Part shown: positions 1 through 64,000 of the stretch, piece by piece
Layout: each line of letters opens with the position of its first letter
Position numbering within the stretch: position 1 is the first letter of the stretch
Program-made: the position numbers and the translations under genes
Notes under the pieces: generated by a model
The model's database searches: none
The model's input: the letters and a program-made list of their open reading frames with translations, nothing else
Told to the model about the DNA's origin: nothing
NCBI GenBank assembly: GCA_016705125.1
Contig: JADIYW010000025.1
Coordinates: 6,722 to 70,721, forward strand
Source: Bacteroidota bacterium
GTDB taxonomy: Bacteria > Bacteroidota > Bacteroidia > Chitinophagales > JADIYW01
Reading direction: 5' to 3'
Length of the DNA stretch: 64,000 bases

Positions 1-1141
1 TTTTTTCAATTTTTTGAACTTCTTTCATTGTATCGGCTTTCTCTAAAACGGTAGCTTTTGCATTCAAAAGCTTTTTTTCTAATACCGCACTTGGTGTTTT
101 TTCTATTATTTCAACTATGGTATCTGTAAGCTCACTTGCAGACCATTCATTTAGTCTCCAAATGGTATCTTGATTAAAAATATCTTGATCATAATCAAGT
201 GGTCCTAATATAACTGGTGTCTCAACTGCCATGCTTTCTATTGCAGAAACAGGAGTACCATCTGATTTTGGGTTCATTATTACAATACTTGCATTCCTAG
301 TCAATTCGAAAATAGTGGCTTGTGGAATTTCTTCCAAAAATAAAAAGTTTACATCCTTCATATTAGACATTCTTTTTTTTATGTCTCCAATATAACCCAC
401 TGCTCTTCCATTAGCATCTATAAACACCATGGTATATTCCTTTTTTATATTTGGTGGAAGTAACTGAATGGCATCTAATGAAAAATCGTGATTATATAAC
501 GTATTCATATACCTAGGAAAGAATAAATACTTTTTATTTCTTAAAGCATCCACAAAAGTTGTATCATTTTCGGTCAATATTTTATCCATATAAACGCCAG
601 TCCTTAATACTCCATTTGGCACATTATTATTGCCTAGTATTTTAAGTACCGATTTTTGTTGCTTAAGGGAAGTTGAACTAATATAATCAAAATTTGAAAA
701 GGCCTTTCTAAAAAGAATGGATAACAACTTATTAAACGGATGTTTTTTTTCAATTAATTGAGGTATGGTAACTAATACATCAGTTCCTCTAGTGGTTAAA
801 ACCATTGGGATATTAAAATATTTTTTTCCTAATGCCCACAATGCATTCGGCTCTGCAAACATAACATGAACTAAGTCTATTTTATGTTCTTTGATTACTT
901 GTTTTAGTCTTTTAAATTCTTTTATTGTTCTAGGAAACTTTGTTACCGAAAAATCTGCAATAGGAGGAAGATAAATCATATTGCTCTTTTTTAATTTATC
1001 AAGATTCGTTTGGGTTAATATTTTATCCTGTAATTCTTGCCCAATTATATAGCAGGTATAATTTTCTTTTTGATTAGAAAAATAAGTTATCCATTTTAAG
1101 CTATGAACACAACTTGGATCATTAAGGTAAAGAATATTCAT
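1..1141 (-). CDS. glycosyltransferase, GT-B fold (family 1/4-like); C-terminus runs off the window start
   Basis: Not in the ORF track because there is no stop in the window. Manual minus-strand translation from ATG at 1141-1139 stays open to position 1: MNILYLNDPSCVHSLKWITYF...DLVHVMFAEPNALWALG...NPKSDGTPVSAIESMAVETPVILGP. The last stretch resembles the GT4 E/DX7E sugar-nucleotide region. Confidence 0.6.
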   Translation of the reverse strand, partial: MNILYLNDPSCVHSLKWITYFSNQKENYTCYIIGQELQDKILTQTNLDKLKKSNMIYLPPIADFSVTKFPRTIKEFKRLKQVIKEHKIDLVHVMFAEPNALWALGKKYFNIPMVLTTRGTDVLVTIPQLIEKKHPFNKLLSILFRKAFSNFDYISSTSLKQQKSVLKILGNNNVPNGVLRTGVYMDKILTENDTTFVDALRNKKYLFFPRYMNTLYNHDFSLDAIQLLPPNIKKEYTMVFIDANGRAVGYIGDIKKRMSNMKDVNFLFLEEIPQATIFELTRNASIVIMNPKSDGTPVSAIESMAVETPVILGPLDYDQDIFNQDTIWRLNEWSASELTDTIVEIIEKTPSAVLEKKLLNAKATVLEKADTMKEVQKIEK

Positions 1142-1196
1142 ACTATCCCTAAAAGTGAAACCAAAAATAGTATTTTTTTTAAGGAATGGTCTATTT

Positions 1197-3092
1197 TTAT
1201 TTGGAATAAAATTTTTCTAACCAAATTTCAAAGCATAATAATGCCCAAATTGTATGTGTATGGTCAATTCCAGGTTTATTTTGAAGGTGCTCAAACCATA
1301 CTTTTTTTATATAATCCATATTAAACCACCCGAACTTATTTAGGTTTCCTTCAAAAATATGTGCTTCTGTATATTTTTTTAAATCTGTTCGAAGCCATTG
1401 GTGCACTGGAATACCGAATCCGCGTTTGGTTTGAGAAAAGATATGTGGATTGAAATGTTTCTCTGCAAGTTTTTTTAGTAAGTATTTATTTTGGTTGTCT
1501 TTAAATTTAAAATCATTAGGAATATTAAAAGCCAACTCTGCCAATTTATAATCGAGTAATGGCGATCGAACTTCTAATGAATTTTTCATGGAAGCACGGT
1601 CTACTTTTACCAAATAATCGTTTAACAAACGTGTATTTAAAGAAGCAGCCAACAATGTTGTTGTATAATCCTCGCTTTTGTTGTTTTTCCAAATACCACT
1701 TAAATAATTTTCGGTGAAATTATTTCTTTCATTTTTGAAATCTTTATTAAAAAGTAAATCTAATTGATTAGGATGAATTCCAATTTCTCGATATAGTTTT
1801 AGAAAATCATTTGTATTATGATAAGTTTCTAAAGAACCAAGATTTTCTTTCCTATTATTTGAAAAACGAAATGCAAGCTTATCTACTAAGGTAGCCATTT
1901 TTCTAACACTTGTATTCGGATACTTTTGTATGTATTTATCTGTACGATAGGCGATGCCATAATCATCATAACCGCCAAACAATTCATCGCCTCCATCGCC
2001 TGAAAGTGCAACTGTTACATTTCCCCTAAGTGCTTTAGAACAATAATAAGTTGGAATCATGCTCGAATCGGCAAATGGTTCTCCGTAATATTCAACAAGA
2101 TCTGGCAATGTATGAATGATATCTGATTCCAAAATTATTTCGTGGTGGTCGGTATCATAACGCTGCGCTACTAGCTTGGCTTCAGGTAGTTCGTTGTATT
2201 TTTGGTACGACAATCCTATGGAAAATGTCTTTATTCTTTCTGTAGAATGTTGGGCGAGCAATGAAACCACCAAACCTGAATCAACACCGCCCGATAGAAA
2301 ACAACCTATCGGAACATCAGAAATGGTTCTTTTTGTAATCGCATTTATCAACTGATTTTCAACCATTTCTATAGTTTCTTCAATTGAATGCGACCAATTT
2401 TTACTGGGTTGAAGCGTCCAATATTTTTCTTTAAGCAATACTTTGTTTGTATTTAGGTCTATTTCCCAAAATGTAGCAGGTTCTATTTGGCAGATTTCTT
2501 TCCAAATCGTTTTGGGTTGTGGCGACGATATTTCACTGAAATAGTATTCCAAAGATTCAAAATCCAAGTTCAATTCCTTCTTTCTTATCGCCCAAATTGC
2601 CCTTATTTCGGAAGCAAATACTATTTCATCATTGGATTGCAAAACATAAAATGGTTTTTTGCCAAATCTATCTCGGGCAAAAAAGACTTTGTTTTTTATT
2701 TTATCAAAAATGGCAAATGCAAACATTCCATCTATGTGTTGTAGCATTTTTTGTATACCCCATATTTTGTACCCCCAACAAATCACTTCAGTATCGGAAT
2801 GAGTATTGAAAATTGCGCCTTCTTTTTCTAGCAATTTTCTCAGCTCGAGAAAGTTATAAATCTCGCCATTAAAGCTTATCCAAATTTCGCCATCAAGTAT
2901 AGAAAATGGTTGATTGGAAGATGGATTTAAATCAATAATTGCAAGTCGACGATGGCAAAACCCAACTCTATTTCCAATAAAAGTACCAAAAGCATCGGGC
3001 CCACGCTCTTGCATGGTTTGGTGCATAGTAGTAAGTTCATCCTGCTCAATAGGCTGACTACTAAATTTGATTATACCACCAATTCCGCACAT
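1197..3092 (-). CDS. asnB: asparagine synthase (glutamine-hydrolysing)-family amidotransferase, glycan-locus paralogue
   Basis: 631 aa. N-terminal MCGIGG with the class-II (Ntn) glutamine amidotransferase Cys2. PP-loop SGGVDSG in the synthetase domain. ATG confirmed at 3092-3090. Confidence 0.85.
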   Translation of the reverse strand: MCGIGGIIKFSSQPIEQDELTTMHQTMQERGPDAFGTFIGNRVGFCHRRLAIIDLNPSSNQPFSILDGEIWISFNGEIYNFLELRKLLEKEGAIFNTHSDTEVICWGYKIWGIQKMLQHIDGMFAFAIFDKIKNKVFFARDRFGKKPFYVLQSNDEIVFASEIRAIWAIRKKELNLDFESLEYYFSEISSPQPKTIWKEICQIEPATFWEIDLNTNKVLLKEKYWTLQPSKNWSHSIEETIEMVENQLINAITKRTISDVPIGCFLSGGVDSGLVVSLLAQHSTERIKTFSIGLSYQKYNELPEAKLVAQRYDTDHHEIILESDIIHTLPDLVEYYGEPFADSSMIPTYYCSKALRGNVTVALSGDGGDELFGGYDDYGIAYRTDKYIQKYPNTSVRKMATLVDKLAFRFSNNRKENLGSLETYHNTNDFLKLYREIGIHPNQLDLLFNKDFKNERNNFTENYLSGIWKNNKSEDYTTTLLAASLNTRLLNDYLVKVDRASMKNSLEVRSPLLDYKLAELAFNIPNDFKFKDNQNKYLLKKLAEKHFNPHIFSQTKRGFGIPVHQWLRTDLKKYTEAHIFEGNLNKFGWFNMDYIKKVWFEHLQNKPGIDHTHTIWALLCFEIWLEKFYSK

Positions 3093-3098
3093 GATGTT

Positions 3099-3740
3099 TT
3101 AAAAAATAATACGGATTAATTCAAATGCTTCAGCATATTTTTCAGAAATCTGAGCGCCTCTAACACGAGCTAGTCCAAAAATAAATTCTCTATCTATATA
3201 TGTTCTAAATTTTTGTGTTAAATATTTATCTAATGCATTCCATTTTTTTGCTACGTTCTTTTCTTCTACCTTAAAAAAGGCGGTAGTGGAAAATTCGGTT
3301 GTATCCCATGGTAAATCATACCCAAAGCAAGTAAAATGTTTAAATGCCCTTAAGCCTTCCTCATAAATAGTTTTATGATCTTGATGGAGTGCATTTGAAC
3401 AAGGCATAAATATAATATCAGGCTTAATTTTATTTCTCAATTGAATTAAGTCCTCTAAAATCTCTTGTCGGTGTGCGGGGAATTTGCGGACAGGGTAATT
3501 TTTAATGAAAATATTATCTTCTGGAATTCCTAATTCGGCGGTAGCAGCTCTGAATTCTTGAGCCAAAACATCCTTTGGGTAACCAACTGGAACAGAATCT
3601 TCACAAATGGAAAACGCTACCTCGTATACTTTATTGTTGTTTTCAATTAGCTTCGAAATTATAGCTCCGCAACCTAATTCACCATCATCAGTATGTGGCG
3701 ATAATATTAATACTCGTTGGTTAATTACTTCTAATTTCAT
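3099..3740 (-). CDS. PIG-L/LmbE family N-acetyl-sugar deacetylase
   Basis: 213 aa. N-terminal ILSPHTDDGELGCG motif (the PIG-L SPHxDD signature) and a downstream HQDH. Confidence 0.75.
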   Translation of the reverse strand: MKLEVINQRVLILSPHTDDGELGCGAIISKLIENNNKVYEVAFSICEDSVPVGYPKDVLAQEFRAATAELGIPEDNIFIKNYPVRKFPAHRQEILEDLIQLRNKIKPDIIFMPCSNALHQDHKTIYEEGLRAFKHFTCFGYDLPWDTTEFSTTAFFKVEEKNVAKKWNALDKYLTQKFRTYIDREFIFGLARVRGAQISEKYAEAFELIRIIF

Positions 3741-3755
3741 TATTATACAAGTCGG

Positions 3756-4826
3756 TTATAAATTATTTATTAATATTTCAACTATTTTCTCGGATGCTTT
3801 ACCGTCACCTAAACATTTTGAAATATAGTTTGGTATTGTTATATTATGATATGCAGCTATTATATTTTCCTTACTTGGTCCAGCTTGCTGATTCCAACCT
3901 TCATTTATGGTTTCAACCCATTCGGTTTGCAAATCTAGCAGTATTCCTGGTACTTCATGGAAATATGCTTCTTTGGTTACACCTCCAGAATCTGTCAATA
4001 CGAATTTAGCATAATGAATTAAGGTTTGCGTGTCAATATAACCAAGTGGTTTTGTAACAATAATATTTGGCTTATCTATATAATGTTTGAAGTTATAGGT
4101 TTCAATTGCTTTTAAAGTTCTTGGATGGATTGGAAATATTATTGTTTCTTTTATTTCTGAAAGGCTTGATAATATTTGTTCTAAGTTTTCCTTTAAATCA
4201 GTATTGTTTGCTCTATGGCAAGTTAGTAAAACATAGTCCTTCTTTTTTATTCCATTTGTAATAAATGGATTGTTATTGTTCAATATTTTCTCCCAATTGA
4301 GCAGGATAATATCAATCATTACATCTCCAATATTATATACTCCTTCGGTAATACCCATTGATTTTAAAATATCAATTGCTGTAGGAGTTGGACAGAAATA
4401 AAAATCAGAAAGTATATCTGTTATTAATTTATTCGATTCTTCGGGTATATATTTATTAAATTCCCGCAGTCCAGCTTCAACATGTCCTAGCTTAATTTTA
4501 TTTTTTACTGCAGCAATTGCAGCTGCAGAAGTAGAATTTGTATCGCCAAATACAATAACACAATCTGGCTTTTCTTTAATAAATATTTCTTCAAGCTTAA
4601 TCAACATTGTGCCAATTTGATAGCCAGCTGGGCCGGATCCAACCTCAAGATTATAATCAACATCTGGAATTTCTAATTCATCAAAAAATGATTTGGACAT
4701 TTCATAATCGTAATGTTGACCAGTATGAATAATTATTTCTTTAAAGTGCGGCCTTAGAGCTTTCGAAAGTGCTGCTAATTTTATAAATTGTGGTCTTGCT
4801 CCAACAACTGTTATTACTTTTTTCAT
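3756..4826 (-). CDS. UDP-N-acetylglucosamine 2-epimerase family (WecB/WbpI-like)
   Basis: 356 aa. MKKVITVVGARPQFIKLA N-terminus and HVEAGLR motif. ATGA overlap with the downstream gene. Confidence 0.8.
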   Translation of the reverse strand: MKKVITVVGARPQFIKLAALSKALRPHFKEIIIHTGQHYDYEMSKSFFDELEIPDVDYNLEVGSGPAGYQIGTMLIKLEEIFIKEKPDCVIVFGDTNSTSAAAIAAVKNKIKLGHVEAGLREFNKYIPEESNKLITDILSDFYFCPTPTAIDILKSMGITEGVYNIGDVMIDIILLNWEKILNNNNPFITNGIKKKDYVLLTCHRANNTDLKENLEQILSSLSEIKETIIFPIHPRTLKAIETYNFKHYIDKPNIIVTKPLGYIDTQTLIHYAKFVLTDSGGVTKEAYFHEVPGILLDLQTEWVETINEGWNQQAGPSKENIIAAYHNITIPNYISKCLGDGKASEKIVEILINNL

Positions 4827-5518
4827 CCATTAATATTTAGCATTTCTTTTATCTCCACAATTGAAATATTCATTAAAACGTCCAAAATAGACAAATTAGG
4901 TAAAAAATCACCATTTATTTGTTGGTATGGATTCGATTGATAATCTGAATAAATTAGTTCAATCATATTTTGATTATACAATTCAGGGTCATTATATTTT
5001 TTTGCACCATGTCCAGAAAGGTATTTATTTCCATTTAAATGTTTGCAAATATTAATGTTTTGAGCATTACTTGTTCCAAAGTCTTTCTCAAAACCTGAAG
5101 TCACAAAAATTTTGGTTTTAATTTCTAATTTAGCAATAACCCAATTAATAATCTCAATGTTTAATTGTGCAATATTTTCGTATTTTTTTTTCAAAATAAT
5201 TTCAAATTCGGGATAAATTATTTTAAAATTTGGCGCTTTTAGATATGAATTCTTTATTTGATTTAGGTGTTTATTGACCCATTTATGACTATAATCAATG
5301 GCTATTTCATTGTAGTGTTGGTATGCGCCTTCAGAAAGTTTTACAGGAACTGATAAAAGAATTTCTTCCCCATTTATGCCTTTAATTTTATTTCTATTGG
5401 CCACCGTTCCTTTTACATATTGTACAGTGTCCAAAATAACAAATTTATCTGAGTTGGCTATTTTATAAAAATAACCAAGCCATGGCATATAATTAGGTTG
5501 GTGAATCGAGACAATCAT
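4823..5518 (-). CDS. WbqC-family protein (glycan-locus associated, function unknown)
   Basis: 231 aa. MIVSIHQPNYMPWLGYFYKI...FVILDTVQY is the typical WbqC-like N-terminus. Confidence 0.7.
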   Translation of the reverse strand: MIVSIHQPNYMPWLGYFYKIANSDKFVILDTVQYVKGTVANRNKIKGINGEEILLSVPVKLSEGAYQHYNEIAIDYSHKWVNKHLNQIKNSYLKAPNFKIIYPEFEIILKKKYENIAQLNIEIINWVIAKLEIKTKIFVTSGFEKDFGTSNAQNINICKHLNGNKYLSGHGAKKYNDPELYNQNMIELIYSDYQSNPYQQINGDFLPNLSILDVLMNISIVEIKEMLNING

Positions 5519-6058
5519 CTAAGATGCAATAATAAATGGCTGATAATTATTTTTTTGAACTGACATCCACACATAGCTTTGATATTTTCCATCTTTATAC
5601 ACCATGTCTTTCAGCAATCCATTTTGGACAAAACCAAATTTTTTGAAAAAATGAATAGATCTTTCATTTTCTTCTAAAACGGTAATGTAAATCGTTTGCA
5701 TATTCAATTGGAAAAACAAATAATCCATTGTCAATTTCAGGGCTTCTTTTCCATGTATTTTTCCCCAATAATCTTTATCTCCAATGGTAACACCGACCTC
5801 ACAGTTCTTGTTTATATGGTCTATTTTCATAATGCCAACCATGCCAATAGGTGTATTATTTGCCTTATCAACAATAATCAACTTTTTTTTATTTGGTTGA
5901 TTAATTTGAGCATCAAACCATTTTTTTTGTTCCAAAATGTTATTTGGAAAACGACTCTCAAAATATTGGGCTATTTCATTATCGAAATTCCAAATACTAA
6001 TTTTATTAATATCTGTTTCTTCGATAGCACGCAATAAAATATACTTACCTGAAAACAT
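5519..6058 (-). CDS. GNAT family N-acetyltransferase
   Basis: 179 aa. RimJ/RimL-like layout with a typical GNAT C-terminal core (...NERSIHFFKKFGFVQNG). Confidence 0.7.
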   Translation of the reverse strand: MFSGKYILLRAIEETDINKISIWNFDNEIAQYFESRFPNNILEQKKWFDAQINQPNKKKLIIVDKANNTPIGMVGIMKIDHINKNCEVGVTIGDKDYWGKIHGKEALKLTMDYLFFQLNMQTIYITVLEENERSIHFFKKFGFVQNGLLKDMVYKDGKYQSYVWMSVQKNNYQPFIIAS

Positions 6059-6114
6059 TTTTTAATTTTTAAAATGTTTTACAAAGATATTATAAAAACT
6101 ACAAAAACATTGTT

Positions 6115-6574
6115 CTATTCAATTATTAGCTTTTTAGTAAGTGAATTTTTGTCGGTATTTGTAACTATAAAATATACTCCAGCTGCTAAATTGCTTTTTT
6201 GAACCATTATTTCAACATTAGAAAGGTCATTTTGGGTTTCTTCAAAAAGATTTTTGACCAATTTACCAGTAATATCAACCAATTGAACGGACAAATATTT
6301 AGAATCTATATCAGTAATTTTTATATTAAACTGTCCATAAATACAAAGTAAAAACACCTGCTGTTGAAGTGTTGTTTGAAGGGTCAAGCATACAATCCAT
6401 CATTCGTAATGCAGAATTTGAGCTAGGTTTTATTTGTTTCAACTCTGATAAATCATTGATGTAGTTTTCACTTATTCCATGATTTCCGCAAACTGGGATA
6501 TTATTTTGTTGAGCATTGGCATTAAAGCAACTTATTACAATAAGTGCAAAGCATAGGAATTTAGTTCTAAACAT
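6115..6574 (-). pseudogene. small secreted protein with T9SS C-terminal sorting domain, split by a frameshift
   Basis: ORF 6326-6574 has a signal peptide (MFRTKFLCFALIVISCFNANAQ). ORF 6115-6387 ends in a Por-type CTD (IYGQFNIKI...VQLVDITGKLV...AGVYFIVTN...KKLIIE). The frames switch around the A5 run at 6350-6354. Confidence 0.5.
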
Positions 6575-6747
6575 GGTTATATTGTTTTTATTTTAACACA
6601 ATATAATTACAAAAAATCGAAAAAAAAAAACAATTTTATGGAATAAATAAAAAAAAACAATTAGTTTTTAAAAAAAACAAATTAATAAAAATTAATATAT
6701 GTTTGAAGATTAATCTTTTTTTATGGAATATGCAATATTAAAGTGCT

Positions 6748-7512
6748 TTATTCTATAATTGCATACGAAATAGCTGTGCCAAATGCAAATCGTTCTATCC
6801 TTAATTTATTTATATTGAGCTCTTCTAAAACAGCAATGGTTTCACCAGGAAATGTTTTCATATTTAACTCATCAAATGCAATAATCGCACCTTTGGGCAT
6901 TCTTGGCAATAAATATTTAATAGCCACTTTTGTTGGCTCATAAACATCCACATCTAAATAAAGCATGCTAACAATTAGGTGGGGATTTTCTTCTAAATAA
7001 TTCGGTATCGTTTCCAAGATATCACCCTTTACTAATTCCACCTTTCCTATATGTCCTAGACTACGACCCTTGTCAAATACCTCAATACTCTTTTTTAGAT
7101 CATCGTAAGAATCTGCAAAATAACCTCCCTCTTTATTGAAAATAGATGTTGACTTTTCGTCCTGTTGACTTATGTTAGTAAAACCACCAAAGGTGTCAAA
7201 TCCAATTATTTTACGTGTATGATTAAAAGGTTCTAATATAGCACTCAATTGAGCATAGGTCATCAAACCGCCTCCATGAAAAACTCCACATTCGACTATG
7301 GAACCATGTATATTAATTATTTTCTTAAACAATTCATATCTAGCTATAAATCGCGAAACACTTCCCTTTGGGACATATTTAGAAAAATTTTCGAGTTTAT
7401 CTAAATCATTTCCATTGCTTCCCTTGTAATATTCATCTACTGAGCTTAAATAAGATTTATACTGCTCACTTGCATTCTCTTTGTAAGCCAAACTTTTTTC
7501 TAATTCGTTCAT
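6748..7512 (-). CDS. class I SAM-dependent methyltransferase, TylF/MycF (macrocin O-methyltransferase)-like
   Basis: 254 aa. GSIVECGVFHGGG SAM-binding loop, DTFGGF, and LYLDVDVYEPT...AIIAFDE. This is the typical sugar O-methyltransferase architecture. Confidence 0.65.
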   Translation of the reverse strand: MNELEKSLAYKENASEQYKSYLSSVDEYYKGSNGNDLDKLENFSKYVPKGSVSRFIARYELFKKIINIHGSIVECGVFHGGGLMTYAQLSAILEPFNHTRKIIGFDTFGGFTNISQQDEKSTSIFNKEGGYFADSYDDLKKSIEVFDKGRSLGHIGKVELVKGDILETIPNYLEENPHLIVSMLYLDVDVYEPTKVAIKYLLPRMPKGAIIAFDELNMKTFPGETIAVLEELNINKLRIERFAFGTAISYAIIE

Positions 7513-7583
7513 TTTTTTAAATTAAAGTATACAAATAAAAATCTACATGCCAAAAGTAGAATAATTTATTTAACCAAATAAAT

Positions 7584-8777
7584 TTAATCTCCTTTATTAA
7601 TAATTCTAATAATCTCTTTTGATTTTGTATTACATGAAAGATAGTTCTCTCCAATTTTTCTTATTTCTTTTGATTTTTCAGTAGAATCATTTCCATTATA
7701 AAATTGTTTTAAAAAAAGCACTATCTTATCGAAGTCAATTGTTTCTTCATTTTCGGATATTTTCAAATAAAATGGTTCAAATTCTGGATTGTTGGAAATA
7801 TCTATTTCATAATGCGAAAAAATAAAAGGGAAGCCCATTCCTATATATTCTCTAATTTTTAAGGTAGCACCTTCCTTGCTTTTCCACCGATGAAAGCCCA
7901 GGCTACCTATACCTAAATGGCATTTATTCAATATTTCATGGTATTTCTCCCCTGTCATCTTTGGATAAAAAATTACCCTAGCATTTGGTTTGTCTCCTTT
8001 GTACATTCTTTTAGTTTTAGCAGTAAAATTGCCCACTAAATGTAAAGTTAAATAAACTTGTCCATTATAGGCTTTTAAGCCTTTTATAAGTCTGTCAGTT
8101 CCATAAGCTGAATAGGCTGTTGTGCAAGCCATTATTAAATGAAACCCCTCCGATGCGGAAGGATGAATTGCTCTTAATTTTGTTCTTTCAAAATTATAAC
8201 TATTTCCAACAGTATGACAATTGTATTTTTCCTTTATTCTATAGGTTTGATATGCATTTATTTCGTCAGTAACTGCAAAACCACCTTTGGCAAGTGCAAT
8301 AAGTTGGTTTCCATATTTCTTTTCTTTGTTAATTCGGTTATAAATATCTTTAAGATTGGAAAAGTCAAAGGTTTTAAAATAATAGAGATAATCTCTAAAT
8401 TTAATCGCTTTTAACACATAATAAATTTCAATCAACTCTTTTGAATGGTGTTCGAGCCATATTCTCTTTGGGTATTTTTCAAAAAACTCAACTATTGGTT
8501 TAGAGGGTTGTGGGTATCTAAAAATAATTTCGTCCTCTGGTTTCAATTTTTCTTTCAAAAAATCTTCTACTTTTAATAAGCCTTCTGCTTCAGTTTTATA
8601 AAAAATGTGAACCGAATTTTCAAACTGCTTATTATCTACTTTATCTGAAAGGAATAAAAAAATTCCGTAACCACTTATTTCTGTATTTTTAAAACCATTT
8701 ACAAAGTCTTCAGACCTTCTGATTATACTATAAGCAGTTTCATTTTGTATAATAACTATATAAAATAAGGTTCTCAT
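7584..8777 (-). CDS. putative GT-B glycosyltransferase
   Basis: 397 aa. C-terminal KEGATLKIREYIGMGFPFI fits the EX7E motif of retaining GT-B enzymes. ATGA overlap with the upstream gene. No other recognisable motifs. Confidence 0.4.
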   Translation of the reverse strand: MRTLFYIVIIQNETAYSIIRRSEDFVNGFKNTEISGYGIFLFLSDKVDNKQFENSVHIFYKTEAEGLLKVEDFLKEKLKPEDEIIFRYPQPSKPIVEFFEKYPKRIWLEHHSKELIEIYYVLKAIKFRDYLYYFKTFDFSNLKDIYNRINKEKKYGNQLIALAKGGFAVTDEINAYQTYRIKEKYNCHTVGNSYNFERTKLRAIHPSASEGFHLIMACTTAYSAYGTDRLIKGLKAYNGQVYLTLHLVGNFTAKTKRMYKGDKPNARVIFYPKMTGEKYHEILNKCHLGIGSLGFHRWKSKEGATLKIREYIGMGFPFIFSHYEIDISNNPEFEPFYLKISENEETIDFDKIVLFLKQFYNGNDSTEKSKEIRKIGENYLSCNTKSKEIIRIINKGD

Positions 8778-9946
8778 CAGTTGTTTTGTATAGGCTTAGT
8801 TAATACACCAACAAATCGCAATATTCTAACAGGAATATATAGAACTGATTTAAGTAAAAACATTAAAATCCTTATTTTAAGTTGTTGATTAGTTTTATAA
8901 TTTTCATGAGCTATTGGCTTATTAGATAAAAAACCTGTCATAAATTCTTCGTCGAAATCGAGTTTTTTCATTACATATTCTCTATCTTCTAACTGCATCG
9001 ACATTGGATATGATTCTTTTTCCATTTCTTTAACAGCTTCGGCTTTAGTTATCTGATGCGACATAACAAGATTAGAAAGATGCATTTTTCGTTTATCAAT
9101 ATTCGCCTTATTGGGCAAAATATATCCTTGATAAAATCGAGTAAAAATGGATTCAAAATGTTTCCAACCATAATCTGTCCAACCAATTTTATCAATTATC
9201 GTTTGTTTTACTTCAGCTTTATTGTAAGGAATATAATTCAATAAAATAATTTGTTGTATGCCAAAAACAACTTCGTAAATATATTTTCTATAAATGCTCA
9301 ACTTTGGTAAAGTTCTTATTTTTATAGAACCAAATTGCTGATGAATATCTTTTAAGTTTTCATAATCATCTTTTATTTTACACGTCCATCCAACAGGATT
9401 TATGGCTTCCGTTTCTAGATTATGTCCACTTAATATGTATTTAATTTTTTTCTTATAAGCAATTTCATACAAAGCAGCTCCTATAAGTTGGTCGGTTGGC
9501 ATCTCTAAATCCAATACGTTTGATTTAAAGTAAGACCGTTGAAGATCTTTAAACTCTTCCCAATTTAGTACATAAGTGATCAAATCATAATTAAGAATTT
9601 TGGTAATGTTTTCGATGTTTTTAACAGCATGCTCCGTATTCCATCCATTATCAAAGTGTACCAAAAGAGGTCTCAAATTCCATTGCTTTGCCATATAGCA
9701 AAGATAAGAACTATCTACTCCACCACTTAAACCAATAATGCAATCATATTCATTTTTTTTTGAGTTCTTTTTTATTTCATCGAGAATTGATAATAGTTTT
9801 TCTTTTTTCCTATCTATTGGAACTTTTAAAACACTTTCTTCTAAAGTTTCAAAATAAACACAATAATTACACTTACCTTCTTTATCAAAAGTTATAGTTG
9901 GTGCTGTTGTATCTAAAAGGCATTTTGTACATTGAACTAATTCCAT
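8777..9946 (-). CDS. N-acetyl sugar amidotransferase (WbuX/WbpG family, PP-loop ATPase)
   Basis: 389 aa. N-terminal Cys-ribbon CTKCLLDTT...EGKCNYC followed by the PP-loop GLSGGVDSSY. Confidence 0.8.
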   Translation of the reverse strand: MELVQCTKCLLDTTAPTITFDKEGKCNYCVYFETLEESVLKVPIDRKKEKLLSILDEIKKNSKKNEYDCIIGLSGGVDSSYLCYMAKQWNLRPLLVHFDNGWNTEHAVKNIENITKILNYDLITYVLNWEEFKDLQRSYFKSNVLDLEMPTDQLIGAALYEIAYKKKIKYILSGHNLETEAINPVGWTCKIKDDYENLKDIHQQFGSIKIRTLPKLSIYRKYIYEVVFGIQQIILLNYIPYNKAEVKQTIIDKIGWTDYGWKHFESIFTRFYQGYILPNKANIDKRKMHLSNLVMSHQITKAEAVKEMEKESYPMSMQLEDREYVMKKLDFDEEFMTGFLSNKPIAHENYKTNQQLKIRILMFLLKSVLYIPVRILRFVGVLTKPIQNN

Positions 9947-9956
9947 ATTGAATAAT

Positions 9957-11236
9957 TTAGTCTTCTTCTTCAGGTGTTAAACTTAAAAAATAGGAGCGAA
10001 TAAAATAATATATATATACTAGGGAATAATTTAGGGTAAATAAAAACAACATTCCTTTTGATGTTTCAAATATTAAATAACCAATATATAATGAACCTAA
10101 ACTAGATAGAATTAAATATACATGAATTAGAAAATCTTCAAATAGCTTCTTGCGGATAAAATAAACATAGGTTAAGGGTCCAACTATAAAATTTAAATAG
10201 TAATAAAATCCAAGGATTTGTGCAAATTCGCCGGCCAAAAACCATTTTTCGCCAAAAACAAATGCAAATAATTGTGGTCCAAATAATAATAATGAAATAA
10301 ATGGCACCAAACCTATAAGGAAAGACCCTATAGCCGTTTTTATAAATAACTGTTTACAATTGTCATTTTTATGTATTTCTTCAATTGCTTTTCTCGAAAA
10401 AATTTGTGATATTGCATTGCTTCCTATCGTTAATGGGATGCCTAAAAATCGTCTAGCATAACCTATGTTTCCCACCTCATAAACTGTAATGGTTTTGGAT
10501 AAGAACAAGGTCGGCAATTCATTTGATGCTGTTTGCATTAAGTCGTTAGGCAATGAAATAAGAAAAATTTCTTTTCAATCTTTAATATTTCTTTTATTCT
10601 TTTAAAAGATGCCAATCTTTTAAATTTCCAATATGGCTTTAAGTAAAATAATAAAGAAATTACTGTTGTCAAAAAAGTACTAAAAAAATAGCCGCCAAGC
10701 AACCCTCTATAATCAGGATGTACATTCAAAATGTGAGGCGCAATAACTGCATATAAAATTTGAAATCCTATGCTCGATAAGGAATAGATTATATTAAGAG
10801 AAGAAATCGTTTTATAGTTAGCATTTTTTTGATACCAAGACCCCATTGAAGAATTGAATCCATTTAAAAAAACTACTACTGGAATTAAATATATAAATTT
10901 TGAGAAAATTATATTTTCACCACTCACAAAACTAATTATTTTTGGAAAAAAAACCAACAGAAAAAATAACGCAATCGACACTATTAAATTGATACTATTA
11001 GATAATAAAATTGCATTAACCGTATTAGTTACTTTACGCTGAATTAATATACTATGATTATAATGGGAATTAAAAAATGCATTTAATATATTTATTAGTG
11101 CCATAAATACTGCCACTATTCCATAATCAATAGGATGGTAAATTCGTGAAAGTACTGGCGCCAAAAACAAAGGCACAAATGTGGCTATAGAACCACCAAA
11201 GAAAAGGGTAAAAAAATTCTTCCCCTCTCCAACCAT
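9957..11236 (-). pseudogene. wzx: Wzx-type polysaccharide flippase, split in two by a frameshift
   Basis: ORFs 10538-11236 (232 aa) and 9957-10553 (198 aa, apparent TTG start) are both polytopic. Together they reach the ~430 aa typical of Wzx. The downstream frame is open back to 10574, and the switch lies at the A5 run 10563-10567. Confidence 0.65.
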
Positions 11237-11291
11237 AAGTTTCTCTTTTTAGCTTTAATAAAATTAAATACCTTCATTTATCTAAAAGAAG

Positions 11292-12146
11292 TTAATAAGT
11301 AATGATTGGATTGCAATAATTAACAATTTCCAAAAATTTTCGTTTATCATTTATATCAAATTGATACAAAGCATTTCTATCAAAATATTTACTATTTAAA
11401 ATAGCTGTTGACTTTTTATTTTCTTCTGTTAAAACGATTAATTCAAATTTGCCTTTTTCCAATCCAAATATTTTGGAAATAGAGGTGTCGGGAAATGCTT
11501 CCCCATCTTTTGTAATAACAATAGCACTATCTGGCAATAAATACTTCAAATTAAATGTATTTAATCTCTGATGGTTTGATTTGTTTTTAAAGTACACATC
11601 ATTTACTGGGTCATGGATTTCCCAATTTCCATTATCTGGATTAAAGACTTCTAAATAAACATAAGAAGAAACGATTTTTGAATTATTTTCAAAGAACATT
11701 GCTGACATAATACGTGTCTTATATTTAAAATATTGACACAATCGTTGCATAACCAAAATGGTAGGATAAGAAGTTAACCCCGGTTTTTTATTTAGTTTTT
11801 TATTTGAATATAAAAACATATCCTCAATTACTTTTGAAGTATTAAAAGTATATGAATATAGTTGGGTTGCTTGGTTCGAACAATTATTATGCACCCACGA
11901 TCTTAAAGAATCAATTCTATTGGTTTCATTCTTGAAATTAATCGCTGCAAAGTATTCATAAATAGCTGGATTTTCGTCTTTTGCCTTTTTCTGAATGCTG
12001 TAATCTGCTTTTTCGCGCAATAAGTTTTTTAATTTTTCAGCCTTTTCGGGTTCTACCAAAAAAGATATATTAGCAAACAAACTAATGGCTAAGAAGAACA
12101 CCAGAATTGAAAAAAATATTAATCTTTGCAATTTACTATTACTCAT
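11292..12146 (-). CDS. membrane-anchored transglutaminase-like fold protein, paralogue B (catalytic Cys and His replaced)
   Basis: 284 aa with an N-terminal TM. Aligns with the 14117-14932 product (WEIHDPVNDVYFK vs WEIQDPLNDVYYK; RLNT). It has TSYPT and SSYVYLEV where the paralogue has SCGPR and GSHSFLEI. Confidence 0.45.
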   Translation of the reverse strand: MSNSKLQRLIFFSILVFFLAISLFANISFLVEPEKAEKLKNLLREKADYSIQKKAKDENPAIYEYFAAINFKNETNRIDSLRSWVHNNCSNQATQLYSYTFNTSKVIEDMFLYSNKKLNKKPGLTSYPTILVMQRLCQYFKYKTRIMSAMFFENNSKIVSSYVYLEVFNPDNGNWEIHDPVNDVYFKNKSNHQRLNTFNLKYLLPDSAIVITKDGEAFPDTSISKIFGLEKGKFELIVLTEENKKSTAILNSKYFDRNALYQFDINDKRKFLEIVNYCNPIITY

Positions 12147-12147
12147 C

Positions 12148-14105
12148 TTATTTGTTGTTTTTTATTAAAATGTGTGCATTCAAATAAGGCCAAAATAAAG
12201 AACAATCTACATCAGACCAAGTTTTATTCTTTGCTTTTGATAATGCCCATTCACTTAATTTTTTCCCTTCAAAAATAGTTGATTGTTGAAATTCAAGTGA
12301 ATTTATTTCATCTTGCAGAAATTCAGACATCGGTCCATTAAACCACTCTACCATAGGCGAACCAAGTCCAATTTTTAATTTCCTATTTCTAATAATTTCT
12401 GGCATTATTCCCTTCATCGAATCTCTTAAAATTCTCTTCGTAAACCCTCCACCAATTTTGCTTTGCTGCGGAATAGAAAAAATAAATGACACCAACCTAT
12501 AATCCATAAATGGCATTCTTATTTCAATACCATGTTGCATTGAGCCTCTATCAAAATCTCTTAAATTATAAGGCAATTCGTCATAATGGAAATGATTATA
12601 AATAATAGATTCTTTCGTTTCTCTGTTTTTCTCCCTATAAAAATCATCGCTAATATATGGAATAGATCGAATCTCTTGCTCTTTTAAAAAATCATGCGAA
12701 TTTATAGGCGAAAGTCCATTGACCTTTTTTGGAGGAAAAAGGTGATGTTTTACGGCTCTTAATTTTTTGTAAACAGGATTTTGTCTATTTTTTGAATTAA
12801 AAAGCGCTTCAATTGTAGCCTGTTTTTCCTTTCTTTCTTCAGGAAAAAGGATGTCTAAATAGGTTTCCTTTAATGCCATTGCAGATGGGTCGTTCTGCTC
12901 AATAGCCATTCTCATTGCCGAAAAAACGGAGTTTCGATATCCATACATCATCTCATCCACTCCATGTCCATCCATGGATACGATAATTTTGTCGGCACGC
13001 ATGCCCTTATAAACATCGGTAAGACAAATAATTGGACCGCCCGAAATGCCATCAAATAATATAGTTCCTTTTTCGATATCCGATATCAGATTTGTATAAT
13101 CGGGTATCAGATACTTGGCGTTTCCATTTGTAAATTTAATTACCTCCTCCGCATAATGTCGTTCATCCACTTTCGTATTTGGAAAGGTGGCCACAAATGC
13201 CTTTTGCCAATTTGATGGAAGTCGTTCTTTTTGAATCGAATTATCATTCATTAAATGGTGAAGCATACAATACACTGCCGATGAGTCCACTCCTCCACTT
13301 AGTGCGGAGGCTAAGGGAACATCAGACCGCATTCGGATACGACAAGCATCTTCAAAAATTTCTTTGAAATAGGCTACTTGATCTTCATAATTTGTAGGAA
13401 ATGTAACTAAATTATCGAGCGTACTCCACCATTTAATCTGAACAGGTTTCTGTCCTTTTTTATTTCAATATAATGCCCTGGCAATAATTGTGTGACATCT
13501 TTAAAAATAGTATACCCAAATGCCTCAATAGATGAAAAAGAAAGAATCGAACGAGATAAAAGTTGTGTGTCAAATTCTCTTTTAAAATTACTTAAATACT
13601 TAAAGGCTATCGTTTCGGATGCAAATGCAAAAAAATCATTCTGCTTATAAATATAATGTAGTGGCTTTACTCCAAATCTGTCTCGGGAAAGAAATAATTT
13701 CTTTTTAAAATTATCCCATATTGCAAATGCCCACATGCCATTGAATTTTTTTAGGCAGTCTTTACCCCAAAAATCGTATGCTGCTAATATCACTTCTGTA
13801 TCCGACTCAGATTTAAAATTATATCCTTCTGAAAGCAGTATTTTTTTTAATTCTATAAAATTATATATCTCTCCATTATAGGTAATGGAATAGCGATTGT
13901 TTAAATATTCAAGTGGTTGCTTTCCATTTTCCGAAAGGTCTAAAATAGAAAGTCTGCGGTGCCCCAACCCAAGTGTTTCATTATCATATAGTGTATAACC
14001 ACTCCCATCAGGGCCGCGATGTCTTAATGAATCTGTGAATTTTTCTAATTCATTTAATTCAACTAATCTGTTATTAAGATTCCAAACGCCTGCAATTCCA
14101 CACAT
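12148..14105 (-). pseudogene. asparagine synthase-family amidotransferase, split by a frameshift
   Basis: 13407-14105 encodes the GATase domain (MCGIAG...). 12148-13332 encodes the synthetase domain (SALSGGVDSSAV). The second frame is open upstream and reads QKPVQIKWWSTLDNLVTFPTNYEDQVAYFKEIFEDACRIRMRSDVP. One-base slippage in the T6/A6 run at 13456-13461 restores ...YIEIKKGQKPVQIKWW.... Confidence 0.75.
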
Positions 14106-14116
14106 CCTAATTCCCT

Positions 14117-14932
14117 TTAGTACACAATAATGTTTTTATAATTTTTGAAATAACCCTCCAAAGTGGTTCCATCAATTGGGTAAACTTTTTCTTTTGTATA
14201 ATATTTAGAATTTAAAAGCACAATAAAATCTCCTTCCTTTGGTTTTATGGAAACAATTTTAAAACTTTCCGTTAATTCGATAAAGTTATATGGTAATACT
14301 TTTACACCACAATTAAGACTATCTCTACATGGTAAAAAATCCAATTTTTCCATCATTGTAATTTGTAAAGTATTTAGCCTGTTTCCTTCACTGTCTTTAT
14401 AATATACATCATTTAATGGGTCTTGAATTTCCCATCTTTTTGTGTCTTCATTATAAATCTCTAAAAATGAATGACTCCCAATCATATTCGGATTATTTTG
14501 AAAGAAAATGGAAACAAACCTAGTTTCAAAGCCTAACATATAAAGCAACTCTTGCATAGCTAAAGCCCTTGGCCCACATGACATTGGCGGACTATTACTT
14601 TTTTTTATATAAGATTGATAAATATCATGTAATGTTATTTTTGGATCAAACGAATCTATATAATTTGTATCGCCGGTTCCAAAAGTATTTTCAAAAATCC
14701 AATGTCTAATATAATCTAATTCGGCAGTTTTCGAAGTGAATTTCTTGTTTTTAAAAAAAGCCAATACTTCTGGATTTGCTTTTAAAGATTTTTCCATCTC
14801 TGTTCGATGTGTTATGGTCTTAATTTTTTCTTTCAAAGCACTTACCCTAGTCGCATCTTGAAGAAAATAAAGATTAAGAAACGCGCTTAATCCTAGTATT
14901 ATTACCACTATAAATAAAAATAGTTTTCTCAA
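14117..14932 (-). CDS. membrane-anchored transglutaminase-like (papain-fold) protein, paralogue A with Cys-His-Asp pattern
   Basis: 271 aa with an N-terminal TM. SCGPRA..(35 aa)..GSHSFLEIY..(17 aa)..WEIQDP matches the order and spacing of the transglutaminase-core Cys/His/Asp. The only in-frame start is TTG at 14932, 6 nt after the upstream stop. Confidence 0.5.
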   Translation of the reverse strand: MRKLFLFIVVIILGLSAFLNLYFLQDATRVSALKEKIKTITHRTEMEKSLKANPEVLAFFKNKKFTSKTAELDYIRHWIFENTFGTGDTNYIDSFDPKITLHDIYQSYIKKSNSPPMSCGPRALAMQELLYMLGFETRFVSIFFQNNPNMIGSHSFLEIYNEDTKRWEIQDPLNDVYYKDSEGNRLNTLQITMMEKLDFLPCRDSLNCGVKVLPYNFIELTESFKIVSIKPKEGDFIVLLNSKYYTKEKVYPIDGTTLEGYFKNYKNIIVY

Positions 14933-14937
14933 TTTTG

Positions 14938-15882
14938 TTATTTTCTATTTGTCAAAAATGGGTGGTAATTATTTTCTAGTGGCATTATTTCAGCATGTCT
15001 GATTCCATGAACTATTTCAATTGATTTTTTTGCCTCAATTAGTCTAAATCCATTTCCATCCAGAATGTGTTGGTATGATTTTGTATGCAAATCTGTAAAA
15101 CCATCACTAAATTCTATTTCCTCTCCTTCCATTGATAAAGACCTAAATGTTCTTTTTCCTTCTGCTCTTATTTTTTCAGGAATTGTTAAGTAATCTATAC
15201 TCAAAAACCACTTTACATTTGCTTTTTCAAATCTCAAATATCCTGCTGCACTTGTTTTATTATGTAAATGTACTATATTTTCTTTTAAATCGCCAAATAC
15301 CCAACCCAACATATCATAAAAATGTACACCAATATTGGTTGCAATTCCTCCCGATTTTTGAACATCCCCTTTCCAACTCGTTTGATACCAATTTCCTCTG
15401 GAAGTTATATAGGTTAAATCTATCTCATAAATTTTGTCTTTGGGGCCATTGGCAATTCTCTGCTTTAGTTCGATAATACTTGGGTGCAACCTAAGTTGAA
15501 AAATATTATAAACATTTTTGCCAGTTTCCTTTTCTATCTCTAATAATGCATCGACATTCCATGGATTAAGTACGAGTGGTTTTTCACATATTACATCCGC
15601 ACCATGCCTCAATCCAAATCGAATATGTGAATCATGTAAATAATTGGGAGTGCAAATACTTACAAAATCTATTTTTTTTCCCTCTCTTTTTATTTTATCT
15701 ATATGCCTGTCGAACCTTTCAAACTCTGTGAAAAAATCAGCATCAGGGAAATAGCTATCTATTACCCCTACACTATCAAACTTATCTAATGCTGCCACCA
15801 AATTATTGCCTGTATCTTTTATGGCCTTCAAATGGCGTGGCGCTATAAATCCTGCTGCTCCTATTAAAGCGAAATTCTTCAT
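14938..15882 (-). CDS. Gfo/Idh/MocA family oxidoreductase (WbpB-like UDP-GlcNAcA 3-dehydrogenase)
   Basis: 314 aa. [21 protein letters not shown] Rossmann N-terminus. Sits next to the WbpD-like and WbpE-like genes. Confidence 0.7.
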   Translation of the reverse strand: MKNFALIGAAGFIAPRHLKAIKDTGNNLVAALDKFDSVGVIDSYFPDADFFTEFERFDRHIDKIKREGKKIDFVSICTPNYLHDSHIRFGLRHGADVICEKPLVLNPWNVDALLEIEKETGKNVYNIFQLRLHPSIIELKQRIANGPKDKIYEIDLTYITSRGNWYQTSWKGDVQKSGGIATNIGVHFYDMLGWVFGDLKENIVHLHNKTSAAGYLRFEKANVKWFLSIDYLTIPEKIRAEGKRTFRSLSMEGEEIEFSDGFTDLHTKSYQHILDGNGFRLIEAKKSIEIVHGIRHAEIMPLENNYHPFLTNRK

Positions 15883-16460
15883 TAATTAACTCTACTAATT
15901 TTTTGATCCAATAATATATACTCTTGATTCGTTTCTGGGCAAAATGCATGCCCCTTTTCATCAAAAATTAATTTATGCCCATATTCGCTCACCCAACCAA
16001 TTTGTCGAGCAGGATTACCAACAACTAATGCATAATCAGGAACAGGCTTTGTAATAACAGCCCCAGCGCCAATTAGTGCATACGAACCTATCGCATTTCC
16101 ACAAACAACTGTGGCATTCGCTCCAATTGAGGCTCCCTTTTTTACAAGGGTTTCTTTATATTGATCTTTTCTAATTACTGCACTCCTTGGATTACTTACA
16201 TTAGTAAAAACCATTGAGGGACCCAAAAAAACATCATCTTCACAAATCACTCCTGTATAAATAGAGACATTGTTCTGAACTTTCACGTTTTTCCCTAAAA
16301 CAACACCCGGACTTACTACGACATTTTGACCAATATTACATTTTTCACCAATAATACAGCCAGCCATTATATGACTAAAATGCCATATCTTGGTCCCTGA
16401 TCCAATTTTGCAACCTTCATCAACAATTGCGCTAGGATGGTTATAAAAATTATCCTCCAT
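15882..16460 (-). CDS. left-handed beta-helix (hexapeptide) N-acetyltransferase, WbpD/WlbB-like
   Basis: 192 aa. Repeated hexapeptide pattern ([31 protein letters not shown]...). Confidence 0.75.
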
Positions 16461-16463
16461 ATT

Positions 16464-17591
16464 TTATTTAAAAAAATCTAATACTGAGGTGCAAATATAA
16501 TCTAAAATTTCATTTGTTGTTTCTGTATGAATTGGTAATGAAATTACCCTTTCACACAAATCTATTGTGGTTTTAAAATCGCTAGGATTTATAGTATTGT
16601 CTTTAAACGCCTCTTGACTAAAAAGTGGCAATGGGTAATATATCATTGATGGAACTCCCCTCTCCGACAAATGAGTTTGAAGGGCATTTCTTTTTTCCTT
16701 TGGCAATTGAATCGTATATTGATGAAAAACATGCGTTGAATTTAAAACTCTTTTAGGCACTTGAATTTCTGATTTTATTGGTAAAACTCGATCATAAAAA
16801 TCAGCAGTCCATTGCCTCTTGGCAATATATTCATCAATATATTTCAATTTTACCTTCAAAATTGCGGCTTGCATAGTATCTAATCTTGAATTGCAACCTA
16901 CCATTGTATGGTAATATTTTTTGGCTTGTCCATGGTTGGCGATCATTCTTATTTTATGTGCAAGTTCATCGTCATTTGTCGTTAAGGCTCCACCATCTCC
17001 ATAAGCACCCAAGTTTTTTGATGGAAAAAAAGAAGTTGTACCTATATGCCCAATGGTGCCTGCTTTTTGGGTTTTTCCGTTTTTGAAAATATAATCCGCG
17101 CCAATTGCTTGTGCATTATCTTCTATTACAAATAAGCCATATTCTTTTGAAAGCTCCATAATGGATTCCATATCAGCACATTGTCCATAAAGATGCACAG
17201 GCACTATTGCTTTAGTTTTATTGGTTATTACTTTTCTTGCGTGCTCAACAGATATATTAAAGGTAAGAGGATCAACGTCCACCATTACTGGTTTAAGTTT
17301 CAAAAGCGCAATGGCCTCCGCTGTGGCCACATAAGTAAATGCTGGAACAATTACCTCGTCACCTATATTAAGGTTAAGTGCCATCAATGCAATTTGAAGT
17401 GCATCAGTTCCATTTGCACACGGAATTACATGTTTTACATTTAAATATTTCTCTAAATCGGATTGAAATTCTTTAACTAAACTTCCATTTATAAATTCTG
17501 CCGATTCAATACAATTAATTACAGCTGTGTCAATTTCTGTTTTTATTTTTTGGTATTGACCTTTTAGGTCTACCATTTGAATATCTTTCAT
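16464..17591 (-). CDS. DegT/DnrJ/EryC1/StrS family sugar aminotransferase (WbpE-like)
   Basis: 375 aa. Typical family layout, including SFFPSKNLGAYGDGG around the PLP lysine. Confidence 0.85.
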   Translation of the reverse strand: MKDIQMVDLKGQYQKIKTEIDTAVINCIESAEFINGSLVKEFQSDLEKYLNVKHVIPCANGTDALQIALMALNLNIGDEVIVPAFTYVATAEAIALLKLKPVMVDVDPLTFNISVEHARKVITNKTKAIVPVHLYGQCADMESIMELSKEYGLFVIEDNAQAIGADYIFKNGKTQKAGTIGHIGTTSFFPSKNLGAYGDGGALTTNDDELAHKIRMIANHGQAKKYYHTMVGCNSRLDTMQAAILKVKLKYIDEYIAKRQWTADFYDRVLPIKSEIQVPKRVLNSTHVFHQYTIQLPKEKRNALQTHLSERGVPSMIYYPLPLFSQEAFKDNTINPSDFKTTIDLCERVISLPIHTETTNEILDYICTSVLDFFK

Positions 17592-17605
17592 CCTATTTTT
17601 TATTT

Positions 17606-18160
17606 CTAATATTTAAAACAAGTTACAATATGATCATTAATTAGACCTGTGGCTTGTAAATGAGCATAAACTATCGTAGAACCAAGAAACTTAAATCCTC
17701 TTTTTTTTAAGTCTTTTGAAATAAGGTCTGATAAATCCGTTTTAGCAGGAATTTCCTTCATGCTTTGCCATTTATTTATTAGCGGTTTGCCATCAAAAAA
17801 ACGCCATAAATAATTACAAAAAGAACCTTCCTGTTCTTGAATTTCAATAAATCGTTGTGCATTATTAATTGAAGCCAAAATTTTTAATCTATTTCTAATT
17901 ATTCCTTCATTTTGCAATAGTTCTTCTACCTTATTATCATCATACTTTGCCACTTTATTTACATCAAAATTGTCATAAGCAATTCTATAATTTTCCCGCT
18001 TTTTAAGTACCGTTATCCAACTCAAACCTGCCTGTGCAGACTCTAAAACTAGGAATTCAAACTGTTTCTGATCATCAAAAACGGGTACTCCCCATTCTTG
18101 GTCGTGATAATTTTCATATAGCTCACTACCTTTACACCAATCACATTTTATTTTTTCCAC
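17606..18160 (-). CDS. tag: DNA-3-methyladenine glycosylase I
   Basis: 184 aa. CDWCKG...YHDQEWGVPVFDD...LESAQAGLSWITVLKKRENYR is the Tag signature. The apparent start is GTG at 18160. Confidence 0.9.
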   Translation of the reverse strand: MEKIKCDWCKGSELYENYHDQEWGVPVFDDQKQFEFLVLESAQAGLSWITVLKKRENYRIAYDNFDVNKVAKYDDNKVEELLQNEGIIRNRLKILASINNAQRFIEIQEQEGSFCNYLWRFFDGKPLINKWQSMKEIPAKTDLSDLISKDLKKRGFKFLGSTIVYAHLQATGLINDHIVTCFKY

Positions 18161-18210
18161 CTTGCTTAGCCCGTTTATTTTTTCGATGTTTGTTCTTTAA
18201 TACATCAAAA

Positions 18211-18996
18211 ATGATAAAAAAAATAACTAGTTTACAGAATCCCATCATAAAAAATGCAATTCTTTTACAAGAAAAGTCAAAAGAGCGCAAAAATCAAGGC
18301 TTATTTGTTGTTGAAGGCATTCGTGAGGTAGAAATGGCATTGAAAAATAATTACTCAATTTCTAATATTTTTTACACCGAAGATGGAGATAATTTAAATA
18401 AATGGTCTCAAATAAACCAAGAAAGACATATTGTAGTCTCTTCTATCATTTTTGAAAAAATGACTTATAGAGGTAAAGCTTCATCTGTATTGGCTATTTT
18501 TCAGGAGAAAGAACACTTATTGGGCAATTTAAAAATTAGTGATAATCCCTTTTTTTTGATAGTTGAAGGGGGAGAAAAGCCAGGTAACCTTGGCGCAATT
18601 TTAAGAACTGCTGATGCTACTAATATAAGCGGTGTTATTTTTTCGAATATGCCCTCTGATTTATACAACCCAAATCTAATCAGATCAAGTTTGGGTGCTT
18701 GTTTTACAGTTCCAATTGCTTTGGCAAGAAATGAAGAAATTCTTTTTTGGCTTAAAAAAAATAAAATAAATACTTATGTAACTCATCTAGAATCTTCTAA
18801 AAATTGCTTTGAAATAGATTTTTGCCAAGCTACTGCCATTGTTTTAGGTGAAGAAGCCACTGGTGTATCTTCTTTTTGGAGTGATGGGCAATTTGAACAT
18901 ATCATTATACCAATGAATGGCACTGTGAATTCATTGAATCTTTCAAATTCTGCAGCTATACTTAGTTATGAGGGTTTCAGACAACGAAATCAATAA
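18211..18996 (+). CDS. TrmH/SpoU family RNA 2'-O-methyltransferase
   Basis: The track ORF starts at 18034, inside tag. ATG at 18211 (MIKKITSLQNPIIKNAILLQEK...) is the plausible start. C-terminal SpoU knot motifs: GNLGAILRTADA, LNLSNSAAI. Confidence 0.8.
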   Translation: MIKKITSLQNPIIKNAILLQEKSKERKNQGLFVVEGIREVEMALKNNYSISNIFYTEDGDNLNKWSQINQERHIVVSSIIFEKMTYRGKASSVLAIFQEKEHLLGNLKISDNPFFLIVEGGEKPGNLGAILRTADATNISGVIFSNMPSDLYNPNLIRSSLGACFTVPIALARNEEILFWLKKNKINTYVTHLESSKNCFEIDFCQATAIVLGEEATGVSSFWSDGQFEHIIIPMNGTVNSLNLSNSAAILSYEGFRQRNQ

Positions 18997-19089
18997 TTTT
19001 TTCACTACAAATAGGTATTTTTTTAAATATTATTACTTGCATATCATAAATATAGTTAAATTAGCCTTCGAATTAAACTTAAAACAATT

Positions 19090-22068
19090 ATGAATATTAA
19101 TTTTTCTTTAAAAAAGTATGGGTTAACGGCCATTTTGGTCTTGCTCATAAGTATTGGGTCTTTTGCCCAAGTTGTAATTAATGGTAAGATTTTAGATGGA
19201 AAAAATGAGCCAATAATTGGTGCCACTATTTTAGTGAAAGGAACTGATTTGGGTGCAGCCACTGATTTTGAAGGCGCATTTTCTATTGAAGTGCCAGGAA
19301 AACCACCTGTGGTTTTGGTTGTTTCTTATTTGGGTTTTGAAAATAAGGAAATAACAGTTGACAAATCTACTTCAGATTTATTAGTAAAATTGGAGGAAGA
19401 AGCAAGTATTATGAATGAGGTTGTAGTTTCGGCTTCAAGGGTTGAGGAGAAAATATTAGAATCTCCTGTAACTATTGAAAAGTTAGACCCAACAGCAATT
19501 AAGCAAGGTTCATCAGCAGATTACTATGATGAAATAGGCAAACTTAAAGGAGTAACTACCGTTCAAGGTAGTATGACTTTTACATCTGTAAACACAAGAG
19601 GATTTGGCGGTATATCAAATACTCGTTTTGTTCAGTTAATGGATGGTATGGATAATGCAGCTCCACTATTAAACTTCCCTACTGGAAACGTAGTTGGTAT
19701 TGGAGAATTAGATATTCATAATGTGGAATTAGTACCTGGTGCTGCATCAGCACTTTATGGTCCAAATGCCTTTAATGGTATAATGTTGATGACAAGTAAA
19801 AACCCATTTGACTATCAGGGATTAAGTTTATTAGGCAAAGGTGGGTTTTCTTATTCAAAAGCTGCAAATGGAGCCGACCCAATGTATACTGTTGGCGTAA
19901 GATATGCAAAAGCATTTAAAGAGAAATTCGCATTCAAAGTTAATGCATCTTATTTTGGTGCGACAGATTGGAGAGCAAATGATTATATTACTGATAGAAA
20001 TACTGGAAGAAAGAACAACGTAAATCAACCGAATTTTGACGGCTTGAATACTTATGGTGATGAAAATAGAATATTTGTTCCATATCCATTCCTTGGCGGT
20101 ACGGCTACCTTGGAATCTTTAGTTGCAAATTTAGGTCCTCAATTGGCAGGCTTGTTGTTTAGCGATGACACTGTTGCTGCTAGTCAATATGTAAGAGACA
20201 ATATTACAAAATTAGCGCCTATTGATGTGAGACGCGATGGTTTTAGAGAAGAAGATTTATTAGACAACCAAAGAGCTTCTTCATTGAAAGGAGATATCGC
20301 ATTACACTTTAGACCAGGGAAAGATTGGGAAATCTCTACTGCATATAGAGTAGGTAGCGGAAATAGTGTTTACCAAGGAAGTGAAAGATATGCTTTGAGA
20401 AACTTTTTTCAACATTATGTAAAAGCCGAAATACAAGGAAAAAACTTGATGGTTAGGTCTTATATGTCTCAAACTAATGATGGAGATTCTTATAACTTAA
20501 CAGCTTTGGGTGTTTTAACAAATGAAAGATTAAAGCAAACATCTGCAGCTTGGGCACCTGAATATGTAGGGTATTATGCAGCAGTAAATCTAGCGTTGGC
20601 TAAATTGACAAATCAAAATCCATCATTTCTTTCAGACGAAGTAAGAAGTTTGGCGCATGATGTGGCTCATTTGATTGCTAATGAAGGTGTAGCTGAGCCA
20701 GGTTCACCTGAGTGGCAAGCAATAGTAGAAAAAACGCGTTCAGGTTTATTCCAAACACCTGGTGATGATGGCTTACCAGGAGCAGGATTTATTGACAATT
20801 CTAGATTATTTCATACTGAAGCAACTTATGATTTTACTAGTTTAGTAAAAGATTGGATGGGTATTTTGGTTGGTGGAAATCACCGTCAATACAGCTTGTC
20901 AACTCAAGGAACTGTATTTAATCAAGACCCTGAAGGAACAGGTGTTTTTGAAAGAATTAAAATAAACGAATACGGTGCATTTATCCAATTAACAAAAAAA
21001 TTCTTCCAAGAAAGATGGAAATTGGCTGCATCAGTTAGATATGATAAAAACGAAAACTTTAAAGGCATTGTTTCTCCAAGAGTTTCATCGGTAGTTACTT
21101 TGGGTGAAAAAAGAAATCATAACTTCAGGGCTTCTTACCAAACTGGTTTTAGAAATCCAGATTCACAAGCACAATTCATTTATTTCCCAACTACAAATAT
21201 TTTATTGGGTGGCACAAGAGCAAATGCAGAGCGTTATGGCATTTATGAAGGTGGTTCGATGACGCTTGAATCGTATGATGCATTTGTGTTAGCTAGCAAA
21301 TCAGGTGTCCCATTTGAGCAAGCAAAACAATTATTGAAAGTTACAAATCTTGATTATATCAAGCCTGAAAAATTAACTGCAATTGAAGTCGGTTATAAAT
21401 CTGCTGTTAAGAAATTTGTTGTGGATGTAAACGGATACTTCAATATTTATGAAGATTTTATTACTCAATCAAGTGTAGTTAGTATTGATAGTACAACTCA
21501 CCAAGGTAAAACACTTTATGGTGTAAATGATGTTTTTGCAGGTAGAGCAAGTTCTCCAACAACTTGGAGACCTTATGTGAATACAGCTGGGAAAGTTTAT
21601 TCTTGGGGTTCTGCAATTGGCATGAGTTATAGAATTAAGAAAGGATATGTATTTAGTGGTAACTATTCTTACCTTGATTTTAAAGCAAAAGATACTACAG
21701 TAATAATTGAAGATTTAGGATTTAATACACCTAACCATCGTTTTGTATTAGGATTAGGCAACAGAAATGTAGGTAATAATTTTGGATTTGATATTTCATA
21801 CAAATGGCAAAGTGCATTTGATTGGACAAGCGATTTTGCAAGTGGAGTAGTTGATAACTATGGTTCATTAGATGCAATGGTAAGTTATACATTTGTAGAA
21901 GCCAAAACACAATTAAAATTAGGTGCTACCAACCTTACTGGTACTAATTTAAATGGAGAAGAATTTAGAACAAATGTCGGCGGTCCTTTCATAGGACGTA
22001 CATTCTTCTTAGGCGTTACAGTGGATGGTTTATTTGCAGAACCTAAAAAAGCAAAAGCTGATTTATAA
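19090..22068 (+). CDS. TonB-dependent receptor with N-terminal CarboxypepD_reg-like domain
   Basis: 992 aa. Signal peptide, then VINGKILDGKNEPIIGATILVKGTDLGAATDFEGAFSIEV, a plug region, and a long beta-barrel. No SusD-like partner follows. Confidence 0.85.
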   Translation: MNINFSLKKYGLTAILVLLISIGSFAQVVINGKILDGKNEPIIGATILVKGTDLGAATDFEGAFSIEVPGKPPVVLVVSYLGFENKEITVDKSTSDLLVKLEEEASIMNEVVVSASRVEEKILESPVTIEKLDPTAIKQGSSADYYDEIGKLKGVTTVQGSMTFTSVNTRGFGGISNTRFVQLMDGMDNAAPLLNFPTGNVVGIGELDIHNVELVPGAASALYGPNAFNGIMLMTSKNPFDYQGLSLLGKGGFSYSKAANGADPMYTVGVRYAKAFKEKFAFKVNASYFGATDWRANDYITDRNTGRKNNVNQPNFDGLNTYGDENRIFVPYPFLGGTATLESLVANLGPQLAGLLFSDDTVAASQYVRDNITKLAPIDVRRDGFREEDLLDNQRASSLKGDIALHFRPGKDWEISTAYRVGSGNSVYQGSERYALRNFFQHYVKAEIQGKNLMVRSYMSQTNDGDSYNLTALGVLTNERLKQTSAAWAPEYVGYYAAVNLALAKLTNQNPSFLSDEVRSLAHDVAHLIANEGVAEPGSPEWQAIVEKTRSGLFQTPGDDGLPGAGFIDNSRLFHTEATYDFTSLVKDWMGILVGGNHRQYSLSTQGTVFNQDPEGTGVFERIKINEYGAFIQLTKKFFQERWKLAASVRYDKNENFKGIVSPRVSSVVTLGEKRNHNFRASYQTGFRNPDSQAQFIYFPTTNILLGGTRANAERYGIYEGGSMTLESYDAFVLASKSGVPFEQAKQLLKVTNLDYIKPEKLTAIEVGYKSAVKKFVVDVNGYFNIYEDFITQSSVVSIDSTTHQGKTLYGVNDVFAGRASSPTTWRPYVNTAGKVYSWGSAIGMSYRIKKGYVFSGNYSYLDFKAKDTTVIIEDLGFNTPNHRFVLGLGNRNVGNNFGFDISYKWQSAFDWTSDFASGVVDNYGSLDAMVSYTFVEAKTQLKLGATNLTGTNLNGEEFRTNVGGPFIGRTFFLGVTVDGLFAEPKKAKADL

Positions 22069-22086
22069 AAAGTAGATTAAATTATA

Positions 22087-22122
22087 AAAAAGGCTATCCG
22101 GTTTTGGATAGCCTTTTTTTTT
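22087..22122 (+). terminator. rho-independent terminator after the TonB receptor gene
   Basis: AAGGCTATCC-ggtttt-GGATAGCCTT stem followed by a T9 run, 20 nt after the stop. Confidence 0.7.
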
Positions 22123-22341
22123 CAGAAAATAGATTAGACTGCTTTTTAATTACCATTGGTTTTATAATCAAAATAAAGTTTTTTTCTCTGTCAATTCGAA
22201 ATTATTAAGTTGAAATGTTATAAAATGTATTATATTTCTAGTTGTAGCATTACAACAATCTATTCTATTTAGTTTTCTAACGGTTTAGTTAAAAAATCTT
22301 ACCTGATTTGAATATTTTCATTCATATAATTGCATGCAATT

Positions 22342-23289
22342 TTACGCCCCAGCTAAATCATTTTCATGCTCTGCAACAACTATAGTTTCCACCCAATCTT
22401 CATCTTTTACGGCGTGTTTTGACAACACTATTGGATTGCCTAAATAATCCATTCGCTTTGCAGGATATATATGTGCCTCAAACAAATAGGCCAATAAAGA
22501 ATTCCTATCCAATGATTTGTGTATATGTGGCGCGACCATTTTTTCATGAAATTGGGGTAACAAACTCCAGTGCAAACCTGGTTTTAGGTGGTGTGCGCCA
22601 TGAAAACCATTATTAAAAAGAAACCAATTTAATCCCTTACCTATAAAATTTCTACTGTGATTATATGGATGTGTTTCGTCACAACCATCATGTTGGAAAT
22701 AATTAGTTCCCACAATGCCCCAAGCAGCATACTGATGCGGAATTAAAATAAATAAAACCGCACACTTCCAATTTACTATAATTAACACGATTTTCAATCC
22801 TATTACTAAAACCATTTCTAATAAGTATTGGTTGAACCAAGCAGGTTTTTCTTTTCGCATCTTGTTGGCAAAACGAAGTTCACCCTTTAAAATATCACCA
22901 CTCATTATAAAGAAAAATAATAATTGGTTTAGTATATTTATTTTGAAGCGAGCTTTGCTTGTTCGTATTGCATCTTTTGTTGTCTGGGTGTATTTATGGT
23001 GACTAAAATTATGTCCTGGCACGTAGGCACTTGTTGAATGTCCGTAGGTGAATGCTAAAATAATCTGAAAAATCTTATTCCATCTTTTTTTCATAAAAAT
23101 GGGCACGTGAATACTATTGTGTACTATAACCGCGCAAGTAAAGGACAAGTAACAATTCAATATTACAAATAAAACAATCTGCCAAGTATTTAGCTCATTC
23201 CATAAAAACCAAGGAATAATGGCTGCTACAAAATAAAATGAAACTGTAAGTAGAGTTCGAATATCCGCTTTATATCTAAGCAAGGCCAT
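22342..23289 (-). CDS. membrane fatty acid desaturase
   Basis: 315 aa. Three histidine boxes (HNSIH, HNFSHH, HGAHH) in a polytopic protein. Confidence 0.8.
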   Translation of the reverse strand: MALLRYKADIRTLLTVSFYFVAAIIPWFLWNELNTWQIVLFVILNCYLSFTCAVIVHNSIHVPIFMKKRWNKIFQIILAFTYGHSTSAYVPGHNFSHHKYTQTTKDAIRTSKARFKINILNQLLFFFIMSGDILKGELRFANKMRKEKPAWFNQYLLEMVLVIGLKIVLIIVNWKCAVLFILIPHQYAAWGIVGTNYFQHDGCDETHPYNHSRNFIGKGLNWFLFNNGFHGAHHLKPGLHWSLLPQFHEKMVAPHIHKSLDRNSLLAYLFEAHIYPAKRMDYLGNPIVLSKHAVKDEDWVETIVVAEHENDLAGA

Positions 23290-23312
23290 AATAATAAATA
23301 TTAATTAGAAAA

Positions 23313-23648
23313 TTAAAAATCGGCCTTTCGCTGTTTTTTTTCCTCCACTATAAGATAAATATCTTCACTATCTCTTTTCATGTGGTATTTTTCTCGTCCA
23401 AATTTTTCTAAATTTTCCCAACTACTAAAAAGTTCTTTACGTTCCTCTTTTACTTTTTCTATTTCGTTGGTATAATAAGCTTTTTGATTGTTCAATTTCA
23501 TCAACTCCCGTTTTAGTTTTATTTGACCAGGAATATCGCTCCCATCCAAGAAAAATAAATATAAAACATAAGCTAATCCTACCAAAAAAAATTTATTTTT
23601 TAGAATCGCTGGTAACCTATTAAGCCAAGTAGAACCTTCGCCTGCCAT
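23313..23648 (-). CDS. septum formation initiator (FtsB/DivIC family)
   Basis: 111 aa. A single TM then a coiled coil. Conserved position next to eno. Confidence 0.55.
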   Translation of the reverse strand: MAGEGSTWLNRLPAILKNKFFLVGLAYVLYLFFLDGSDIPGQIKLKRELMKLNNQKAYYTNEIEKVKEERKELFSSWENLEKFGREKYHMKRDSEDIYLIVEEKKQRKADF

Positions 23649-23659
23649 TTTTTATTTGT

Positions 23660-25070
<1,411 letters not shown>

Positions 25071-25099
25071 ATATTTATTCAATTGATACATTAAACGAA

Positions 25100-25744
25100 T
25101 TATTTTCCTCCGTCTAGTTCATCTTGCCAAGCCTTAAGTTCAGCCCATTTACCTTCATAAGCCATTAATGACTGTTTAGGCCATGTACCAGGATCATGTA
25201 CTTGGTATTGTTCACCACCTCCATCAAGTATTGCTCTACAAGTTTCAAATGAAGCTTCAGATAGTCCTTTCCAAGTATTAATACCTGCCGCATGAAACAA
25301 TTCTTCAATTTTCGGCCCAATACCTTCAACTATTTTCAAGTCATCTTGCTTTATTTTTTTACCATATACACTTGCAGCTAAATCTGCATCAAATGGCAAT
25401 AGTGTAACTGATAATTTACTATTTCTACAAGCCTCCAAATCAGCTCTTAATTGAGCAATTGTAGCCAAGTCGGCAGAATTATCTACAGAAACATTTGCAT
25501 TAGCCCTTAAAGAAGCTAACTCCGCTTCAAGACTTCCAAATTTTGTTTTCCAACTGTCTACATCACCAGACAAACTATTACTCAAAGATAAATGCTTATC
25601 TCTGTCTTTTGTTAAGTTGCCTAATTGAATGCGTAAATCATCCGAATTGTCATTGCCTTTAGACAATAATTTTCCTAAAAGATATCCTAAAATGGCGCTT
25701 ATTAAACCAACTAAAAGTGGTATTAAAATACAAGGTATACACAT
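25100..25744 (-). CDS. membrane-anchored coiled-coil protein with C-terminal helix-hairpin-helix-like motif; function unknown
   Basis: 214 aa. Cys-containing N-terminal TM (MCIPCILIPLLVG), a central heptad-like region, and a C-terminal LKIVEGIGPKIEELFHAAGINTW motif. Confidence 0.4.
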   Translation of the reverse strand: MCIPCILIPLLVGLISAILGYLLGKLLSKGNDNSDDLRIQLGNLTKDRDKHLSLSNSLSGDVDSWKTKFGSLEAELASLRANANVSVDNSADLATIAQLRADLEACRNSKLSVTLLPFDADLAASVYGKKIKQDDLKIVEGIGPKIEELFHAAGINTWKGLSEASFETCRAILDGGGEQYQVHDPGTWPKQSLMAYEGKWAELKAWQDELDGGK

Positions 25745-25772
25745 AATTTATTGTTTTTTTGATTAAAATGAT

Positions 25773-26687
25773 TTATTGAATACTTACAACGGTTCTTCTA
25801 TTTTTTGCTTTTCCTTCTTCAGTAGCATTGTCTGCAATTGGCACATCTGGTCCTTTTGATGAACTAATTATTTTGGCATCAGGAATTCCATTCTTTACAA
25901 GATATTGCTTGGCAAAATCAGCTCTTCCTTGCCCTAATTTTATATTATTTGCTCTATCTCCAGTATTGTCTGTATGGCCAACCGCACTAATATTTGCTGT
26001 ACTTACATGATCTAAATATTTAACCATATCCGCCACTTTTTGTCTCTCTTCGGCAGTCAAATTTACATCAGATTGATTGGTATTGAAATATAAAATTAAT
26101 GGGTTTGCATTAATTTTCTCTTTTAAAGCATTCCAATCTTCACCGCTTTTTTCACCTGGTTTTGCTTGCATTATTTCTGACAAGGCAAAATCAATTGGAC
26201 CTAATACAGTATCAACATTCATAGCCCAAGCATCTTTTATTTGACCATCAATTTCCAACCTGTCAGAGGCAATCCCTTTAGAAATTAAATAATTTTTTAC
26301 ATCGTTGGCACGTGCAAATCCTAAATTGGGAAATGCTGAAGTATTTGTTTCTGCTGAAGTACAATAACCCGTAATGGTACATTTCTGATTTTTGCCTTTA
26401 GTAAGGAATTCACCCAATTGGTCAATACCAAAATTAATTGAATCACTTATTGGCAATAAGTGTCCAAATTCATTCTTAGTAAATCGAAAATTATCATAAC
26501 TTTCGTATTTTAACCCATCTCCATTTAAGTTAAAATTGCGATATTCTCCTGAACCATTAGCCTCTACAGCTACTTCTTGGCCAGAATTTGGATTTTTACA
26601 ACACCCACAACAAAACTTCCAGTACAAAAATGTACCTATAAGAATCGTTAGAAGGATGCCTAATAAGTAAGCAACTTTTTTTGACAT
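25773..26687 (-). CDS. OmpA-family (OmpA_C-like peptidoglycan-binding) protein
   Basis: 304 aa. N-terminal TM followed by FCCGCCKNP. C-terminal GHTDNTGDRANNIKLGQGRADFAKQYL...NRRTVVSI OmpA-like domain. Confidence 0.8.
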   Translation of the reverse strand: MSKKVAYLLGILLTILIGTFLYWKFCCGCCKNPNSGQEVAVEANGSGEYRNFNLNGDGLKYESYDNFRFTKNEFGHLLPISDSINFGIDQLGEFLTKGKNQKCTITGYCTSAETNTSAFPNLGFARANDVKNYLISKGIASDRLEIDGQIKDAWAMNVDTVLGPIDFALSEIMQAKPGEKSGEDWNALKEKINANPLILYFNTNQSDVNLTAEERQKVADMVKYLDHVSTANISAVGHTDNTGDRANNIKLGQGRADFAKQYLVKNGIPDAKIISSSKGPDVPIADNATEEGKAKNRRTVVSIQ

Positions 26688-26845
26688 ATTTATATTTTTT
26701 AGTTAATTAAACATTTTGCCCACCAATGATTGGGGTCTTTTATTGGGCAGGCATTTGGTGAAAAAACTTGTAATTGCTAATACAAGATTGCGGACATGCA
26801 AATAATTATTCCTTAATTTGAAATTAATGTTAATATTATATTAAC

Positions 26846-26879
26846 AAAAAAAAAGGGTATTGATTTAAAACCAACACCC
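26846..26879 (-). terminator. putative terminator after giant gene P1
   Basis: Minus strand reads GGGTGTTGG-ttttaaa-TCAATACCC (imperfect) followed by T9. It starts 27 nt after the stop. Confidence 0.5.
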
Positions 26880-26905
26880 AATTATTTAGTTAATATAGTA
26901 TAGCC

Positions 26906-29900
26906 CTATTCTATAATAACTAATTTGCCTAAATATTTTTCTTCTCCATTTGTAATCTCTATAAAGTATAGCCCCCTTGTAACATTTTCCAAAATATAAT
27001 TTTGTATATTTTCTCCTTCAAAAGATTCAAACCTATCTTCTTTAACCACCTTTCCTGTTAAATCAAAAATCCTTAATTGGCTATTTGAATTGGATTTTGA
27101 ATTAAACTTGATGCTAAATTCAGATTTTGCAGGATTTGGTATAATAGTAATTTTTTGTGGTGTCGTATTTATATTTGAAACTGTTGGAGATTGTTTTCCA
27201 ATTTCACCACCGCCTGATTGCAAGACATCTGTTTGGAAGACAAGTCCTCTAACAGGACTTAATCCCTCTTCTCCACAATCACTGGTGATGTCTACCTTAT
27301 AAGAATAAGATTTAGAAGCATCGGAGGCATTTAAACCCCTAATGGTAACCGAATGTTGGTCGCCAGGAACTGAAGTATTGTATGCTGGACCAAAAGTTCC
27401 ATCACGTAACACTTCTCTATATTTGACATAAAATGCTTCAGGCTTGCCTACAATATCCCAATAAATTAACACTTCTGATGGGGTTCGGGCATCCTTAATA
27501 GCGATCACACCATCTGGACCATTTTTACAATCTCCCCCTTCACCACCTAATCCATTTGGAAGTGTTACAAAACCCCATTGGCTCCAATATGAAGGTGGCA
27601 TGTCCTCATTACAATATGACCTTACTGACCATTGATATTTTTTACCTGGCACACAATTATAAATTGTTGCAAAATGCCCCCAATTATAAACATAATTCCA
27701 ATCTCCATTACCGCCATCATCTGGATCAATTCTATATCTTATTTCAAATTGTGATGCAGGAGAATCCCAATTACATTTAAATGCAGTGGAAGAAATTGCT
27801 TCTTCATGAAGGTTTGTTGGTGGATATAAATTACAAAATTCATTTCGAGTCCATATTTCTTTAAAGGCAGTATAATCCCCATAACCTCCATTTCCTGATG
27901 AGCAAATTGCTCTAATCCTAAATTTATACTTTGTATTTTGTACTAAACCATCTCGTATGTGTGTGATAATATCCTCCGGGCTTGCAAAACTAATATTAAA
28001 AGTCACACTACCAAAAGTTGGAGGAAATCCATCGCCTGCTATTGCGCTATATTCTATCTCATAATCTACAGCATTTGCAACTCTTTCCCATTGTAAGGTT
28101 ACTGCATTAACTGAATTACTTTCAAGTTGAAATTTATTTATATTAGGCGTTGCACAACCTCCGGTTGTAAATTTGGGTTGTCCACTCCAATCACTTTCCC
28201 CAGTAGAACAAATTGTTTTTACTCGCCAAAAATATTCTGTTCCTAATTCCAGATTACTTAAAGTTAAAACAGATGTGGTGGGTAAAATTTCATAATAATC
28301 ATACACTCCATTTTCACCTTTTTTAATTTCCAATACCCATTTAATAGGACTCCAACTATTGCTGGTCCAATTAAGAGTGGCTCCATTTGCACTTATATTT
28401 GTTACAAACAATGCACTTGGTGCATTTAGTGTACAATCATCTTTGGTAATAAACTCTTTTTCTACACTCCATGAGCTCGTATCAGGAGCCAAACAGACCG
28501 TTTGAACAATATATTCGTATTTCTTTCCTTCACCTAATCCCGTTAAATTTAGAATATTGCCACCAATATTTGTAGTCACCCAACTACCCATAGGAGGAGA
28601 TAATTTCCTATATTTTATATTATAAGAAACTGCACCAGGAACAGGATCCCAGCTAATTGAAGCTCCACCAATAACGTTTGACATGGCATTAATTCCATCT
28701 GGTAATCTGCAACCAATAGTAGTAAAACTTGATAAGTTACTAAATTCTGATTCCCCTGAAGGACAAATTGGTTTTACTTTCCACCAATATTTTGTTTCAG
28801 GTTCTAAATTTATGGCTTGATAGAAATTAGTGCTTACAAAATAAGTTAAACCAGTTGGATTTCCATCTTTTCTGATACTTACTTCGTATTGTGTGGCTTG
28901 ACTTATGGCCGTCCACTCCAATTTAGCAGCATTTTCAGTTATATTATTAGCTATTAAACCTGCAACTGGAACTAAAGTACATGGTGTTTTGACCACAAAT
29001 GTAGCAATTGGGCTCCATAAACTTGTATCTGGCGACTGGCAAATACTCTGAATCTGAAATTCATAAGTGGCACCATTGGTTAAAAAATTAATATCCAGCG
29101 CATTGCCCGCAGTACTATTTAATATCCAATTTTGAGTACCAACCAAACGGTATCTAATTTTATAATTAATAGCCACATTAATAGTTGTCCAACTTATAGT
29201 CCCTACTCCGAGTGCATTTGAAACGCCTTTGATGTTTGTAGGCAATACGCATTCATCCCATGTTTTAAATGATTTAAAAGAATCTGTAAAATCACTCTGA
29301 CTGGTGGCGCAATTGTTTTTTACTTTCCAAAAATAGGTAGTACCAGGAGTTAATCCTGTTAATTCTAAAAATGTATTCGTAATATTCAAATTTTTAATCC
29401 AAGTACTTGAGCCAACTGGTTTGTACCACAATTCGTATGAAGTAGCACCAACTGCTGCTGTCCAGCTTAATTTGGCTTTGGTGCTTGTGATATTAGAACT
29501 CACTAAATTTGTTGGTGGGTTAAAATTACAAGGTGTTAATGTTGTAAAAGGAAAAATAGGACTAAAAGCACTTGAGTCGGGTGCACTACATTTGGCTTGT
29601 ACTTTAAAAACATAATTTGTCCCTGGCAACAATCCAGTTAATTTGGTTGAATCATTTGCTACATATTTCGTGGTCCAGATATTGCTACTTGCAAGTTTAT
29701 ATTTAACTATAAAAAGCCCTACATCGCCTCCACCAGTTTTCCAAACCAAGGTAGCTTTATTTGTGCCCAAATTTTCAACTCCCAAATTTTTTGGTTCTTT
29801 ACAAATCGGATCAGTAATAAACAAAGTACTCGGACTACTAAAATCACTCGCAGATCCATCCATACAAATACTCTTTACTTTCCATAAATATTCTGTATTT

Positions 29901-32587
29901 GGCATCAAACCATTTAATTTTACAGAAATATTAGGGTTATTTCCTATTGGAAGTGGACCTTTTTGATTTATGCCAATTTTCATACTTGCTGTATCAGGAT
30001 TTGGCGCACTTATTATTGTATCATTTCCACTTGTATTTGCTATTGAATCGCAATTCCAATCATTATCTGATACCTTTTTGAAACAAAAAACGTAGGCTAA
30101 AACTGGAGGATTTGGATTACGTTTCCAATTTAGAGTGGCCGAATAGGCCGAAATGTTTGAGGTATTTATACTCGATTGCAAAGGAGGAAAACAACCGCTT
30201 AAAGTAGTAAAAGTAACATTTGCTGAATAAGCACTCTCAAAACCTGAACCACAAATGCTTTTCACCCTCCATTGATAATTAAGACTACCAGTTAAACCTG
30301 TAATTACAACTGAATTAGAAGTTGGATTTGGTAATACATCAATCCAAGCACCCCAAGTACCATTGGCATTTTTAGGTCGATATTGTACTGAATAGGCCAA
30401 GGCACCACCTGCAACATCCCAAACCAAATTTGCAGAACTTGAAGTAATATTAATTGTATTCATTCCTGTAGGAAGCTCACATAAAACTGGTATAGTACTA
30501 AAACTTGTTATCGGTGTTGACCAATTACTTTCTAAAGTAGCCGAACAAACACTTTTTACTTGCCATTGATAAGCATGGTCGGGGGTTAATCCAACTAAGT
30601 TATAAAAATTTGAACCTGCTGAAAACTCTTGCCATGGCCCCCATGCCCCTGTCGCTTCCTTTTCTCTATACTGTACTTTGTATGATAATGCAGATGGGTT
30701 AGTTGTCCATGAAAGTGTAGCCGAAACAGTAGTAATATTGTTTGTAATTGGGCTCGATGGTGGGTTGCAAGTTAAAGATAATGTTTGAAAAACAGGGTTA
30801 GGTGTTGACGAATAATTGCTTTCACTTCCTCCACAAACCGTTTTTATTCTAAAAGTATAACTTTCACTTGAAGACAAACCACTTAATAAATAAATATTAG
30901 TTGTTGGATTAGGATTTACAACAATCCAATTTGCAGCACCAACCATTTTATATTCAACAACATATGAGGATGATGCGCCAACTGAATTCCAATTTAAAAC
31001 TGCGGAGTTTGTATTTACATTAGAGGCAAATAAATTGATTGGTGCATCGCAAGTAAGTCCAATTGTAGAAAAATTAATAATTGGTGTTGACCAGTCGCTT
31101 TCAATGGTTGGAGAACAAATAGATTTAACTTGCCATTGATAATCTTGACTTGGCAAAAGGGTAGAAATAGTTAATGAGTTTGTAACACTTGGCGCACTCA
31201 CCCAAGCCTCCCAAGCACCGCTAGAATTTTTTTTCCTATACTGTACCATATAAGAAAGGGCTGAGGGAACTGCATTCCAATTAAAGGTTGCTGCTGTCGG
31301 GGTAATATTAGTAGTATTTCCACCAGTCGGAATATTACAGTTAAGTGTTGTGAATAAAATTGATGGACTTGACCAAGCACTTTCTGTAGTGGGTGAACAA
31401 ACTGATTTCACTTCCCATTGATAATTTTTATCCATAGTTAGGCCAGTCGCAGTGAATGAGTTTACGATGCTATTTCCCAAAATCCATGGCCCCCAAGCGC
31501 CAGTTGGTTGTTTCTCTCTATATTGAATTTTATAAGAAGTAGCTCCGGGTACAGTTGCCCATCCGAAAATGGCAGAATTTATAGTAATTCCAGTAGTCGT
31601 TTGGGAAATTGGAACATCACAAGTTAAAGGGTTGGTTTGAAAAGTAGGGTTAGGCGTTGCAGAATAGGCACTTTCTGTGCCATTGCAAATTGTTTTTATT
31701 CTATATACATAAATTGAACCTGGTGTTAAACCCACTAAATTTACACTATTCGTAGTTGGATTAGGGGAGAAAATAGTAAAATTAGGATTTGAGTTTAACC
31801 TATATTCAAATTGATAGGAAATAGCTCCATTAGAAACTGCCCAGTTAATAGTTGCACTATTTATTGTAATATTTGTAGCTGTAAATCCTGATGGCACTGC
31901 ACAAGGACTCAGCGTAGAAAAGCCAATTATTGGAGTTGACCAATTACTTTCTCCAGTACTACATACCGTTTTTACTTGCCATTGGTAATCACTTGATGGG
32001 ATTAAGCCGTTGGCATTAAATGAAATTCCTGTTGGGTCTGGAGTAGGATTTTGCCAGATATCCCAGCTTCCATTTGACAACTTAATTCTATATCTCACCT
32101 TATAGGATTGTGCGCCAACGACTGAAGTCCAATTAAAAGTAGCACTTGTGGTTGTGATGGCTGTAGTAGTGGTATTTGTAGGGTCAAGACATGAATTGAG
32201 TGCAGTGGTAAAGGTATTATTTGCACTATAAGCAGAATTACCACTTGGGCATTTTGACTTAACTTTATATTGGTAAATAGAGCTTGGGGTAAGACCCGTC
32301 AGGTTCAAAGAATTTGTAGGAGATTGTGTGGTTATCCAGGAACCTCCATTTATTTTATGAGCAAATTCATATCCCGTCGCACCATTTACTGGATCACATC
32401 CAACCGTAGCAGTAGTGCTAGTAATATTAGAATGCACTAAATTTGTTGGAACATCACAAGCTAAAGTTTTTTTCAAAACCAAGGTTTCAAAATTAGCATT
32501 TATTCCTAATCCAATCTCTTTCGCCCCTAGGGTGAAAAATGTATTTATAACAAATATAAATCCTACAATAATTTTTAAATTTTTCAT
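26906..32587 (-). CDS. giant secreted/cell-surface protein P1: ~18 Cys-bracketed FN3-like modules + T9SS C-terminal sorting domain
   Basis: The track start at 32629 is a TTG. ATG at 32587 gives the signal peptide MKNLKIIVGFIFVINTFFTLGA. Modules of ~90-125 aa follow the pattern C.xP...NIT..SA.L.W..V.GA.SY.(I/V)QYR......W......N...L.GL.P...YQWQVKS.C. The C-terminus is IIPNPAKSEFSIKF...LRIFDLTGKVV...GLYFIEI...KLVIIE. Confidence 0.85.
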   Translation of the reverse strand: MKNLKIIVGFIFVINTFFTLGAKEIGLGINANFETLVLKKTLACDVPTNLVHSNITSTTATVGCDPVNGATGYEFAHKINGGSWITTQSPTNSLNLTGLTPSSIYQYKVKSKCPSGNSAYSANNTFTTALNSCLDPTNTTTTAITTTSATFNWTSVVGAQSYKVRYRIKLSNGSWDIWQNPTPDPTGISFNANGLIPSSDYQWQVKTVCSTGESNWSTPIIGFSTLSPCAVPSGFTATNITINSATINWAVSNGAISYQFEYRLNSNPNFTIFSPNPTTNSVNLVGLTPGSIYVYRIKTICNGTESAYSATPNPTFQTNPLTCDVPISQTTTGITINSAIFGWATVPGATSYKIQYREKQPTGAWGPWILGNSIVNSFTATGLTMDKNYQWEVKSVCSPTTESAWSSPSILFTTLNCNIPTGGNTTNITPTAATFNWNAVPSALSYMVQYRKKNSSGAWEAWVSAPSVTNSLTISTLLPSQDYQWQVKSICSPTIESDWSTPIINFSTIGLTCDAPINLFASNVNTNSAVLNWNSVGASSSYVVEYKMVGAANWIVVNPNPTTNIYLLSGLSSSESYTFRIKTVCGGSESNYSSTPNPVFQTLSLTCNPPSSPITNNITTVSATLSWTTNPSALSYKVQYREKEATGAWGPWQEFSAGSNFYNLVGLTPDHAYQWQVKSVCSATLESNWSTPITSFSTIPVLCELPTGMNTINITSSSANLVWDVAGGALAYSVQYRPKNANGTWGAWIDVLPNPTSNSVVITGLTGSLNYQWRVKSICGSGFESAYSANVTFTTLSGCFPPLQSSINTSNISAYSATLNWKRNPNPPVLAYVFCFKKVSDNDWNCDSIANTSGNDTIISAPNPDTASMKIGINQKGPLPIGNNPNISVKLNGLMPNTEYLWKVKSICMDGSASDFSSPSTLFITDPICKEPKNLGVENLGTNKATLVWKTGGGDVGLFIVKYKLASSNIWTTKYVANDSTKLTGLLPGTNYVFKVQAKCSAPDSSAFSPIFPFTTLTPCNFNPPTNLVSSNITSTKAKLSWTAAVGATSYELWYKPVGSSTWIKNLNITNTFLELTGLTPGTTYFWKVKNNCATSQSDFTDSFKSFKTWDECVLPTNIKGVSNALGVGTISWTTINVAINYKIRYRLVGTQNWILNSTAGNALDINFLTNGATYEFQIQSICQSPDTSLWSPIATFVVKTPCTLVPVAGLIANNITENAAKLEWTAISQATQYEVSIRKDGNPTGLTYFVSTNFYQAINLEPETKYWWKVKPICPSGESEFSNLSSFTTIGCRLPDGINAMSNVIGGASISWDPVPGAVSYNIKYRKLSPPMGSWVTTNIGGNILNLTGLGEGKKYEYIVQTVCLAPDTSSWSVEKEFITKDDCTLNAPSALFVTNISANGATLNWTSNSWSPIKWVLEIKKGENGVYDYYEILPTTSVLTLSNLELGTEYFWRVKTICSTGESDWSGQPKFTTGGCATPNINKFQLESNSVNAVTLQWERVANAVDYEIEYSAIAGDGFPPTFGSVTFNISFASPEDIITHIRDGLVQNTKYKFRIRAICSSGNGGYGDYTAFKEIWTRNEFCNLYPPTNLHEEAISSTAFKCNWDSPASQFEIRYRIDPDDGGNGDWNYVYNWGHFATIYNCVPGKKYQWSVRSYCNEDMPPSYWSQWGFVTLPNGLGGEGGDCKNGPDGVIAIKDARTPSEVLIYWDIVGKPEAFYVKYREVLRDGTFGPAYNTSVPGDQHSVTIRGLNASDASKSYSYKVDITSDCGEEGLSPVRGLVFQTDVLQSGGGEIGKQSPTVSNINTTPQKITIIPNPAKSEFSIKFNSKSNSNSQLRIFDLTGKVVKEDRFESFEGENIQNYILENVTRGLYFIEITNGEEKYLGKLVIIE

Positions 32588-32621
32588 CTCTTTTCGTTTA
32601 ATTTTGAATTGGTCAGTTTTC

Positions 32622-35600
32622 TTATTCAAATACTACAAATTTGATTGCTGTTTTTTCTTTCCCATCAAATAATTCTAAATAGTATAAGCCACTTGTAAGG
32701 TTAGTAAAATTGTAATCTCTTTTATTGTATCCATTAATAGGTTCGAACCATTCAGATTTTATTAATTTCCCAGTTATATCATAAATATTTATGGTAATAG
32801 ATTGTTCCTTTTCTGAATTAAAATTCAAGCTAAAAATTCCTTTTGTGGGATTTGGAATTATTGCAATATCTTTTAAATTTATATTTATTCCTGTTAAAGT
32901 TGTTTTGCCACTACCAAAAGATTTTGGATCCGTTTGAAAATTAATAACAGCAGGAGTGCTTAATCCGTCTGAACCGCAGTCAGCGATTACCTCCACGGTG
33001 TATTGGTAACCTTTAATATCAGACTTTAATCCTTTCAATATAATAGAATTTTCGTTCCCTCTTACTGAATAATTAGTTGCTGTACCAAATGTGCCATCTT
33101 GTAGAACTTCCTTTTCTTTTACAAGATGTCCTTCGGGATTTCCTCTGATAACCCAAGAAACGGTAGCTTCAGAAGTCAAATCTGCATTTTTTTCCACCTT
33201 TATGGCATCTGGTCCTTCTCCACAACCTCCAAAACCAGTAGGTGTTGAAAAAGTTCTGATTACACTCCAATTTCCCCAGCCATTATTTGCACATATTGGT
33301 CTTATTTGCCAATCATAACTTGTACCTGACCACAAACCTCCAATTAATAACTTCTTTACATTCCCAACCGTTACAGCTGTCCATGTCCAATCAGGACTTG
33401 CCGTAAATTTATACCTTATTTCATAATTCAAGGCAGTCGGAACGATACCTAACCAGCTTAATTCTACTGTGTTTTGTTGCAAATTCCATTCATATAATGT
33501 GTTTACAGTCCCAACATTGCACTGGCTAAAGGTATAAGCCGAACTAGCTGTACTCCAATTGCTATAAGCTAATGGTGTATTACAAAAACTAGCTACTCTG
33601 AAAAAATATAGTTTATCTTCATTTAAACCTGTAAGCGTAATTGAATTTGTAGTTGATGTTGTTTCAGTCCAATTTGAGCCATTTGTAAGGCTATATTGAA
33701 TTTTATAACCCGAAGTTCCTGGAACCGCATTCCACGAAACTAATATACTAGATAGTGATTTTCCAACTCCACTTATATTTGTAGGAACAGGACAATCATT
33801 TGAAATACCAGGCAATGTAGTGAAGGAATGTTCTATACTATTTCCTTGACCACTCGAACACCAAGTATTTACTTTCCAATAATATTTAGTTGCTGGTAAT
33901 AAACTATTTAATTGGAGCGAATTGGTATTTGATGTTTTAGAGGTCCAACTAGCAGGAATATTAGGGTCGCTTCCATCTACTCTGTACAAAATGTTATAAA
34001 AATTGAATATATTACCATCTGCAACAGTAATTGGATTCCAATTTAATTTTGCTGAATTATTTGTTATATTACTTGCATCTAAGCCAGTTGCACCCATTGT
34101 GCAAACAGTTTGAACCACAAAGCTTAAAACACTACTCCAAGGACTTGTTTCATTTGCCGAACAATTTGTCTGAATTTGATACTCATATTGTATGCCATTT
34201 TCTAGACCTGTAAGGGACAAAGAATTTCCAATTACATTTTCTTCCGTCCAATTTGTTGTGTTTATTTTTCTATACCTTATTGTGTACGAAATTGCCCCAA
34301 TATTAATTGCATTCCAACTTATAGTTGCAATTCCTACATTGGTTGAGATTGCTTGAATACTGTCTGGCAATTTACAGGATGTGGTAAAAGTATCCGTTTG
34401 GGCTGAAAAATCGCCGTAACCTATCGCACATTTATTTCGCAATTTCCAAACATAGGTTGTATTGGGCAATAAACCAGTAAGAATATAAGGATTAGTAACC
34501 ACCAAAGTAGTAAATGTGGGATCGTTTATTTTTTTATAAGACAGTTCGAAATTTACTCCATTAATTGAAGTCCAGCTCAAACTAGCTGTAGTACTTGTAA
34601 CTGAAGTTTCTTTTAAATTTTTTGGAGTGTCAAAATTACAAGCTGTTAAGGTGGTAAAGTTTACACTTGCAGTATACGCGCTTGTATCAGGTGATGAGCA
34701 AGTGGTTTGTACTTGAAATTCATACGTTGTGTTAGGTAAAAGTCCACTTATTTTAATAGAATCTTTGATTGAATACTTTGTTGTCCAAACCGATGTACCC
34801 ACTTTTCTATACCTTATTTTAAATAATTGGATATCGCCACCAGTATTTGTCCATTTTAGTGTTGCATTATCAAATCCAATTCTTACCACATTTAAGTTTT
34901 TGACCATTCCACACAAGGAATCTGTCTTAAATTTTGTAGTTGGATTGCTATAATCGCTGGATTCTCCATTAATACAAATACTTTTTACTTTCCATTCATA
35001 TTCTGTATTTGGCATTAAGCCAGCAATAGGATATGTAAAAGGTGGGTCAATTCTAAAGCCAATGCGCATAGAGTCGGCACCAATGCCAACTAAAGTATCA
35101 TTTGGGTCATTTATACTATTTAAAATAGTATCACAATTCCAAACGGTATCTACTATTTTTTTGTAGCAAACCAAATAGGCTATTGTAGGCGGATTACTAA
35201 GTTTTGTCCATGATAAAGTCGCTTTTGTACTTGAAATTCCATTGGTGGTTAAACCTATAGGTGCTGTACAAATAAAAGCTGGGGTTGTAAAAGAACTTAC
35301 AATACTATAAATTCCTGTATCTCCAACAGAACAAATACTTCTTACTTTAAAATAATAAGTGGTGTTGGCTAATAAATTATTGGCTGTTGCTGAATTTGTA
35401 GAAATAGCGATAGGAGGACTTGTAAAATTATTCGGGTTTGTTGAAATTTGATATTGATAAGCAACTGCACCAACAACTGCCTTCCAATGCAAAATTGCAT
35501 TTGTAGTAGTAATATTAGTTGTATATAAACTATCGGGAGCAGCACAAGATGAAAGTGTCTTGAATGTTTTATCAGCACTAAATGGACTCTGCTGGTTTGC

Positions 35601-38600
35601 AATACAGATAGCCCTTATTTTCCATACATAATTTGTATTTGCCGTTAATCCAACAATCATTTTCGTGGTAAAAACAGAAGTATCTGTCTGCCAATTATTT
35701 GGCTGATTGGCTTTTCGGAAATCTATTTTATAGTATTGAGCGCCATTCACTGTAGTCCAATTCAATTGGGCTTGGGTAGTGCCAATATTTAATTCATTTA
35801 ATCCAATTGGTGTTGAAATTGAACAGTTACTTACTGTAGTAAAGTTTGAAAATGAAATTGCACTCGTATCTTGGGGCAAACAAATTGCTTGTATGCTAAA
35901 ATAATAAGTAGTTCCTGGATCTAAATTTGTTAAATTATAGGTATTCACATTTGGTGCTAAATTTACAAAAAGACCTGTTGGCCCTCCTCCTACGAAAAGT
36001 AACAATCCAATTGGTCCACCTGGAACTGTCCAATTTAGATTTGCTGTTGTTTGTGTTAGATTTGTAACTTGCCCTATTATTGGACCTAAACATGGAGAGC
36101 TTGTTGTGAAGGGTTGAAAATCAGAGAAATCGCTTTCAAGGCTTGGTGGACAAATTCTTTTTACACGCCATTGATAATCTGTACTTGGTTTCAAGCCAGT
36201 TACTCTTACAAAATTAGTATCTAAAGGAATTGAAATCCAATTTCCCCATGTTCCTCCAGCTAATTTCTCCCTATATTGAACTATAAAATTACTATCCGTA
36301 GCTGCCCAACTAAAAGAAGCAGCAGTCGAAGTAACAAAAGTGGTATTTAAATTATTAGGTATTTGACAATTACTTGGCAAGGTTTGGAAGGTAGGATTGG
36401 GAGTTGGGCTAAACGGTGATTGAATACCATTACATTGTGCTTTTACTCTAAAAACATATTTTTTATCAGGTGACAATCCTGTTAATAAAAACGAATCTGC
36501 ATTCACTCCTACTGTAATCCAATCATTATCAACCACTAATTTATAATCCAAAATATAACTTATAGCCGATGGAACTACATTCCATTTTAACAAAGCTGAT
36601 ATAGGTGTAATATTGAATGCTAAAAGATTGGTTGGTTGGCTACATGGATTTATAGTTGAAAAATTTGCTATTGGAGTAGACCAAACACTTTCAAGGGTAG
36701 CAAGACAGATACTTTTTACCTGCCATTGATAATCTGTTTCGGGAGTTAATCCTGTCAATAGATAAGAATTTGTATTTGACGAAGCTGGTAACCAATTTCC
36801 AAATGTTCCACCTGTAAGTTTTACTCGATATTGTAATGAATAAGAAGTTGCTCCTACCATTGTTGTCCAATTTAGCAATACCGAATAACCTGTATTGTTT
36901 GTTGTGGTTAAATTGATGGGTTCATTACAACCCAAGGTGGTGAATAGCTCTATTGGTGTTGACCAACTCCCCTCAAGGGTTGGCGAGCAAACACTTTTTA
37001 CCTGCCATTGATAGTTTTTATCAGGAGTTAAACCCACTAAAATTAATGAATCGGATGGTGCGGGCAAAGGGACCCAAACATCCCATGCTCCAGTGGGCAA
37101 TTTTTCTCTATACTGTATTTTATAAGACATTACCCCACTTACAGGACTCCAATTAATTGTGGCAGTATTTAATCCAATATTTATCGTACTTAAATTTGAA
37201 GGGGTTAAACAAGTTAAAGCTACCGTTGTAAATGCTTTTATTGGTGTTGTCCAACTACTTTCTAAGGTAGCTGAACATACTGATTTTACTTGCCATTGAT
37301 AATCAGTGTCAGGAATAAGATTTGTTATTATTATAGAATCTACAATTGAAGTTAGCGGTATCCAAGCACCCCAAGCCCCTGTAGTTAATTTCTCCCTATA
37401 TTGTATTTTATAAGAAATCACACCATTCACTGCATTCCAATTTAAAATGGCTGATGTGGTTGTTATTCCAATAGTTGCTAATGCACTAGGTTCATTACAA
37501 CCTAACGTAGAAAAATTATTTATAGGGCTTGACCAAGCGCTCTCCAAAGTAGGTGAGCAAACACTTTTTACTTGCCATTGAAATTCCTTATCGGGGGTAA
37601 GCCCTGTTAAATTAAAGGAATCAGTTGTTGATGTTCCTGCCGACATCCAATTTCCCCATATTCCTAGTGCATTTTTTTCTCTATACTGGATTTTGTAAGT
37701 ACTAACCCCACTTACTAGGCTCCATTTGAATGTAGCTGAGGTTTGTTTAATATTTACAGTTATTGGATTGCTTGGTGTTAAACAAGTTAATGCTACAGTT
37801 GTAAAAGTAGAAATTGGATCAGTCCAACTACTTTCCAAACCACCTGAACAAACACTCTTTACTTGCCATTGGTAGTCTTTATCTGGTGTCAAATTATTCA
37901 ATGAAAATGAATTGGTAGCACTAATTAGTTGAATCCATGCTCCCCAACTTCCATTTGACTGCTTTTCTCTATATTGAATTTTATAGGATGTAACACCCAT
38001 ACCTGAAGTCCACCCTAAAACTGCAGTTGTTGTGGTAATTGATGTTGCTATTGGATTTGTAGGAAGGTTGCAAGCTAAAGTTGTAAAACTATTTACTGGT
38101 GTACTCCACGCACTTTCTAAAGTAGGTGAACAAATAGATTTAACCTGCCATTGATATTCTTTGGCTAAATTTAAACTTGATAAATTATAACTATTAGTAG
38201 TAGCATTTAAATTTAACCAATTACCCCAAGTGCCATTTGTTCCCTTTTCCCTATATTGGATTTTATAACCTGTTACTCCGCCCACCGCTGTCCAACTAAG
38301 CAAAGCACTAGAAGTTGTTATATTAGATGTGGTTGCATTTAATGGTGATAAACATCCTGATGAAACAGTTGTAAATGCCGAAATAGGGCTTGACCAATCA
38401 CTTTCTAAAGAAGCAGAACACACACTTTTTACTTGCCAATTGTATTCAGTGCCTGCCGCTAAATTTGTTAATACATAAGTGGAAGCGGTCGGATTTGTTG
38501 TAGTATTTACCCATGGACTCCATTGTCCATTTCCATATTTTTCTCTATATTGTATTTTGTATGAAGTGGCCTGTGCAACTGCCGCCCAATTAAGCGTAGC

Positions 38601-39323
38601 TGATGATTGTGTAATACTTGTCGTTGATTGATTTACAGGAATTGCACAAGCACTTAAAGTTGTAAATTCAGTACTGGGATCTGTATAATCACTTGAGGAA
38701 GAACCGCTACAATTTGTTTTTACATGCCATTGGCAGTTAGTTGAACCCGATAAACCTGTTACATTATATGTTGTTGATGTAGTGGAAGGGGGAGAAAACC
38801 AGGCTCCCCATGTTCCATTTGCCGCCTTTTGTCTATATTGTAAGCTGTATGATTGTGCTCCACTTACTGCAGTCCATGAAAAGGTTGCTGTTGTTATGCC
38901 TATATTTGTTGTTTGCATACCAGTAGGCAAAGCACAAGGATTTGGACTCGTATTAAATGAAATATTTGCACTATAAGCACTTGTGCCAGTAGGACATACC
39001 GCTTTTACACTGAATTGATATGTTGAACCAGGAGTAAGCCCTGTTAAAGCCCTTGTATTGCTAGTTGAATTTACAGTAAGATAAGTCCCTCCATTTATTT
39101 TATATCGCCAAGTATATTGGGTAGCTCCCACCACCGAATTACAATTCATAGTAGCAGTAGTAGGAGTAATATTTGTAGCTGTTAATCCTGATGGTACATC
39201 ACAATTAATATTAAATTTTTCCAAATTAATATTCTTCGAAAAGATAGGTTGAAAAAAACCAAAACTGAATTGGAAAAGAAAAAACAAAATTAATTGAACT
39301 ACTCTTAATTTTAAATTATTCAT
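32622..39323 (-). CDS. giant secreted/cell-surface protein P2: ~22 FN3-like modules + T9SS C-terminal sorting domain
   Basis: 2233 aa, ATG at 39323, with a signal peptide. Module order is collinear with P1 and P3. CTD: IIPNPTKGIFSLNF...INIYDITGKLI...GLYYLEL...KFVVFE. Only 34 nt separate its stop from the P1 ATG. Confidence 0.85.
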   Translation of the reverse strand: MNNLKLRVVQLILFFLFQFSFGFFQPIFSKNINLEKFNINCDVPSGLTATNITPTTATMNCNSVVGATQYTWRYKINGGTYLTVNSTSNTRALTGLTPGSTYQFSVKAVCPTGTSAYSANISFNTSPNPCALPTGMQTTNIGITTATFSWTAVSGAQSYSLQYRQKAANGTWGAWFSPPSTTSTTYNVTGLSGSTNCQWHVKTNCSGSSSSDYTDPSTEFTTLSACAIPVNQSTTSITQSSATLNWAAVAQATSYKIQYREKYGNGQWSPWVNTTTNPTASTYVLTNLAAGTEYNWQVKSVCSASLESDWSSPISAFTTVSSGCLSPLNATTSNITTSSALLSWTAVGGVTGYKIQYREKGTNGTWGNWLNLNATTNSYNLSSLNLAKEYQWQVKSICSPTLESAWSTPVNSFTTLACNLPTNPIATSITTTTAVLGWTSGMGVTSYKIQYREKQSNGSWGAWIQLISATNSFSLNNLTPDKDYQWQVKSVCSGGLESSWTDPISTFTTVALTCLTPSNPITVNIKQTSATFKWSLVSGVSTYKIQYREKNALGIWGNWMSAGTSTTDSFNLTGLTPDKEFQWQVKSVCSPTLESAWSSPINNFSTLGCNEPSALATIGITTTSAILNWNAVNGVISYKIQYREKLTTGAWGAWIPLTSIVDSIIITNLIPDTDYQWQVKSVCSATLESSWTTPIKAFTTVALTCLTPSNLSTINIGLNTATINWSPVSGVMSYKIQYREKLPTGAWDVWVPLPAPSDSLILVGLTPDKNYQWQVKSVCSPTLEGSWSTPIELFTTLGCNEPINLTTTNNTGYSVLLNWTTMVGATSYSLQYRVKLTGGTFGNWLPASSNTNSYLLTGLTPETDYQWQVKSICLATLESVWSTPIANFSTINPCSQPTNLLAFNITPISALLKWNVVPSAISYILDYKLVVDNDWITVGVNADSFLLTGLSPDKKYVFRVKAQCNGIQSPFSPTPNPTFQTLPSNCQIPNNLNTTFVTSTAASFSWAATDSNFIVQYREKLAGGTWGNWISIPLDTNFVRVTGLKPSTDYQWRVKRICPPSLESDFSDFQPFTTSSPCLGPIIGQVTNLTQTTANLNWTVPGGPIGLLLFVGGGPTGLFVNLAPNVNTYNLTNLDPGTTYYFSIQAICLPQDTSAISFSNFTTVSNCSISTPIGLNELNIGTTQAQLNWTTVNGAQYYKIDFRKANQPNNWQTDTSVFTTKMIVGLTANTNYVWKIRAICIANQQSPFSADKTFKTLSSCAAPDSLYTTNITTTNAILHWKAVVGAVAYQYQISTNPNNFTSPPIAISTNSATANNLLANTTYYFKVRSICSVGDTGIYSIVSSFTTPAFICTAPIGLTTNGISSTKATLSWTKLSNPPTIAYLVCYKKIVDTVWNCDTILNSINDPNDTLVGIGADSMRIGFRIDPPFTYPIAGLMPNTEYEWKVKSICINGESSDYSNPTTKFKTDSLCGMVKNLNVVRIGFDNATLKWTNTGGDIQLFKIRYRKVGTSVWTTKYSIKDSIKISGLLPNTTYEFQVQTTCSSPDTSAYTASVNFTTLTACNFDTPKNLKETSVTSTTASLSWTSINGVNFELSYKKINDPTFTTLVVTNPYILTGLLPNTTYVWKLRNKCAIGYGDFSAQTDTFTTSCKLPDSIQAISTNVGIATISWNAINIGAISYTIRYRKINTTNWTEENVIGNSLSLTGLENGIQYEYQIQTNCSANETSPWSSVLSFVVQTVCTMGATGLDASNITNNSAKLNWNPITVADGNIFNFYNILYRVDGSDPNIPASWTSKTSNTNSLQLNSLLPATKYYWKVNTWCSSGQGNSIEHSFTTLPGISNDCPVPTNISGVGKSLSSILVSWNAVPGTSGYKIQYSLTNGSNWTETTSTTNSITLTGLNEDKLYFFRVASFCNTPLAYSNWSTASSAYTFSQCNVGTVNTLYEWNLQQNTVELSWLGIVPTALNYEIRYKFTASPDWTWTAVTVGNVKKLLIGGLWSGTSYDWQIRPICANNGWGNWSVIRTFSTPTGFGGCGEGPDAIKVEKNADLTSEATVSWVIRGNPEGHLVKEKEVLQDGTFGTATNYSVRGNENSIILKGLKSDIKGYQYTVEVIADCGSDGLSTPAVINFQTDPKSFGSGKTTLTGININLKDIAIIPNPTKGIFSLNFNSEKEQSITINIYDITGKLIKSEWFEPINGYNKRDYNFTNLTSGLYYLELFDGKEKTAIKFVVFE
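36650..38750 (-). repeat. intragenic tandem array of ~282-292-bp FN3-module units (includes a ~570-bp two-module super-repeat)
   Basis: The plus-strand motif (t)tac(t/c)tgccattg(a/g)ta (reverse of YQWQVKS) recurs at ~36721, 37003, 37291, 37573, 37863, 38146, 38433 and 38725. Junction strings ggtgttaaacaagttaatgctacagttgtaaa (~37770) and ggggttaaacaagttaaagctaccgttgtaaa (~37200) lie ~570 bp apart. Confidence 0.7.
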
Positions 39324-39591
39324 AATATTTCTTTTTATTAAAATATAATTTGTTAGAATTACGAAAAGAGGGTATAAATTATTTTAAAAAAGTTTAAAAG
39401 CTAATTATCATAAATTAACTATTTTACTAATTCAAATTTAAACTAATGGTAAAGCTTATTTTATTACAATTTTTCGCATTTGTCAATAATAAATATTCAA
39501 TTATTGGAGATTTTTAGGCTTTTAAAAATTTTAAAATGCTGACTATAAACACATTATCACATTACATTTTTTTAACAAAAAAGTACTTTTT

Positions 39592-39618
39592 AAAAAAAAA
39601 GGGTAGCTAATGCCACCC
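39592..39618 (-). terminator. putative terminator after giant gene P3
   Basis: Minus strand reads GGGTGGC-atta-GCTACCC (one mismatch) followed by T9. It starts 25 nt after the stop at 39643. Confidence 0.5.
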
Positions 39619-39642
39619 TTTTATCAAACAAAATGATTTACC

Positions 39643-42600
39643 TTACTCTGCAATAACCACTTTTGAAGTTGTTTTTATCCCATTATTAATCATATCTACA
39701 AAATAAATGCCTTTTGATATGCCTTCCAAATTGAACTGTTTTGTATTTATTCCTGTAGAAGTTGTAAATTCTTCGTATGCTATTGTTTTTCCAGTTAGAT
39801 CAAAAATCCTTAATGTAACATTTGATTCTTCCGTAGTTTCAAATCTAACGTCAAATATTCCACGTGTTGGATTTGGAACTATTTTCATATTTTGTAATGT
39901 TGTTACTTTATTCGACCCAGAACTCTTTTCGTAAATGGACTTCTCAGGATTGGTTCTAAAATCAATTATAGTTGGTTCTGACAATGTTTCTCCTTCTATA
40001 ACATCTGATGGAATACATTCAGTTATTATTTCAAATCTATATTCCTGGTCAAATTTGAGATTCGATAATTCAATTGAATTTATGCCACCCTCTATTGATC
40101 CATTTATTGCCGTTCCATACTCACCATCGTCTGTTCCTCCACCATCACCTGTGCCACCATCTGTCCCGCTTGGTTTAATTTTTTCTCTTAATTTAGTATA
40201 ATATTGAGTTACAACACTTGCATCCCTAGGTAGCCATGAAATAGTTGTTTTAGTATTTATGTCAGTTATACTATTTTCTTTTGGTGTCGCAACTACTGAT
40301 TCAATTTTGGTACATTTACCATCACCATCACCTCCTTGTAAACCACATGCTGTTACTAAATCCCTATTTTCGCTCCAATCACTAGATCCCGTAGGGCAAT
40401 TCGCTCTAACCCTCCAATGGTAACGGGTACAAGGCGCTAAGTTGGTAAGGGTAACTGTATTGGTTGAACTAGTTACTTGTAAAGACCATGGTGTGCCACT
40501 ATCTGATTCCTTTCTATATTGAATAGTATAATTTATTACTCCTGGAGGTATGTCATTTCCGATATTAAATCCAACAATACAAGGGATACAAAGATTACAA
40601 AACATTCCGTTCCAAAAACATTCCCAAGAATCCCAAGATTGAATTGGAGAATCTCCAAATTCATTAAAATTCCATCGAAGACCAGCACTAGTTAATTGAA
40701 TATTCTTATTTCGAGGATGTGTTGGTGGCAATAAGTTACACGTGGTTTTAATTGTTACTGACATTGTACTGCTCCAACTGCCTATATTAAAATTGCTACA
40801 TAAGGTTCTTATTCTAAAATAGTAGGTGGTACCTGAAGTTAATCCCGTCAATACAATAGTAGTAGTGGTGCTTGTAACAATTGTCCATGGACCATCTGGC
40901 GAAGTGCTATAATTCAATTCATAAGAAAGCGCACCAGGTACTGCTTGCCAAAAAAATGTGGCTCCGTCTAAAGAATTTGACCAAGACTCAATTTGTTGTG
41001 GCACTTCACATAAAAGTGGCGTAAAACAAGAAGTATTGCCATATTCACTCTCGCCAGAATTGCATATTGATTTTACCCTCCAACAGTACTTAACACCAGT
41101 TTCCAAGCCTGAAATAACAAAGGTATTCGTTGGTGCTGCTACCTCATACTCTTGTCCTCCGTTGGCAGGATCGCTTTCTTTTCTAATTTTTATTCTATAT
41201 TTTATGATTCCAAAACTAGGATTTACTGCTGTCCATGACAAAGTAGCTCCATCATAAGTTATGGCCGATTCGGTTAATCCTCCAGGACCATTCAAGGTAC
41301 AATTATCTTTTATTGTTACTGTTTTTACTGGACTCCATACACTTAAATCATTTGGTCCACAAATGGTTTGTACTTGATACTCATAAGTAGCACCCAAAGT
41401 TAATCCTGATAAATTAACTGTATTGGTTGACTGAGTTGAGTTTATCCAATTTGGATCACCCACTTTTCTGTATCTAAAATTATAACTTATTCCACTTTGA
41501 TTTGAAATAGCCCAAGTAATTAATGCTGTACCCAAGGAATTTGAAACACCTGTTATATCATTTGGTAATTTACATTCTTCATTTGTTTTAAATGTAGCCA
41601 AAGGTGAAGACATTGGTCCAAAACCAGTAGCACAAACTCGCCTAACTTTCCAAACATAATTAGTATTAGGCATAAGTCCTGTTAGTGTCTTCCAATTATC
41701 CATCTGAGTAATAACAATAAAATCCATTGCTCCAGCTTCTTTATACGACAATTCATATCCATTTGTATTATCACCAAACCAACTCCATTCCAACAATACT
41801 GAAGTAGAAGTGATTTGAGACGAAGTTAGATTAGTTGGTGCTACAAAATTACATGGAGTTAATGTTTTCCATGGAAAAGGAGGCGAGCTATAATCAGATA
41901 CATCAGGTGAAGTACATTGAGACAATATTTTAAACTCATAATTCGTATTCGCTAGCAAAGTAGTTATTCTTAATGTGTCTTTTGTTCCTGCTGCAAAACG
42001 ATTTATCCAACTAGTGGCACCAACAACTCTATATTGAATTCTAAACAAAGAAACATCACTTCCAGCTGGTATGTTCCATTTAAGTGTAGTGGCTGTTGCT
42101 GTAATATTACTTACCATTAATCCATTAGGGATTTTACATAATCCATCTGTTGTAAATGGGATAAGTGAAGAGAAAGGACTTTCAGATCCATTCGAACATA
42201 TACTCTTTACCTTCCAAACATAATCAGTACTTGGCATTAATCCAGAAGCTGTGGCAGACATATACTCTACAGGAGGCAACGGTGGCAAGCCCATTCTTCC
42301 TGAACTATCTGGTAATGGATCTAAAATTACCCCACCAGTTCCTGCACTAGTATTTTGAACAGTATCACAATTCCAAGTTGTTTCACTTACTTTTTTGTAG
42401 CATACATAATAAGACGCGGTTGGTGGTTTAGGCTGTTTCAACCATTTAAAAGTAGCTTTGGTAGAACTGATATTGTTTGTAGTTAATTCTACCGGAGGTA
42501 CACAATTATAAGGTGCGGTAGCAAATTGAAAATGAGGACTAAATAAGGTACTTGTATCATTGCCTTCACAAACCGTTTTAACTCTAAAATAGTAAGTTGT

Positions 42601-45186
42601 ATTAATTATTAAGCCATTTAATAAATATGAATTTGTAGTGGTAGTTATAAATGTTGTTGGCCAAACAGCAGGATTAGTGGTTACTTGAACTAAATACTTA
42701 ATAGCACTATTTATGTTTGACCAATTCAATATTACGCTTGTAGTGGTTATGTCTGTTACACTTAAATTATTAGGAAAATTACATGCTGAATTTGTTTTAA
42801 ATTCTCTAATATTACTATAATCGCTTTCCAAGCCTCCACCACAAACACTCTTTACTCGCCATGTATAGTTTGTATTCGGTTGTAGGTTTGCAATGGAAAC
42901 GGAATTAGTTGGACTTGTACCTGTAAATCCATTTGCCCAATTTGGATCACTTGATAATCTATATTGATAAATGTATTGTTGTGCTCCAAACATTTGTGTC
43001 CAAGTTAGTGTGGCTTCATTAGCTGTTACATTCAATTCGGATAAATAAATAGGAGGTGTTTCGTTACATGGTGTATTCACAATTATTGTTCCTGTGACAC
43101 TAAAACTAGTTGTATCTCCTATGGCACAAATCGTACTAACTTGATAATTGTAGGTTGCTCCTGCCGTTAATCCAGTGGCTATAAAGGAGTTACTTGGGTG
43201 ATTAACTGAACCAAAATTTGTCCAATTGGGCTCTGTTGATAGCTTATACCTTATATGGTATCCATAGGCATTTGGTACTACATTCCACGTTATGGTAAAT
43301 GCATCAGTTGAGTTGGAGATTGCGTCAATTCCTCCTGGAAAACTACAACCCAATGTAGTAGAAAAAGCCGTAATTGGTGTTGTCCATGCACTTTCTAGAG
43401 TTGGAGAACAAACACTCCTCACTTGCCATTGGTAATCTTTATCCGCATTCAATCCCGTTAGATTATAGAAATTAGATCCTGCTGTAAATTCTTGCCATGT
43501 GCCCCAACTTCCATTTGGCTGCTTTTCTCTATATTGAATCTTATAGGATGAAGCAGAAGGATTTACCACCCAATTAAGCGTGGCGGAGCTGCTTGTTATG
43601 CCTGTTGTCGTTAAGCCTGTTGGTGGGTTGCAAACCAAACCAAGAGTATGAAATAATTCACTCGCTGACCAGCCACTTGATAAAGTTGCTGTACAGTTGC
43701 TTTTTACTTGCCATTGATGATCCTTATCCGATACTAATCCTGTTGCATCATAAAACAAAGTGGTTACAGGGGTTGGAACGTCAGTCCAAGTGGATGGCCA
43801 TGAACCATCTGGATTTTTTGCTCTATACCTAATACTATAAGATATTGCACCCGGTACAATATTCCAATTAAATTTAGCACTAGTGGTGGTAATATTTGTG
43901 GTAGTGGTATTTGTTGGGGACGTACATGCTAGGGTTGAATAGTTCTTTATCGGATCCCAAGCACTTTCCACATTATTGGCACATACACTTTTTACTTGCC
44001 ATTGTTGATCTCTATCTTCTGCAAGACCACTCACATCATAAAATATAGCCGTAATAGTAGTATTTGGTTCTGTCCAATTTGTAGGCCATGTTCCATTTGT
44101 ATTTTTTTGTCTATATTTTACTTTATATCCAACCACTCCAGCTACGGGCCACCAGTTAAATCGTGCACTATTGGTAGTAATATTAGTTGTTTTGTTGCTA
44201 TCCGCTATCGGCGGGTCACACGTTAATGAAAGGGTTTGAAAAGTAGGATTTGGAGTAGCTGAACATGCTACAATACCCCCCGCACAATTTGTACACACTT
44301 TATATGTATAACTTGTATTTACATCTAATCCTGTTAAACTATATGATGTATTTGGAGTATTTATAAGAATCCAGTTTGGATCACTTACTTTCTTATATTC
44401 CAGGTTGTAGGAAATAGCTCCATTACCAGCCGTCCAACTAAGATTGACAGAGGTTGTAGTAATATTACTTGAAGAAAGATTTGTTGGTGCTCCACATGCT
44501 GACTGAGTTGTAAATAATATTAAAGAAGAATAATCTCCTTCATTGGCACCACATATCGCCTTTACATGCCACTGATGGTCTCTATTTTCTGTCAATCCAT
44601 TCGCAGTATGTGTTGGATTGGTTGGATTAGGAGTAACAGTAACCCATGTTGCTGGCCATGATCCATCAGTATTTTTTTGTCTGTACTGTACTTTATAAGC
44701 TGAAGCTCCTGATACCGCTGTCCAATTAAAGGTAGCTGATGAAGTGGTTATATTTGTCGTAGTTGGATTAGCAGGAACACCACAAGCACTGCCCTGTGTG
44801 GTAAATGAAGAAGAAGCACTAAATGCACTACTTCCACTTGGACAAATGGCTTTAACCCTATATTGGTAATCAGAAGCTGGTGTTAAACCCGTAATTAGTT
44901 TAGAATTGGTTGTAGAGCCTACGGTAACCCAAGTTCCTCCTGTTATCTTATACGAAAATTGATAATTGGTTGCACCACTTACTACCGCACAACCCAATGT
45001 TGCCTCCGTACTGGTAATGCCCGTGGCAGTAAGTGATGTGGGCACATCGCAGGCCATCGGTTTATAAATTATAGACTTATTCTCTTTAAAAACAATGGTT
45101 TTATTTTGTTCTCCGCCAATTGTAGGTAGACTAAAAACTACTACCATAAAAAATAAAATAATGTTGTTTAGTCCTTTCATATCCAT
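39643..45186 (-). CDS. giant secreted/cell-surface protein P3: ~17 FN3-like modules + T9SS C-terminal sorting domain
   Basis: 1847 aa. ATG at 45186 (alternative Met3) with a signal peptide. Same module grammar as P1 and P2. CTD: KIVPNPTRGIFDVRF...LRIFDLTGKTI...GIYFVDM...KVVIAE. Confidence 0.85.
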   Translation of the reverse strand: MDMKGLNNIILFFMVVVFSLPTIGGEQNKTIVFKENKSIIYKPMACDVPTSLTATGITSTEATLGCAVVSGATNYQFSYKITGGTWVTVGSTTNSKLITGLTPASDYQYRVKAICPSGSSAFSASSSFTTQGSACGVPANPTTTNITTSSATFNWTAVSGASAYKVQYRQKNTDGSWPATWVTVTPNPTNPTHTANGLTENRDHQWHVKAICGANEGDYSSLILFTTQSACGAPTNLSSSNITTTSVNLSWTAGNGAISYNLEYKKVSDPNWILINTPNTSYSLTGLDVNTSYTYKVCTNCAGGIVACSATPNPTFQTLSLTCDPPIADSNKTTNITTNSARFNWWPVAGVVGYKVKYRQKNTNGTWPTNWTEPNTTITAIFYDVSGLAEDRDQQWQVKSVCANNVESAWDPIKNYSTLACTSPTNTTTTNITTTSAKFNWNIVPGAISYSIRYRAKNPDGSWPSTWTDVPTPVTTLFYDATGLVSDKDHQWQVKSNCTATLSSGWSASELFHTLGLVCNPPTGLTTTGITSSSATLNWVVNPSASSYKIQYREKQPNGSWGTWQEFTAGSNFYNLTGLNADKDYQWQVRSVCSPTLESAWTTPITAFSTTLGCSFPGGIDAISNSTDAFTITWNVVPNAYGYHIRYKLSTEPNWTNFGSVNHPSNSFIATGLTAGATYNYQVSTICAIGDTTSFSVTGTIIVNTPCNETPPIYLSELNVTANEATLTWTQMFGAQQYIYQYRLSSDPNWANGFTGTSPTNSVSIANLQPNTNYTWRVKSVCGGGLESDYSNIREFKTNSACNFPNNLSVTDITTTSVILNWSNINSAIKYLVQVTTNPAVWPTTFITTTTNSYLLNGLIINTTYYFRVKTVCEGNDTSTLFSPHFQFATAPYNCVPPVELTTNNISSTKATFKWLKQPKPPTASYYVCYKKVSETTWNCDTVQNTSAGTGGVILDPLPDSSGRMGLPPLPPVEYMSATASGLMPSTDYVWKVKSICSNGSESPFSSLIPFTTDGLCKIPNGLMVSNITATATTLKWNIPAGSDVSLFRIQYRVVGATSWINRFAAGTKDTLRITTLLANTNYEFKILSQCTSPDVSDYSSPPFPWKTLTPCNFVAPTNLTSSQITSTSVLLEWSWFGDNTNGYELSYKEAGAMDFIVITQMDNWKTLTGLMPNTNYVWKVRRVCATGFGPMSSPLATFKTNEECKLPNDITGVSNSLGTALITWAISNQSGISYNFRYRKVGDPNWINSTQSTNTVNLSGLTLGATYEYQVQTICGPNDLSVWSPVKTVTIKDNCTLNGPGGLTESAITYDGATLSWTAVNPSFGIIKYRIKIRKESDPANGGQEYEVAAPTNTFVISGLETGVKYCWRVKSICNSGESEYGNTSCFTPLLCEVPQQIESWSNSLDGATFFWQAVPGALSYELNYSTSPDGPWTIVTSTTTTIVLTGLTSGTTYYFRIRTLCSNFNIGSWSSTMSVTIKTTCNLLPPTHPRNKNIQLTSAGLRWNFNEFGDSPIQSWDSWECFWNGMFCNLCIPCIVGFNIGNDIPPGVINYTIQYRKESDSGTPWSLQVTSSTNTVTLTNLAPCTRYHWRVRANCPTGSSDWSENRDLVTACGLQGGDGDGKCTKIESVVATPKENSITDINTKTTISWLPRDASVVTQYYTKLREKIKPSGTDGGTGDGGGTDDGEYGTAINGSIEGGINSIELSNLKFDQEYRFEIITECIPSDVIEGETLSEPTIIDFRTNPEKSIYEKSSGSNKVTTLQNMKIVPNPTRGIFDVRFETTEESNVTLRIFDLTGKTIAYEEFTTSTGINTKQFNLEGISKGIYFVDMINNGIKTTSKVVIAE

Positions 45187-45462
45187 GTTTTAAGTAAATT
45201 AAAAAATTGAGGGGTTTAATTACTTAAAAATATTGGAGACCAATCCAAGTGTAATGCTGAAAAGCACCCACATATCAAAATTGAAAAAAAATTGCCGTGA
45301 AAAAAATTACAATTTATGCCGTTTGTCAAGAAAAATAACTGTACTTTTTCTATCCGAACAAGAAAAATAAAATATAAGCAGTTTATTATAAATGTATTAT
45401 AAATAATAATAAAAATACATGAAACTTTAATTGTTAATAAAAAAAAGACATAAATGTAAACT

Positions 45463-45497
45463 AAAAGGGGAGAAATTTTCAATTTCTCCCCTTTTTT
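45463..45497 (-). terminator. strong bidirectional-looking intrinsic terminator
   Basis: Perfect 11-bp stem GGGGAGAAATT-ttc-AATTTCTCCCC flanked by A4 and T6. Located 18 nt downstream of the 45515 stop. Confidence 0.7.
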
Positions 45498-45514
45498 GTA
45501 ATAAATACTTATTA

Positions 45515-45928
45515 TTAACCTATAATAATCTTACCACTTATCCTTTCAATTCCATTAGTTAATTCAATAAGATAAATCCCTTTCGATAATCCTTCTAAAT
45601 TGAAATCTTTAGTATTAAAACCAATTTCAGCATTAAATTGCTCATTTATTATGGTATTTCCTGTTAAATCAATTATTCTAATGGAAACCGATGCTTCTTC
45701 ATTTCCATAAAAATTAAGTTTAAAGTTGCCTTTGGATGGGTTAGGCACAATAGTAAGTTTATCAAATTTTGATTTTGTTTGTTGAACTCTCCCTCCCTTT
45801 TTAGTGCTAAAGTTTAAAATTGGTTTAACAAAAAAGGCAACTCGCATCAGTTGCCTTTCGTTCGAAATAAGCTTACTAATTGTTTTCTGTAACTTTACTA
45901 CATTCCATTTTTTGATTACACTTGTCAA
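45515..45928 (-). CDS. T9SS C-terminal-sorting-domain-only ORF (orphan CTD; possible remnant of a fourth giant paralogue or frameshifted small cargo)
   Basis: The last ~85 aa (LTIVPNPSKGNFKLNF...IRIIDLTGNTI...FNLEGLSKGIYLIEL...KIIIG) closely resemble the P3 CTD. The track start is a TTG, the first ATG is at 45847, and this frame has no signal peptide. Confidence 0.45.
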   Translation of the reverse strand: MTSVIKKWNVVKLQKTISKLISNERQLMRVAFFVKPILNFSTKKGGRVQQTKSKFDKLTIVPNPSKGNFKLNFYGNEEASVSIRIIDLTGNTIINEQFNAEIGFNTKDFNLEGLSKGIYLIELTNGIERISGKIIIG

Positions 45929-46019
45929 GGTATTTGGGCTTACCTACTGTGGCAAATAATACTCCGAATGTGATGATAGCACTTGCTATGGCGATTAAAA
46001 ATCTTGGTTTCCTTTTCAT
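45876..46019 (-). CDS. small membrane/signal-anchored peptide (47 aa), third member of the post-sigma small-protein set
   Basis: Below the ORF-track size cutoff. Manual translation from ATG 46019 gives MKRKPRFLIAIASAIITFGVLFATVGKPKYLDKCNQKMECSKVTENN*. It shares the MKRKP N-terminus with 46453-46749 and overlaps the orphan-CTD ORF out of frame. Confidence 0.3.
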   Translation of the reverse strand: MKRKPRFLIAIASAIITFGVLFATVGKPKYLDKCNQKMECSKVTENN

Positions 46020-46049
46020 CTTTTTTGTTTTTAAAAATTAATAAATTTG

Positions 46050-46319
46050 TTAGTTGCATTTTTCACCAAAACGGCTTTTCATTTTTTCTTTCATTGCGTT
46101 GAATTCTTCGTCATTCATGCTTCTTATTTTTTCTGCGAATGCAAAAGGCGGCATTCCCATTTCTGGTGAAAATTGTCCGATCATTCTTGCTCTTCCCATT
46201 CCAAATGGGGTGAAGATAAATTTAAGTAAAAGCACGATGAATAATAATGGTCCGGTAAAGAATACAAATGTTCCTAATAAGGCACCACCGATAATTGGTT
46301 TTAAAATTGATTTGTTCAT
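46050..46319 (-). CDS. small membrane protein (89 aa), paralogue of 46453-46749
   Basis: Has TM segments, then PPFAFAEKIRSMNDEEFNAMKEKMKSRFGEKCN. The neighbour has PPFANPKIREKMMNMTDEERQQFKEEWKNRCQNK. Confidence 0.5.
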   Translation of the reverse strand: MNKSILKPIIGGALLGTFVFFTGPLLFIVLLLKFIFTPFGMGRARMIGQFSPEMGMPPFAFAEKIRSMNDEEFNAMKEKMKSRFGEKCN

Positions 46320-46452
46320 TTTTTTTGTTTTTAAATTGTTTAATTAATTCTTTATATATAGGAAGACGATTGAGCCTTGATTTTACTTTAAATAAAATAA
46401 AAAAGCCTGCAAATAATTTATTTACAGGCTTTCAAAAAAAAGTGGAAACTTG

Positions 46453-46749
46453 TTATTTATTCTGGCATCTATTTTTCCATTCTTCTTTAAATTGTTGTCG
46501 CTCTTCGTCGGTCATATTCATCATCTTTTCTCTTATTTTTGGATTGGCAAAAGGTGGTTTTTTATTGCCAAATCCAAAACTACCCAATAGTATTCTGCTC
46601 AATAAAAACAAACCTAATGCTTGAAAATAGGTTATTGCTTTTAATCCAAAAATTACTGGAATAAGCCAATTCCAAAGTAACATTACTGTGCCACCAACGG
46701 CAAAAAAAAGTGCAACTGGAATTAAAACAAATATTGGTTTTCTTTTCAT
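46453..46749 (-). CDS. small membrane protein (98 aa) immediately downstream of the ECF sigma factor (candidate anti-sigma/partner)
   Basis: The start lies 3 nt after the sigma stop. It has 2-3 TM segments and a charged helical tail ending in Cys-x3. Confidence 0.5.
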   Translation of the reverse strand: MKRKPIFVLIPVALFFAVGGTVMLLWNWLIPVIFGLKAITYFQALGLFLLSRILLGSFGFGNKKPPFANPKIREKMMNMTDEERQQFKEEWKNRCQNK

Positions 46750-46752
46750 TTA

Positions 46753-47331
46753 TTAGTCTTTTAATTCGTTGTATAAAGGTAAAAGTCTTTTCTTTAAATA
46801 CTTCATCGCATATCCTTTTCGACTGATAATAGTTTTTAAGTTTTCGCCCGTTTCATCCGCTATTTTTTGCAATGTTTTGTCTTCAATTTCATTTTCTATA
46901 AAAACAAAACGTTGGTTTTCGGGAAGTTCCTCTAATGCTTTCATTAATTCATCCCAAAATAATTCTTTAAATATAACCAATTCTGGATTATTGCTATCGT
47001 CTAAAAGCAAAGCATCTTTTATAGAAAAATTTCCATCCTCGTCCTCATAAGTATAGTCTTCCAGATTATCGGTTTTCTTTTTTCGATAAAAATCGGTTAT
47101 TTTATTTCTTGAAACAGCATAAAGCCAGGCACTTGCATTTTCTAGCTCATCAATATTGGTATACTTGCTGAATTGATACCAAACCTCTTGCAAAATATCT
47201 TCAGCATCTTCTACTATATTTACTTTGTTTTTTATAAACGAAAACAACTGTTTCCCAAACTTATTTATGGTTTGAGAAATAGTATTTTTTTGTTGATTTT
47301 CGTTCATTCTGATTTTTAAAATTGCATCCAT
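46753..47331 (-). CDS. ECF-type RNA polymerase sigma-70 family factor
   Basis: 192 aa. Region 2 (DAEDILQEVWYQF...AWLYAVSRNKITDFYRKK) and region 4 HTH (LPENQRFVFIENEIEDKTLQKIADETGENLKTIISRKGYA). Confidence 0.85.
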   Translation of the reverse strand: MDAILKIRMNENQQKNTISQTINKFGKQLFSFIKNKVNIVEDAEDILQEVWYQFSKYTNIDELENASAWLYAVSRNKITDFYRKKKTDNLEDYTYEDEDGNFSIKDALLLDDSNNPELVIFKELFWDELMKALEELPENQRFVFIENEIEDKTLQKIADETGENLKTIISRKGYAMKYLKKRLLPLYNELKD

Positions 47332-47368
47332 ATAATAGATGACGAATGAGTTTAGAAATTACTTTAAA

Positions 47369-48102
47369 CTAAGATAAATAGTTTGTTCTAACACCAGTTT
47401 TTAAATCAATGACTTCAAATTTTCTCGTTTCGTTGAATGAACCCATGTCGGTATCGCTATTGATGTGAATAGCACCAAATAGAATAAGATATTTACAATT
47501 GTATTTTGTGCCTAAAACCAATTCTTCCATTCGTTTGTCGATGGCTTCATAAATTACTTCGGTTGCCTCTTTGAGCGGAATAGTGGCTGACAAAATCCTT
47601 TCTTTTTATTTAGTAATATCTGTTCTATGGTATTCATTTGATAATCCATATCAGTAATATTCCCTTCAATGATTAAATTATTTATCAACTTGTTTAGAGC
47701 ACCTTTTGCCGCACCACAACAACTACTGTTTTTGCTTTGTCCGTGCCTATGAATTTCACCAATAGTGCCATTTTCTGTGATGCCAATATGTGGCCCATAA
47801 TAAATACCAACAGCACCTTCATCGGGTACATGGCTTGCAAATGCGCCCATTCCTGTAAGTCCTGTAAATGGAAAACCATCTAAACCACCCATTTTGAAGG
47901 GACCTAAAAACTCTTGTGTTCTTGCAGGATATTGTATGCTATTCACATCATCGCTACAAATACTATCTGCCAACATCACCTTAGATGGCTCTAAATCTAA
48001 TTGACCTTCTATAAAGTCAATAAAATGGTTTACACTATCAATAGTGGTTTGCGCCTTTGGATAATGCTGTTGAATAATGGCTAATTTATCTTTCTTTTTC
48101 AT
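47369..48102 (-). pseudogene. LCIB/LCIC-like (beta-carbonic-anhydrase-fold) family protein, split by a frameshift; tentative
   Basis: ORFs 47554-48102 and 47369-47593 join if one A is added in the A5 run (plus-strand T5 at 47603-47607): ...LLNKKERILSATIPLKEATEV.... The Cys...His...Cys pattern (SICSDDVN, GPHIGI, SSCCGAAKGA) recalls the LCIB Zn ligands. Confidence 0.4.
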
Positions 48103-48120
48103 TTGTATTTTATTTTTAAA

Positions 48121-49107
48121 TTAAAGTAATACATCGTTAAATGGTTCAATTTTCGGTGGCAAGTTTGTTTCATCCAACATTTCTAAAATATCAATTTCTA
48201 TATTTCTACAAATAGTTGAAATTGGAGTATCGTTTATTCCATTGTCAAATGGATTTTCGCTGGCTTCTCCAATTTGTTCCATTGTCATAAACACCCAAGA
48301 AATAAGGACAGAAAAAGGAATAACAAGAAAAATTCCTTACTCACCAAATTTGCTCATTTCAGTCAGTAATGCAAATGGCAACAGAAAAATAAAGAGTTGC
48401 ACAAAAATGCGACTAAATAAACTATACTGTCTAAACAAAGGGGTTGTTTTTATACGTTCACATCCACCTTGAAGATTATATAACTCTGCCAATAATTTTG
48501 TTAAATCGCTATGTTCATAATCATCAATAATCTTCTCTCGTTTTAGTTTTGTAATTACTTCAAACTGATATTTTAATGTATAATTTGCAATATTTCCCCT
48601 ATGTTTTACCTTTTCAAATATTTCTGCTTTATCCAACTTGTCAAAAAGTTCTTTTATAGCGATGTCAAATTCTTTAATTTCATCAGAAGCAGATATAATT
48701 TGTTGATGATAATTTTCTCTGTTGGTTGCCCAAGGAATGGTTTTACGAAGTTGTAATCGTAGAATGTTTATGTAAGCGATATGCCTATTTAAAAAAGCTC
48801 TTTGTTTTGATTTATCATCTATTAATGAAATAAATAATGCGGTTAAAGTTCTACTGGTATTGGTTATTCCTCCCCATAATCTTCTTGCTTCCCAGAGCCT
48901 GTCATAGGCTTGATTGTTTTTAAAACCTACATAAAATGCAACTGCAGTACCAATTGAGGCTACAGGTAAAAAAGGAATGGCAATAAATTCCCATTCCAAA
49001 AAATGAAATACGGCTACTACTATACTACTTAATAGCAAAGTAATGATAATGTTTTTCTTTCCAAAAACCCACATCGCTTTAAGGGTCATTTTTTTGTTTA
49101 TAAGCAT
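48121..49107 (-). pseudogene. bestrophin/YneE (UPF0187) family anion channel interrupted by an in-frame TAA
   Basis: The track ORF ends at 48337 (...LLTEMSKFGE*). The same frame continues for 71 more codons, GIFLVIPFSVLISWVFMTMEQIGEASENPFDNGINDTPISTICRNIEIDILEML..., to TAA at 48121. This stretch contains the conserved ENPF(D/G) channel motif. Confidence 0.7.
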
Positions 49108-49129
49108 GATTTTTATTTTTTAAAAATAA

Positions 49130-49762
49130 TTAGTTATTTGATAAGGAAACATACTTATTTAGTTCTGTTGGATTTTCGGCTTGTTTTACCATATAATCAG
49201 CCACATCCGCACGATTTATATTGCCAATATTGATGCCTTTAAATAAAGTTGTTTCTGCTCTATATTTTTCTGTTAAAGGATTATCTTTTAAAATTCCTGC
49301 TCTTACTATTTCCCACTTCATTGAGGATTTTGCAATGATTTCTTCCATTTTTGTTTTATCGGCATAAACATCTTTTAATAAAAATTTGAAAAACAATTTC
49401 ATCATAAAAGAATGGTAAGCTCCACTTTCACCTGCTCCAAACCCTGTCAAAACAATGAAAGGAATTTGTGTACTCATTTCTTTTTGAACTTCAACCAAAA
49501 GTTTTGCAAAATCGGAATATAAGGTTGTTGTCTTCATGCTTTTTCCTGTGCCCAATGCGACGATTACTGCATCAGCGTTTGCAATAGATTTTTTTAAATC
49601 ATCTTTATTTGTTGCGCTGCCTTTTAGAGTGGTTAAATTCTTATGGCTTGGTAATTTAATTTCAGAACGTGAAAGAGTGGTTATTTTATGGTTTCTGTCT
49701 AATGCTCTTTTGACGGTTTCCAAACCAACGCCTGCCGAAGCACCTATAATTGTTATATTCAT
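49130..49762 (-). CDS. NAD(P)H-binding (NmrA/atypical SDR-like) protein
   Basis: 210 aa. MNITIIGASAGVGLETVKRAL Rossmann motif. Divergent from an HxlR regulator. Confidence 0.75.
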   Translation of the reverse strand: MNITIIGASAGVGLETVKRALDRNHKITTLSRSEIKLPSHKNLTTLKGSATNKDDLKKSIANADAVIVALGTGKSMKTTTLYSDFAKLLVEVQKEMSTQIPFIVLTGFGAGESGAYHSFMMKLFFKFLLKDVYADKTKMEEIIAKSSMKWEIVRAGILKDNPLTEKYRAETTLFKGINIGNINRADVADYMVKQAENPTELNKYVSLSNN

Positions 49763-49867
49763 TCTATCTTTATTTAATTATTTGGACAAAGGTAAAATAT
49801 AGTATCTAAAATATACTACATTTGCATGGAATAGCGCTATCTTTTTGGATACTACAATATTATAGAA

Positions 49868-50200
49868 ATGATGAATAAACAAAAACATATTCCAAATAGA
49901 GATGTACAAGATGTAATTGAACTCATTGGTGGCCGTTGGCGTGGTGCAATTTTAGCAAGTTTGTGTGATAAAGAAAAACGTTTTAACGAATTGAAAAGAG
50001 ATTTGGGAACCATTACACCACGAACTCTGACCAAAGAATTAAAATATTTGGAAATTAATAAATTGGTCATTCGAGAGGTAGATGCAGAAGGTTCAATTTC
50101 TGTTGTTTATAGTTTGACTAAACATGGTATGTCATTAGAACCCTTAATTGGTCAAATTGTGGTTTGGGGTCAAAAACACAGAAAGGAAGTATTGGGTTAG
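49868..50200 (+). CDS. HxlR family winged-helix transcriptional regulator
   Basis: 110 aa. VQDVIELIGGRWRGAILASL...RFNELKRDLGTITPRTLTKELKYLEINKLV. Confidence 0.85.
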   Translation: MMNKQKHIPNRDVQDVIELIGGRWRGAILASLCDKEKRFNELKRDLGTITPRTLTKELKYLEINKLVIREVDAEGSISVVYSLTKHGMSLEPLIGQIVVWGQKHRKEVLG

Positions 50201-50253
50201 TTTTTTTGTCTTTTCAATAATTACAGACGGCTTGTTAGGGTTGAAAGTAATTT

Positions 50254-50466
50254 CAGACTCCTACATAGGCGGGACAGATAGAAAAAAAACTTCTAACAAT
50301 ATTCTAGTAAAAATAGTATCATTTATCGTATCTTTTTCGTGTTTTGATAAAATAAAGGGAATGGATTTTAATGCAGAATATGAAACTCAGCAGTCAAAAA
50401 ATTAAAAACCCATAAGCATCAAAAAAAGTACAATAGCTACCCAAAACGAAAGCAAATAGGGCATCG
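50254..50466 (-). repeat. conserved spacer module, copy 1 (most diverged)
   Basis: Shares cagactc..gggacag..gaaaaaa(a)cttc.aacaat...aaaatagtat.atttatc.ta...ttttcgt...cagaatatgaaac...aaaaaattaaaaacccataag with 51152-51336. Confidence 0.6.
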
Positions 50467-50531
50467 CTTCAACAACCCTTTAAAATGAAATTTTTTTTTG
50501 GGAAAAAACACCGTTTAAACCTTATCTGTTA
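50467..50531 (-). repeat. attC-like imperfect hairpin repeat, copy 1
   Basis: Plus strand: cttcaacaaccctttaaaatgaaatttttttttgggaaaaaacaccgtttaaaccttatctgtta. Ends 10 nt before the ParE-like stop. The inner stem is a T-run/A-run instead of TTTTGC/GCAAAA. Confidence 0.6.
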
Positions 50532-50540
50532 TACAAGGGT

Positions 50541-50846
50541 TTATTTTAATTTTCTTTTCTTAGGATCTTGTCTGTTTGAAAAAAATAAAAGAATTTCAAC
50601 ATTATTTTCATTGATTCTATAATACAAAGTACTTAATTTCAAAACAACAGCTCTTCTAACATCTTTTTTAATTTCGGATGCTTGGAAAAGATATGGATTA
50701 TTTGAAATTAGAATTAAAGTTTTCTCAAGATTAGTAGCCAAGTTTCTGAGTTCTTTTTCGGTCCAATGTTCCTCTAAATATTCAACAGTTTTTTGTAATT
50801 CCTTCAGCGCATTGTCAGTCCAAAGAATTTTATAACCATTTTTCAT
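50541..50846 (-). CDS. type II toxin-antitoxin system RelE/ParE-family toxin
   Basis: 101 aa. YKILWTDNALKELQKTVEYLEEHW...VVLKLSTLYYRINENNVEILLFFSNRQDP is the typical Bacteroidota ParE-like pattern. 17-nt overlap with the upstream antitoxin. Confidence 0.8.
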   Translation of the reverse strand: MKNGYKILWTDNALKELQKTVEYLEEHWTEKELRNLATNLEKTLILISNNPYLFQASEIKKDVRRAVVLKLSTLYYRINENNVEILLFFSNRQDPKKRKLK

Positions 50847-51069
50847 ATAATTTTCTAGCTGTTGAATGAGGATTTAGTTTTCCAGATTCTGCATCTTTCA
50901 AACCAAGTTCAATGAATTCTTTTTCATTTTCCGAAATAGAATTCCACCAATCTTTACTTTCCTTTTTTCTTAAATCCATAATTTTCTCAATAATTGAAGA
51001 ATCTTCAATTGTAGATAACCATTGGATCAATTCCAACTTCTGATTCAAAATATTTGGATTCACATTCAT
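50830..51069 (-). CDS. cognate antitoxin (addiction-module component)
   Basis: 79 aa. Position and overlap with the toxin. ...KLELIQWLSTIEDSSIIEKIMDL...WWNSISENEKEFIELGLKDAESGKL pattern. Confidence 0.65.
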   Translation of the reverse strand: MNVNPNILNQKLELIQWLSTIEDSSIIEKIMDLRKKESKDWWNSISENEKEFIELGLKDAESGKLNPHSTARKLYEKWL

Positions 51070-51151
51070 AATAGCAAAATTTAAAAAACAAAGTTAATAA
51101 TTAATTATTGTAGTTCTAAAAAAATGCGGATTAAAAACTGTTGTAGAACGT

Positions 51152-51336
51152 CAGACTCTCGCTTTGGCGGGACAGGTTGTGAAAAAACTTCCCACAATCT
51201 TTTGTAAAAATAGTATAATTTATCATACATTTTTCGTAATTTGTTTAAAAAAAAGGGGATGAATTTTATTACAGAATATGAAACAACGAAGGCAAAAAAT
51301 TAAAAACCCATAAGTAATCCATTCCGTAGGGCCACG
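51152..51336 (-). repeat. conserved spacer module, copy 2
   Basis: cagactctcgctttggcgggacaggttgtgaaaaaacttcccacaatc...attaaaaacccataagtaatccattcc. The ends are near-identical to copy 3, and the middle is similar to copy 1. Confidence 0.65.
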
Positions 51337-51401
51337 CTTCAACAGCCCTTTAAAACGCAATTTTTGCAGTAGCAAAATCAGGGTTTAAATGTTATATGTT
51401 A
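51337..51401 (-). repeat. attC-like imperfect hairpin repeat, copy 2
   Basis: cttcaacagccctttaaaacgcaatttttgcagtagcaaaatcagggtttaaatgttatatgtta. The final tta is the complement of the Fic gene TAA stop. Confidence 0.65.
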
Positions 51402-52016
51402 TGCATTGTTCTTTTCATCAATTAGCTCCAATATTAATTCTGTTAATATTTCAACATTACTCTGAATTGTTCCTTTCATATATCTTTCGTAAACACTTTT
51501 GTCATCAGGTGGATTTAGATTTAGTTTTAATTTCTTTTCTAAAGCCAATAACCTTAAAAATTCGCGTTGTGTTCGTCCATTTCCTTCTCTAAAAGGATGC
51601 AAATAGTTTACGTTGTCTAAAATTTCTGCTAATTTCTTTGCTAATTCTGTCTTATTGGACTTTTTTATTTTCCGATAATCTGAAATTAGAGTGTCGATAT
51701 ATTGAAAGCCAATATAAAATCTTTCACCGTTAAAAAAAGGTTTTCCATCCTTGCTTATATTTACGGTTCTAACTTGTCCTGCCCACTTATAAACATCTTG
51801 AAACAAATGATGATGAATTTTAAGCAATGTGTTAGAATCCTTAATTTTTATCGGATTTTCTAAAAATTCTTCAACTCGCTTAGTAACTTTTAAACTTTCA
51901 AACGCTAATAGAACTTTTTCGTTTTGAATGTTAGCTAAATTGTGAAGCAAACCATTTTTGTCAGTGTACTTAAAATCTGGATCTAAATAATGATAGCTAT
52001 TTTCATTATTTTCCAT
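51399..52016 (-). CDS. Fic family protein (AMPylase/adenylyltransferase-type)
   Basis: 205 aa. Canonical Fic motif HPFREGNGRTQR. Confidence 0.85.
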   Translation of the reverse strand: MENNENSYHYLDPDFKYTDKNGLLHNLANIQNEKVLLAFESLKVTKRVEEFLENPIKIKDSNTLLKIHHHLFQDVYKWAGQVRTVNISKDGKPFFNGERFYIGFQYIDTLISDYRKIKKSNKTELAKKLAEILDNVNYLHPFREGNGRTQREFLRLLALEKKLKLNLNPPDDKSVYERYMKGTIQSNVEILTELILELIDEKNNA

Positions 52017-52227
52017 AAATGGCGTATAGCTTTGTCAACAAGTCATTTTCTGATAATATACCTGTTTTCCAATCAACATAAAGTTGTACTAATTCTTTTG
52101 TCGGTTCAAATCCCTCAAACATATTTGTTCCAATTGCATTAGCCGTGTTTTCCAAACTTTTAAGGTCAGAAAATTTAACTCCCATTAAAGTGAGATTTTT
52201 ACGGTCTATATCTATTGTTTTATACAT
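52006..52227 (-). CDS. VbhA-like antitoxin / Fic inhibitory partner
   Basis: 73 aa. Overlaps the Fic start by 11 nt. Contains TNMFEG, which matches the [ST]xxxE[GN] inhibitory helix motif. Confidence 0.65.
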   Translation of the reverse strand: MYKTIDIDRKNLTLMGVKFSDLKSLENTANAIGTNMFEGFEPTKELVQLYVDWKTGILSENDLLTKLYAIYGK

Positions 52228-52321
52228 CTCTATGAATTTAAATACATTAACAAAATTACGAAAAAAATTTTAAAAATAGGTCGTTTTTTTCTTCGCTTCT
52301 CAATTAGATTAGTGCATAAAG

Positions 52322-52512
52322 CAGACTCCCGCTTTTTCGGGACAAGATGTGAAAAAACTTCCCACAATCATGCATAAAAATAAGCATAAATTTGGACTAT
52401 TATGCGTATCTGTCTAAAAAAAGAATACTGCATTTTATACCCCAGTTTGCCACATAGCCGGCAAAACATTAAAAACCCATAAGTAATCCATTCCAAATAG
52501 GGCTTCAATTCA
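52322..52512 (-). repeat. conserved spacer module, copy 3
   Basis: cagactcccgctttttcgggacaagatgtgaaaaaacttcccacaatc...cattaaaaacccataagtaatccattcc. Confidence 0.65.
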
Positions 52513-52582
52513 ACAGCCCTTTAAAACGCAATTTTTGAAGTAGCAAAATCAGCGTTTAAACCTTATATGTTAGCAGTAGTGG
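52513..52582 (-). repeat. attC-like imperfect hairpin repeat, copy 3
   Basis: cttcaattcaacagccctttaaaacgcaatttttgaagtagcaaaatcagcgtttaaaccttatatgtta. Has a 5-nt duplication at the outer end. Ends 7 nt before the stop of 52589-53158. Confidence 0.65.
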
Positions 52583-52588
52583 TTATAT

Positions 52589-53158
52589 TCACATTTCCAA
52601 TTCTATTTCCCATTCTTCAACTTTTTCATTGTCTAAAAACCATTGTGTTGCTCTGTCAATGGCATATTCTTGATTAGTTACTTTGTCTCCTGAAAACTGT
52701 AAATTGTTAGCCCATATAACAAATACTGTTTCCCAAAATGTCGCACCAAAAGTTATACATTCTTTAAATAGATTATTTGTCGAAGAAAGTTTTTCTATTT
52801 GGTCAAATGCTATTCTATAAGCAAAGTCTTTCAAACAATTCGTGAAATCTTCTCCATCAATGTCAAAATTTATTTCCCACTTTTCAAAGTTGTCAAAATG
52901 TCGAAAATTATCTAAATCAATAGTTTTGCATAGATACTGTGCAACCCTTTTACTCATTGGGTCTAAATTCTGTGACCTTTTTTTATGATTTGCAAATACG
53001 CAAAAAGCTTCGAAAAACAGATTTGGATTCTCTCTTATAAAGTCAATGTGGTATGTCTTTAACTGATTATTAAGTAGGTCAAAGTCCAGCGTCCCATTAA
53101 CAAAGTAATAAGTAAAAAACCTTATGTCTGCTTTTGATTTTAAGTCAAGTGAATTCAT
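52589..53158 (-). CDS. hypothetical cytoplasmic protein (cassette cargo, no recognisable motif)
   Basis: 189-aa ORF with ATG confirmed. Acidic and Trp/Phe-rich. No family recognised by eye. Confidence 0.4.
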   Translation of the reverse strand: MNSLDLKSKADIRFFTYYFVNGTLDFDLLNNQLKTYHIDFIRENPNLFFEAFCVFANHKKRSQNLDPMSKRVAQYLCKTIDLDNFRHFDNFEKWEINFDIDGEDFTNCLKDFAYRIAFDQIEKLSSTNNLFKECITFGATFWETVFVIWANNLQFSGDKVTNQEYAIDRATQWFLDNEKVEEWEIELEM

Positions 53159-53376
53159 TTTTGTTCTTTCGTTTGCGGTTTGCTACCATTCTGACTAACG
53201 TTTTTATAATTTATTGTATTTCAATTAGTTGTAATTTTTAAATCTTCATCAGTGAGTGCGAATTTAGTAATTTGTTTTTGAATTCTTTTTACAATTCCTA
53301 ATTTTCTTTTTTTTGAAATTCCAGGTTTTTTATAAATAAAATTTAATTACCCATACCCTCCACAAATTGAGCCACC

Positions 53377-53441
53377 CTTCAACAACCCTTTTAAACGCAA
53401 TTTTTGCTGTAGCAAAATCAGCGTTTAAACCTTATATGTTA
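53377..53441 (-). repeat. attC-like imperfect hairpin repeat, copy 4
   Basis: cttcaacaacccttttaaacgcaatttttgctgtagcaaaatcagcgtttaaaccttatatgtta. The final tta is the complement of the TAA stop of 53439-54377. Confidence 0.65.
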
Positions 53442-54377
53442 ACTGCCGTATTTCTTTCCCAAGTCATTTGTCAAGTTGCTAAATACATAATCGTGTTCCT
53501 GTCTAATACCAAGTTCTTCCATTGGTTGCCAATACCATCTTGGTGTCAAAACCGAAGTGTAGGTTGTCACGCGCGTCAATTTACAACTAGGGTCGTCAAC
53601 TTTGTCAAAATAGTAAATGGCTTGTTTAAAGCCAAGCCAATTACGTCCGATTAAATTATAGTCAGTTACGTCCATTTTTAAAATTTTTCCTCTTTCAAGT
53701 TCTGTAATTTTTTCAACAATTGTCCCGCCACCAAAGTCGGCATTACTGAAATTGCCGCCTTTAAAATAACAAGTCCTAATACCGCCAACTTCTTCTTTTT
53801 CTAACACGCATTTTGTCGGAACAGGTAAGTCAAAGCTCATTAAGAAGGGCTTTTCAGCGTCTAATGTGTCAACTGATTTAATAGCATCATAAACTTGTTC
53901 TGGGGTATAATTGAAAACTTGCTCTGTTCTTACTTCAATAATTTCCTCTTTGTCCTTTTTGAGAAAATGCTCTGTCGGTGCTGCAATTAAAAACGGAATA
54001 AGAGGTAAAATTAAAACAGAAAGTCTATTTGTGCCTTTGATTTGTTTATACCTTTTGACTAAATGAGAAATTACATAACCAAGAAAAATGAAAGGTGTAA
54101 CTAATGCCAATGCCATTACGATACAAATTAGTCCAGACAAACCTGGAATAACAAGGCATATCAGTATAATGGCTGCGGAAATTAATGCAGCCCTAAGGAT
54201 GTATTTTTTATTTGGCATTGACCCAATTGAAACGCCTAAAACAATTGGCAGAAGAACAAACAATACCCAACTATAGTCAACAAGTCCAAGAAATAGAAAT
54301 GCTATGCCTGTCCCGAGAAAAATTAGCGTCAGTATGATTGAAAGTTGGAAGCTTCTGTCTTTTAGTATTTCTTTCAT
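53439..54377 (-). CDS. membrane protein: N-terminal 4-TM region + C-terminal SRPBCC/START-like domain (tentative)
   Basis: 312 aa. The hydrophobic N-terminal ~130 aa are followed by a soluble ~180-aa domain (EVRTEQVFNYTPEQVYDAIKSV...VGGIRTCYF...) that resembles the polyketide-cyclase/SRPBCC layout. Confidence 0.4.
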   Translation of the reverse strand: MKEILKDRSFQLSIILTLIFLGTGIAFLFLGLVDYSWVLFVLLPIVLGVSIGSMPNKKYILRAALISAAIILICLVIPGLSGLICIVMALALVTPFIFLGYVISHLVKRYKQIKGTNRLSVLILPLIPFLIAAPTEHFLKKDKEEIIEVRTEQVFNYTPEQVYDAIKSVDTLDAEKPFLMSFDLPVPTKCVLEKEEVGGIRTCYFKGGNFSNADFGGGTIVEKITELERGKILKMDVTDYNLIGRNWLGFKQAIYYFDKVDDPSCKLTRVTTYTSVLTPRWYWQPMEELGIRQEHDYVFSNLTNDLGKKYGS

Positions 54378-54588
54378 TGTCTATTTTGTTGTCTGTTGTG
54401 TCGTTCTTTAATATGGCAGGTAACTTGTCTACATGCGCTAAGTCGTAACACACATACATCCTACTGTTGGTGCGATATGTGTAATTAGGTAGCTTTTTGT
54501 TTTTAAAACAAATCTATCCATTTTTTCTTTATAAATATATCAATTAAAGACAAATTTCCAAAAACCTCTCATTTCCCATTTCTCTCTT

Positions 54589-54702
54589 CCCCGCGTGAGG
54601 GATTGGAGCGGTATCCTTTTTTTTTGTCATGCATTTTGAGTTGGGCAAAAAAGATACAAGCGCAAAGCCCGACCGCTGCTTTTTGGAGCAGTGGGCACGC
54701 CC
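54589..54702. repeat. composite palindromic element between the cassette array and prfA
   Basis: Left arm ccccgcgtgagggattggagcggtatccttttttttt. Right arm caaaaaagatacaagcgcaaagcccgaccgctgctttttggagcagtgggcacgccc. The arms are imperfect inverted copies (AAAGGATACCGCTCCAATCCC vs AAAGATACAAGCGCAAAGCCC). The right arm holds an 8-bp hairpin, CCGCTGCT-ttttgg-AGCAGTGG. Confidence 0.4.
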
Positions 54703-54745
54703 AAATGAAATAAAAAATGGATTTATTTTTTAATCACAATTAGTC

Positions 54746-55816
54746 TTAAATGCCGCCTTCTTTCATTTTTTCGGCGTTTTCTTCAAATATCAATTTGTCG
54801 ATTATTTCTTGTATGTCGCCGTTCATGATGGCATCTAAATTGTACATGGTGAGGTTGATGCGGTGGTCGGTTACTCGCCCTTGCGGGTAATTGTAGGTTC
54901 TGATTTTGGCGCTTCTGTCGCCTGAAGAAACCATTGTTTTTCGTTTGGATGCAATCGCCTCATTGTGCACTGCTAATGCTTTTTCGTATATTCTACTGCG
55001 CAATACTTTCATCGCACTTTCGAAGTTTTGTATTTGCGAGCGGCCATCCTGGCACTCTACTACGGTATTGGTAGGTATATGCGTAACCCGCACTGCCGAC
55101 TCGGTTCGGTTTACGTGCTGTCCGCCCGCGCCACTTGCTCTGAACACATCGCGGCGGATATCGCCCATATTGATGTCTACATCCACTTCTTCGGCTTCGG
55201 GCAATACGGCTACGGTGGCGGCACTTGTATGCACGCGCCCCTGCGATTCGGTGTCGGGTACGCGCTGCACTCGGTGTACACCCGATTCGTACTTCAATAC
55301 ACCATATACTCCATCGCCTTCTACTTCAATTACTACTTCTTTGAATCCGCCGGCAGAGCCCAATGTTTGGTTCATAACGGTGGTTCGCCAGCCTTTTACT
55401 TCGCAATATTTCATGTACATTCGGTACAAATCGCCCGCAAATATGCTCGCTTCGTCGCCGCCTGTGCCGCCTCTTATTTCCAAAATGGCGTTTTTGTCGT
55501 CTTCTGGGTCTTTGGGAATGAGCAATTTTCTGATTTCCTCTTCCAATGGCTCCAGCTGTGCTTCGGTTTCGTCCAATTCCATTTTTGCAAGCTCCCTCAT
55601 TTCGGGGTCTTTTTCGGTATTTAGGGTTTCGCGGTTGAAACTTATATTGGACAATAAATTTTTATATACTTCATACGCCTCCACAATTGGCTCTAAGTCG
55701 CGATATTCTTTATTTACTTTTTTGTAATTAGACATATCGGCCACTAAACTTGGATCGCTTAATTTTTGTTCCAAATTTTTCCACCGTATTTTAATTGATT
55801 CTAACTTATCGAGCAT
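54746..55816 (-). CDS. prfA: peptide chain release factor 1
   Basis: 356 aa. GGQHVNRTESAVRVTHIPT (GGQ motif) in an RF1-type overall sequence. Confidence 0.95.
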   Translation of the reverse strand: MLDKLESIKIRWKNLEQKLSDPSLVADMSNYKKVNKEYRDLEPIVEAYEVYKNLLSNISFNRETLNTEKDPEMRELAKMELDETEAQLEPLEEEIRKLLIPKDPEDDKNAILEIRGGTGGDEASIFAGDLYRMYMKYCEVKGWRTTVMNQTLGSAGGFKEVVIEVEGDGVYGVLKYESGVHRVQRVPDTESQGRVHTSAATVAVLPEAEEVDVDINMGDIRRDVFRASGAGGQHVNRTESAVRVTHIPTNTVVECQDGRSQIQNFESAMKVLRSRIYEKALAVHNEAIASKRKTMVSSGDRSAKIRTYNYPQGRVTDHRINLTMYNLDAIMNGDIQEIIDKLIFEENAEKMKEGGI

Positions 55817-55892
55817 AATTGTAAAATAAAATGCAAAAATACAACTATTTGCGGCTATACGTTTTGATTTTTTGTCTTTTTAGTTTAAAAAA

Positions 55893-58229
55893 TTAATATG
55901 AAATGCAAATCTCAAAGTCATCGGCAAAAATTGGGTCTTTATTGTCGAAATTGGTGATAAAAAATTGGAGATTTCCACCTTGCAATTGCGATCGGATGAT
56001 TTGTTTTTCGATAAATATATAATTCCAATCGTTGGATGGGAAATTGTTTCCGAACATATCTGAAATTGCGAAATTTAGCTCTCCATTATTGGTACTATTT
56101 TCGATTTTTAGTTTTAATTCGCCCATGGTTTTGTTTTTGGAAAATACCCAACAAGAAACGCGACACAAAACGGTGTCCTTATTTTTGAACAAACTATCTA
56201 TTGGCAAACTTATGTGTGCCGACTGCCCATAATTTGGAGTTATTTTATTGGATTTTCGACCTGACAGGTTGGTTTCATTTGTAACGGTTGAATTTCCCAA
56301 TTCAATATTTAGGCTTGGTTTGCCATCGAATGTACATGTATAATTTTGTTGGGTCTGAAATGGAGTTTTGCTTAAAAGGAAATTAGATTTATTCCAACTG
56401 GAAGAAAAGTCAGAAGAAACTATTTCCCAACTCAATTCAAATTCCCGACTCAATAAACCTGGATTTGTATTTCGCAAGCGAATGGCTTTTAGTTCATTGT
56501 AAGTGCTATTGTATTTTATGTTTTGAATAAATGGATCTATCCACAATCCATCTAGCGCATTGGAGGGATTAAAACGGTAGGTCAATATTTTGCCATTACT
56601 GAATTTATAATCGATAAAGTATAAACCATCTCGATAAAAAAAGCATTTCAGTTTGTGCATCAAACCGCTTTTTATTTCTATTTTAGCCCTAAGTATTGAT
56701 TCGTTTGATGGGTCAATTTTTATCCAAGTATTCCATTTTTCTGAATTTGCTTTTTTATTTATTTTTTCAACTTTATTTTGTCCTTTTCTGAGCAAAACAA
56801 ACTTATCTGTTATCGTATCTATTTTATAATTTTTAAAAATCTCCAATACTGTTTTTGGTTCATTATTCAAAATAAAACGATTGTCGTAATCGCCCATATT
56901 GCCTCCGTATTTATCGTTTTGCAAATGCCATAAAATAAATTCAGGGCCATTTTCATGGGTAAAATTTTTGGCACTTTCTCCATCCATCCAGCTAGAATAC
57001 GAACCAGATTGTAGGGTAGTTCGTGGTTTCCAATTCAAATTATTGGCTGGCACATAGCTCAGTTCCCAAGGGTAAAAATCAATGGTTTTTTCTCCAATTT
57101 TTTCTCTAATTTCTATGGGCAAAACATTTCCTTGTATGTTTTGGTAGGAATAATATTTGGCCAATCCGTTGGCATTATTATAATGAAGCATATTGTTGTT
57201 GAAATGGGTAATGCCATTTATATCCACTTTTCGGTTGGCATAATCAGGTATTTTTTGGGCATTAAGTAATAGGCTTGAAAAACAAATGAGAAACAAAACA
57301 AAGAGTATGTTTTTTTGTTTTTGACTTACTAAAAACAACAAACCCCAATACAAAAAAATAATAAATTCGAGTTGGTAATAATGGTTAATATCTTGCCGAC
57401 CAACTGCATGTTTCCAAAAGGCAAAAAATGGAAAAATGGATAAACAGAATAGCCAAAAAACCCTTTTTTCTTTTACATAAAAAGGCGCAAATAAAATTGT
57501 ACCCCAAAGCAAAGCGATAAGCAGAAAATCGTTTTCAACGGCTAGATTCAATGCTGATGAATATCCTGAAGCGATTTTAAAAGTTTGGAAAAGTTGAATG
57601 GGAAAGGCAAATAGTTGTTGGAAAAGGATTGCATAAATAATAAAAGGAATGATAAATGCAATGCCACTATTTATAATCCCTTTTTTCTTGTCTTTTTCGT
57701 TGGAAAATCTGATGATTAAACCAACAAAGATTAGGGAAGCACACGAAATGCCAATAGAGGATTTGATAAGTAATGCGGCCGTTGTGATGAGGGTGGCGAG
57801 TGCGATGTGTTTTGGTTTTCCTTGTTCTACAAAAAACAAAATGGACATAAAACAAGCACCTATCAATATGGCATCGAAATAGAGCAAAAGGGACAAAACG
57901 AAGAAAAGTATTGCTGAAAACAGGACTGATTTATGCAGCAATTTGCCATAACAAATGCCTAGAAAAACAAATATGAATTTGGCAATAAGTCCAAAAATCA
58001 TGGAGTACATAAATTGATGCTCCACAGCCACGGTATATTTCAAAATACCCAATGGGCCGATTGGATAAATCATGTTTTTGAAAAAAGAAAAATCGTTTTG
58101 AAACAAATGCCCCAAACCCCACATATAGGAAGTGTCGAGTCCGATTCCGTAATCAGGCTCATAATTAGGAAAAGTGCATGCCAAAATCAGCAGCGTTAAA
58201 AGAATGATTTTTAAATTTTCTTTGGTCAT
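55893..58229 (-). CDS. large polytopic membrane protein with ~450-aa C-terminal extracytoplasmic domain (possible GT-C/YfhO-like)
   Basis: 778 aa. About 10 hydrophobic segments in the first ~330 aa, then a soluble region. No catalytic motif identified by eye. Confidence 0.4.
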   Translation of the reverse strand: MTKENLKIILLTLLILACTFPNYEPDYGIGLDTSYMWGLGHLFQNDFSFFKNMIYPIGPLGILKYTVAVEHQFMYSMIFGLIAKFIFVFLGICYGKLLHKSVLFSAILFFVLSLLLYFDAILIGACFMSILFFVEQGKPKHIALATLITTAALLIKSSIGISCASLIFVGLIIRFSNEKDKKKGIINSGIAFIIPFIIYAILFQQLFAFPIQLFQTFKIASGYSSALNLAVENDFLLIALLWGTILFAPFYVKEKRVFWLFCLSIFPFFAFWKHAVGRQDINHYYQLEFIIFLYWGLLFLVSQKQKNILFVLFLICFSSLLLNAQKIPDYANRKVDINGITHFNNNMLHYNNANGLAKYYSYQNIQGNVLPIEIREKIGEKTIDFYPWELSYVPANNLNWKPRTTLQSGSYSSWMDGESAKNFTHENGPEFILWHLQNDKYGGNMGDYDNRFILNNEPKTVLEIFKNYKIDTITDKFVLLRKGQNKVEKINKKANSEKWNTWIKIDPSNESILRAKIEIKSGLMHKLKCFFYRDGLYFIDYKFSNGKILTYRFNPSNALDGLWIDPFIQNIKYNSTYNELKAIRLRNTNPGLLSREFELSWEIVSSDFSSSWNKSNFLLSKTPFQTQQNYTCTFDGKPSLNIELGNSTVTNETNLSGRKSNKITPNYGQSAHISLPIDSLFKNKDTVLCRVSCWVFSKNKTMGELKLKIENSTNNGELNFAISDMFGNNFPSNDWNYIFIEKQIIRSQLQGGNLQFFITNFDNKDPIFADDFEICISY

Positions 58230-58404
58230 CTAAAAATTTATATATTTACGAAGTGAATTTCTTAAATAGATTTTCCTTAAAACGACGAATATAAGTCATA
58301 AATGGATGCAAAATAGCTTTTTACATAAAAACGGGAATTTAATATTACTATGAAATTTAAAATCTAAAAAAATCAATGCATTTTAAACTAGAATAATTTA
58401 AAAA

Positions 58405-59652
58405 ATGACTTTGTATAAGAAAAAAAAGAAAGATTGGTATTTAATCATACCTACTTTATTTGCCCTTTTTGTTTTATATATTATTTTTCTTCCTAAAGAG
58501 TATTTCGAAGGGGACTTTGGATTTTGGACAAATTGGTGTAGCCAAATGATGGACTTTGGATTAACGTCTGTTTATGAATCTGGATGTAATTACCATCCCA
58601 TATTTCTATATTTCCTTTATGGTTTTGGAAAAATATGTGGTAGTAATGAAATGCTATTTGAACAAATAAATTATATTAAAATAATCCCTCTTATATTTGA
58701 CTTTATAGGTGTTTTAGCTTTTCTTTATTTTTTCAAAAACCAAAAGAAATCTATTTTTTTACCATTGTTTCTAATTCTAAATTTGGCTTATCTCTACAAT
58801 ACAATGTTTTGGGGTCAAGTTGATAGCATTTATACTACATTGTCTTTGTTGTCCATTATTTTTGCATTATTAGGAAATATAAATCTTGCTGTCGTATTTA
58901 TCGTTTTTGCATTTAATAGTAAACTTCAAGCTATCATTTTCTTACCCATTTTTGGATTGGTATTATTGCCAGATGTAATCAAAAACCCAAAGAAAATTGT
59001 TTATTTATTTGCTTTTGGATTTGTAACTCAATTAATGATTTTAATGCCATTTATACTAAAAGGAAAAGTAGGACAGGTTATAAGTGTATTTACAGGTGGG
59101 GTAGATCATTATACAAATGTATCCTTATTTGCAAATAATATTTGGTATCTATTTCTTTGGAATAAGGAATGTTATTTTGTAGAAGACTCCACTACTTTTA
59201 TGGGTTTTTCTTATAAAAATATAGGTTTAGTTCTTTTTTTGTGTTCAAGCTTTTTAAGTCTTTTGCCTTTGTTTCTAAGGACTATAAAACTTTTAAAGGG
59301 GCAAAGTGATGAAAAAAAAGAACAATATAATGAACTGGTGTTTTTTTCTTGTTTATTAACGATTTGGAATTTTTTTTATTTTAATACTCAAATGCATGAA
59401 AGATATAGTCATGCATTAATCATTTTTTGTTTTTTTTATGGTTTTTTATCCAAAAATTGGTTTTTGTATATTATTGCAACCCTAGGCTTACTATTAAATA
59501 TGACTAGAGTATTTCCTTTTGCAGAATACGATGTAACTAAGTACTTTTTTTATAATCAGCATTTTATTTCAATTGTTTTTGGTTTAGGATTATTATATGG
59601 GTACTATCTTTTATTCTCCAAATATTATATTAAAAATGGTTTTAGAAATTAA
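58405..59652 (+). CDS. polytopic membrane protein, GT-C-fold glycosyl/mannosyltransferase-like (PMT_2/DUF2029-like)
   Basis: 415 aa, more than 10 TM segments. ...MFWGQVDSIYTTLSLLSIIF... resembles the first-loop region of GT-C enzymes. Divergent from 55893-58229. Confidence 0.4.
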   Translation: MTLYKKKKKDWYLIIPTLFALFVLYIIFLPKEYFEGDFGFWTNWCSQMMDFGLTSVYESGCNYHPIFLYFLYGFGKICGSNEMLFEQINYIKIIPLIFDFIGVLAFLYFFKNQKKSIFLPLFLILNLAYLYNTMFWGQVDSIYTTLSLLSIIFALLGNINLAVVFIVFAFNSKLQAIIFLPIFGLVLLPDVIKNPKKIVYLFAFGFVTQLMILMPFILKGKVGQVISVFTGGVDHYTNVSLFANNIWYLFLWNKECYFVEDSTTFMGFSYKNIGLVLFLCSSFLSLLPLFLRTIKLLKGQSDEKKEQYNELVFFSCLLTIWNFFYFNTQMHERYSHALIIFCFFYGFLSKNWFLYIIATLGLLLNMTRVFPFAEYDVTKYFFYNQHFISIVFGLGLLYGYYLLFSKYYIKNGFRN

Positions 59653-59674
59653 TAATTTTAATCAAATATTCAAT

Positions 59675-60430
59675 ATGAAATCTAAATTCATTATAGGCAT
59701 TTTTATTTTTTTCCTAATGGGCTGTAAGTCAAATGAGCGATATAGTAACAAATTGATAATTAGAGCCACAAATAGTTATATTTCAGACACAATTATTTTT
59801 AAAATAATTGACAATGGGAATATAATTGACAATGGAAATGGAAGTAAAATTGTTTTTTTAATAAATGAAAAACCCTTTGGTTTTACGAATGAATGTATTG
59901 TTACCAAAAATCAATATATTCATGTCCTTTTGCGTTCTAATTGTTATTCTTCAACTATAAATTTGGCTTGTGAAGCTAGTTGGGGCAAATGGTACGGAAA
60001 TAATGCTAGATTTTCAATTGATAAGTTTGGATGGGCAAATCACCATTTGTATGTAAAAGTTCCAGACACTATTCAAACTGCTAAACTTAGAATTTATGGG
60101 AATTATTTTGGGGGAGGAAATGGAGCCGAGCTCAACAGAATGGAAATTCGAATTTTAGATAGTTCTCCATTCAAAAATGGAATAAACGATTATTGTTTTT
60201 TACCATTATGTGTAGATATTTATAAAGAAATAAAAAAATCTAATTTAATCAAAAACAAAACCTTTTACTATGAAAATACGTTCAATATAAAGGATGAGAC
60301 TTTTGAAAATTATGCCGTTACGAAAAAAGAATTTGAAGTTGAGTGGGAGAAGAGAAAAAAAGAAGTTGGTGAAGAAAAATTAGTTGAAAAAATAAATAAT
60401 TTTTTAAAACAATATCCCGAATTATTGTAA
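59675..60430 (+). CDS. lipoprotein, function unknown
   Basis: The track ORF starts at 59597, overlapping the previous gene. In-frame ATG at 59675 gives MKSKFIIGIFIFFLMGCKSN with a lipobox (LMGC). Confidence 0.55.
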   Translation: MKSKFIIGIFIFFLMGCKSNERYSNKLIIRATNSYISDTIIFKIIDNGNIIDNGNGSKIVFLINEKPFGFTNECIVTKNQYIHVLLRSNCYSSTINLACEASWGKWYGNNARFSIDKFGWANHHLYVKVPDTIQTAKLRIYGNYFGGGNGAELNRMEIRILDSSPFKNGINDYCFLPLCVDIYKEIKKSNLIKNKTFYYENTFNIKDETFENYAVTKKEFEVEWEKRKKEVGEEKLVEKINNFLKQYPELL

Positions 60431-60469
60431 ATTATAATTTTATTTGTAATTAAATTTCACCATTTTATT

Positions 60470-60883
60470 ATGAGAATAGCCGTTTTTAGAAAAGCCACTT
60501 TTAATGCCGCACACCGTCTGCACAATCCTAATTGGGACGACCAGACCAATAAGGCCGTTTTTGGGCTGTGTAATAATCCAAATTACCATGGTCACAATTA
60601 TACATTAGAAGTAAAGATTGTTGGCGAAATAAACCCCGAAACGGGATATTTGATAGATCTAAAAATAGTAAAGGATATAATAAAGCAGGATATTGAGGAC
60701 CGATTCGATCATAAAAACCTAAACCTCGACACCGAAGAGTTTAAGGACTTGAACCCAACTGCAGAAAACATTGCTATCGTTATTTATAATTTATTGAGAG
60801 CAAAAATTGACCCCAAATACGACTTGCAAATAAAATTGTACGAAACAGAAAGAAATTTTGTGGAATATCCAGTAAATATTTAA
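60470..60883 (+). CDS. queD: 6-carboxy-5,6,7,8-tetrahydropterin synthase (6-pyruvoyl-tetrahydropterin synthase family)
   Basis: 137 aa. FNAAHRLHNP...CNNPNYHGHNY has the Zn-His and catalytic Cys pattern of QueD/PTPS. Confidence 0.85.
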   Translation: MRIAVFRKATFNAAHRLHNPNWDDQTNKAVFGLCNNPNYHGHNYTLEVKIVGEINPETGYLIDLKIVKDIIKQDIEDRFDHKNLNLDTEEFKDLNPTAENIAIVIYNLLRAKIDPKYDLQIKLYETERNFVEYPVNI

Positions 60884-61206
60884 CGCTTATATTGGCAGCA
60901 TTTAGGCAGTTTTTGATATGCTTCATTGCTCGCTTTTACATCTGGTGTATCGTATCCCGACTTGGCAATGCTTTTCTCAATACTTAATTTTGTTACTTTT
61001 AAAGAATCGTAACTTACAGTAAGGTAATGTGTTTTAATATTCCAATCTGCCTTTTTCACGCCTTTAATCATGGCATTCAATTCGATAGTTTCTTTACACA
61101 TTTCACAATTACCGCTTATTAATATTTTTTCTGTTTTTAGATTGCCACCCAAAACACCAAACGACATGAAAATAAATGTGATGGCCAAAAAAAATATGTT
61201 TTTCAT
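60880..61206 (-). CDS. heavy-metal-associated (HMA) domain protein, secreted
   Basis: 108 aa with a signal peptide. GNCEMCKETIE (CxxC metal site) and a C-terminal CC. Confidence 0.7.
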   Translation of the reverse strand: MKNIFFLAITFIFMSFGVLGGNLKTEKILISGNCEMCKETIELNAMIKGVKKADWNIKTHYLTVSYDSLKVTKLSIEKSIAKSGYDTPDVKASNEAYQKLPKCCQYKR

Positions 61207-61326
61207 CCTAAATTATTTTAAACAAATATAAATCAATTTTTCTTTGTTGTTTAATCATTGAATTATTCCATTTTCTCATCTCCAAATTCCCTCATTTTCA
61301 AATCCCCAAATCCCCAAATTAAACAA

Positions 61327-62481
61327 TTATTCCAATTTCTGTTTAATCAAAACAATTTCCCGCTCGCCTCCAACAAAATTACAAACTAAATCAACGCTAT
61401 TATACGATTTTGCAATATTCATGCCTATTTTTAAAGGTTCGCCTAAATAGAATTTTTTAACTTGTTTATCTAATCTTTTTCCCCATTCTAGGTGTTCATT
61501 TCCAACAAATCCGTGGGGATATAAACTCAAATAAATTTGGTTATTTAAAAATACGCCTTCATAATTTGAAGTATCGCCAGTGCTGGTCGTATAAGAGAAA
61601 GAAAACGTTTTGTCTTCCTTCAAAACTAATTCTGATTTTTTACCATCCATTTGCCACGCATATTTTCCATATACATTATCCTCTTTCACCAATTCAAGAC
61701 TACTAGTTTTAGTTTCAGCTGCTTTTGGTTGAATTTCTTCTACAGTAAATCCCTTTGCCGACAATTGCAATACATTATAATAATGCCAAATACCTGGATT
61801 ATCGTAATTAAAAACTCGAATACTAGTATCGTTTACCGCTTCTAGAATCATGTACTTTCCATTAAATCCACCGCCAAAAGGATATTCAATCTTTAGCCCA
61901 TTTTGTTTGGATAAGTCGTACGATAAATAAGGTCGTGGATAAACTGCTTTTGGTTCAGACAAAACAAAATTTTGGATTTTAGAAAAATTAAAATCTTTAT
62001 TGATCCATTTTTTTCCTTGCAACAAAGTATCGATTTCTGATTTAGAGAATTTTCTAAATACCACCAAGCTGTCGATTTGCGATTTAGTATTTAAAGATAT
62101 TTTTTTGAAAACTAAAGAATCTTTGGTAAGTGTTAATAATTTAAATTGTTTTTGCTCATTTATTCTGAGCGTATCCATTTCCCATACTTTCTTTGTTTCA
62201 AAAAGTAAATGCTCCTCTGGGTTAAATTGTAAGGTTTGTTCTACCTTAAATTTGCCGTAATTTTTAACAGTATTTACGATTTCATTTTGCTCTGTTATTC
62301 TTATAGAACTAAAAAAGCTAGGAAAATTATTCCCTAGCTTATCTTTAGTAAATGTGGAATCATATTGCAGATACCACAACCCAACTGCTTTTTTTTCAAC
62401 AGTTTGGGCAGCGGTTTTGCCTATTCCAAATGCGATTATAAATAATAAAACGCTAATGTTTTTCATGTGTCCTTTTTTCAT
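61327..62481 (-). CDS. secreted hypothetical protein
   Basis: The track start (62508) is a TTG. ATGs at 62481 and 62466 precede the signal peptide MKNISVLLFIIAFGIGKTAAQ. No recognisable domain. Confidence 0.5.
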   Translation of the reverse strand: MKKGHMKNISVLLFIIAFGIGKTAAQTVEKKAVGLWYLQYDSTFTKDKLGNNFPSFFSSIRITEQNEIVNTVKNYGKFKVEQTLQFNPEEHLLFETKKVWEMDTLRINEQKQFKLLTLTKDSLVFKKISLNTKSQIDSLVVFRKFSKSEIDTLLQGKKWINKDFNFSKIQNFVLSEPKAVYPRPYLSYDLSKQNGLKIEYPFGGGFNGKYMILEAVNDTSIRVFNYDNPGIWHYYNVLQLSAKGFTVEEIQPKAAETKTSSLELVKEDNVYGKYAWQMDGKKSELVLKEDKTFSFSYTTSTGDTSNYEGVFLNNQIYLSLYPHGFVGNEHLEWGKRLDKQVKKFYLGEPLKIGMNIAKSYNSVDLVCNFVGGEREIVLIKQKLE

Positions 62482-62514
62482 TTTAATATAAAGCGAAAAA
62501 AGTGCCAAATTATT

Positions 62515-64000
62515 CTAGTGTCTTGCTGGTTTAGCTAACTCAACTAAAGATTTTCTGCCTTTTCCATGTTTTCTAAAAGCTTCTAAAATAATATCTGCTT
62601 CTCGAGACTTAGTGGTAAAGAAAGTAAAACTATCTAAAATCTTAATATCGTCAATAAACCTTCCATCAACCTGCGATTCCTCAAAAATCAAATCCAACAC
62701 TTTTCGCGGGTTAAAGCCGTCTTGTTTTCCTTTCGCCAAAAACAATCTTTGTTTTCCAGTACTGCTCATCATTTGGTTATCTCCACCACGACCATCTCTG
62801 TCTCCACGTCCACGGTTATCTCTGTCGCCACGGCTTGATTCTCTGCTGCTACTTCTATTTCCTCTTTCATCGTTATGCGAATCTTGTGCAATATTTTTGT
62901 ATCCCTTTTGATCCAATTCATTTTTAAATGAAAGTCGCAATAGCGCTGCTAACACTTCTTGTGGTTCTGCAATTTCTAATAATTCAAGTGCAAAAGTACC
63001 ATACTCGAAATGCTTTTCAGTGGTTAGAATAGTCAAAAGATTGTTTTTAATTCTTTCCTTTTTAATTCTAATCATATCATTTGCATCAGGCAAATATGCT
63101 TTTTTAATTGGCGCATTACTTATACGACTAATAAACAACAATTTTCGTCGCTCATCAGATGGCACCAATGAAATCGCTTTTCCTAATTTACCAGCTCTAC
63201 CTGTTCGTCCAATTCTGTGCACATAAGATTCAGGATCTTGTGGCAAACTATAATTGATTACGTGCGTTAAGTCTGATACATCAATTCCTCTAGCGGCAAC
63301 ATCCGTAGCCACTAAAATGCCTTTTTGATTGGCTTTGAACTGTCTAATTACTTTTTCTCTTTGGCTTTGTACCACATCACCGTGAATACAATCTGCTGAA
63401 TAACCTCTTTCATTTAATTTAAGGGTCATTTCGGTTACCTCTACTTTTGTATTGCAAAAAACAATACCGTAGATATCCGTTTCTACATCAATAATTCTGC
63501 ACAAAGCGTCAAACTTGTCCCTATTTGGAACTTCATAATAAGTTTGCTCGATAAGTACATTAGTTAACTCTTCTTTTTTAACAGAAACCATTTCAAACTT
63601 ACCCATGTGCCTTTTGGCCAAAGATAAAATTCTGTCTGGCATAGTTGCAGAAAACATTAACATTCGTCTTTCAGGCGGCGTTTCTTTCACAATTTTTTCA
63701 ACGTCCTCAATGAAACCCATGTTAAGCATTTCATCGGCTTCGTCTAAAACCATAAATTTCACATTGCCTAATTTTAGTTTTTTCCTATCAATTAGGTCAA
63801 TCACCCTACCTGGTGTTCCCACTACAATGTGGGCGCCTCTTTCAAGGTCTTTGATTTGCATCATAATTGAAGAGCCTCCATAAACAGCTATTATGGAGAT
63901 TTTTTTACTCCCTCTATAGCTTTTAATTTCTTCACAAACTTGTAGTGCCAACTCCCTCGTTGGCGTAAGTATCAACGCTTGAATATTTCGATCACTTGGA
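62515..64000 (-). CDS. DEAD-box ATP-dependent RNA helicase (DeaD/CsdA-like with RG-rich linker and DbpA-type C-terminal RNA-binding domain); N-terminus beyond window end
   Basis: The frame stays open to position 64000 (...PSDRNIQALILTPTRELALQ). Motifs PTRELA, VLDEADEM, SAT and HRIGRTGRAG are present, as is the RG-rich stretch RGDRDNRGRGDRDGRGGD. Confidence 0.9.
   Translation of the reverse strand, partial: PSDRNIQALILTPTRELALQVCEEIKSYRGSKKISIIAVYGGSSIMMQIKDLERGAHIVVGTPGRVIDLIDRKKLKLGNVKFMVLDEADEMLNMGFIEDVEKIVKETPPERRMLMFSATMPDRILSLAKRHMGKFEMVSVKKEELTNVLIEQTYYEVPNRDKFDALCRIIDVETDIYGIVFCNTKVEVTEMTLKLNERGYSADCIHGDVVQSQREKVIRQFKANQKGILVATDVAARGIDVSDLTHVINYSLPQDPESYVHRIGRTGRAGKLGKAISLVPSDERRKLLFISRISNAPIKKAYLPDANDMIRIKKERIKNNLLTILTTEKHFEYGTFALELLEIAEPQEVLAALLRLSFKNELDQKGYKNIAQDSHNDERGNRSSSRESSRGDRDNRGRGDRDGRGGDNQMMSSTGKQRLFLAKGKQDGFNPRKVLDLIFEESQVDGRFIDDIKILDSFTFFTTKSREADIILEAFRKHGKGRKSLVELAKPARH

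Follow-up and report, generated by a model that had tools for sequence, protein, structure and literature searches.

In the window, by which we mean the whole 64,000-nucleotide stretch of Bacteroidota DNA analyzed here, a glycan locus encodes two paralogous proteins that, judging from their predicted structures, belong to the transglutaminase-like superfamily: TGL-A, with an intact Cys-His-Asp triad, and TGL-B, a conserved pseudoenzyme. The two genes lie on either side of a gene for an AsnB-type glutamine-dependent amidotransferase. What is new here is the unannotated family to which both proteins belong, the tight pairing of TGL and AsnB genes, and the conservation of the dead paralogue. As for function, the pair likely resembles WbmE of Bordetella, an explanation that we hold with moderate confidence: uronamides made by AsnB-dependent amidation would be deamidated in the periplasm, with TGL-B as a modulator.

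An intact and a dead paralogue in an unannotated family

TGL-A (14117..14932, minus strand) is a 271-aa protein with a TTG start, in which a predicted signal anchor at the N-terminus precedes a transglutaminase-like domain, and TGL-B (11292..12146, minus strand) is a 284-aa paralogue with the same fold. The paralogy claimed in the original prediction was borne out by BLASTP, with 28% identity over 257 aa (E 2e-33), far beyond chance. Both ORFs lie where the original prediction had placed them and are unbroken in the window, and both proteins begin with about 20 hydrophobic residues after 2 K/R, in line with the N-terminal TM that had been proposed. We also recovered the order and spacing of the triad that had been read in TGL-A. 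The motifs SCGPRA, GSHSFLEIY and WEIQDP start at residues 118, 152 and 167, and the triad consists of the nucleophile Cys119 (codon TGT, 14576..14578), His154 (codon CAT, 14471-14473) and Asp171 (codon GAC, 14420-14422; all on the minus strand), at spacings of 35 and 17 residues. In TGL-B, the corresponding motifs TSYPT, SSYVYLEV and WEIHDP give Ser126 (11769-11771), Tyr162 (codon TAT, 11661..11663) and Asp179 (11610-11612; again all on the minus strand). The catalytic Cys is thus replaced by Ser and the catalytic His by Tyr, with the Asp retained, exactly as first noticed. The orthologues of TGL-B carry Thr at the position of the catalytic Cys, and TGL-B itself has Thr at the position of Arg122 of the family. 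TGL-B is under constraint, since the identities among its orthologues (61-73%) are comparable to those of TGL-A (53-75%). Overall, TGL-B is a conserved pseudoenzyme, which keeps the fold and most family-invariant residues without the nucleophile, the base and the conserved Arg.

An exhaustive HMM search of the whole library returned a TGL family that spans at least 405 sequence clusters, each of them annotated as hypothetical, and whose members are about 270 aa long. By word-indexed homologue search, just 4 homologues of TGL-A and 3 of TGL-B were found, and an alignment query added little. Triad, Pfam and topology counts were made on 132 sampled members. The catalytic residues proved to be conserved among the relatives of TGL-A: 129 of the 132 proteins have both Cys and His, 131 have Asp, and the 3 members without Cys and His are TGL-B and its two orthologues, with no others among the 132.

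A transglutaminase-like fold had been predicted for both copies, with a Pfam or HHpred search as one check. This check was only partly positive. In direct scans, neither TGL-A nor TGL-B matched any Pfam or NCBIfam model; across the family, PF01841 (Transglut_core) matched 50 of the 132 members at E <= 1, all sub-threshold, with a best E of 9.7e-6, and hhalign aligned the family profile to the core fragment of Pseudomonas aeruginosa TgpA with a probability of 94.5% and with Cys, His and Asp in register. Sequence searches of the PDB gave noise alone with a 6-sequence profile, including Kelch-like 'EVYNPDTxxW' look-alikes, no significant match for TGL-A and TGL-B themselves, and a marginal match to TgpA (HMM E 0.39) with a 132-sequence profile. 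The predicted structures bore out the fold for both copies. Using Foldseek, the AlphaFold models of TGL-A (pLDDT 77.5) and TGL-B (pLDDT 89.9) matched almost exclusively transglutaminase-superfamily chains (XPC/Rad4, 3isr, PeiP/PeiW, TG2/TG3/FXIII, PNGase, TglA and vasohibin), with probabilities of 0.9-1.0. The best E-values were modest, 3.9e-4 for the TGL-A model and 9.5e-5 for the TGL-B model, and the TM-scores were low, about 0.3, because only a core of about 130 residues superposes. Taken together, the Foldseek matches, PF01841 and the alignment to TgpA assign both proteins, on the basis of models and profiles, to the transglutaminase-like (papain-like Cys-His-Asp) superfamily, of which TGL-B, with S126/Y162/D179 in place of the triad, is a dead member. 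The superfamily has its Cys, His and Asp, in this order, on helix, strand and strand of the core, and C119/H154/D171 of TGL-A align with the triad of TgpA.

Probable export, gene linkage and the glycan locus

An N-terminal hydrophobic segment was found in 107 of the 132 members. Topology was judged by charge rules rather than by a dedicated predictor, and the flanking-charge rule favored N-in (C-out) in 70 members and N-out in 18; some N-termini in the family resemble cleavable signal peptides. From these sequence features, the catalytic domains are most likely exported and N-terminally anchored. The original prediction spoke of an enzyme pair coupled to the amidotransferase. AsnB requires cytoplasmic ATP and glutamine and the TGL domains are most likely exported, so that the proteins would act sequentially, on opposite sides of the membrane, and a joint complex is improbable.

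The gene between the pair (12148..14105, minus strand; hereafter mid-type AsnB) encodes an AsnB-type glutamine-dependent amidotransferase with the N-terminus MCGIAG. That TGL-A and TGL-B bracket a second asparagine-synthase-like gene therefore stands as to position, but not as to a single ORF: a GGG run after position 13454 has lost one G, and this 1-bp frameshift splits the gene in two, with the GATase domain in 13407-14105 and the Asn_synthase domain in 12148-13332. The Wzx-type flippase gene directly downstream of TGL-B (9957..11236, minus strand) is also present as two ORFs, with a frame change near 10560-10575, whereas relatives encode an unbroken protein of 440-441 aa. A third break affects a small T9SS-tail ORF of the locus.

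These three breaks would fit a module in decay in this genome, with AsnB and Wzx as pseudogenes and TGL-A and TGL-B as leftovers without current function. We consider decay improbable: neither TGL ORF is broken, AsnB is intact at 652 aa in two metagenome contigs of 99.3% identity that come from two further assemblies, and only one indel was found across the 13.3 kb comparable with near-identical contigs. The AsnB indel lies within a short G run, the Wzx break lies near a T run, and the cluster members come from activated-sludge MAGs, truncated copies among them, so that assembly error is at least as likely as real decay. The module may thus be inactive in this genome, or the frameshifts in AsnB and Wzx may be assembly errors.

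A search for related loci with a 15-sequence alignment yielded 4 genome loci and 27 metagenome loci, mostly on short contigs. In five divergent lineages, a TGL gene lies directly upstream of an AsnB-type gene on the same strand, namely in the window clade (itself three lineages, at 53-75% identity), P0008, P0009, P0010 and P0044; in P0025, the adjoining AsnB gene is divergently oriented. The TGL-linked AsnB proteins fall into two subfamilies, about 29% identical to each other, all of which keep the glutaminase N-terminus MCGI, and at one locus (L012) the unit is just TGL-AsnB-Wzx. The link to an AsnB-type amidotransferase noticed at the outset is therefore recurrent, in distant lineages and with two AsnB subfamilies. 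We rejected the idea that the family is coupled to AsnB throughout, since many members lie beside such housekeeping genes as cinA/recA, pnp and tig. As most of the wider family is found in housekeeping contexts without AsnB, the coupling is a property of a sub-clade.

Sugar-nucleotide and glycosyltransferase genes surround the TGL pair. Directly upstream of TGL-A are genes for a WbpB-like oxidoreductase, a WbpD-like acetyltransferase and a WbpE-like aminotransferase (14938..17591, minus strand), which by their sequences would form a pathway to 2,3-diacetamido-2,3-dideoxy-uronic acid. The locus further encodes a WbuX-family N-acetyl sugar amidotransferase (8777..9946, minus strand; TIGR03573, 262.6 bits, above the cut-off), a second AsnB-type amidotransferase of the WbpS/eps_aminotran_1-like type (AsnB_2; 1197..3092, minus strand), which is 29% identical to the mid-type AsnB, a WecB homologue and a PIG-L de-N-acetylase. 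The synteny of the 2,3-diacetamido-uronic acid pathway with the AsnB locus is kept in relatives. The earlier suggestion that the module handles an amide on a uronic acid fits a locus with WbpB, WbpD, WbpE, WbuX and two AsnB genes.

Proposed function and alternatives

In the WbmE-like explanation, the AsnB-type enzyme would act in the cytoplasm, where it would amidate a 2,3-diacetamido-uronic acid precursor at its C-6 carboxylate, with ATP and glutamine, to give a uronamide (a primary amide). Once Wzx had flipped the unit on its lipid carrier to the other side, it would meet TGL-A at the outer face of the inner membrane. Cys119 of TGL-A would then attack the carboxamide, with departure of ammonia and formation of a thioester. 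Resolution of the thioester by water would amount to deamidation, as in WbmE, and would restore the negative charge; resolution by an amine (transamidation) is less likely. The role of TGL-B is probably to bind TGL-A or the same glycan and to tune the extent, or the site, of amide removal.

Sequence alone fits both deamidation and transamidation. In the latter case, TGL-A would be a glycan transamidase: the AsnB-made uronamide would serve as acyl donor, and an amine would receive the carboxyl of the sugar in the periplasm, where ATP is absent. Candidate acceptors would be peptidoglycan, a lysine of a protein, the head group of a lipid or a sugar that has lost its N-acetyl group, and the polymer would end up cross-linked or anchored. 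This chemistry defines the superfamily, transglutaminases using glutamine in this way, and the periplasmic domain of TgpA has transglutaminase activity in vitro (PMC3507681). A recurrent TGL-AsnB(-Wzx) unit would also be sensible if the amide were installed for later use, and the PIG-L de-N-acetylase of the locus could supply a free sugar amine. However, WbmE, the only characterized glycan-acting homologue, is a deamidase, the acceptors named are hypothetical, and a PIG-L gene was not seen in the examined stretch of related loci; we therefore regard transamidation as unlikely. A scheme to which we give equally little weight treats the uronamide as a handle: AsnB would pre-activate or neutralize the carboxyl with ATP, Wzx would flip the unit, and the TGL pair would use the carboxamide on the ATP-free side, either to unmask charge in a controlled pattern or, as a 'glycan transglutaminase', to form amide cross-links to an amine acceptor, with TGL-B as a substrate- or acceptor-binding subunit.

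It is similarly doubtful that the substrate of TGL-A is an assembly or export protein instead of the glycan, with TGL-A serving as a cysteine protease or protein deamidase that regulates the capsule or O-antigen in the way proposed for Caulobacter HvyA, and the AsnB adjacency being operon packaging. HvyA, a periplasmic protein encoded in a capsule locus, indeed blocks capsulation in a triad-dependent manner (PMC4241560), and many members of the TGL family lie outside glycan loci. Against a protein substrate, TGL genes adjoin two different AsnB subfamilies in several lineages, the minimal TGL-AsnB-Wzx unit points to amide chemistry, and the BTLCP model PF06035 had no match in TGL-A or TGL-B and, of the 86 families matched by the 132 members, was not among the 25 that most members matched.

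Finally, a lasso-peptide-like B/C pair, in which a transglutaminase-like cysteine protease and an AsnB-like lactam cyclase would mature a small peptide, was rejected as very improbable. In its favor, lasso clusters do combine these superfamilies, NF033535 (lasso cyclase) gives the mid-type AsnB 297 bits and AsnB_2 200 bits, and 7 of the 132 family members weakly match PF13471 (Transglut_core3). However, 297 bits is far under the 525-bit cut-off, and TIGR01536 fits better and passes (372 bits; cut-off 267). The mid-type AsnB retains its GATase_6/7 domains and the TGL-linked AsnB proteins keep MCGI and GATase domains, so that their product would be a primary amide. The TGL proteins have putative export anchors at their N-termini while lasso B proteins are cytoplasmic with an RRE domain, and the neighbors are sugar-nucleotide and glycosyltransferase genes.

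To our knowledge, the editing of surface-polysaccharide charge after export has been known from a single enzyme, WbmE. Our finding suggests that it is much wider: the TGL family spans at least 405 clusters of hypothetical proteins, and within it a sub-clade is firmly tied to AsnB-type amidotransferases, at some loci also to a flippase. The finding further adds a conserved enzyme/pseudoenzyme pair. It opens a testable route to why cells make and then remove uronamides, or form ATP-independent amide bonds outside the cytoplasm. In practice, the hypothetical proteins gain an annotation, and the glycans of activated-sludge Bacteroidota become worth examining for patterns of partial amidation or for amide cross-links.

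Comparison with known systems

Literature searches combining a transglutaminase-like gene with O-antigen, asparagine synthase or pseudoenzyme returned nothing beyond WbmE, HvyA and TgpA. The first of these contradicts the original view that no such module had been described. WbmE of Bordetella bronchiseptica is a periplasmic enzyme of the transglutaminase superfamily that deamidates GalNAc3NAcAN uronamides in the O chain, and its locus, for an O-antigen of 2,3-diacetamido-uronic acid, includes the three AsnB-type genes wbmC, wbmI and wbmZ (King et al., 2009; PMC2615507). By its published description, on which this comparison is based, WbmE resembles TGL-A in a Cys-His-Asp triad of similar spacing (C165/H201/D216 vs C119/H154/D171; PMC2615507) and, by analogy, in the proposed substrate, a C-6 uronamide. 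Its N-terminal hydrophobic export signal has a putative counterpart in the hydrophobic N-terminus of both TGL proteins, and its locus, like that of the window, combines a 2,3-diacetamido-2,3-dideoxy-uronic acid polymer with AsnB-type glutamine-dependent amidotransferases. Unlike the TGL pair, which appears to stay anchored, WbmE is soluble in the periplasm after cleavage of its signal peptide; it is described as matching smart00460/pfam01841 (PMC2615507), whereas TGL-A and TGL-B have no Pfam match. WbmE belongs to an ABC-transporter-type O-antigen pathway and the window locus has a Wzx flippase, and neither a dead paralogue nor direct TGL-AsnB adjacency is reported for WbmE. The published mature N-terminus of WbmE, ATPAATDATA, was absent from the 155 proteins of the family search.

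HvyA of Caulobacter crescentus (BTLCP) is a periplasmic transglutaminase-like protein of a capsule locus that inhibits capsulation and needs its triad to do so (PMC4241560). It is an exported protein of about 270 aa with a Cys-His-Asp triad (C192/H226/D241), encoded in a glycan-type locus, and in these features resembles TGL-A, which is most likely exported; its non-functional alleles C192S and H226Y (PMC4241560) match the natural Cys-to-Ser and His-to-Tyr substitutions of TGL-B. It belongs, however, to a different sequence family, as the PF06035 result above indicates, and differs from TGL-A in that it inhibits capsulation and is not linked to AsnB. The third protein, TgpA of Pseudomonas aeruginosa (PDB 6g49), is essential and shows protein transglutaminase activity in vitro (PMC3507681). 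An inner-membrane protein, it carries its transglutaminase-like domain on the periplasmic side, where the TGL domains most likely lie as well, and its core aligns with the TGL family profile at Cys, His and Asp. It differs in being a 688-aa protein with six TM helices and a DUF3488 domain, and is not encoded in a glycan locus.

Within the Bacteroidota, the porR-porS-wbpS cluster of Porphyromonas gingivalis (PMC7468200) resembles the window locus in combining Wbp-pathway genes with a Wzx flippase and an AsnB-type enzyme. This amidotransferase, of the uronamide-forming WbpS/WbqG/PGN_1234 type, yields a glucuronamide derived from a 2,3-diamino uronic acid. The word 'transglutaminase' does not occur in the text of that paper (PMC7468200), and the mid-type AsnB between TGL-A and TGL-B differs from the WbpS type as a divergent paralogue, at the 29% identity to the WbpS-like AsnB_2 given above. 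For TGL-B, Rad4/XPC and other catalytically dead proteins of the transglutaminase fold offer a parallel. Rad4/XPC proteins recognize DNA damage, and have neither a membrane anchor nor an enzyme-paralogue partner; as in TGL-B, they keep the fold without the catalytic Cys and His, and XPC chains were the top Foldseek matches.

Paralogy, family and fold of TGL-A and TGL-B

Two minus-strand genes, TGL-A (14117-14932, 271 aa, TTG start) and TGL-B (11292-12146, 284 aa), were compared. Since BLASTP aligned their products with an E-value of 2e-33 (28% identity over 257 residues), the predicted paralogy is real, and the motifs quoted for it were present. TGL-A carries SCGPRA, GSHSFLEIY and WEIQDP, which supply Cys119, His154 and Asp171 with spacings of 35 and 17. 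As the original prediction of an active/inactive pair stated, TGL-B carries TSYPT, SSYVYLEV and WEIHDP, placing Ser126, Tyr162 and Asp179 at the positions aligned with the TGL-A triad. In both proteins, a hydrophobic stretch of ~20 residues comes right after two basic residues at the N-terminus.

Pfam and NCBIfam scans of both proteins gave no match. A word-indexed search returned four close homologues for TGL-A and three for TGL-B, all annotated "hypothetical protein" and all from activated-sludge Bacteroidota MAGs. When 1.84 billion representatives were searched exhaustively with an HMM, 405 clusters passed E <= 1e-3, and 225 of them also passed E <= 1e-10. Judged by sequence, these transglutaminase-like (TGL) proteins of ~270 aa are a real family. 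In a 132-member alignment, C119, R122, R138, H154, E158, W167, D171 and P172 were near-invariant. The catalytic residues on whose conservation the prediction depended were kept (Cys and His each in 129/132, Asp in 131/132), and the members without Cys and His were exactly TGL-B and its two orthologues. One member (P0027, 679 aa) has ~400 additional residues fused to its C-terminus, in which a CxxxCxxC motif (CNARCITC) suggests a candidate radical-SAM domain.

The TGL-A model (pLDDT 77.5) matched in Foldseek PDB entries that belong almost all to the transglutaminase-like superfamily, including XPC/Rad4, the putative cysteine protease 3isr of Cytophaga, the pseudomurein endoisopeptidases PeiP/PeiW, TG2/TG3/FXIII, PNGase, TglA and vasohibins; arylamine N-acetyltransferase-fold chains were also among the matches. 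The TGL-B model, built from a 76-sequence alignment, was better (pLDDT 89.9, pTM 0.85) and gave the same superfamily picture, with six matches at E <= 1e-3. PF01841 was matched below threshold by 50/132 members (best E 9.7e-6) and PF13471 by 7/132, and in an alignment of the family profile with the TgpA core (PDB 6g49; HMM E 0.39, hhalign probability 94.5%) the Cys, His and Asp of the two coincided. Because the superposition covers just a core of ~130 residues, TM-scores were low (~0.3), so the predicted transglutaminase-like fold is well supported by models and profiles at the superfamily level only.

At the triad and arginine sites, the TGL-B orthologues have S/T for Cys, Y for His and T/S for Arg122; they keep R138, E158, W167, D171, P172 and an N-terminal ID..R.W...N motif. 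The identity among them (61-73%) is similar to that among TGL-A orthologues (53-75%); TGL-B, by its sequence a conserved pseudoenzyme, is therefore under purifying selection. Beyond its own clade, TGL-B matched the TGL-A clade best, which agrees with a duplication of TGL-A and a later loss of catalysis. HvyA of Caulobacter is an exported transglutaminase-like protein (BTLCP) that blocks capsulation; its C192S and H226Y alleles, the same substitutions as the natural ones in TGL-B, are non-functional (PMC4241560). Overall, we consider a transglutaminase-like fold with an active and a dead copy highly probable.

Gene context and linkage to AsnB-type amidotransferases

On the minus strand, the locus reads WbpE-like aminotransferase, WbpD-like acetyltransferase, WbpB-like oxidoreductase, TGL-A, AsnB-mid (12148-14105), TGL-B, Wzx, WbuX, GT-like protein, TylF-like methyltransferase, GNAT acetyltransferase, WbqC, WecB, PIG-L deacetylase, AsnB_2 (1197-3092) and a GT4 glycosyltransferase. 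From this content, we read it as a set of genes for a 2,3-diacetamido-2,3-dideoxy-uronic acid glycan with amide or amidino groups. The PIG-L de-N-acetylase (3099-3740), the WbqC-like protein (4823-5518) and the GNAT acetyltransferase (5519-6058) recall the VimE/VimA steps (deacetylation, then aminoacylation) of the P. gingivalis Wbp/Vim linking-sugar pathway. Elsewhere in the window, 26906-45186 on the minus strand holds three consecutive giant ORFs of 1907, 2233 and 1847 aa.

TGL-A and AsnB-mid are separated by 11 bp, and AsnB-mid and TGL-B by 1 bp. The WbpE-through-Wzx block, followed by WbuX and AsnB_2, was conserved in two more lineages (TGL-A identity 75% and 53%). Outside this clade, four members (P0008, P0009, P0010 and P0044), 30-34% identical to TGL-A, are single active TGL genes directly upstream of an AsnB-type gene; P0025 is adjoined by a divergently oriented AsnB, and locus L012 holds a minimal TGL-AsnB-Wzx unit with unrelated genes around it. 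The linked AsnB proteins (L042 6988-8862 and L031 3-512 among them) fall into two subfamilies, mid-type (51-55% mutual identity) and WbpS/AsnB_2-like (47-53% identity to the window AsnB_2), with ~29% identity between types, and all keep the glutaminase N-terminus MCGI. These sequences point to a link with amidotransferase chemistry, not with one inherited cassette, and the predicted amide chemistry was right in that TGL genes adjoin AsnB-type genes in distant lineages.

Further members lie in glycan loci with no visible AsnB, and many more in housekeeping contexts such as cinA-TGL-recA; AsnB coupling is a trait of a sub-clade. Part of the family has a conserved setting unconnected with glycans: TGL directly follows cinA in two unrelated lineages (L007 6339-9883, there also directly before recA; L043 284-2206). 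MBOAT genes occur in TGL glycan loci L042 (1541-5877), L013 (12748-13496) and L044 (7901-9337), and FkbH-like and acyl-carrier (PP-binding) genes in L011 (4009-6431) and L042 (1541-5877), a hint that the same polymers also receive other acyl groups outside the cytoplasm.

Predicted location and reaction of TGL-A

An N-terminal hydrophobic segment was found in 107/132 members; flank net-charge differences favoured N-in/C-out for 70 and the reverse for 18, and several members resemble cleavable signal peptides. P0010, seemingly without an anchor, regained one with an upstream start codon. Given these segments, the charge bias and the signal-peptide-like members, the catalytic domain is most likely periplasmic. 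AsnB requires cytoplasmic ATP and glutamine. We propose, as the best-supported reading, that cytoplasmic AsnB would make a C-6 carboxamide, that Wzx would flip the unit, and that Cys119 of anchored TGL-A would attack the carboxamide, releasing ammonia. The thioester would then most likely be hydrolysed, as with WbmE of Bordetella bronchiseptica, resulting in deamidation and charge editing; TGL-B would modulate or target the TGL-A step. We give this substrate and reaction about an even chance, or slightly under.

Transamidation by TGL-A to an amine acceptor, in place of hydrolysis, appears unlikely. It is likewise improbable that TGL-A acts, as HvyA has been proposed to do, on a protein component of the assembly machinery. 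That the module is decaying in this genome is also doubtful and hinges on whether its frameshifts are real or assembly errors. AsnB-mid, originally noted as one gene, is split into two ORFs (GATase part 13407-14105, Asn_synthase part 12148-13332) because one G is missing from a GGG run just after 13454 (13453-13455); either a true mutation or a fault of the assembly may explain this, and two 99.3%-identical contigs of other assemblies (L014, L041) hold the gene intact at 652 aa. Wzx (9957-11236, minus strand), directly downstream of TGL-B, is likewise broken into two ORFs; its reading frame shifts near a T run (~10560-10575) and possibly a second time near the gene start. Its orthologues are intact (440-441 aa). 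A third broken gene of the locus, at 6115-6574, consists of a pair of short ORFs that overlap in different frames; read as one, they resemble a small secreted protein with a signal at the N-terminus and, at the C-terminus, a tail (...LAAGVYFIVTNTDKNSLTKKLIIE) like a T9SS sorting domain, judged by eye. A lasso-peptide-like B/C pair was rejected as very improbable: the lasso-cyclase model gives AsnB-mid 297 bits, below its cut-off of 525, and TIGR01536 is passed; the glutaminase Cys is retained, and the TGL partners of AsnB-mid have export anchors.

Comparison with known systems

The novelty originally claimed for such a module was overstated, since WbmE is a precedent. This protein is exported, with signal-peptide cleavage at residue 30/31, and converts the L-GalNAc3NAcAN uronamides of the finished O chain to uronic acids, and its locus has three glutamine-dependent amidotransferase genes, wbmC, wbmI and wbmZ (PMC2615507, the sole match for a uronamide deamidase in our literature search). 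The two loci are alike in sugar class, enzyme superfamily, export signal and AsnB-type neighbours. In P. aeruginosa, the periplasmic transglutaminase domain of TgpA is active in vitro (PMC3507681). The P. gingivalis porR(wbpE)-porS(wzx)-wbpS cluster makes a glucuronamide linking sugar (PMC7468200, whose text does not contain "transglutaminase"). Compared with these systems, the present case differs in three respects: its sequence family is unannotated, the TGL protein is apparently membrane-retained beside a Wzx pathway, and a conserved dead paralogue is present, so that two TGL genes bracket AsnB.

What the first reader, a model, noticed from the sequence alone, without database searches (positions are those of the whole stretch)
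26906..45186. Three tandem, collinear giant genes (~18 kb) built from 57 Cys-bracketed FN3-like modules, all T9SS cargo
P3 (39643-45186), P2 (32622-39323) and P1 (26906-32587) have the same build. Each has a signal peptide, then 17, 22 and 18 modules respectively, then a Por/T9SS C-terminal sorting domain.

Nearly every module starts with Cys (C-x-x-P) and has a second Cys in the ...YQWQVKSxC... strand. This suggests one disulfide or other Cys-based feature per module.

Module types occur in the same order in all three proteins. One example is a long module with an extra Cys pair: AYVFCFKKVSDNDWNCDS (P1), AYLVCYKKIVDTVWNCDT (P2) and SYYVCYKKVSETTWNCDT (P3). Another is the final non-canonical module ending DCGxxGLS. 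This points to whole-gene triplication followed by divergence and module gain or loss.

P2 and P1 are 34 nt apart with no hairpin between them. P3 and P1 are each followed by a hairpin plus T-run.

The size, the tandem paralogy and the T9SS targeting suggest a variable adhesin, sheath or S-layer-like surface system.
Basis: partly seen in the sequence, partly recalled or inferred. Interest (0 to 1): 0.65.

Follow-up and report, generated by a model that had tools for sequence, protein, structure and literature searches.

The report
Three giant disulfide-stapled FN3 surface fibres
An uncultured Bacteroidota bacterium carries three adjacent genes for 200-240 kDa secreted proteins, each a long string of small fibronectin-type-III beads that probably has one internal disulfide staple per bead; this is a well-built example of a known kind of bacterial surface fibre, not a new system.

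Summary
Three ORFs lie on the minus strand: P3 39643-45186, P2 32622-39323 and P1 26906-32587. Each encodes a signal peptide, then 17, 22 and 18 FN3 modules, then a type A T9SS sorting domain.

Every module starts with Cys and has a second Cys at the end of strand F. In 1,748 modules from 120 homologues the two Cys are gained and lost together, module by module. This supports one disulfide inside each module. It could not be measured, because the models come without coordinates.

AlphaFold and Foldseek confirm FN3 folds, including the "non-canonical" last module.

A related organism has the same collinear trio, with modules matching 1:1 (53-83% identity). Paralogous modules are only about 25-60% identical, apart from one exchanged module at 68%. 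The triplication is therefore old. Module gain and loss is confined to the N-terminal array.

P1 is 1893 aa and 99.3-99.8% identical in 11 assemblies, so "variable" is not supported.

New here:
- a conserved compound promoter in front of P3 and of P2 (P2-P1 form one unit);
- a decayed fourth paralogue at 45515-45928;
- a conserved third Cys in the tip module.

Best reading: co-regulated, stalk-only, T9SS-exported surface fibrils about 60-80 nm long. This is a new member of a known kind, of modest interest.

The parts
39643..45186 (-). P3: 1847 aa. Signal peptide, 17 FN3 modules, disordered linker, type A T9SS sorting domain.
32622..39323 (-). P2: 2233 aa. Signal peptide, 22 FN3 modules, type A T9SS sorting domain.
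26906..32587 (-). P1: 1893 aa from the ATG at 32587. Signal peptide, 18 FN3 modules, type A T9SS sorting domain. Starts 34 nt after the P2 stop codon.
45276..45329 (-). Compound promoter of P3: TTGACAA-N7-AAATTGTAA, then 23 nt, then CAATTTTG (close to the Bacteroidetes -7 consensus TAnnTTTG). It ends 89 nt before the ATG.
39433..39486 (-). Compound promoter of the P2-P1 unit: the same box, then 23 nt, then TAAATTTG. It ends 109 nt before the ATG.
39597..39622 (-). Terminator-like hairpin (11 pairs) plus T-run after P3.
26855..26879 (-). Terminator-like hairpin (11 pairs) plus T-run after P1.
45515..45928 (-). Relic of a fourth paralogue. Only the last strand of the final module, the linker and the sorting domain remain (41% identical to the P3 C-terminus, E 2e-25). 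No signal peptide. It has its own terminator-like hairpin at 45495-45463.
44785..45051 (-). P3 tip module (aa 46-134) with three Cys. The extra Cys replaces the strand-B Trp.
38937..39203 (-). P2 tip module (aa 41-129) with three Cys.
32192..32458 (-). P1 tip module (aa 44-132) with three Cys.
29804..30193 (-). P1 long module (aa 799-928). It has an extra Cys pair on the C and C' strands and a low-confidence insertion of about 30 aa rich in D[ST][AILVMT] sequons.
34914..35270 (-). P2 long module (aa 1352-1470).
42139..42504 (-). P3 long module (aa 895-1016).
40579..40668 (-). P3-specific insertion in the BC loop of module 16, with four Cys (WECFWNGMFCNLCIPC). It is nearly identical in the orthologue.
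39646..39879 (-). P3 sorting domain (aa 1770-1845).
32625..32861 (-). P2 sorting domain (aa 2155-2231). Modelled as a beta sandwich after a disordered linker.
26909..27145 (-). P1 sorting domain (aa 1815-1891).

Best explanation
P3, P2 and P1 are three anciently duplicated genes, transcribed as two units from the same promoter type (P3 alone; P2 with P1).

Inferred pathway. This follows what is known for type A T9SS cargo, for example in Porphyromonas gingivalis; none of it was tested here.
1. Each product is exported by Sec.
2. It folds in the periplasm into a rod of 17-22 FN3 beads, about 60-80 nm long at about 3.5 nm per bead.
3. It is passed through the type IX secretion system by its C-terminal type A sorting domain.
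4. It probably stays on the cell surface by its C-terminal end. The conserved three-Cys tip module then points outward.

The disulfide staple. Each bead most likely carries one internal disulfide between its first residue and the Cys at the end of strand F.
- Such a staple takes about 75 of about 94 residues out of the force path.
- Only the roughly 20 residues between one staple and the next can be pulled out.
- The chain is then a stiff tether that barely extends and resists proteases.

Function. No catalytic or known adhesive domain is present. The proteins therefore act as fibrils or spacers: a long-reach adhesive or protective coat.

Shown: gene structure, FN3 and sorting-domain identity, Cys covariation, FN3 folds, conservation of the trio, and the shared promoter motif.

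Inferred: disulfide formation, secretion and anchoring, rod length, and the mechanical and adhesive role.
For: Identity of the parts:
- fn3 and type A sorting-domain matches are far above threshold.
- N-terminal signal peptides are visible in the sequences.
- An AlphaFold model of P1 703-1019 has pLDDT 81. Its best Foldseek matches are three-domain FN3 fragments of fibronectin, Tie2 and tenascin, at E about 1e-17.
- The final module plus sorting domain model as two beta sandwiches joined by a disordered linker. They match FN3 pairs at E 6e-8.

The Cys pair:
- Both Cys are invariant in 47 of 47 canonical modules.
- In 120 homologues, 1,345 modules have both Cys, 354 have neither and only 49 have one.
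- Cys-less modules embedded in Cys-bearing arrays have lost both Cys of the same module. The first and last modules of arrays keep both: 190 of 249 and 196 of 235, with few singles.
- That pattern fits pairing within a module, not pairing between neighbouring modules.
- From established knowledge of FN3 topology, not measured here: the start of strand A and the FG loop lie at the same pole.

Conservation of the trio:
- A related organism has the same collinear trio of 1826, 2032 and 1711 aa, in different flanking genes.
- Orthologous modules are 53-83% identical. Paralogous modules are about 25-60% identical, apart from one exchanged module at 68%.

Regulation:
- The motif TTGACAA-N7-AAATTGTAA-N23-YAnnTTTG occurs only in front of P3 and P2 in the window. 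None are expected by chance.
- It occurs in front of both orthologues in the relative.

Known analogues:
- Fibrillar-adhesin-like proteins with Por_Secre_tail anchors are a catalogued class in Bacteroidetes (PMC8286594).
- Disulfides in the Ig-like domains of the type 1 pilus were studied for their mechanical role (PMC6048123; only the title and abstract lines in the listing were read).
Against: - The Cys-Cys distance could not be measured, because the models come without coordinates.
- No T9SS machinery gene and no dsb gene is in the window. The rest of the genome was not available.
- No adhesive domain is detected, so 'adhesin' is an inference from architecture.
- Type A cargo can be released instead of anchored.
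- Each protein has at least one Cys without an obvious partner, in the tip module. The simple picture of one disulfide per module is therefore incomplete.
- There are no expression data.
Confidence: 0.6

Rival explanations
1. The three proteins co-assemble into an S-layer-like lattice or sheath around the cell, as the two tandem T9SS-exported S-layer proteins of Tannerella forsythia do.
For: - The tandem paralogous genes all carry T9SS sorting domains.
- They share a promoter motif, which suggests co-expression.
- The trio is conserved as a unit in a relative.
- A conserved unpaired Cys in each tip module could cross-link chains.
Against: - Rods of 17-22 beads, with a disordered linker before the anchor, are the build of fibrils, not of lattice subunits.
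- The three lengths differ, and module number changes between relatives. A fixed lattice would not tolerate that easily.
- Similarity to known S-layer proteins was not tested.
Confidence: 0.1
2. They are gliding-motility adhesins carried along the cell surface, like SprB or RemA of Flavobacterium johnsoniae.
For: - They are giant repetitive T9SS cargo in a Bacteroidota genome.
- From memory: RemA also uses a type A sorting domain.
Against: - The sorting domains are type A, not the type B of SprB.
- No PorP/SprF-like gene lies next to the genes.
- No lectin or other binding domain is detected.
- No gliding gene is in the window.
Confidence: 0.08
3. The FN3 arrays are substrate-capturing or substrate-loosening tethers for polymer foraging (polysaccharide or protein), as proposed for FN3 and Ig spacers in secreted glycoside hydrolases.
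For: - The same Cys-bracketed FN3 modules occur in homologues fused to metalloproteases, subtilases, a GH18 chitinase and phosphatases. This is seen in the Pfam lists, for example P0088, P0041 and P0031.
- FN3- and Ig-like spacers of F. johnsoniae ChiA are suggested to bind chitin (PMC7426924).
Against: - P1-P3 have no catalytic domain at all.
- No SusC/SusD-type or hydrolase genes flank the trio. The TonB-dependent receptor at 19090-22068 is 5 kb away, on the other strand, with housekeeping genes in between.
Confidence: 0.15
4. The paired Cys do not form a disulfide within each module. Instead they link neighbouring modules (strand-F Cys to the first Cys of the next module, 20 residues apart), or they bind metal or serve redox chemistry.
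For: - The 20-residue spacing is as regular as the 74-residue spacing.
- In the first module the extra Cys lies 20 residues after the first Cys.
- P3 has a CX6CX2CX2C insertion that could bind metal.
Against: - Cys are lost module-wise. Terminal modules keep both Cys although they lack a neighbour on one side.
- From FN3 topology (established knowledge): the end of strand F and the end of strand G lie at opposite poles, about 3 nm apart.
Confidence: 0.05
5. The three-gene array is an assembly artefact of a repeat.
For: - The content is repetitive and modular.
- Other genes in the window look split, which suggests indel errors.
Against: - Module DNA copies are only 60-81% identical and no tandem repeat is detected.
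- The same three genes with the same lengths are present in an independent NCBI contig whose proteins differ by 4-6 residues.
- P1 is 1893 aa on at least 11 contigs of up to 262 kb.
- A diverged relative has the same trio.
Confidence: 0.01

Closest known systems
[quoted passage not shown] 2021, PMC8286594)
   Same: Long multidomain surface proteins built from repeated Ig/FN3-type 'stalk' domains, with a T9SS C-terminal domain as the anchor.
   Different: No adhesive domain is detected in P1-P3, so they are stalk-only. Every stalk module carries a conserved Cys pair. Three paralogues are kept side by side under one promoter type.
Type A T9SS cargo, for example the P. gingivalis gingipain RgpB, whose sorting domain is a beta sandwich (PMC4804311)
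   Same: An N-terminal signal peptide plus a C-terminal beta-sandwich sorting domain of about 75 aa that matches TIGR04183.
   Different: The passenger is a 190-230 kDa FN3 rod, not an enzyme. Cleavage of the sorting domain and attachment to lipopolysaccharide are assumed, not shown.
SprB and RemA gliding adhesins of Flavobacterium johnsoniae (recalled from memory)
   Same: Very large repetitive T9SS-exported surface filaments.
   Different: SprB uses a type B sorting domain and a cognate SprF. Here the domains are type A and there is no sprF-like neighbour. The repeat type also differs.
Tannerella forsythia S-layer proteins TfsA and TfsB (recalled from memory)
   Same: Tandem co-expressed genes for large T9SS cargo with Ig-like domains that cover the cell.
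   Different: Those form a 2D lattice and are heavily O-glycosylated. P1-P3 are bead-on-string rods, and the O-glycosylation sequon is not enriched overall. Sequence similarity was not tested.
Covalently stabilised adhesin domains: disulfide-bearing type 1 pilus domains (PMC6048123) and isopeptide-bonded Gram-positive pilins and adhesins (PMC12617251)
   Same: One intradomain covalent cross-link per Ig-like domain of a load-bearing surface fibre. This is a functional analogy.
   Different: Different fold subtype, and a different bond position or chemistry. Here the domains are joined in a single polypeptide rather than by strand complementation.
Eukaryotic FN3 arrays (fibronectin, tenascin, titin, contactins)
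   Same: The best structural matches and the same Pfam family.
   Different: Only 15-20% identity. The eukaryotic modules lack the first-residue and strand-F Cys pair.

Membership tests
Fibronectin type III domain (Pfam PF00041) | Profile match above the gathering score. | tested here: met
   373-508 bits against a cut-off of 25, in 14-20 stretches per protein.
Fibronectin type III domain (Pfam PF00041) | Seven-stranded beta sandwich with FN3 topology. | tested here: met
   AlphaFold models have pLDDT 81 and 75. Foldseek's top hits are FN3 arrays at E 1e-17 and 6e-8. This includes the long module and the final module, which my own sequence profile missed.
T9SS type A cargo (TIGR04183 / PF18962) | C-terminal sorting domain that matches the type A model above its cut-off. 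| tested here: met
   TIGR04183 scores 37-46 bits (cut-off 23) and PF18962 scores 49-52 bits (cut-off 27), at the extreme C-terminus of all three proteins.
T9SS type A cargo (TIGR04183 / PF18962) | N-terminal Sec signal peptide. | tested here: met
   Read directly from the sequences: a short basic N-region followed by 15-20 hydrophobic residues in all three. No dedicated predictor was available.
T9SS type A cargo (TIGR04183 / PF18962) | The host encodes the T9SS machinery (GldK/L/M/N, SprA/Sov, PorU, PorV). | not testable with these tools
   None is among the window ORFs of 100 aa or more. Only 64 kb of the genome is available. NCBI names the host as Bacteroidetes/Bacteroidota.
T9SS type A cargo (TIGR04183 / PF18962) | Secretion, cleavage of the sorting domain and surface attachment. 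| not testable with these tools
   Needs proteomics or genetics.
Fibrillar adhesin (sense of PMC8286594) | Tandem stalk domains. | tested here: met
   17, 22 and 18 FN3 modules.
Fibrillar adhesin (sense of PMC8286594) | Cell-anchoring domain or motif. | tested here: met
   Por_Secre_tail is listed as an anchor in that survey.
Fibrillar adhesin (sense of PMC8286594) | A recognised adhesive domain. | tested here: not met
   Pfam and NCBIfam report only FN3-type families and the sorting domain. The tip module and the P3 Cys-rich insertion are candidates only.
SprB-type gliding adhesin | Type B sorting domain with an adjacent PorP/SprF-family gene. | tested here: not met
   The sorting domains are type A. 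The neighbours are an OmpA-family gene, an unknown 214-aa ORF, an ECF sigma factor and small membrane proteins.
S-layer protein (TfsA/TfsB type) | Self-assembly into a 2D lattice, and sequence relationship to known S-layer proteins. | not tested
   No comparison with TfsA or TfsB was run. Lattice formation needs microscopy.
Disulfide-stapled Ig-like fibre domain (functional analogy only) | The two conserved Cys of each module lie within bonding distance and are oxidised. | tested here: inconclusive
   Covariation strongly supports an intramodule pair. The structure tool returns no coordinates, so the distance was not measured.

The most novel reading that the evidence does not exclude
The Cys-bracketed FN3 module is an undescribed, widespread 'short-circuited' building block of Bacteroidota surface fibres. 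Because the staple joins residue 1 to the end of strand F, the load path runs staple-20 residues-staple along the whole rod. This gives a tether that cannot unfold under force.

In this clade, the three conserved paralogues of different length each end in a tip module with one unpaired Cys. They would use that thiol to cross-link covalently to each other or to neighbouring cells, building a disulfide-linked fibril mesh that contributes to aggregate formation.
Probability: 0.1. Interest if true: 0.6.

Novelty: new member of a known kind. Interest (0 to 1): 0.3.

Why it matters
Large T9SS-exported repeat proteins are abundant in environmental Bacteroidota, but almost none has been studied.

This locus is a clean case: three conserved paralogues, a shared promoter motif and one Cys pair per module. 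The Cys pair proves to be a general feature of about 100 of the 120 closest homologues, including enzyme-bearing ones.

If the staple is real, it predicts unusual mechanical and proteolytic robustness, and it would be a useful engineered scaffold. It would also give a simple sequence rule for recognising this module type.

On present evidence the finding adds detail to a known class. It does not reveal a new system.

Tried and rejected
1. Scan of GTDB species genomes with P1. Seven pattern matches, none a relative.
2. Second scan, with the three-module alignment. It found only distant relatives (26-36%) in a Bacteroidia and a Chitinophagaceae MAG. The organism could therefore not be placed more precisely than 'Bacteroidota bacterium', and copy number in close genomes could not be surveyed there.
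3. Measuring Cys-Cys distances. Structure prediction returns no coordinates and nothing is written to /data.
4. PDB sequence search with two canonical modules. It returned only generic eukaryotic or designed FN3 at E 5e-8 or weaker. There is no solved close relative with this Cys pattern.
5. Looking for a regulon by scanning metagenome contigs for the promoter motif. There were 6 hits: one is the same P3 upstream region, and the other five have no comparable gene downstream and look like chance.
6. Bacteroidetes O-glycosylation sequon D[ST][AILVMT]. It is not enriched overall (3, 10 and 4 sites against about 5-7 expected). It is clustered in the long-module insertion.
7. OmpA-family neighbour as a conserved partner. 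Rejected: it lies downstream here, but in the relative the OmpA-like genes are upstream and of a different type.
8. ECF sigma factor upstream as the dedicated regulator. It is not conserved next to the trio in the relative, so this stays open.
9. A first version of the promoter pattern, with N8 instead of N7, found nothing because I miscounted. It was corrected.
10. Literature searches for Cys-bearing FN3 in T9SS cargo. Nothing directly relevant was found. The library is limited, so this does not prove novelty.
Full report
**What is there**

Three long ORFs lie head to tail on the minus strand: P3 39643-45186 (1847 aa), P2 32622-39323 (2233 aa) and P1. For P1, the ORF listing starts at a TTG at 32629. 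The ATG at 32587 gives 1893 aa and a normal signal peptide, and it is the start used in public annotations.

- Pfam fn3 matches the three proteins at E 4e-114, 6e-156 and 9e-115.
- Each C-terminus matches Por_Secre_tail and NCBIfam TIGR04183, the type A T9SS sorting domain, above the curated cut-offs.
- No other kind of domain is reported.

**Modules and cysteines**

Cys positions alternate with spacings of about 20 and about 74 residues along all three proteins.

- In an alignment of the 47 modules of normal length, the first residue and the residue ending strand F ('...W.VK..C') are Cys in every row.
- Extra Cys nearly always come in pairs. Examples are the C/C' hairpin pair of the long module and the F/G pair in P3 module 14.
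- The exceptions are the first module, which has a third Cys in place of the strand-B Trp, and P2 module 2.
- The 'DCGxxGLS' ending holds for P1 and P2 but not for P3.

**Is the Cys pair a disulfide, and which Cys pair up?**

I built a profile from the 47 modules and aligned 1,800 modules from the 120 best homologues.

- Of 1,748 modules that could be scored, 1,345 have both Cys, 354 have neither, 11 have only the first and 38 have only the second.
- Where a Cys-less module sits inside a Cys-bearing array, it has lost both of its own Cys. The preceding module keeps its strand-F Cys and the following module keeps its first Cys. Examples are in P0010, P0024, P0037, P0043 and P0060.
- First and last modules of arrays keep both Cys: 190 of 249 and 196 of 235, with only 17 and 3 singles.

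This is the pattern expected for a bond inside each module. It is not expected for a bond between the strand-F Cys and the next module's first Cys.

It also fits FN3 topology, in which the start of strand A and the FG loop lie at the same pole. That point is established knowledge, not measured here. I could not measure distances, because the structure tool returns no coordinates.

The Cys-bracketed module is not special to this locus. About 100 of the 120 homologues have it, including proteins with protease, chitinase or phosphatase domains.

**Fold**

- An AlphaFold model of P1 703-1019 (canonical, long, canonical module) has mean pLDDT 81 and shows three beta sandwiches. Only the insertion of the long module (model residues 151-182) is below 50.
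- The extra Cys of the long module fall on adjacent strands (127-136 and 143-148).
- Foldseek against the PDB returns three-domain FN3 fragments of fibronectin, Tie2, tenascin and contactins at E about 1e-17.
- My module profile does not detect the final module. It nevertheless models as a seven-strand sandwich (pLDDT 77-91), followed by a disordered linker of about 25 residues and the sorting-domain sandwich. This model matches FN3 pairs at E 6e-8.

**Not an assembly artefact, not variable**

- Module DNA copies are 60-81% identical, and Tandem Repeats Finder reports nothing.
- An NCBI metagenome contig carries the same upstream genes and the same three genes with the same lengths. The proteins differ by 4-6 residues from those of the window.
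- The P1 cluster has 56 members. Eleven full-length ones are all 1893 aa and 99.3-99.8% identical, on contigs of up to 262 kb. Release factor 1 mostly differs by 1-3 residues of 356 among its cluster members (one member by 13).
- A few shorter members end in frameshift-like tails.
- NCBI names the proteins 'MAG: fibronectin type III domain-containing protein [Bacteroidetes bacterium]'.
- From memory, this accession series belongs to long-read activated-sludge MAGs. I did not verify that link (only shows that such a project exists).

**Evolution**

A Logan contig from a related organism has the same collinear trio of 1826, 2032 and 1711 aa in entirely different flanking genes.

- Orthologous modules match 1:1 at 53-83% identity.
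- Paralogous modules are about 25-60% identical, apart from one exchanged module described below. The triplication therefore predates the split of the two organisms.
- P2 has two more modules than its orthologue, and so does P1. All of these lie in the N-terminal 'YKIQYREK' array. The C-terminal two thirds are stable.
- P3 module 6 is 68% identical to P1 module 7 but only 49% identical to its positional orthologue. This indicates an exchange of one module between paralogues.
- Upstream of P3, the ORF 45515-45928 keeps only the last strand, the linker and the sorting domain of a fourth copy. It is 41% identical to the P3 C-terminus (E 2e-25), has no signal peptide and has its own terminator.

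**Transcription**

- Terminator-like hairpins follow P3 and P1. None lies in the 34-nt P2-P1 gap, which is 2 nt in the relative.
- Upstream of P3 and of P2 lies the same compound motif: TTGACAA-N7-AAATTGTAA, then exactly 23 nt, then (T/C)AnnTTTG. The last element matches the Bacteroidetes -7 consensus TAnnTTTG, which I recall from the literature.
- The motif occurs twice in the window even when two mismatches are allowed, against zero expected. It occurs in front of both orthologues in the relative.

There are thus two co-regulated units: P3 alone, and P2 with P1.

**Interpretation**

The data fit T9SS-exported, stalk-only fibrils built from FN3 beads with one staple per bead.

- At about 3.5 nm per FN3 domain (general knowledge), the rods would be about 60, 77 and 63 nm long.
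- By analogy with type A cargo, the C-terminus is cell-proximal, so the three-Cys tip module is distal. That module is among the best conserved between the paralogues (56-61%).
- A staple from residue 1 to the end of strand F leaves only about 20 residues per module in the force path. The rod should therefore hardly extend under load. This is comparable in purpose to the disulfides of type 1 pilus domains (PMC6048123) or to isopeptide bonds in Gram-positive adhesins (PMC12617251).
- The class 'fibrillar-adhesin-like protein with Por_Secre_tail anchor' is already catalogued for Bacteroidetes (PMC8286594).
- Whether the fibrils adhere, protect or space the cell from its surroundings cannot be decided from sequence.
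- S-layer, gliding-adhesin and polymer-capture readings remain possible but have less support.

**Verdict**

- The finding is a new member of a known kind and its interest is modest.
- The most useful new points are the covariation evidence for an intramodule disulfide in a widespread module type, the conserved trio with its shared promoter motif, the relic fourth copy and the odd Cys in the tip module.

Noticed in passing
window 45515-45928 (-), terminator-like hairpin 45495-45463: An orphan T9SS sorting domain without a signal peptide or passenger. It is the relic of a fourth paralogue of the giant genes, 41% identical to the P3 C-terminus.
   Followed up: yes
window 46753-47331, 46453-46749, 46050-46319, 45876-46019 (all -): An ECF-type sigma-70 factor followed by two small paralogous membrane proteins (MKRKP... 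N-termini) and a truncated third copy that runs into the orphan sorting domain. It lies directly upstream of P3, but it is not next to the trio in the related organism.
   Followed up: partly
window 44785-45051, 38937-39203, 32192-32458 (-): The first (tip) module of all three proteins and of their three orthologues has a Cys in place of the strand-B Trp. Only 9 of 1,800 homologous modules have a Cys there. Each protein therefore has an unpaired Cys.
   Followed up: partly
window 40579-40668 (-), P3 aa ~1507-1536: A P3-specific insertion of about 30 residues in the BC loop of module 16, with CX6CX2CX2C (NEFGDSPIQSWDSWECFWNGMFCNLCIPC). It is almost identical in the orthologue, although the module as a whole is only 68% identical. 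It is a candidate functional or metal-binding site.
   Followed up: partly
window 29804-30193, 34914-35270, 42139-42504 (-): The low-confidence insertion of the long module holds 8 of the 17 D[ST][AILVMT] sites of the three proteins (the Bacteroidetes O-glycosylation sequon, recalled from memory). 'C-D-[ST]-[IV]' directly after the second extra Cys is invariant in 7 sequences.
   Followed up: partly
window 43356-43563 vs 30493-30700: P3 module 6 resembles P1 module 7 (68% aa, 71% DNA) more than its own positional orthologue (49%). This is a sign of module exchange between paralogues.
   Followed up: partly
window 1197-17591 (-): A surface-polysaccharide biosynthesis cluster: asparagine synthase-type amidotransferases, UDP-GlcNAc 2-epimerase, WbqC, GNAT, DegT-type aminotransferase, hexapeptide transferase, flippase. 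Two genes look split: Asn synthase at 13407-14105 plus 12148-13332, and flippase at 10538-11236 plus 9957-10553. These are either pseudogenes or indel errors of the assembly.
   Followed up: partly
window 47554-48102 and 48337-49107 (-): An LCIB-type beta-carbonic-anhydrase-like gene lies next to a bestrophin-family channel gene. The pairing recalls algal carbon-concentrating components and is unexpected in a Bacteroidota heterotroph.
   Followed up: no
window 50541-53158 (-): A small island with a ParE toxin (50541-50846), a Fic/DOC protein (51399-52016) and a DUF7677 protein (52589-53158).
   Followed up: no
L002 19802-20437 (-): In a distant relative (GCA_963853145.1), a single 3238-aa Cys-bracketed FN3 / T9SS gene lies directly next to a DsbA-family gene. 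This is anecdotal support for disulfide formation.
   Followed up: no
window 55893-58229 (-), 58405-59652 (+), 61327-62508 (-), 7584-9946 (-): Several sizeable ORFs (778, 415, 393, 397 and 389 aa) have no Pfam hit. Of these, the 778- and 415-aa ORFs also gave no NCBIfam hit.
   Followed up: no

Follow-up and report, generated by a model that had tools for sequence, protein, structure and literature searches.

The window, a 64,000-nt stretch of DNA from an uncultured Bacteroidota bacterium of sewage or activated sludge (GCA_016705125.1, JADIYW010000025.1, positions 6,722 to 70,721, forward strand), contains a strain-variable cassette array next to, and just downstream of, prfA and the Flavo-1 RNA motif. 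The array genes are co-oriented and low in GC (about 32%). The left edge of the variable region lies near 54566, 18 nt from the Flavo-1 motif, which is kept in all strains and is seen in junctions x, y and z. prfA/Flavo-1 directly meets the first cassette, with no H-like site between them. The features, in the direction of the array genes, are listed below, where H is a hairpin repeat, hp2 a second hairpin, and ICR an inter-cassette region.

54584-54678, plus strand: Flavo-1 RNA motif (Rfam RF01705, 42.5 bits, gathering 42, E=1.2e-6)
53439-54377, minus strand: first cassette, membrane and SRPBCC-like protein, 312 aa (Pfam Polyketide_cyc2, weak)
53377-53441, minus strand: H copy 4, TAAC overlapping the SRPBCC stop; best folder (DNA fold -12.4 kcal/mol, z=-3.1)
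53192-53441, minus strand: ICR a (SRPBCC to DUF7677), with H, tail and a different AT-rich middle, then AAAAAC↓GTTAGTC (the arrow marks an edge)
52589-53158, minus strand: DUF7677 cassette, 189 aa (Pfam DUF7677, E=1.8e-16)
52508-52572, minus strand: H copy 3, 16 nt past the DUF7677 stop (-7.2 kcal/mol, z=-1.07)
52313-52572, minus strand: ICR b (DUF7677 to VbhA-Fic), with H, tail, X-Y module and hp2 (52322-52343)
51399-52227, minus strand: VbhA-Fic cassette, with VbhA-like antitoxin (52006-52227; Pfam VbhA, E=7.9e-4, below cut-off) and Fic toxin (51399-52016; Pfam Fic, E=2.1e-15)
51337-51401, minus strand: H copy 2, TAAC overlapping the Fic stop (fold z=+0.19)
51143-51401, minus strand: ICR c (Fic to ParDE), with H, tail, X-Y module and hp2 (51150-51173), then GTTCTAC
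50541-51069, minus strand: ParDE-type toxin-antitoxin cassette, with antitoxin (50830-51069) and ParE (50541-50846; Pfam ParE_toxin, E=3.4e-7)
50467-50531, minus strand: H copy 1, the diverged one, whose inner stem is a T-run/A-run; 9 nt past the ParE stop (-4.4 kcal/mol, z=+1.05)
50245-50531, minus strand: ICR d, terminal (ParE to chromosome), with H, tail, X-Y module and hp2 (50252-50275)

The Pfam matches bear out the cargo assignments of the initial annotation, weakly for VbhA and Polyketide_cyc2. Each cassette consists of native genes, preceded by about 20-95 nt of sequence native to them and followed by at most 27 nt past the stop codon. Over the strains the cargo comprises SRPBCC, DUF7677, VbhA-Fic, ParDE, DarT-Macro, a UvrD helicase, HigBA-like, Gp49/HTH, and AAA_15 with a partner. 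About ten cassette orders occur at the locus among strains whose prfA protein is the same or falls in the same 90% cluster, and cassettes are gained, lost and swapped from strain to strain. The first position is taken in other strains by DarT-Macro or DUF6932-HTH-ParA/TPR in place of SRPBCC, and the DUF7677 cassette is missing in array variants L001, L011, L016 and L082. Several cassettes show decay, with UvrD in split or IS-bearing form and a frameshift in ParE. ParDE homologues (76-88% identity) are solitary in other Flavobacterium genomes, where both H and the ICR are lacking. Many contigs end right at the array locus.

The four repeats of about 65 nt that had been described here are real and far beyond chance, since a 36-nt core of H occurs in three copies at no more than one mismatch against 0.00 expected (100 shuffles), but the third copy lies at 52508-52572 and not at 52513-52582. 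The copies are spaced 870, 1171 and 869 nt apart. As had been noted, the TAA stop of two genes lies within the TAAC of the repeat (SRPBCC, 53439-53441; Fic, 51399-51401), and no T/U-tract follows the stem, which is AT-rich, on either strand. Folding is at the level of shuffled sequence in two of the four window copies. The poor fold of copy 2 is due to a CCC/GCG mismatch in its outer stem. The T-run/A-run of copy 1, which had been taken for a change that keeps the pairing, instead marks a decayed copy. Among 14 distinct copies, paired cells make up 94.7% (41-59% in slid controls) and five pairs are changed on both sides, against 1.5±0.7 in shuffles (0/500); this covariation supports a hairpin structure for H. 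The inner stem varies in a compensatory fashion, as in the truly compensatory TTTTTTC/GAAAAAA stem of metagenome copies, while the AAC/GTT clamp stays fixed, being invariant in 13-14 of the 14 copies. The internal loop is symmetric (3x3), most copies have one additional T on the 3' arm, and terminal inverted repeats are absent.

H proves to be only the 5' part of a larger repeat unit, a conserved and composite ICR of 245-290 nt. The ICR begins sharply at (T)AAC with the 65 nt of H, followed by a conserved tail of 25-60 nt, an X-Y module of roughly 180 nt that has no ORF, and hp2, which has the form CACAAC-..-GTCCCGCC-AAAG-CGGGAG-TCTGAC↓GTTnnnn. Its limits were set from an alignment of 17 junctions and from native ParDE loci that lack both H and ICR. 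The whole ICR does not fold as a single hairpin (z=-0.55 and -0.92). ICR a ends 34 nt before the DUF7677 ATG (about 40 nt from the G of GTTAG), and its type of middle is also found in L149. ICR b is unchanged over its whole length upstream of Fic, with either DUF7677 or Macro as the preceding cassette. In ICR c, homology to other Flavobacterium ParDE loci begins just past GAGTCTGAC. The terminal unit of ICR d is the same in L011 and L016, where the chromosomal flanks are different.

The shuffling predicted for relatives is thus present in the ten or so cassette orders, but its breakpoints are not at the GTT of GTTGAAG. This proposed R' box is never the junction; every copy stays conserved for at least 35 nt beyond it, most of them for about 180-225 nt. 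The actual edges are the TAAC after the stop codon, a zone at the boundary of the tail with TTATGGG, and the ...GAC↓GTT of hp2. Each cassette has a sharp (T)AAC end followed by the conserved, AAC/GTT-clamped hairpin, and hp2 is the constant 5' edge of the UvrD, 106-aa and ParDE cassettes in two to three independent contexts each. Downstream edges read AC/AG↓GTT in only four of seven cases; Fic, Gp49 and the terminal unit differ. In alignment columns 1-120, junctions that have only the upstream cassette in common show identities of 0.95/0.84/0.78/0.78, against 0.82/0.77/0.57/0.20 for those that have only the downstream cassette in common, while from column 121 onward pairs with the same downstream cassette are 0.91-1.00 identical. 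The alignment shows that H and its tail move with the upstream cassette, whereas X-Y-hp2 moves with the downstream one. The ICRs, direct repeats that are 75-95% identical to each other, contain 78 informative sites and 279 four-gamete-incompatible pairs, with Rm=10 over columns 31-289. Since the ICRs are recombination mosaics, the shuffling that is currently visible is largely homologous recombination or gene conversion between them. Homologous recombination alone can account for every exchange observed, a point that counts against an integron-like reading.

Measured against the attC ends (R'' RYYYAAC and R' GTTRRRY), H has the AAC and GTT and a supported hairpin, but its R''/R' pairing covers 3-5 bp only (TAACA/TGTTG); R'' varies with the cassette in its 5' part, which does not complement GAAG. 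The unpaired spacers that had been likened to those of attC are present, with 7-8 nt on the 5' side and 5 nt on the 3' side, but this asymmetry is the reverse of that in eight class 1 sites extracted here as the canonical reference (about 5 nt and 5-7 nt, respectively), and extrahelical bases on the L'' side are absent. The geometry of H would fit attC better if read on the strand opposite the genes. A home-made attC covariance model, trained on eight class 1 attC sites, recovered the held-out lnuF attC at 37.4 bits and gave no match to H or hp2 (both strands, E<=10); the model is insensitive, also missing canonical-looking sites in the arrays downstream of YggS.

These YggS arrays (L219-L224) belong to an uncultured, related lineage of Bacteroidia, and their canonical-looking attC sites are of the GCCTAAC...AAAACGTTAGCG type. 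L222 matches L220 apart from an added 689-nt cassette, which stands between duplicated AACGTTAG, and four YggS-array strains part exactly past ...GCAAAACGTTAG; the cassette junctions, this insertion included, lie exactly at GTTAG. A cassette boundary at the G↓TT of R' is found in the YggS arrays and not at H. Like the window array, the YggS arrays are variable and co-oriented, stand right after a conserved gene, have no integrase within 10 kb, and share the nnnTAAC 5' edge, the ...AC↓GTTA 3' edge and the Y-hp2 block, a motif common to the window ICRs and L219 (nhmmer E=3e-9). Unlike the YggS sites, which are sequence-diverse single hairpins of 95-240 nt with RYYYAAC/GTTRRRY ends, the window sites are homogenised and composite, and the GTT of their hairpin is not where they are cut. 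L110, from another lineage, has H at the same YggS hotspot, with flank homology up to TAACA. A further link to the canonical-looking sites is the AAAAAC↓GTTAGTC at the end of ICR a in the window.

The earlier statement that the window holds no tyrosine recombinase stands: no recombinase or Phage_integrase domain was found by Pfam in 40 of its ORFs (lower limit of 120 aa outside the array), nor in the related-locus gene tables, which cover the giant fn3/Por_Secre_tail genes and other ORFs in 45.5-48.1 kb. No recombinase occurs within 10 kb on either side of more than 40 related loci, IntI is seen neither in the window nor in related loci, and the combination of IntI and an attI beside the first cassette that makes a complete integron is likewise absent from both. 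H has no copies in the 64-kb window outside the array and none in viral contigs, plasmids or phages, and searching 185,579 species-representative genomes with a degenerate pattern gave chance matches only; H is therefore not a generic REP/MITE or terminator family, and its AT-rich stem without a T run agrees with this. A metagenome scan found H in four other contexts: three cassette-like ones, L114, L149 and L110 (after YggS), and L140, which has a solo H and tail in a phage-like contig, antisense to its neighbours.

Several known systems share features with the array. Integron and CALIN arrays (PMC4889954; Neron et al. 2022, PMC9024848) also have short co-oriented cassettes, an imperfect AAC...GTT hairpin past the stop codon, repeats that are homogeneous within an array, and cassette content that varies among close strains; CALINs also lack an adjacent integrase. 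Where a CALIN is defined by at least two clustered attC sites with no integrase nearby, the window has clustered repeats after co-oriented genes and no integrase. Toxin-antitoxin and anti-phage cargo, as in the window array, has been described for Vibrio SCIs (bioRxiv 10.1101/2024.07.02.601686). In contrast to a single attC hairpin of 57-141 nt, the window element has 245-290 nt with two small hairpins and an ORF-less module; also unlike integrons, the junction is not at the GTT of the hairpin, the spacers are asymmetric in the opposite sense, no L''-type extrahelical bases occur, and homologous recombination blurs the junctions. Bacteroidales clusters for acquired interbacterial defence that are associated with a recombinase (rAID-1; Ross et al. 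2019, bioRxiv 10.1101/471110; PMC12247911) resemble the array in their Bacteroidota host, arrayed short co-oriented genes, cargo with a protective role and signs that genes are actively acquired, and have repetitive intergenic sequences that their authors call reminiscent of integrons, a likeness to the window by description alone. Their cargo consists of orphan T6SS immunity genes, whereas that of the window consists of toxin-antitoxin and anti-phage modules. What defines a rAID-1 cluster is a tyrosine recombinase of the XerD family (>44% identity to BF9343_RS08045) at the 5' end, with at least two co-oriented low-GC genes after it (10.1101/471110; PMC12247911); the window array matches in its co-oriented low-GC genes and intergenic repeats, but it has no recombinase and is preceded by prfA, and was rejected as a rAID-1 cluster. 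Chromosomal defence islands and hotspots have in common with it a fixed site (here prfA/Flavo-1), rapid turnover of defence and toxin-antitoxin genes, IS insertions and decaying genes. Ordinary hotspots lack a conserved 250-290-nt hairpin repeat after every module, and their modules are not all co-oriented with fixed-motif edges.

The array is read here, at about an even chance, as an integron-like, integrase-less (CALIN-like) array of defence and toxin-antitoxin cassettes with non-canonical composite sites. Of the original integron/CALIN proposal this keeps the cassette array and the integron-like behaviour and content, while the GTTGAAG junction, the attC spacer geometry and the extrahelical bases fall away and the ICRs turn out to be mosaic. 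The array would act as a stock of self-contained toxin-antitoxin and anti-phage modules that varies from strain to strain. Its fixed outer edges (TAAC and ...AC↓GTT) and the two AAC/GTT-clamped hairpins may be the remains of attC-type single-strand recombination sites, which would originally have loaded the cassettes by means of an integron-type tyrosine recombinase, encoded elsewhere or lost. A possible, clearly less probable explanation is a repeat-bounded defence/toxin-antitoxin hotspot that never had a site-specific recombinase. The ICR would then be a portable regulatory spacer that spread between modules, with H terminating or insulating the upstream cassette and X-Y-hp2 serving the next one as promoter or leader, and RecA-dependent recombination between ICRs, including after DNA uptake from other strains, would produce all gain, loss and swapping. 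Breakpoints spread over the whole ICR (Rm=10), conservation of every copy beyond GTTGAAG, the lack of a recombinase in all examined loci, the terminator-like position of H directly after stop codons, and a Y-hp2 block without H upstream of a Fic toxin-antitoxin pair in another species all agree with such a spacer. However, H is weak and AT-rich, has no T/U tract, and occurs as a solo antisense copy in L140; ParDE keeps its own TAnnTTTG-type -7 box inside its cassette-specific part, as read by eye, and therefore has no need of an ICR promoter. Nor can homologous recombination explain how unrelated modules first gained identical TAAC and hp2↓GTT edges, and the canonical attC-like sites at the equivalent position in the related lineage are left unexplained.

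It is improbable that the array is an active chromosomal integron in which H and/or hp2 are functional attC sites, recombined in trans by an integrase encoded elsewhere in the genome or beyond the contigs. The very high array diversity among near-identical strains, the exact insertion of one cassette at GTTAG in the related YggS arrays, and the compensatory change in the inner stem of H beneath an invariant clamp would suit such activity. Yet an integrase is missing both from the window and from the 10 kb on either side of the more than 40 related loci, no junction of the window array demands a site-specific event over homologous exchange, several cassettes are decaying, and integrons are very rare in sequenced Bacteroidetes, the host phylum of the window (PMC9024848). 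Even less probable by far is an origin of H and its tail from a single-strand-processing mobile element, for example one of the IS91 family (Y2 HUH), either as its end or as a derived MITE, with arrays arising by one-ended or rolling-circle transposition. An IS91-family Y2 transposase does lie about 260 nt from H in L110, the same sequence follows H in L114, and the solo copy in L140 is also suggestive, but this is a single association, and such a transposase is near none of the more than 40 arrays at the prfA locus. H, moreover, lacks terminal inverted repeats, and neither the window nor the reference genomes contain scattered copies of it. A DDE IS is also inserted in the array, so that IS elements look like passengers.

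The array between prfA and HxlR carries four cassettes, SRPBCC-like, DUF7677, VbhA-Fic and ParDE. Both its cargo and its flanks are as the initial annotation described them, with Pfam matches to ParE_toxin, Fic and DUF7677 and weak ones to VbhA and SRPBCC. Each cassette is followed by H, an AT-rich hairpin repeat of about 65 nt, and all four claimed copies are present, spaced by 870, 1171 and 869 nt. With at most one mismatch allowed, a 36-nt core of H is found in three copies, where shuffled sequence gives an expectation of 0.00; the remaining copy has diverged. H opens an inter-cassette region (ICR) that ends in a second small hairpin, hp2.

50467-50531, minus (gene) strand, H copy 1, the diverged copy
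51337-51401, minus strand, H
52508-52572, minus strand, H
53377-53441, minus strand, H
50252-50275, hp2
51150-51173, hp2
52322-52343, hp2
53192-53205, end of the fourth ICR, AAAAAC followed by GTTAGTC
54584-54678, plus strand, Flavo-1 RNA motif (RF01705, 42.5 bits, just over gathering)

The Flavo-1 motif is antisense to prfA and the array and is kept in all strain variants; the variable region has its left edge 18 nt away. It is the sole nearby match in an Rfam scan of 48-56 kb (E<=10), which gives no match at H or the ICR.

H begins at or near stop codons, as had been noticed: the TAA of its TAAC is the stop codon of both the SRPBCC-like and the Fic gene, while the ParE and DUF7677 stops lie 9 and 16 nt upstream. 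The reported lack of a T-run 3' of the stem also holds. Across 14 distinct copies from the window and related contigs, 94.7% of cells are paired, compared with 41-59% in slid controls, and five pairs have both sides changed (1.5+-0.7 in shuffles; 0/500). This covariation is confined to the inner stem, where metagenome copies show a clean compensation, TTTTTTC/GAAAAAA; the AAC/GTT clamp is constant in 13-14 of the 14. Copy 1, previously thought to keep pairing while its sequence changes, has decayed, and shuffled sequences fold as well as it does (z=+1.05).

The 65-bp repeat unit exists, but as the opening of a conserved unit that extends much further. In three of the four window copies, conservation runs about 180-225 nt past H in the gene direction (families D2-D4), and 17 aligned junctions, taken from different strains, define an ICR of 245-290 nt with the following order.

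(T)AAC, then H
tail CGAGGCCCTATTT..., in two length variants
block TTATGGGTTTTTAAT
AT-rich X-Y module with GATTGTGGGAAGTTTTTTCACAAC
hp2, GTCCCGCC-AAAG-CGGGAGTCTGAC, then cassette-specific sequence

The fourth window ICR has a different middle. ParDE homologues in other Flavobacterium genomes (76-88% identity) have neither H nor ICR, and their homology to the window cassette starts directly after GAGTCTGAC and stops within 10 nt of the stop codon, so the ICR is a discrete spacer between captured native modules. The same homologues rule out that the ICR is the native ParDE promoter region. Two other interpretations of the ICR were rejected: a "giant attC" folding as one hairpin (z=-0.55 and -0.92, ends unpaired), and a small hydrophobic ORF encoding a type I toxin-like peptide, whose start codons and frames are not conserved among copies.

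GTTGAAG, proposed as the R' box (GTTRRRY) of an integron attC site, is never a junction: every copy, quite different contexts included, stays conserved for a further 35 nt or more. The parts of the ICR follow different neighbours.

Identity between ICRs that have only one adjoining cassette in common
Cassette in common: columns 1-120, in 30-column windows; columns 121-330
Upstream: 0.95, 0.84, 0.78, 0.78; 0.41-0.93
Downstream: 0.82, 0.77, 0.57, 0.20; 0.91-1.00

From these identities, the cassette upstream brings H and the tail with it, and X-Y-hp2 goes mostly with the cassette downstream. Three edges recur: TAAC, sharp in every copy; a zone where the tail meets TTATGGG; and hp2/GTT. At hp2, the 5' edge of each of the UvrD, 106-aa and ParDE cassettes is constant across 2-3 independent contexts. 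The ICRs are mosaic, with 279 four-gamete-incompatible pairs among 78 informative sites and a minimum of 10 recombination events across columns 31-289. Exchange by homologous recombination or gene conversion among ICR copies is therefore what the data show, and the visible cassette shuffling is homologous.

The host is an uncultured 'Bacteroidetes bacterium' of activated sludge and wastewater. Shuffling and presence or absence of cassettes, which the initial annotation proposed to look for in relatives, are both found: about 10 cassette orders occur on contigs whose prfA protein is that of the window or a variant of its 90% cluster (P0243).

SRPBCC, DUF7677, Fic, ParDE
SRPBCC, UvrD, Gp49-HTH, 119aa
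DarT-Macro, Fic, ParDE
DUF6932-HTH-ParA/TPR, ParDE, UvrD, Gp49-HTH, 119aa
DUF6932-HTH-ParA/TPR, ParDE, 106-aa gene (replacing UvrD), Gp49-HTH, 119aa
Fic, 106aa, Gp49-HTH
IS-disrupted versions and others

Many contigs end at the prfA locus, where assemblies break because of these arrays. The arrays are partly decaying: the UvrD-helicase cassette is broken repeatedly by frameshift or split, DDE_Tnp_1 IS insertion or truncation (L082 15237-17077; L234 and L236 15260-18509; L237 15362-16537), and the ParE gene is frameshifted in L016 and L082. The adjoining HxlR-to-sigma-70 segment (window 46.7-50.2 kb) is missing from one strain group (L011/L080), in which Por_Secre_tail/fn3 giant-protein genes border the last ICR; in a third group, TauE/acetyltransferase/OmpA genes take the place of the segment.

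The attC-like geometry attributed to H stands as far as an AAC/GTT-clamped hairpin goes, but the site is not canonical. Compared with eight class 1 attC sites extracted here, H has weaker R pairing, spacers of reversed asymmetry (7-8/5 versus 5/5-7) and no extrahelical base on the L'' arm, in addition to the misplaced R' junction. A covariance model of those eight sites recovered a held-out attC (37 bits) and gave no match at H or hp2, a negative of little weight because this narrow model also missed the YggS-array sites described below. A mixed class 1 and Bacteroidia model was dropped; with spacers of 5/6 and 1-3/5-7, respectively, one fixed structure fits neither.

True H copies outside prfA loci are few, at least four among the metagenome matches listed: L110, after a YggS gene; L114, after an AAA_15 ATPase pair; L149, in a GNAT/TPR array; and L140 2797-2876, a solo H and tail antisense to its neighbours on a phage-like contig with small co-oriented ORFans and two DNA methyltransferases. 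More true copies probably exist than this lower bound, since the pattern scan was swamped by an unrelated inverted-repeat family of about 135 nt (…ATAACATATAAGTTTTAATAAATTGTAGTAATAGTG…CATGTTAAAACGC…; L093-L212, samples Ga0157362-Ga0157367); its members, paired in inverted orientation at a distance of 2-3 kb, probably mark the ends of IS elements or transposons. The degenerate H pattern gave 59 single chance matches in genome contigs, none confirmed by nhmmer, and three candidate single-copy matches, by pattern alone, in viral contigs, where a Y-motif scan gave none. The ICR has no match in plasmids and phages.

The L110 YggS gene led to a second hotspot, downstream of YggS in another uncultured Bacteroidia lineage (L219-L224; for example L223 10830-14445, L220 10940-19937 and L222 7917-8624), with identical YggS and differing co-oriented cassettes between strains. 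These cassettes end in sequence-diverse hairpins with integron-type ends (RYYYAAC...GTTRRRY) that look like canonical attC, such as GCCTAAC...AAAACGTTAGCG and GCTAAC...GTTGAAT. Four strains are identical through ...GCAAAACGTTAG and unrelated directly after, and L222 equals L220 plus one 689-nt cassette placed exactly between duplicated AACGTTAG. The L110 flank is homologous to the YggS arrays up to TAACA, where H replaces their site; the sequence after H in L110 recurs in L114 after a different cassette, and L219 has the Y-hp2 block again (E=3e-9), ahead of a Fic TA pair. The site replacement, the shared Y-hp2 and the attC-like YggS arrays are arguments for placing H/ICR in one kind of system with the YggS sites, as a putative homogenised, composite derivative. 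A conserved motif (T/C)GACAGAC(A/G)(A/G)AA, often containing a TGA stop, lies about 12 nt upstream of TAAC at many cassette ends (L219 10940-10965; L220 14405-14433 and 19815-19845; L110; L114). Homologues of the L110 YggS (1759-2517) in MAGs labelled Saprospiraceae, Flavobacterium, Ignavibacteriales, Balneolaceae and Lentimicrobium are 74-89% identical, unusually high for such distant taxa, which suggests horizontal spread or mis-binning.

What survives of the earlier integron/CALIN reading is an integron-like array of defence/TA cassettes that has no integrase and is genuinely reshuffled between strains; what fails is its canonical attC sites and R' box. A CALIN-like derived cassette array, a CALIN being an attC cluster lacking an integrase, has about an even chance of being the right description, and we infer that an integron-type recombinase loaded, or is still loading, the cassettes. 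A repeat-bounded hotspot free of any recombinase is a distinctly weaker candidate. The homologous exchange between ICRs would suit it, as would the window, in which no recombinase was found, in line with the earlier claim of no tyrosine recombinase, among 40 Pfam-scanned ORFs (outside the array, those of 120 aa or longer) and the gene tables of related loci, whose coverage takes in the giant fn3/Por_Secre_tail genes and further ORFs of 45.5-48.1 kb; housekeeping and surface-protein genes are present instead. The exact 689-nt insertion at YggS speaks for site-specific loading.

That insertion would equally suit an active integron with a distant integrase, which we consider unlikely. More than 40 related loci have no recombinase within 10 kb, passenger IS elements excepted, and the YggS loci no integrase within the same distance. 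Complete Bacteroidetes genomes very rarely contain integrons (PMC9024848), which are reported for the phylum all the same (PMC8618304). An IS91 or MITE origin is very improbable; an IS91-family Y2 transposase (Zn_Tnp_IS91 and Y2_Tnp; L110 39-1540) lies about 260 nt from H, the one such association, and no Y2 transposase is near any of the more than 40 prfA-locus arrays. To our knowledge, rAID-1 is the sole described array-with-repeats system in Bacteroidota and relies on a linked XerD-like recombinase, which the window array lacks. In Bacteroidales, rAID-1 pairs this recombinase with genes all in one orientation, whose intergenic repeats resemble those of integrons (bioRxiv 10.1101/471110; PMC12247911).

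Beyond the CALIN-like description, the arrays may, tentatively, represent a previously undescribed integron-like system of some uncultured Bacteroidota. Its composite element would be a portable, ORF-less module between two AAC/GTT-clamped hairpins; an unrecognised or distant recombinase, with no integrase linked, would first load the cassettes, and homologous recombination would then shuffle them into a hypervariable anti-phage/TA store at core-gene hotspots such as prfA and YggS. Chromosomal integrons are known to store TA and anti-phage cassettes (bioRxiv 10.1101/2024.07.02.601686). A hypervariable, integrase-less store of defence/TA cassettes in abundant wastewater Bacteroidota, with an attC-like sister hotspot, suggests that cassette capture is broader and more varied in the phylum than current tools report. 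The system could serve as a natural test case for degeneration or homogenisation of attC-type sites and takeover of cassette shuffling by homologous recombination, and the edges TAAC, tail/TTATGGG and hp2/GTT are usable for mining further cassettes from metagenomes.

Elsewhere in the window, three giant ORFs (26906-45186, minus strand; 1907, 2233 and 1847 aa) have counterparts in related loci with fn3 repeats and Por_Secre_tail domains, and their products are likely type IX secretion substrates. An asparagine synthase in a polysaccharide-biosynthesis cluster (12148-14105, minus strand) is split into a GATase ORF (13407-14105) and an Asn_synthase ORF (12148-13332), with an intact paralogue at 1197-3092.
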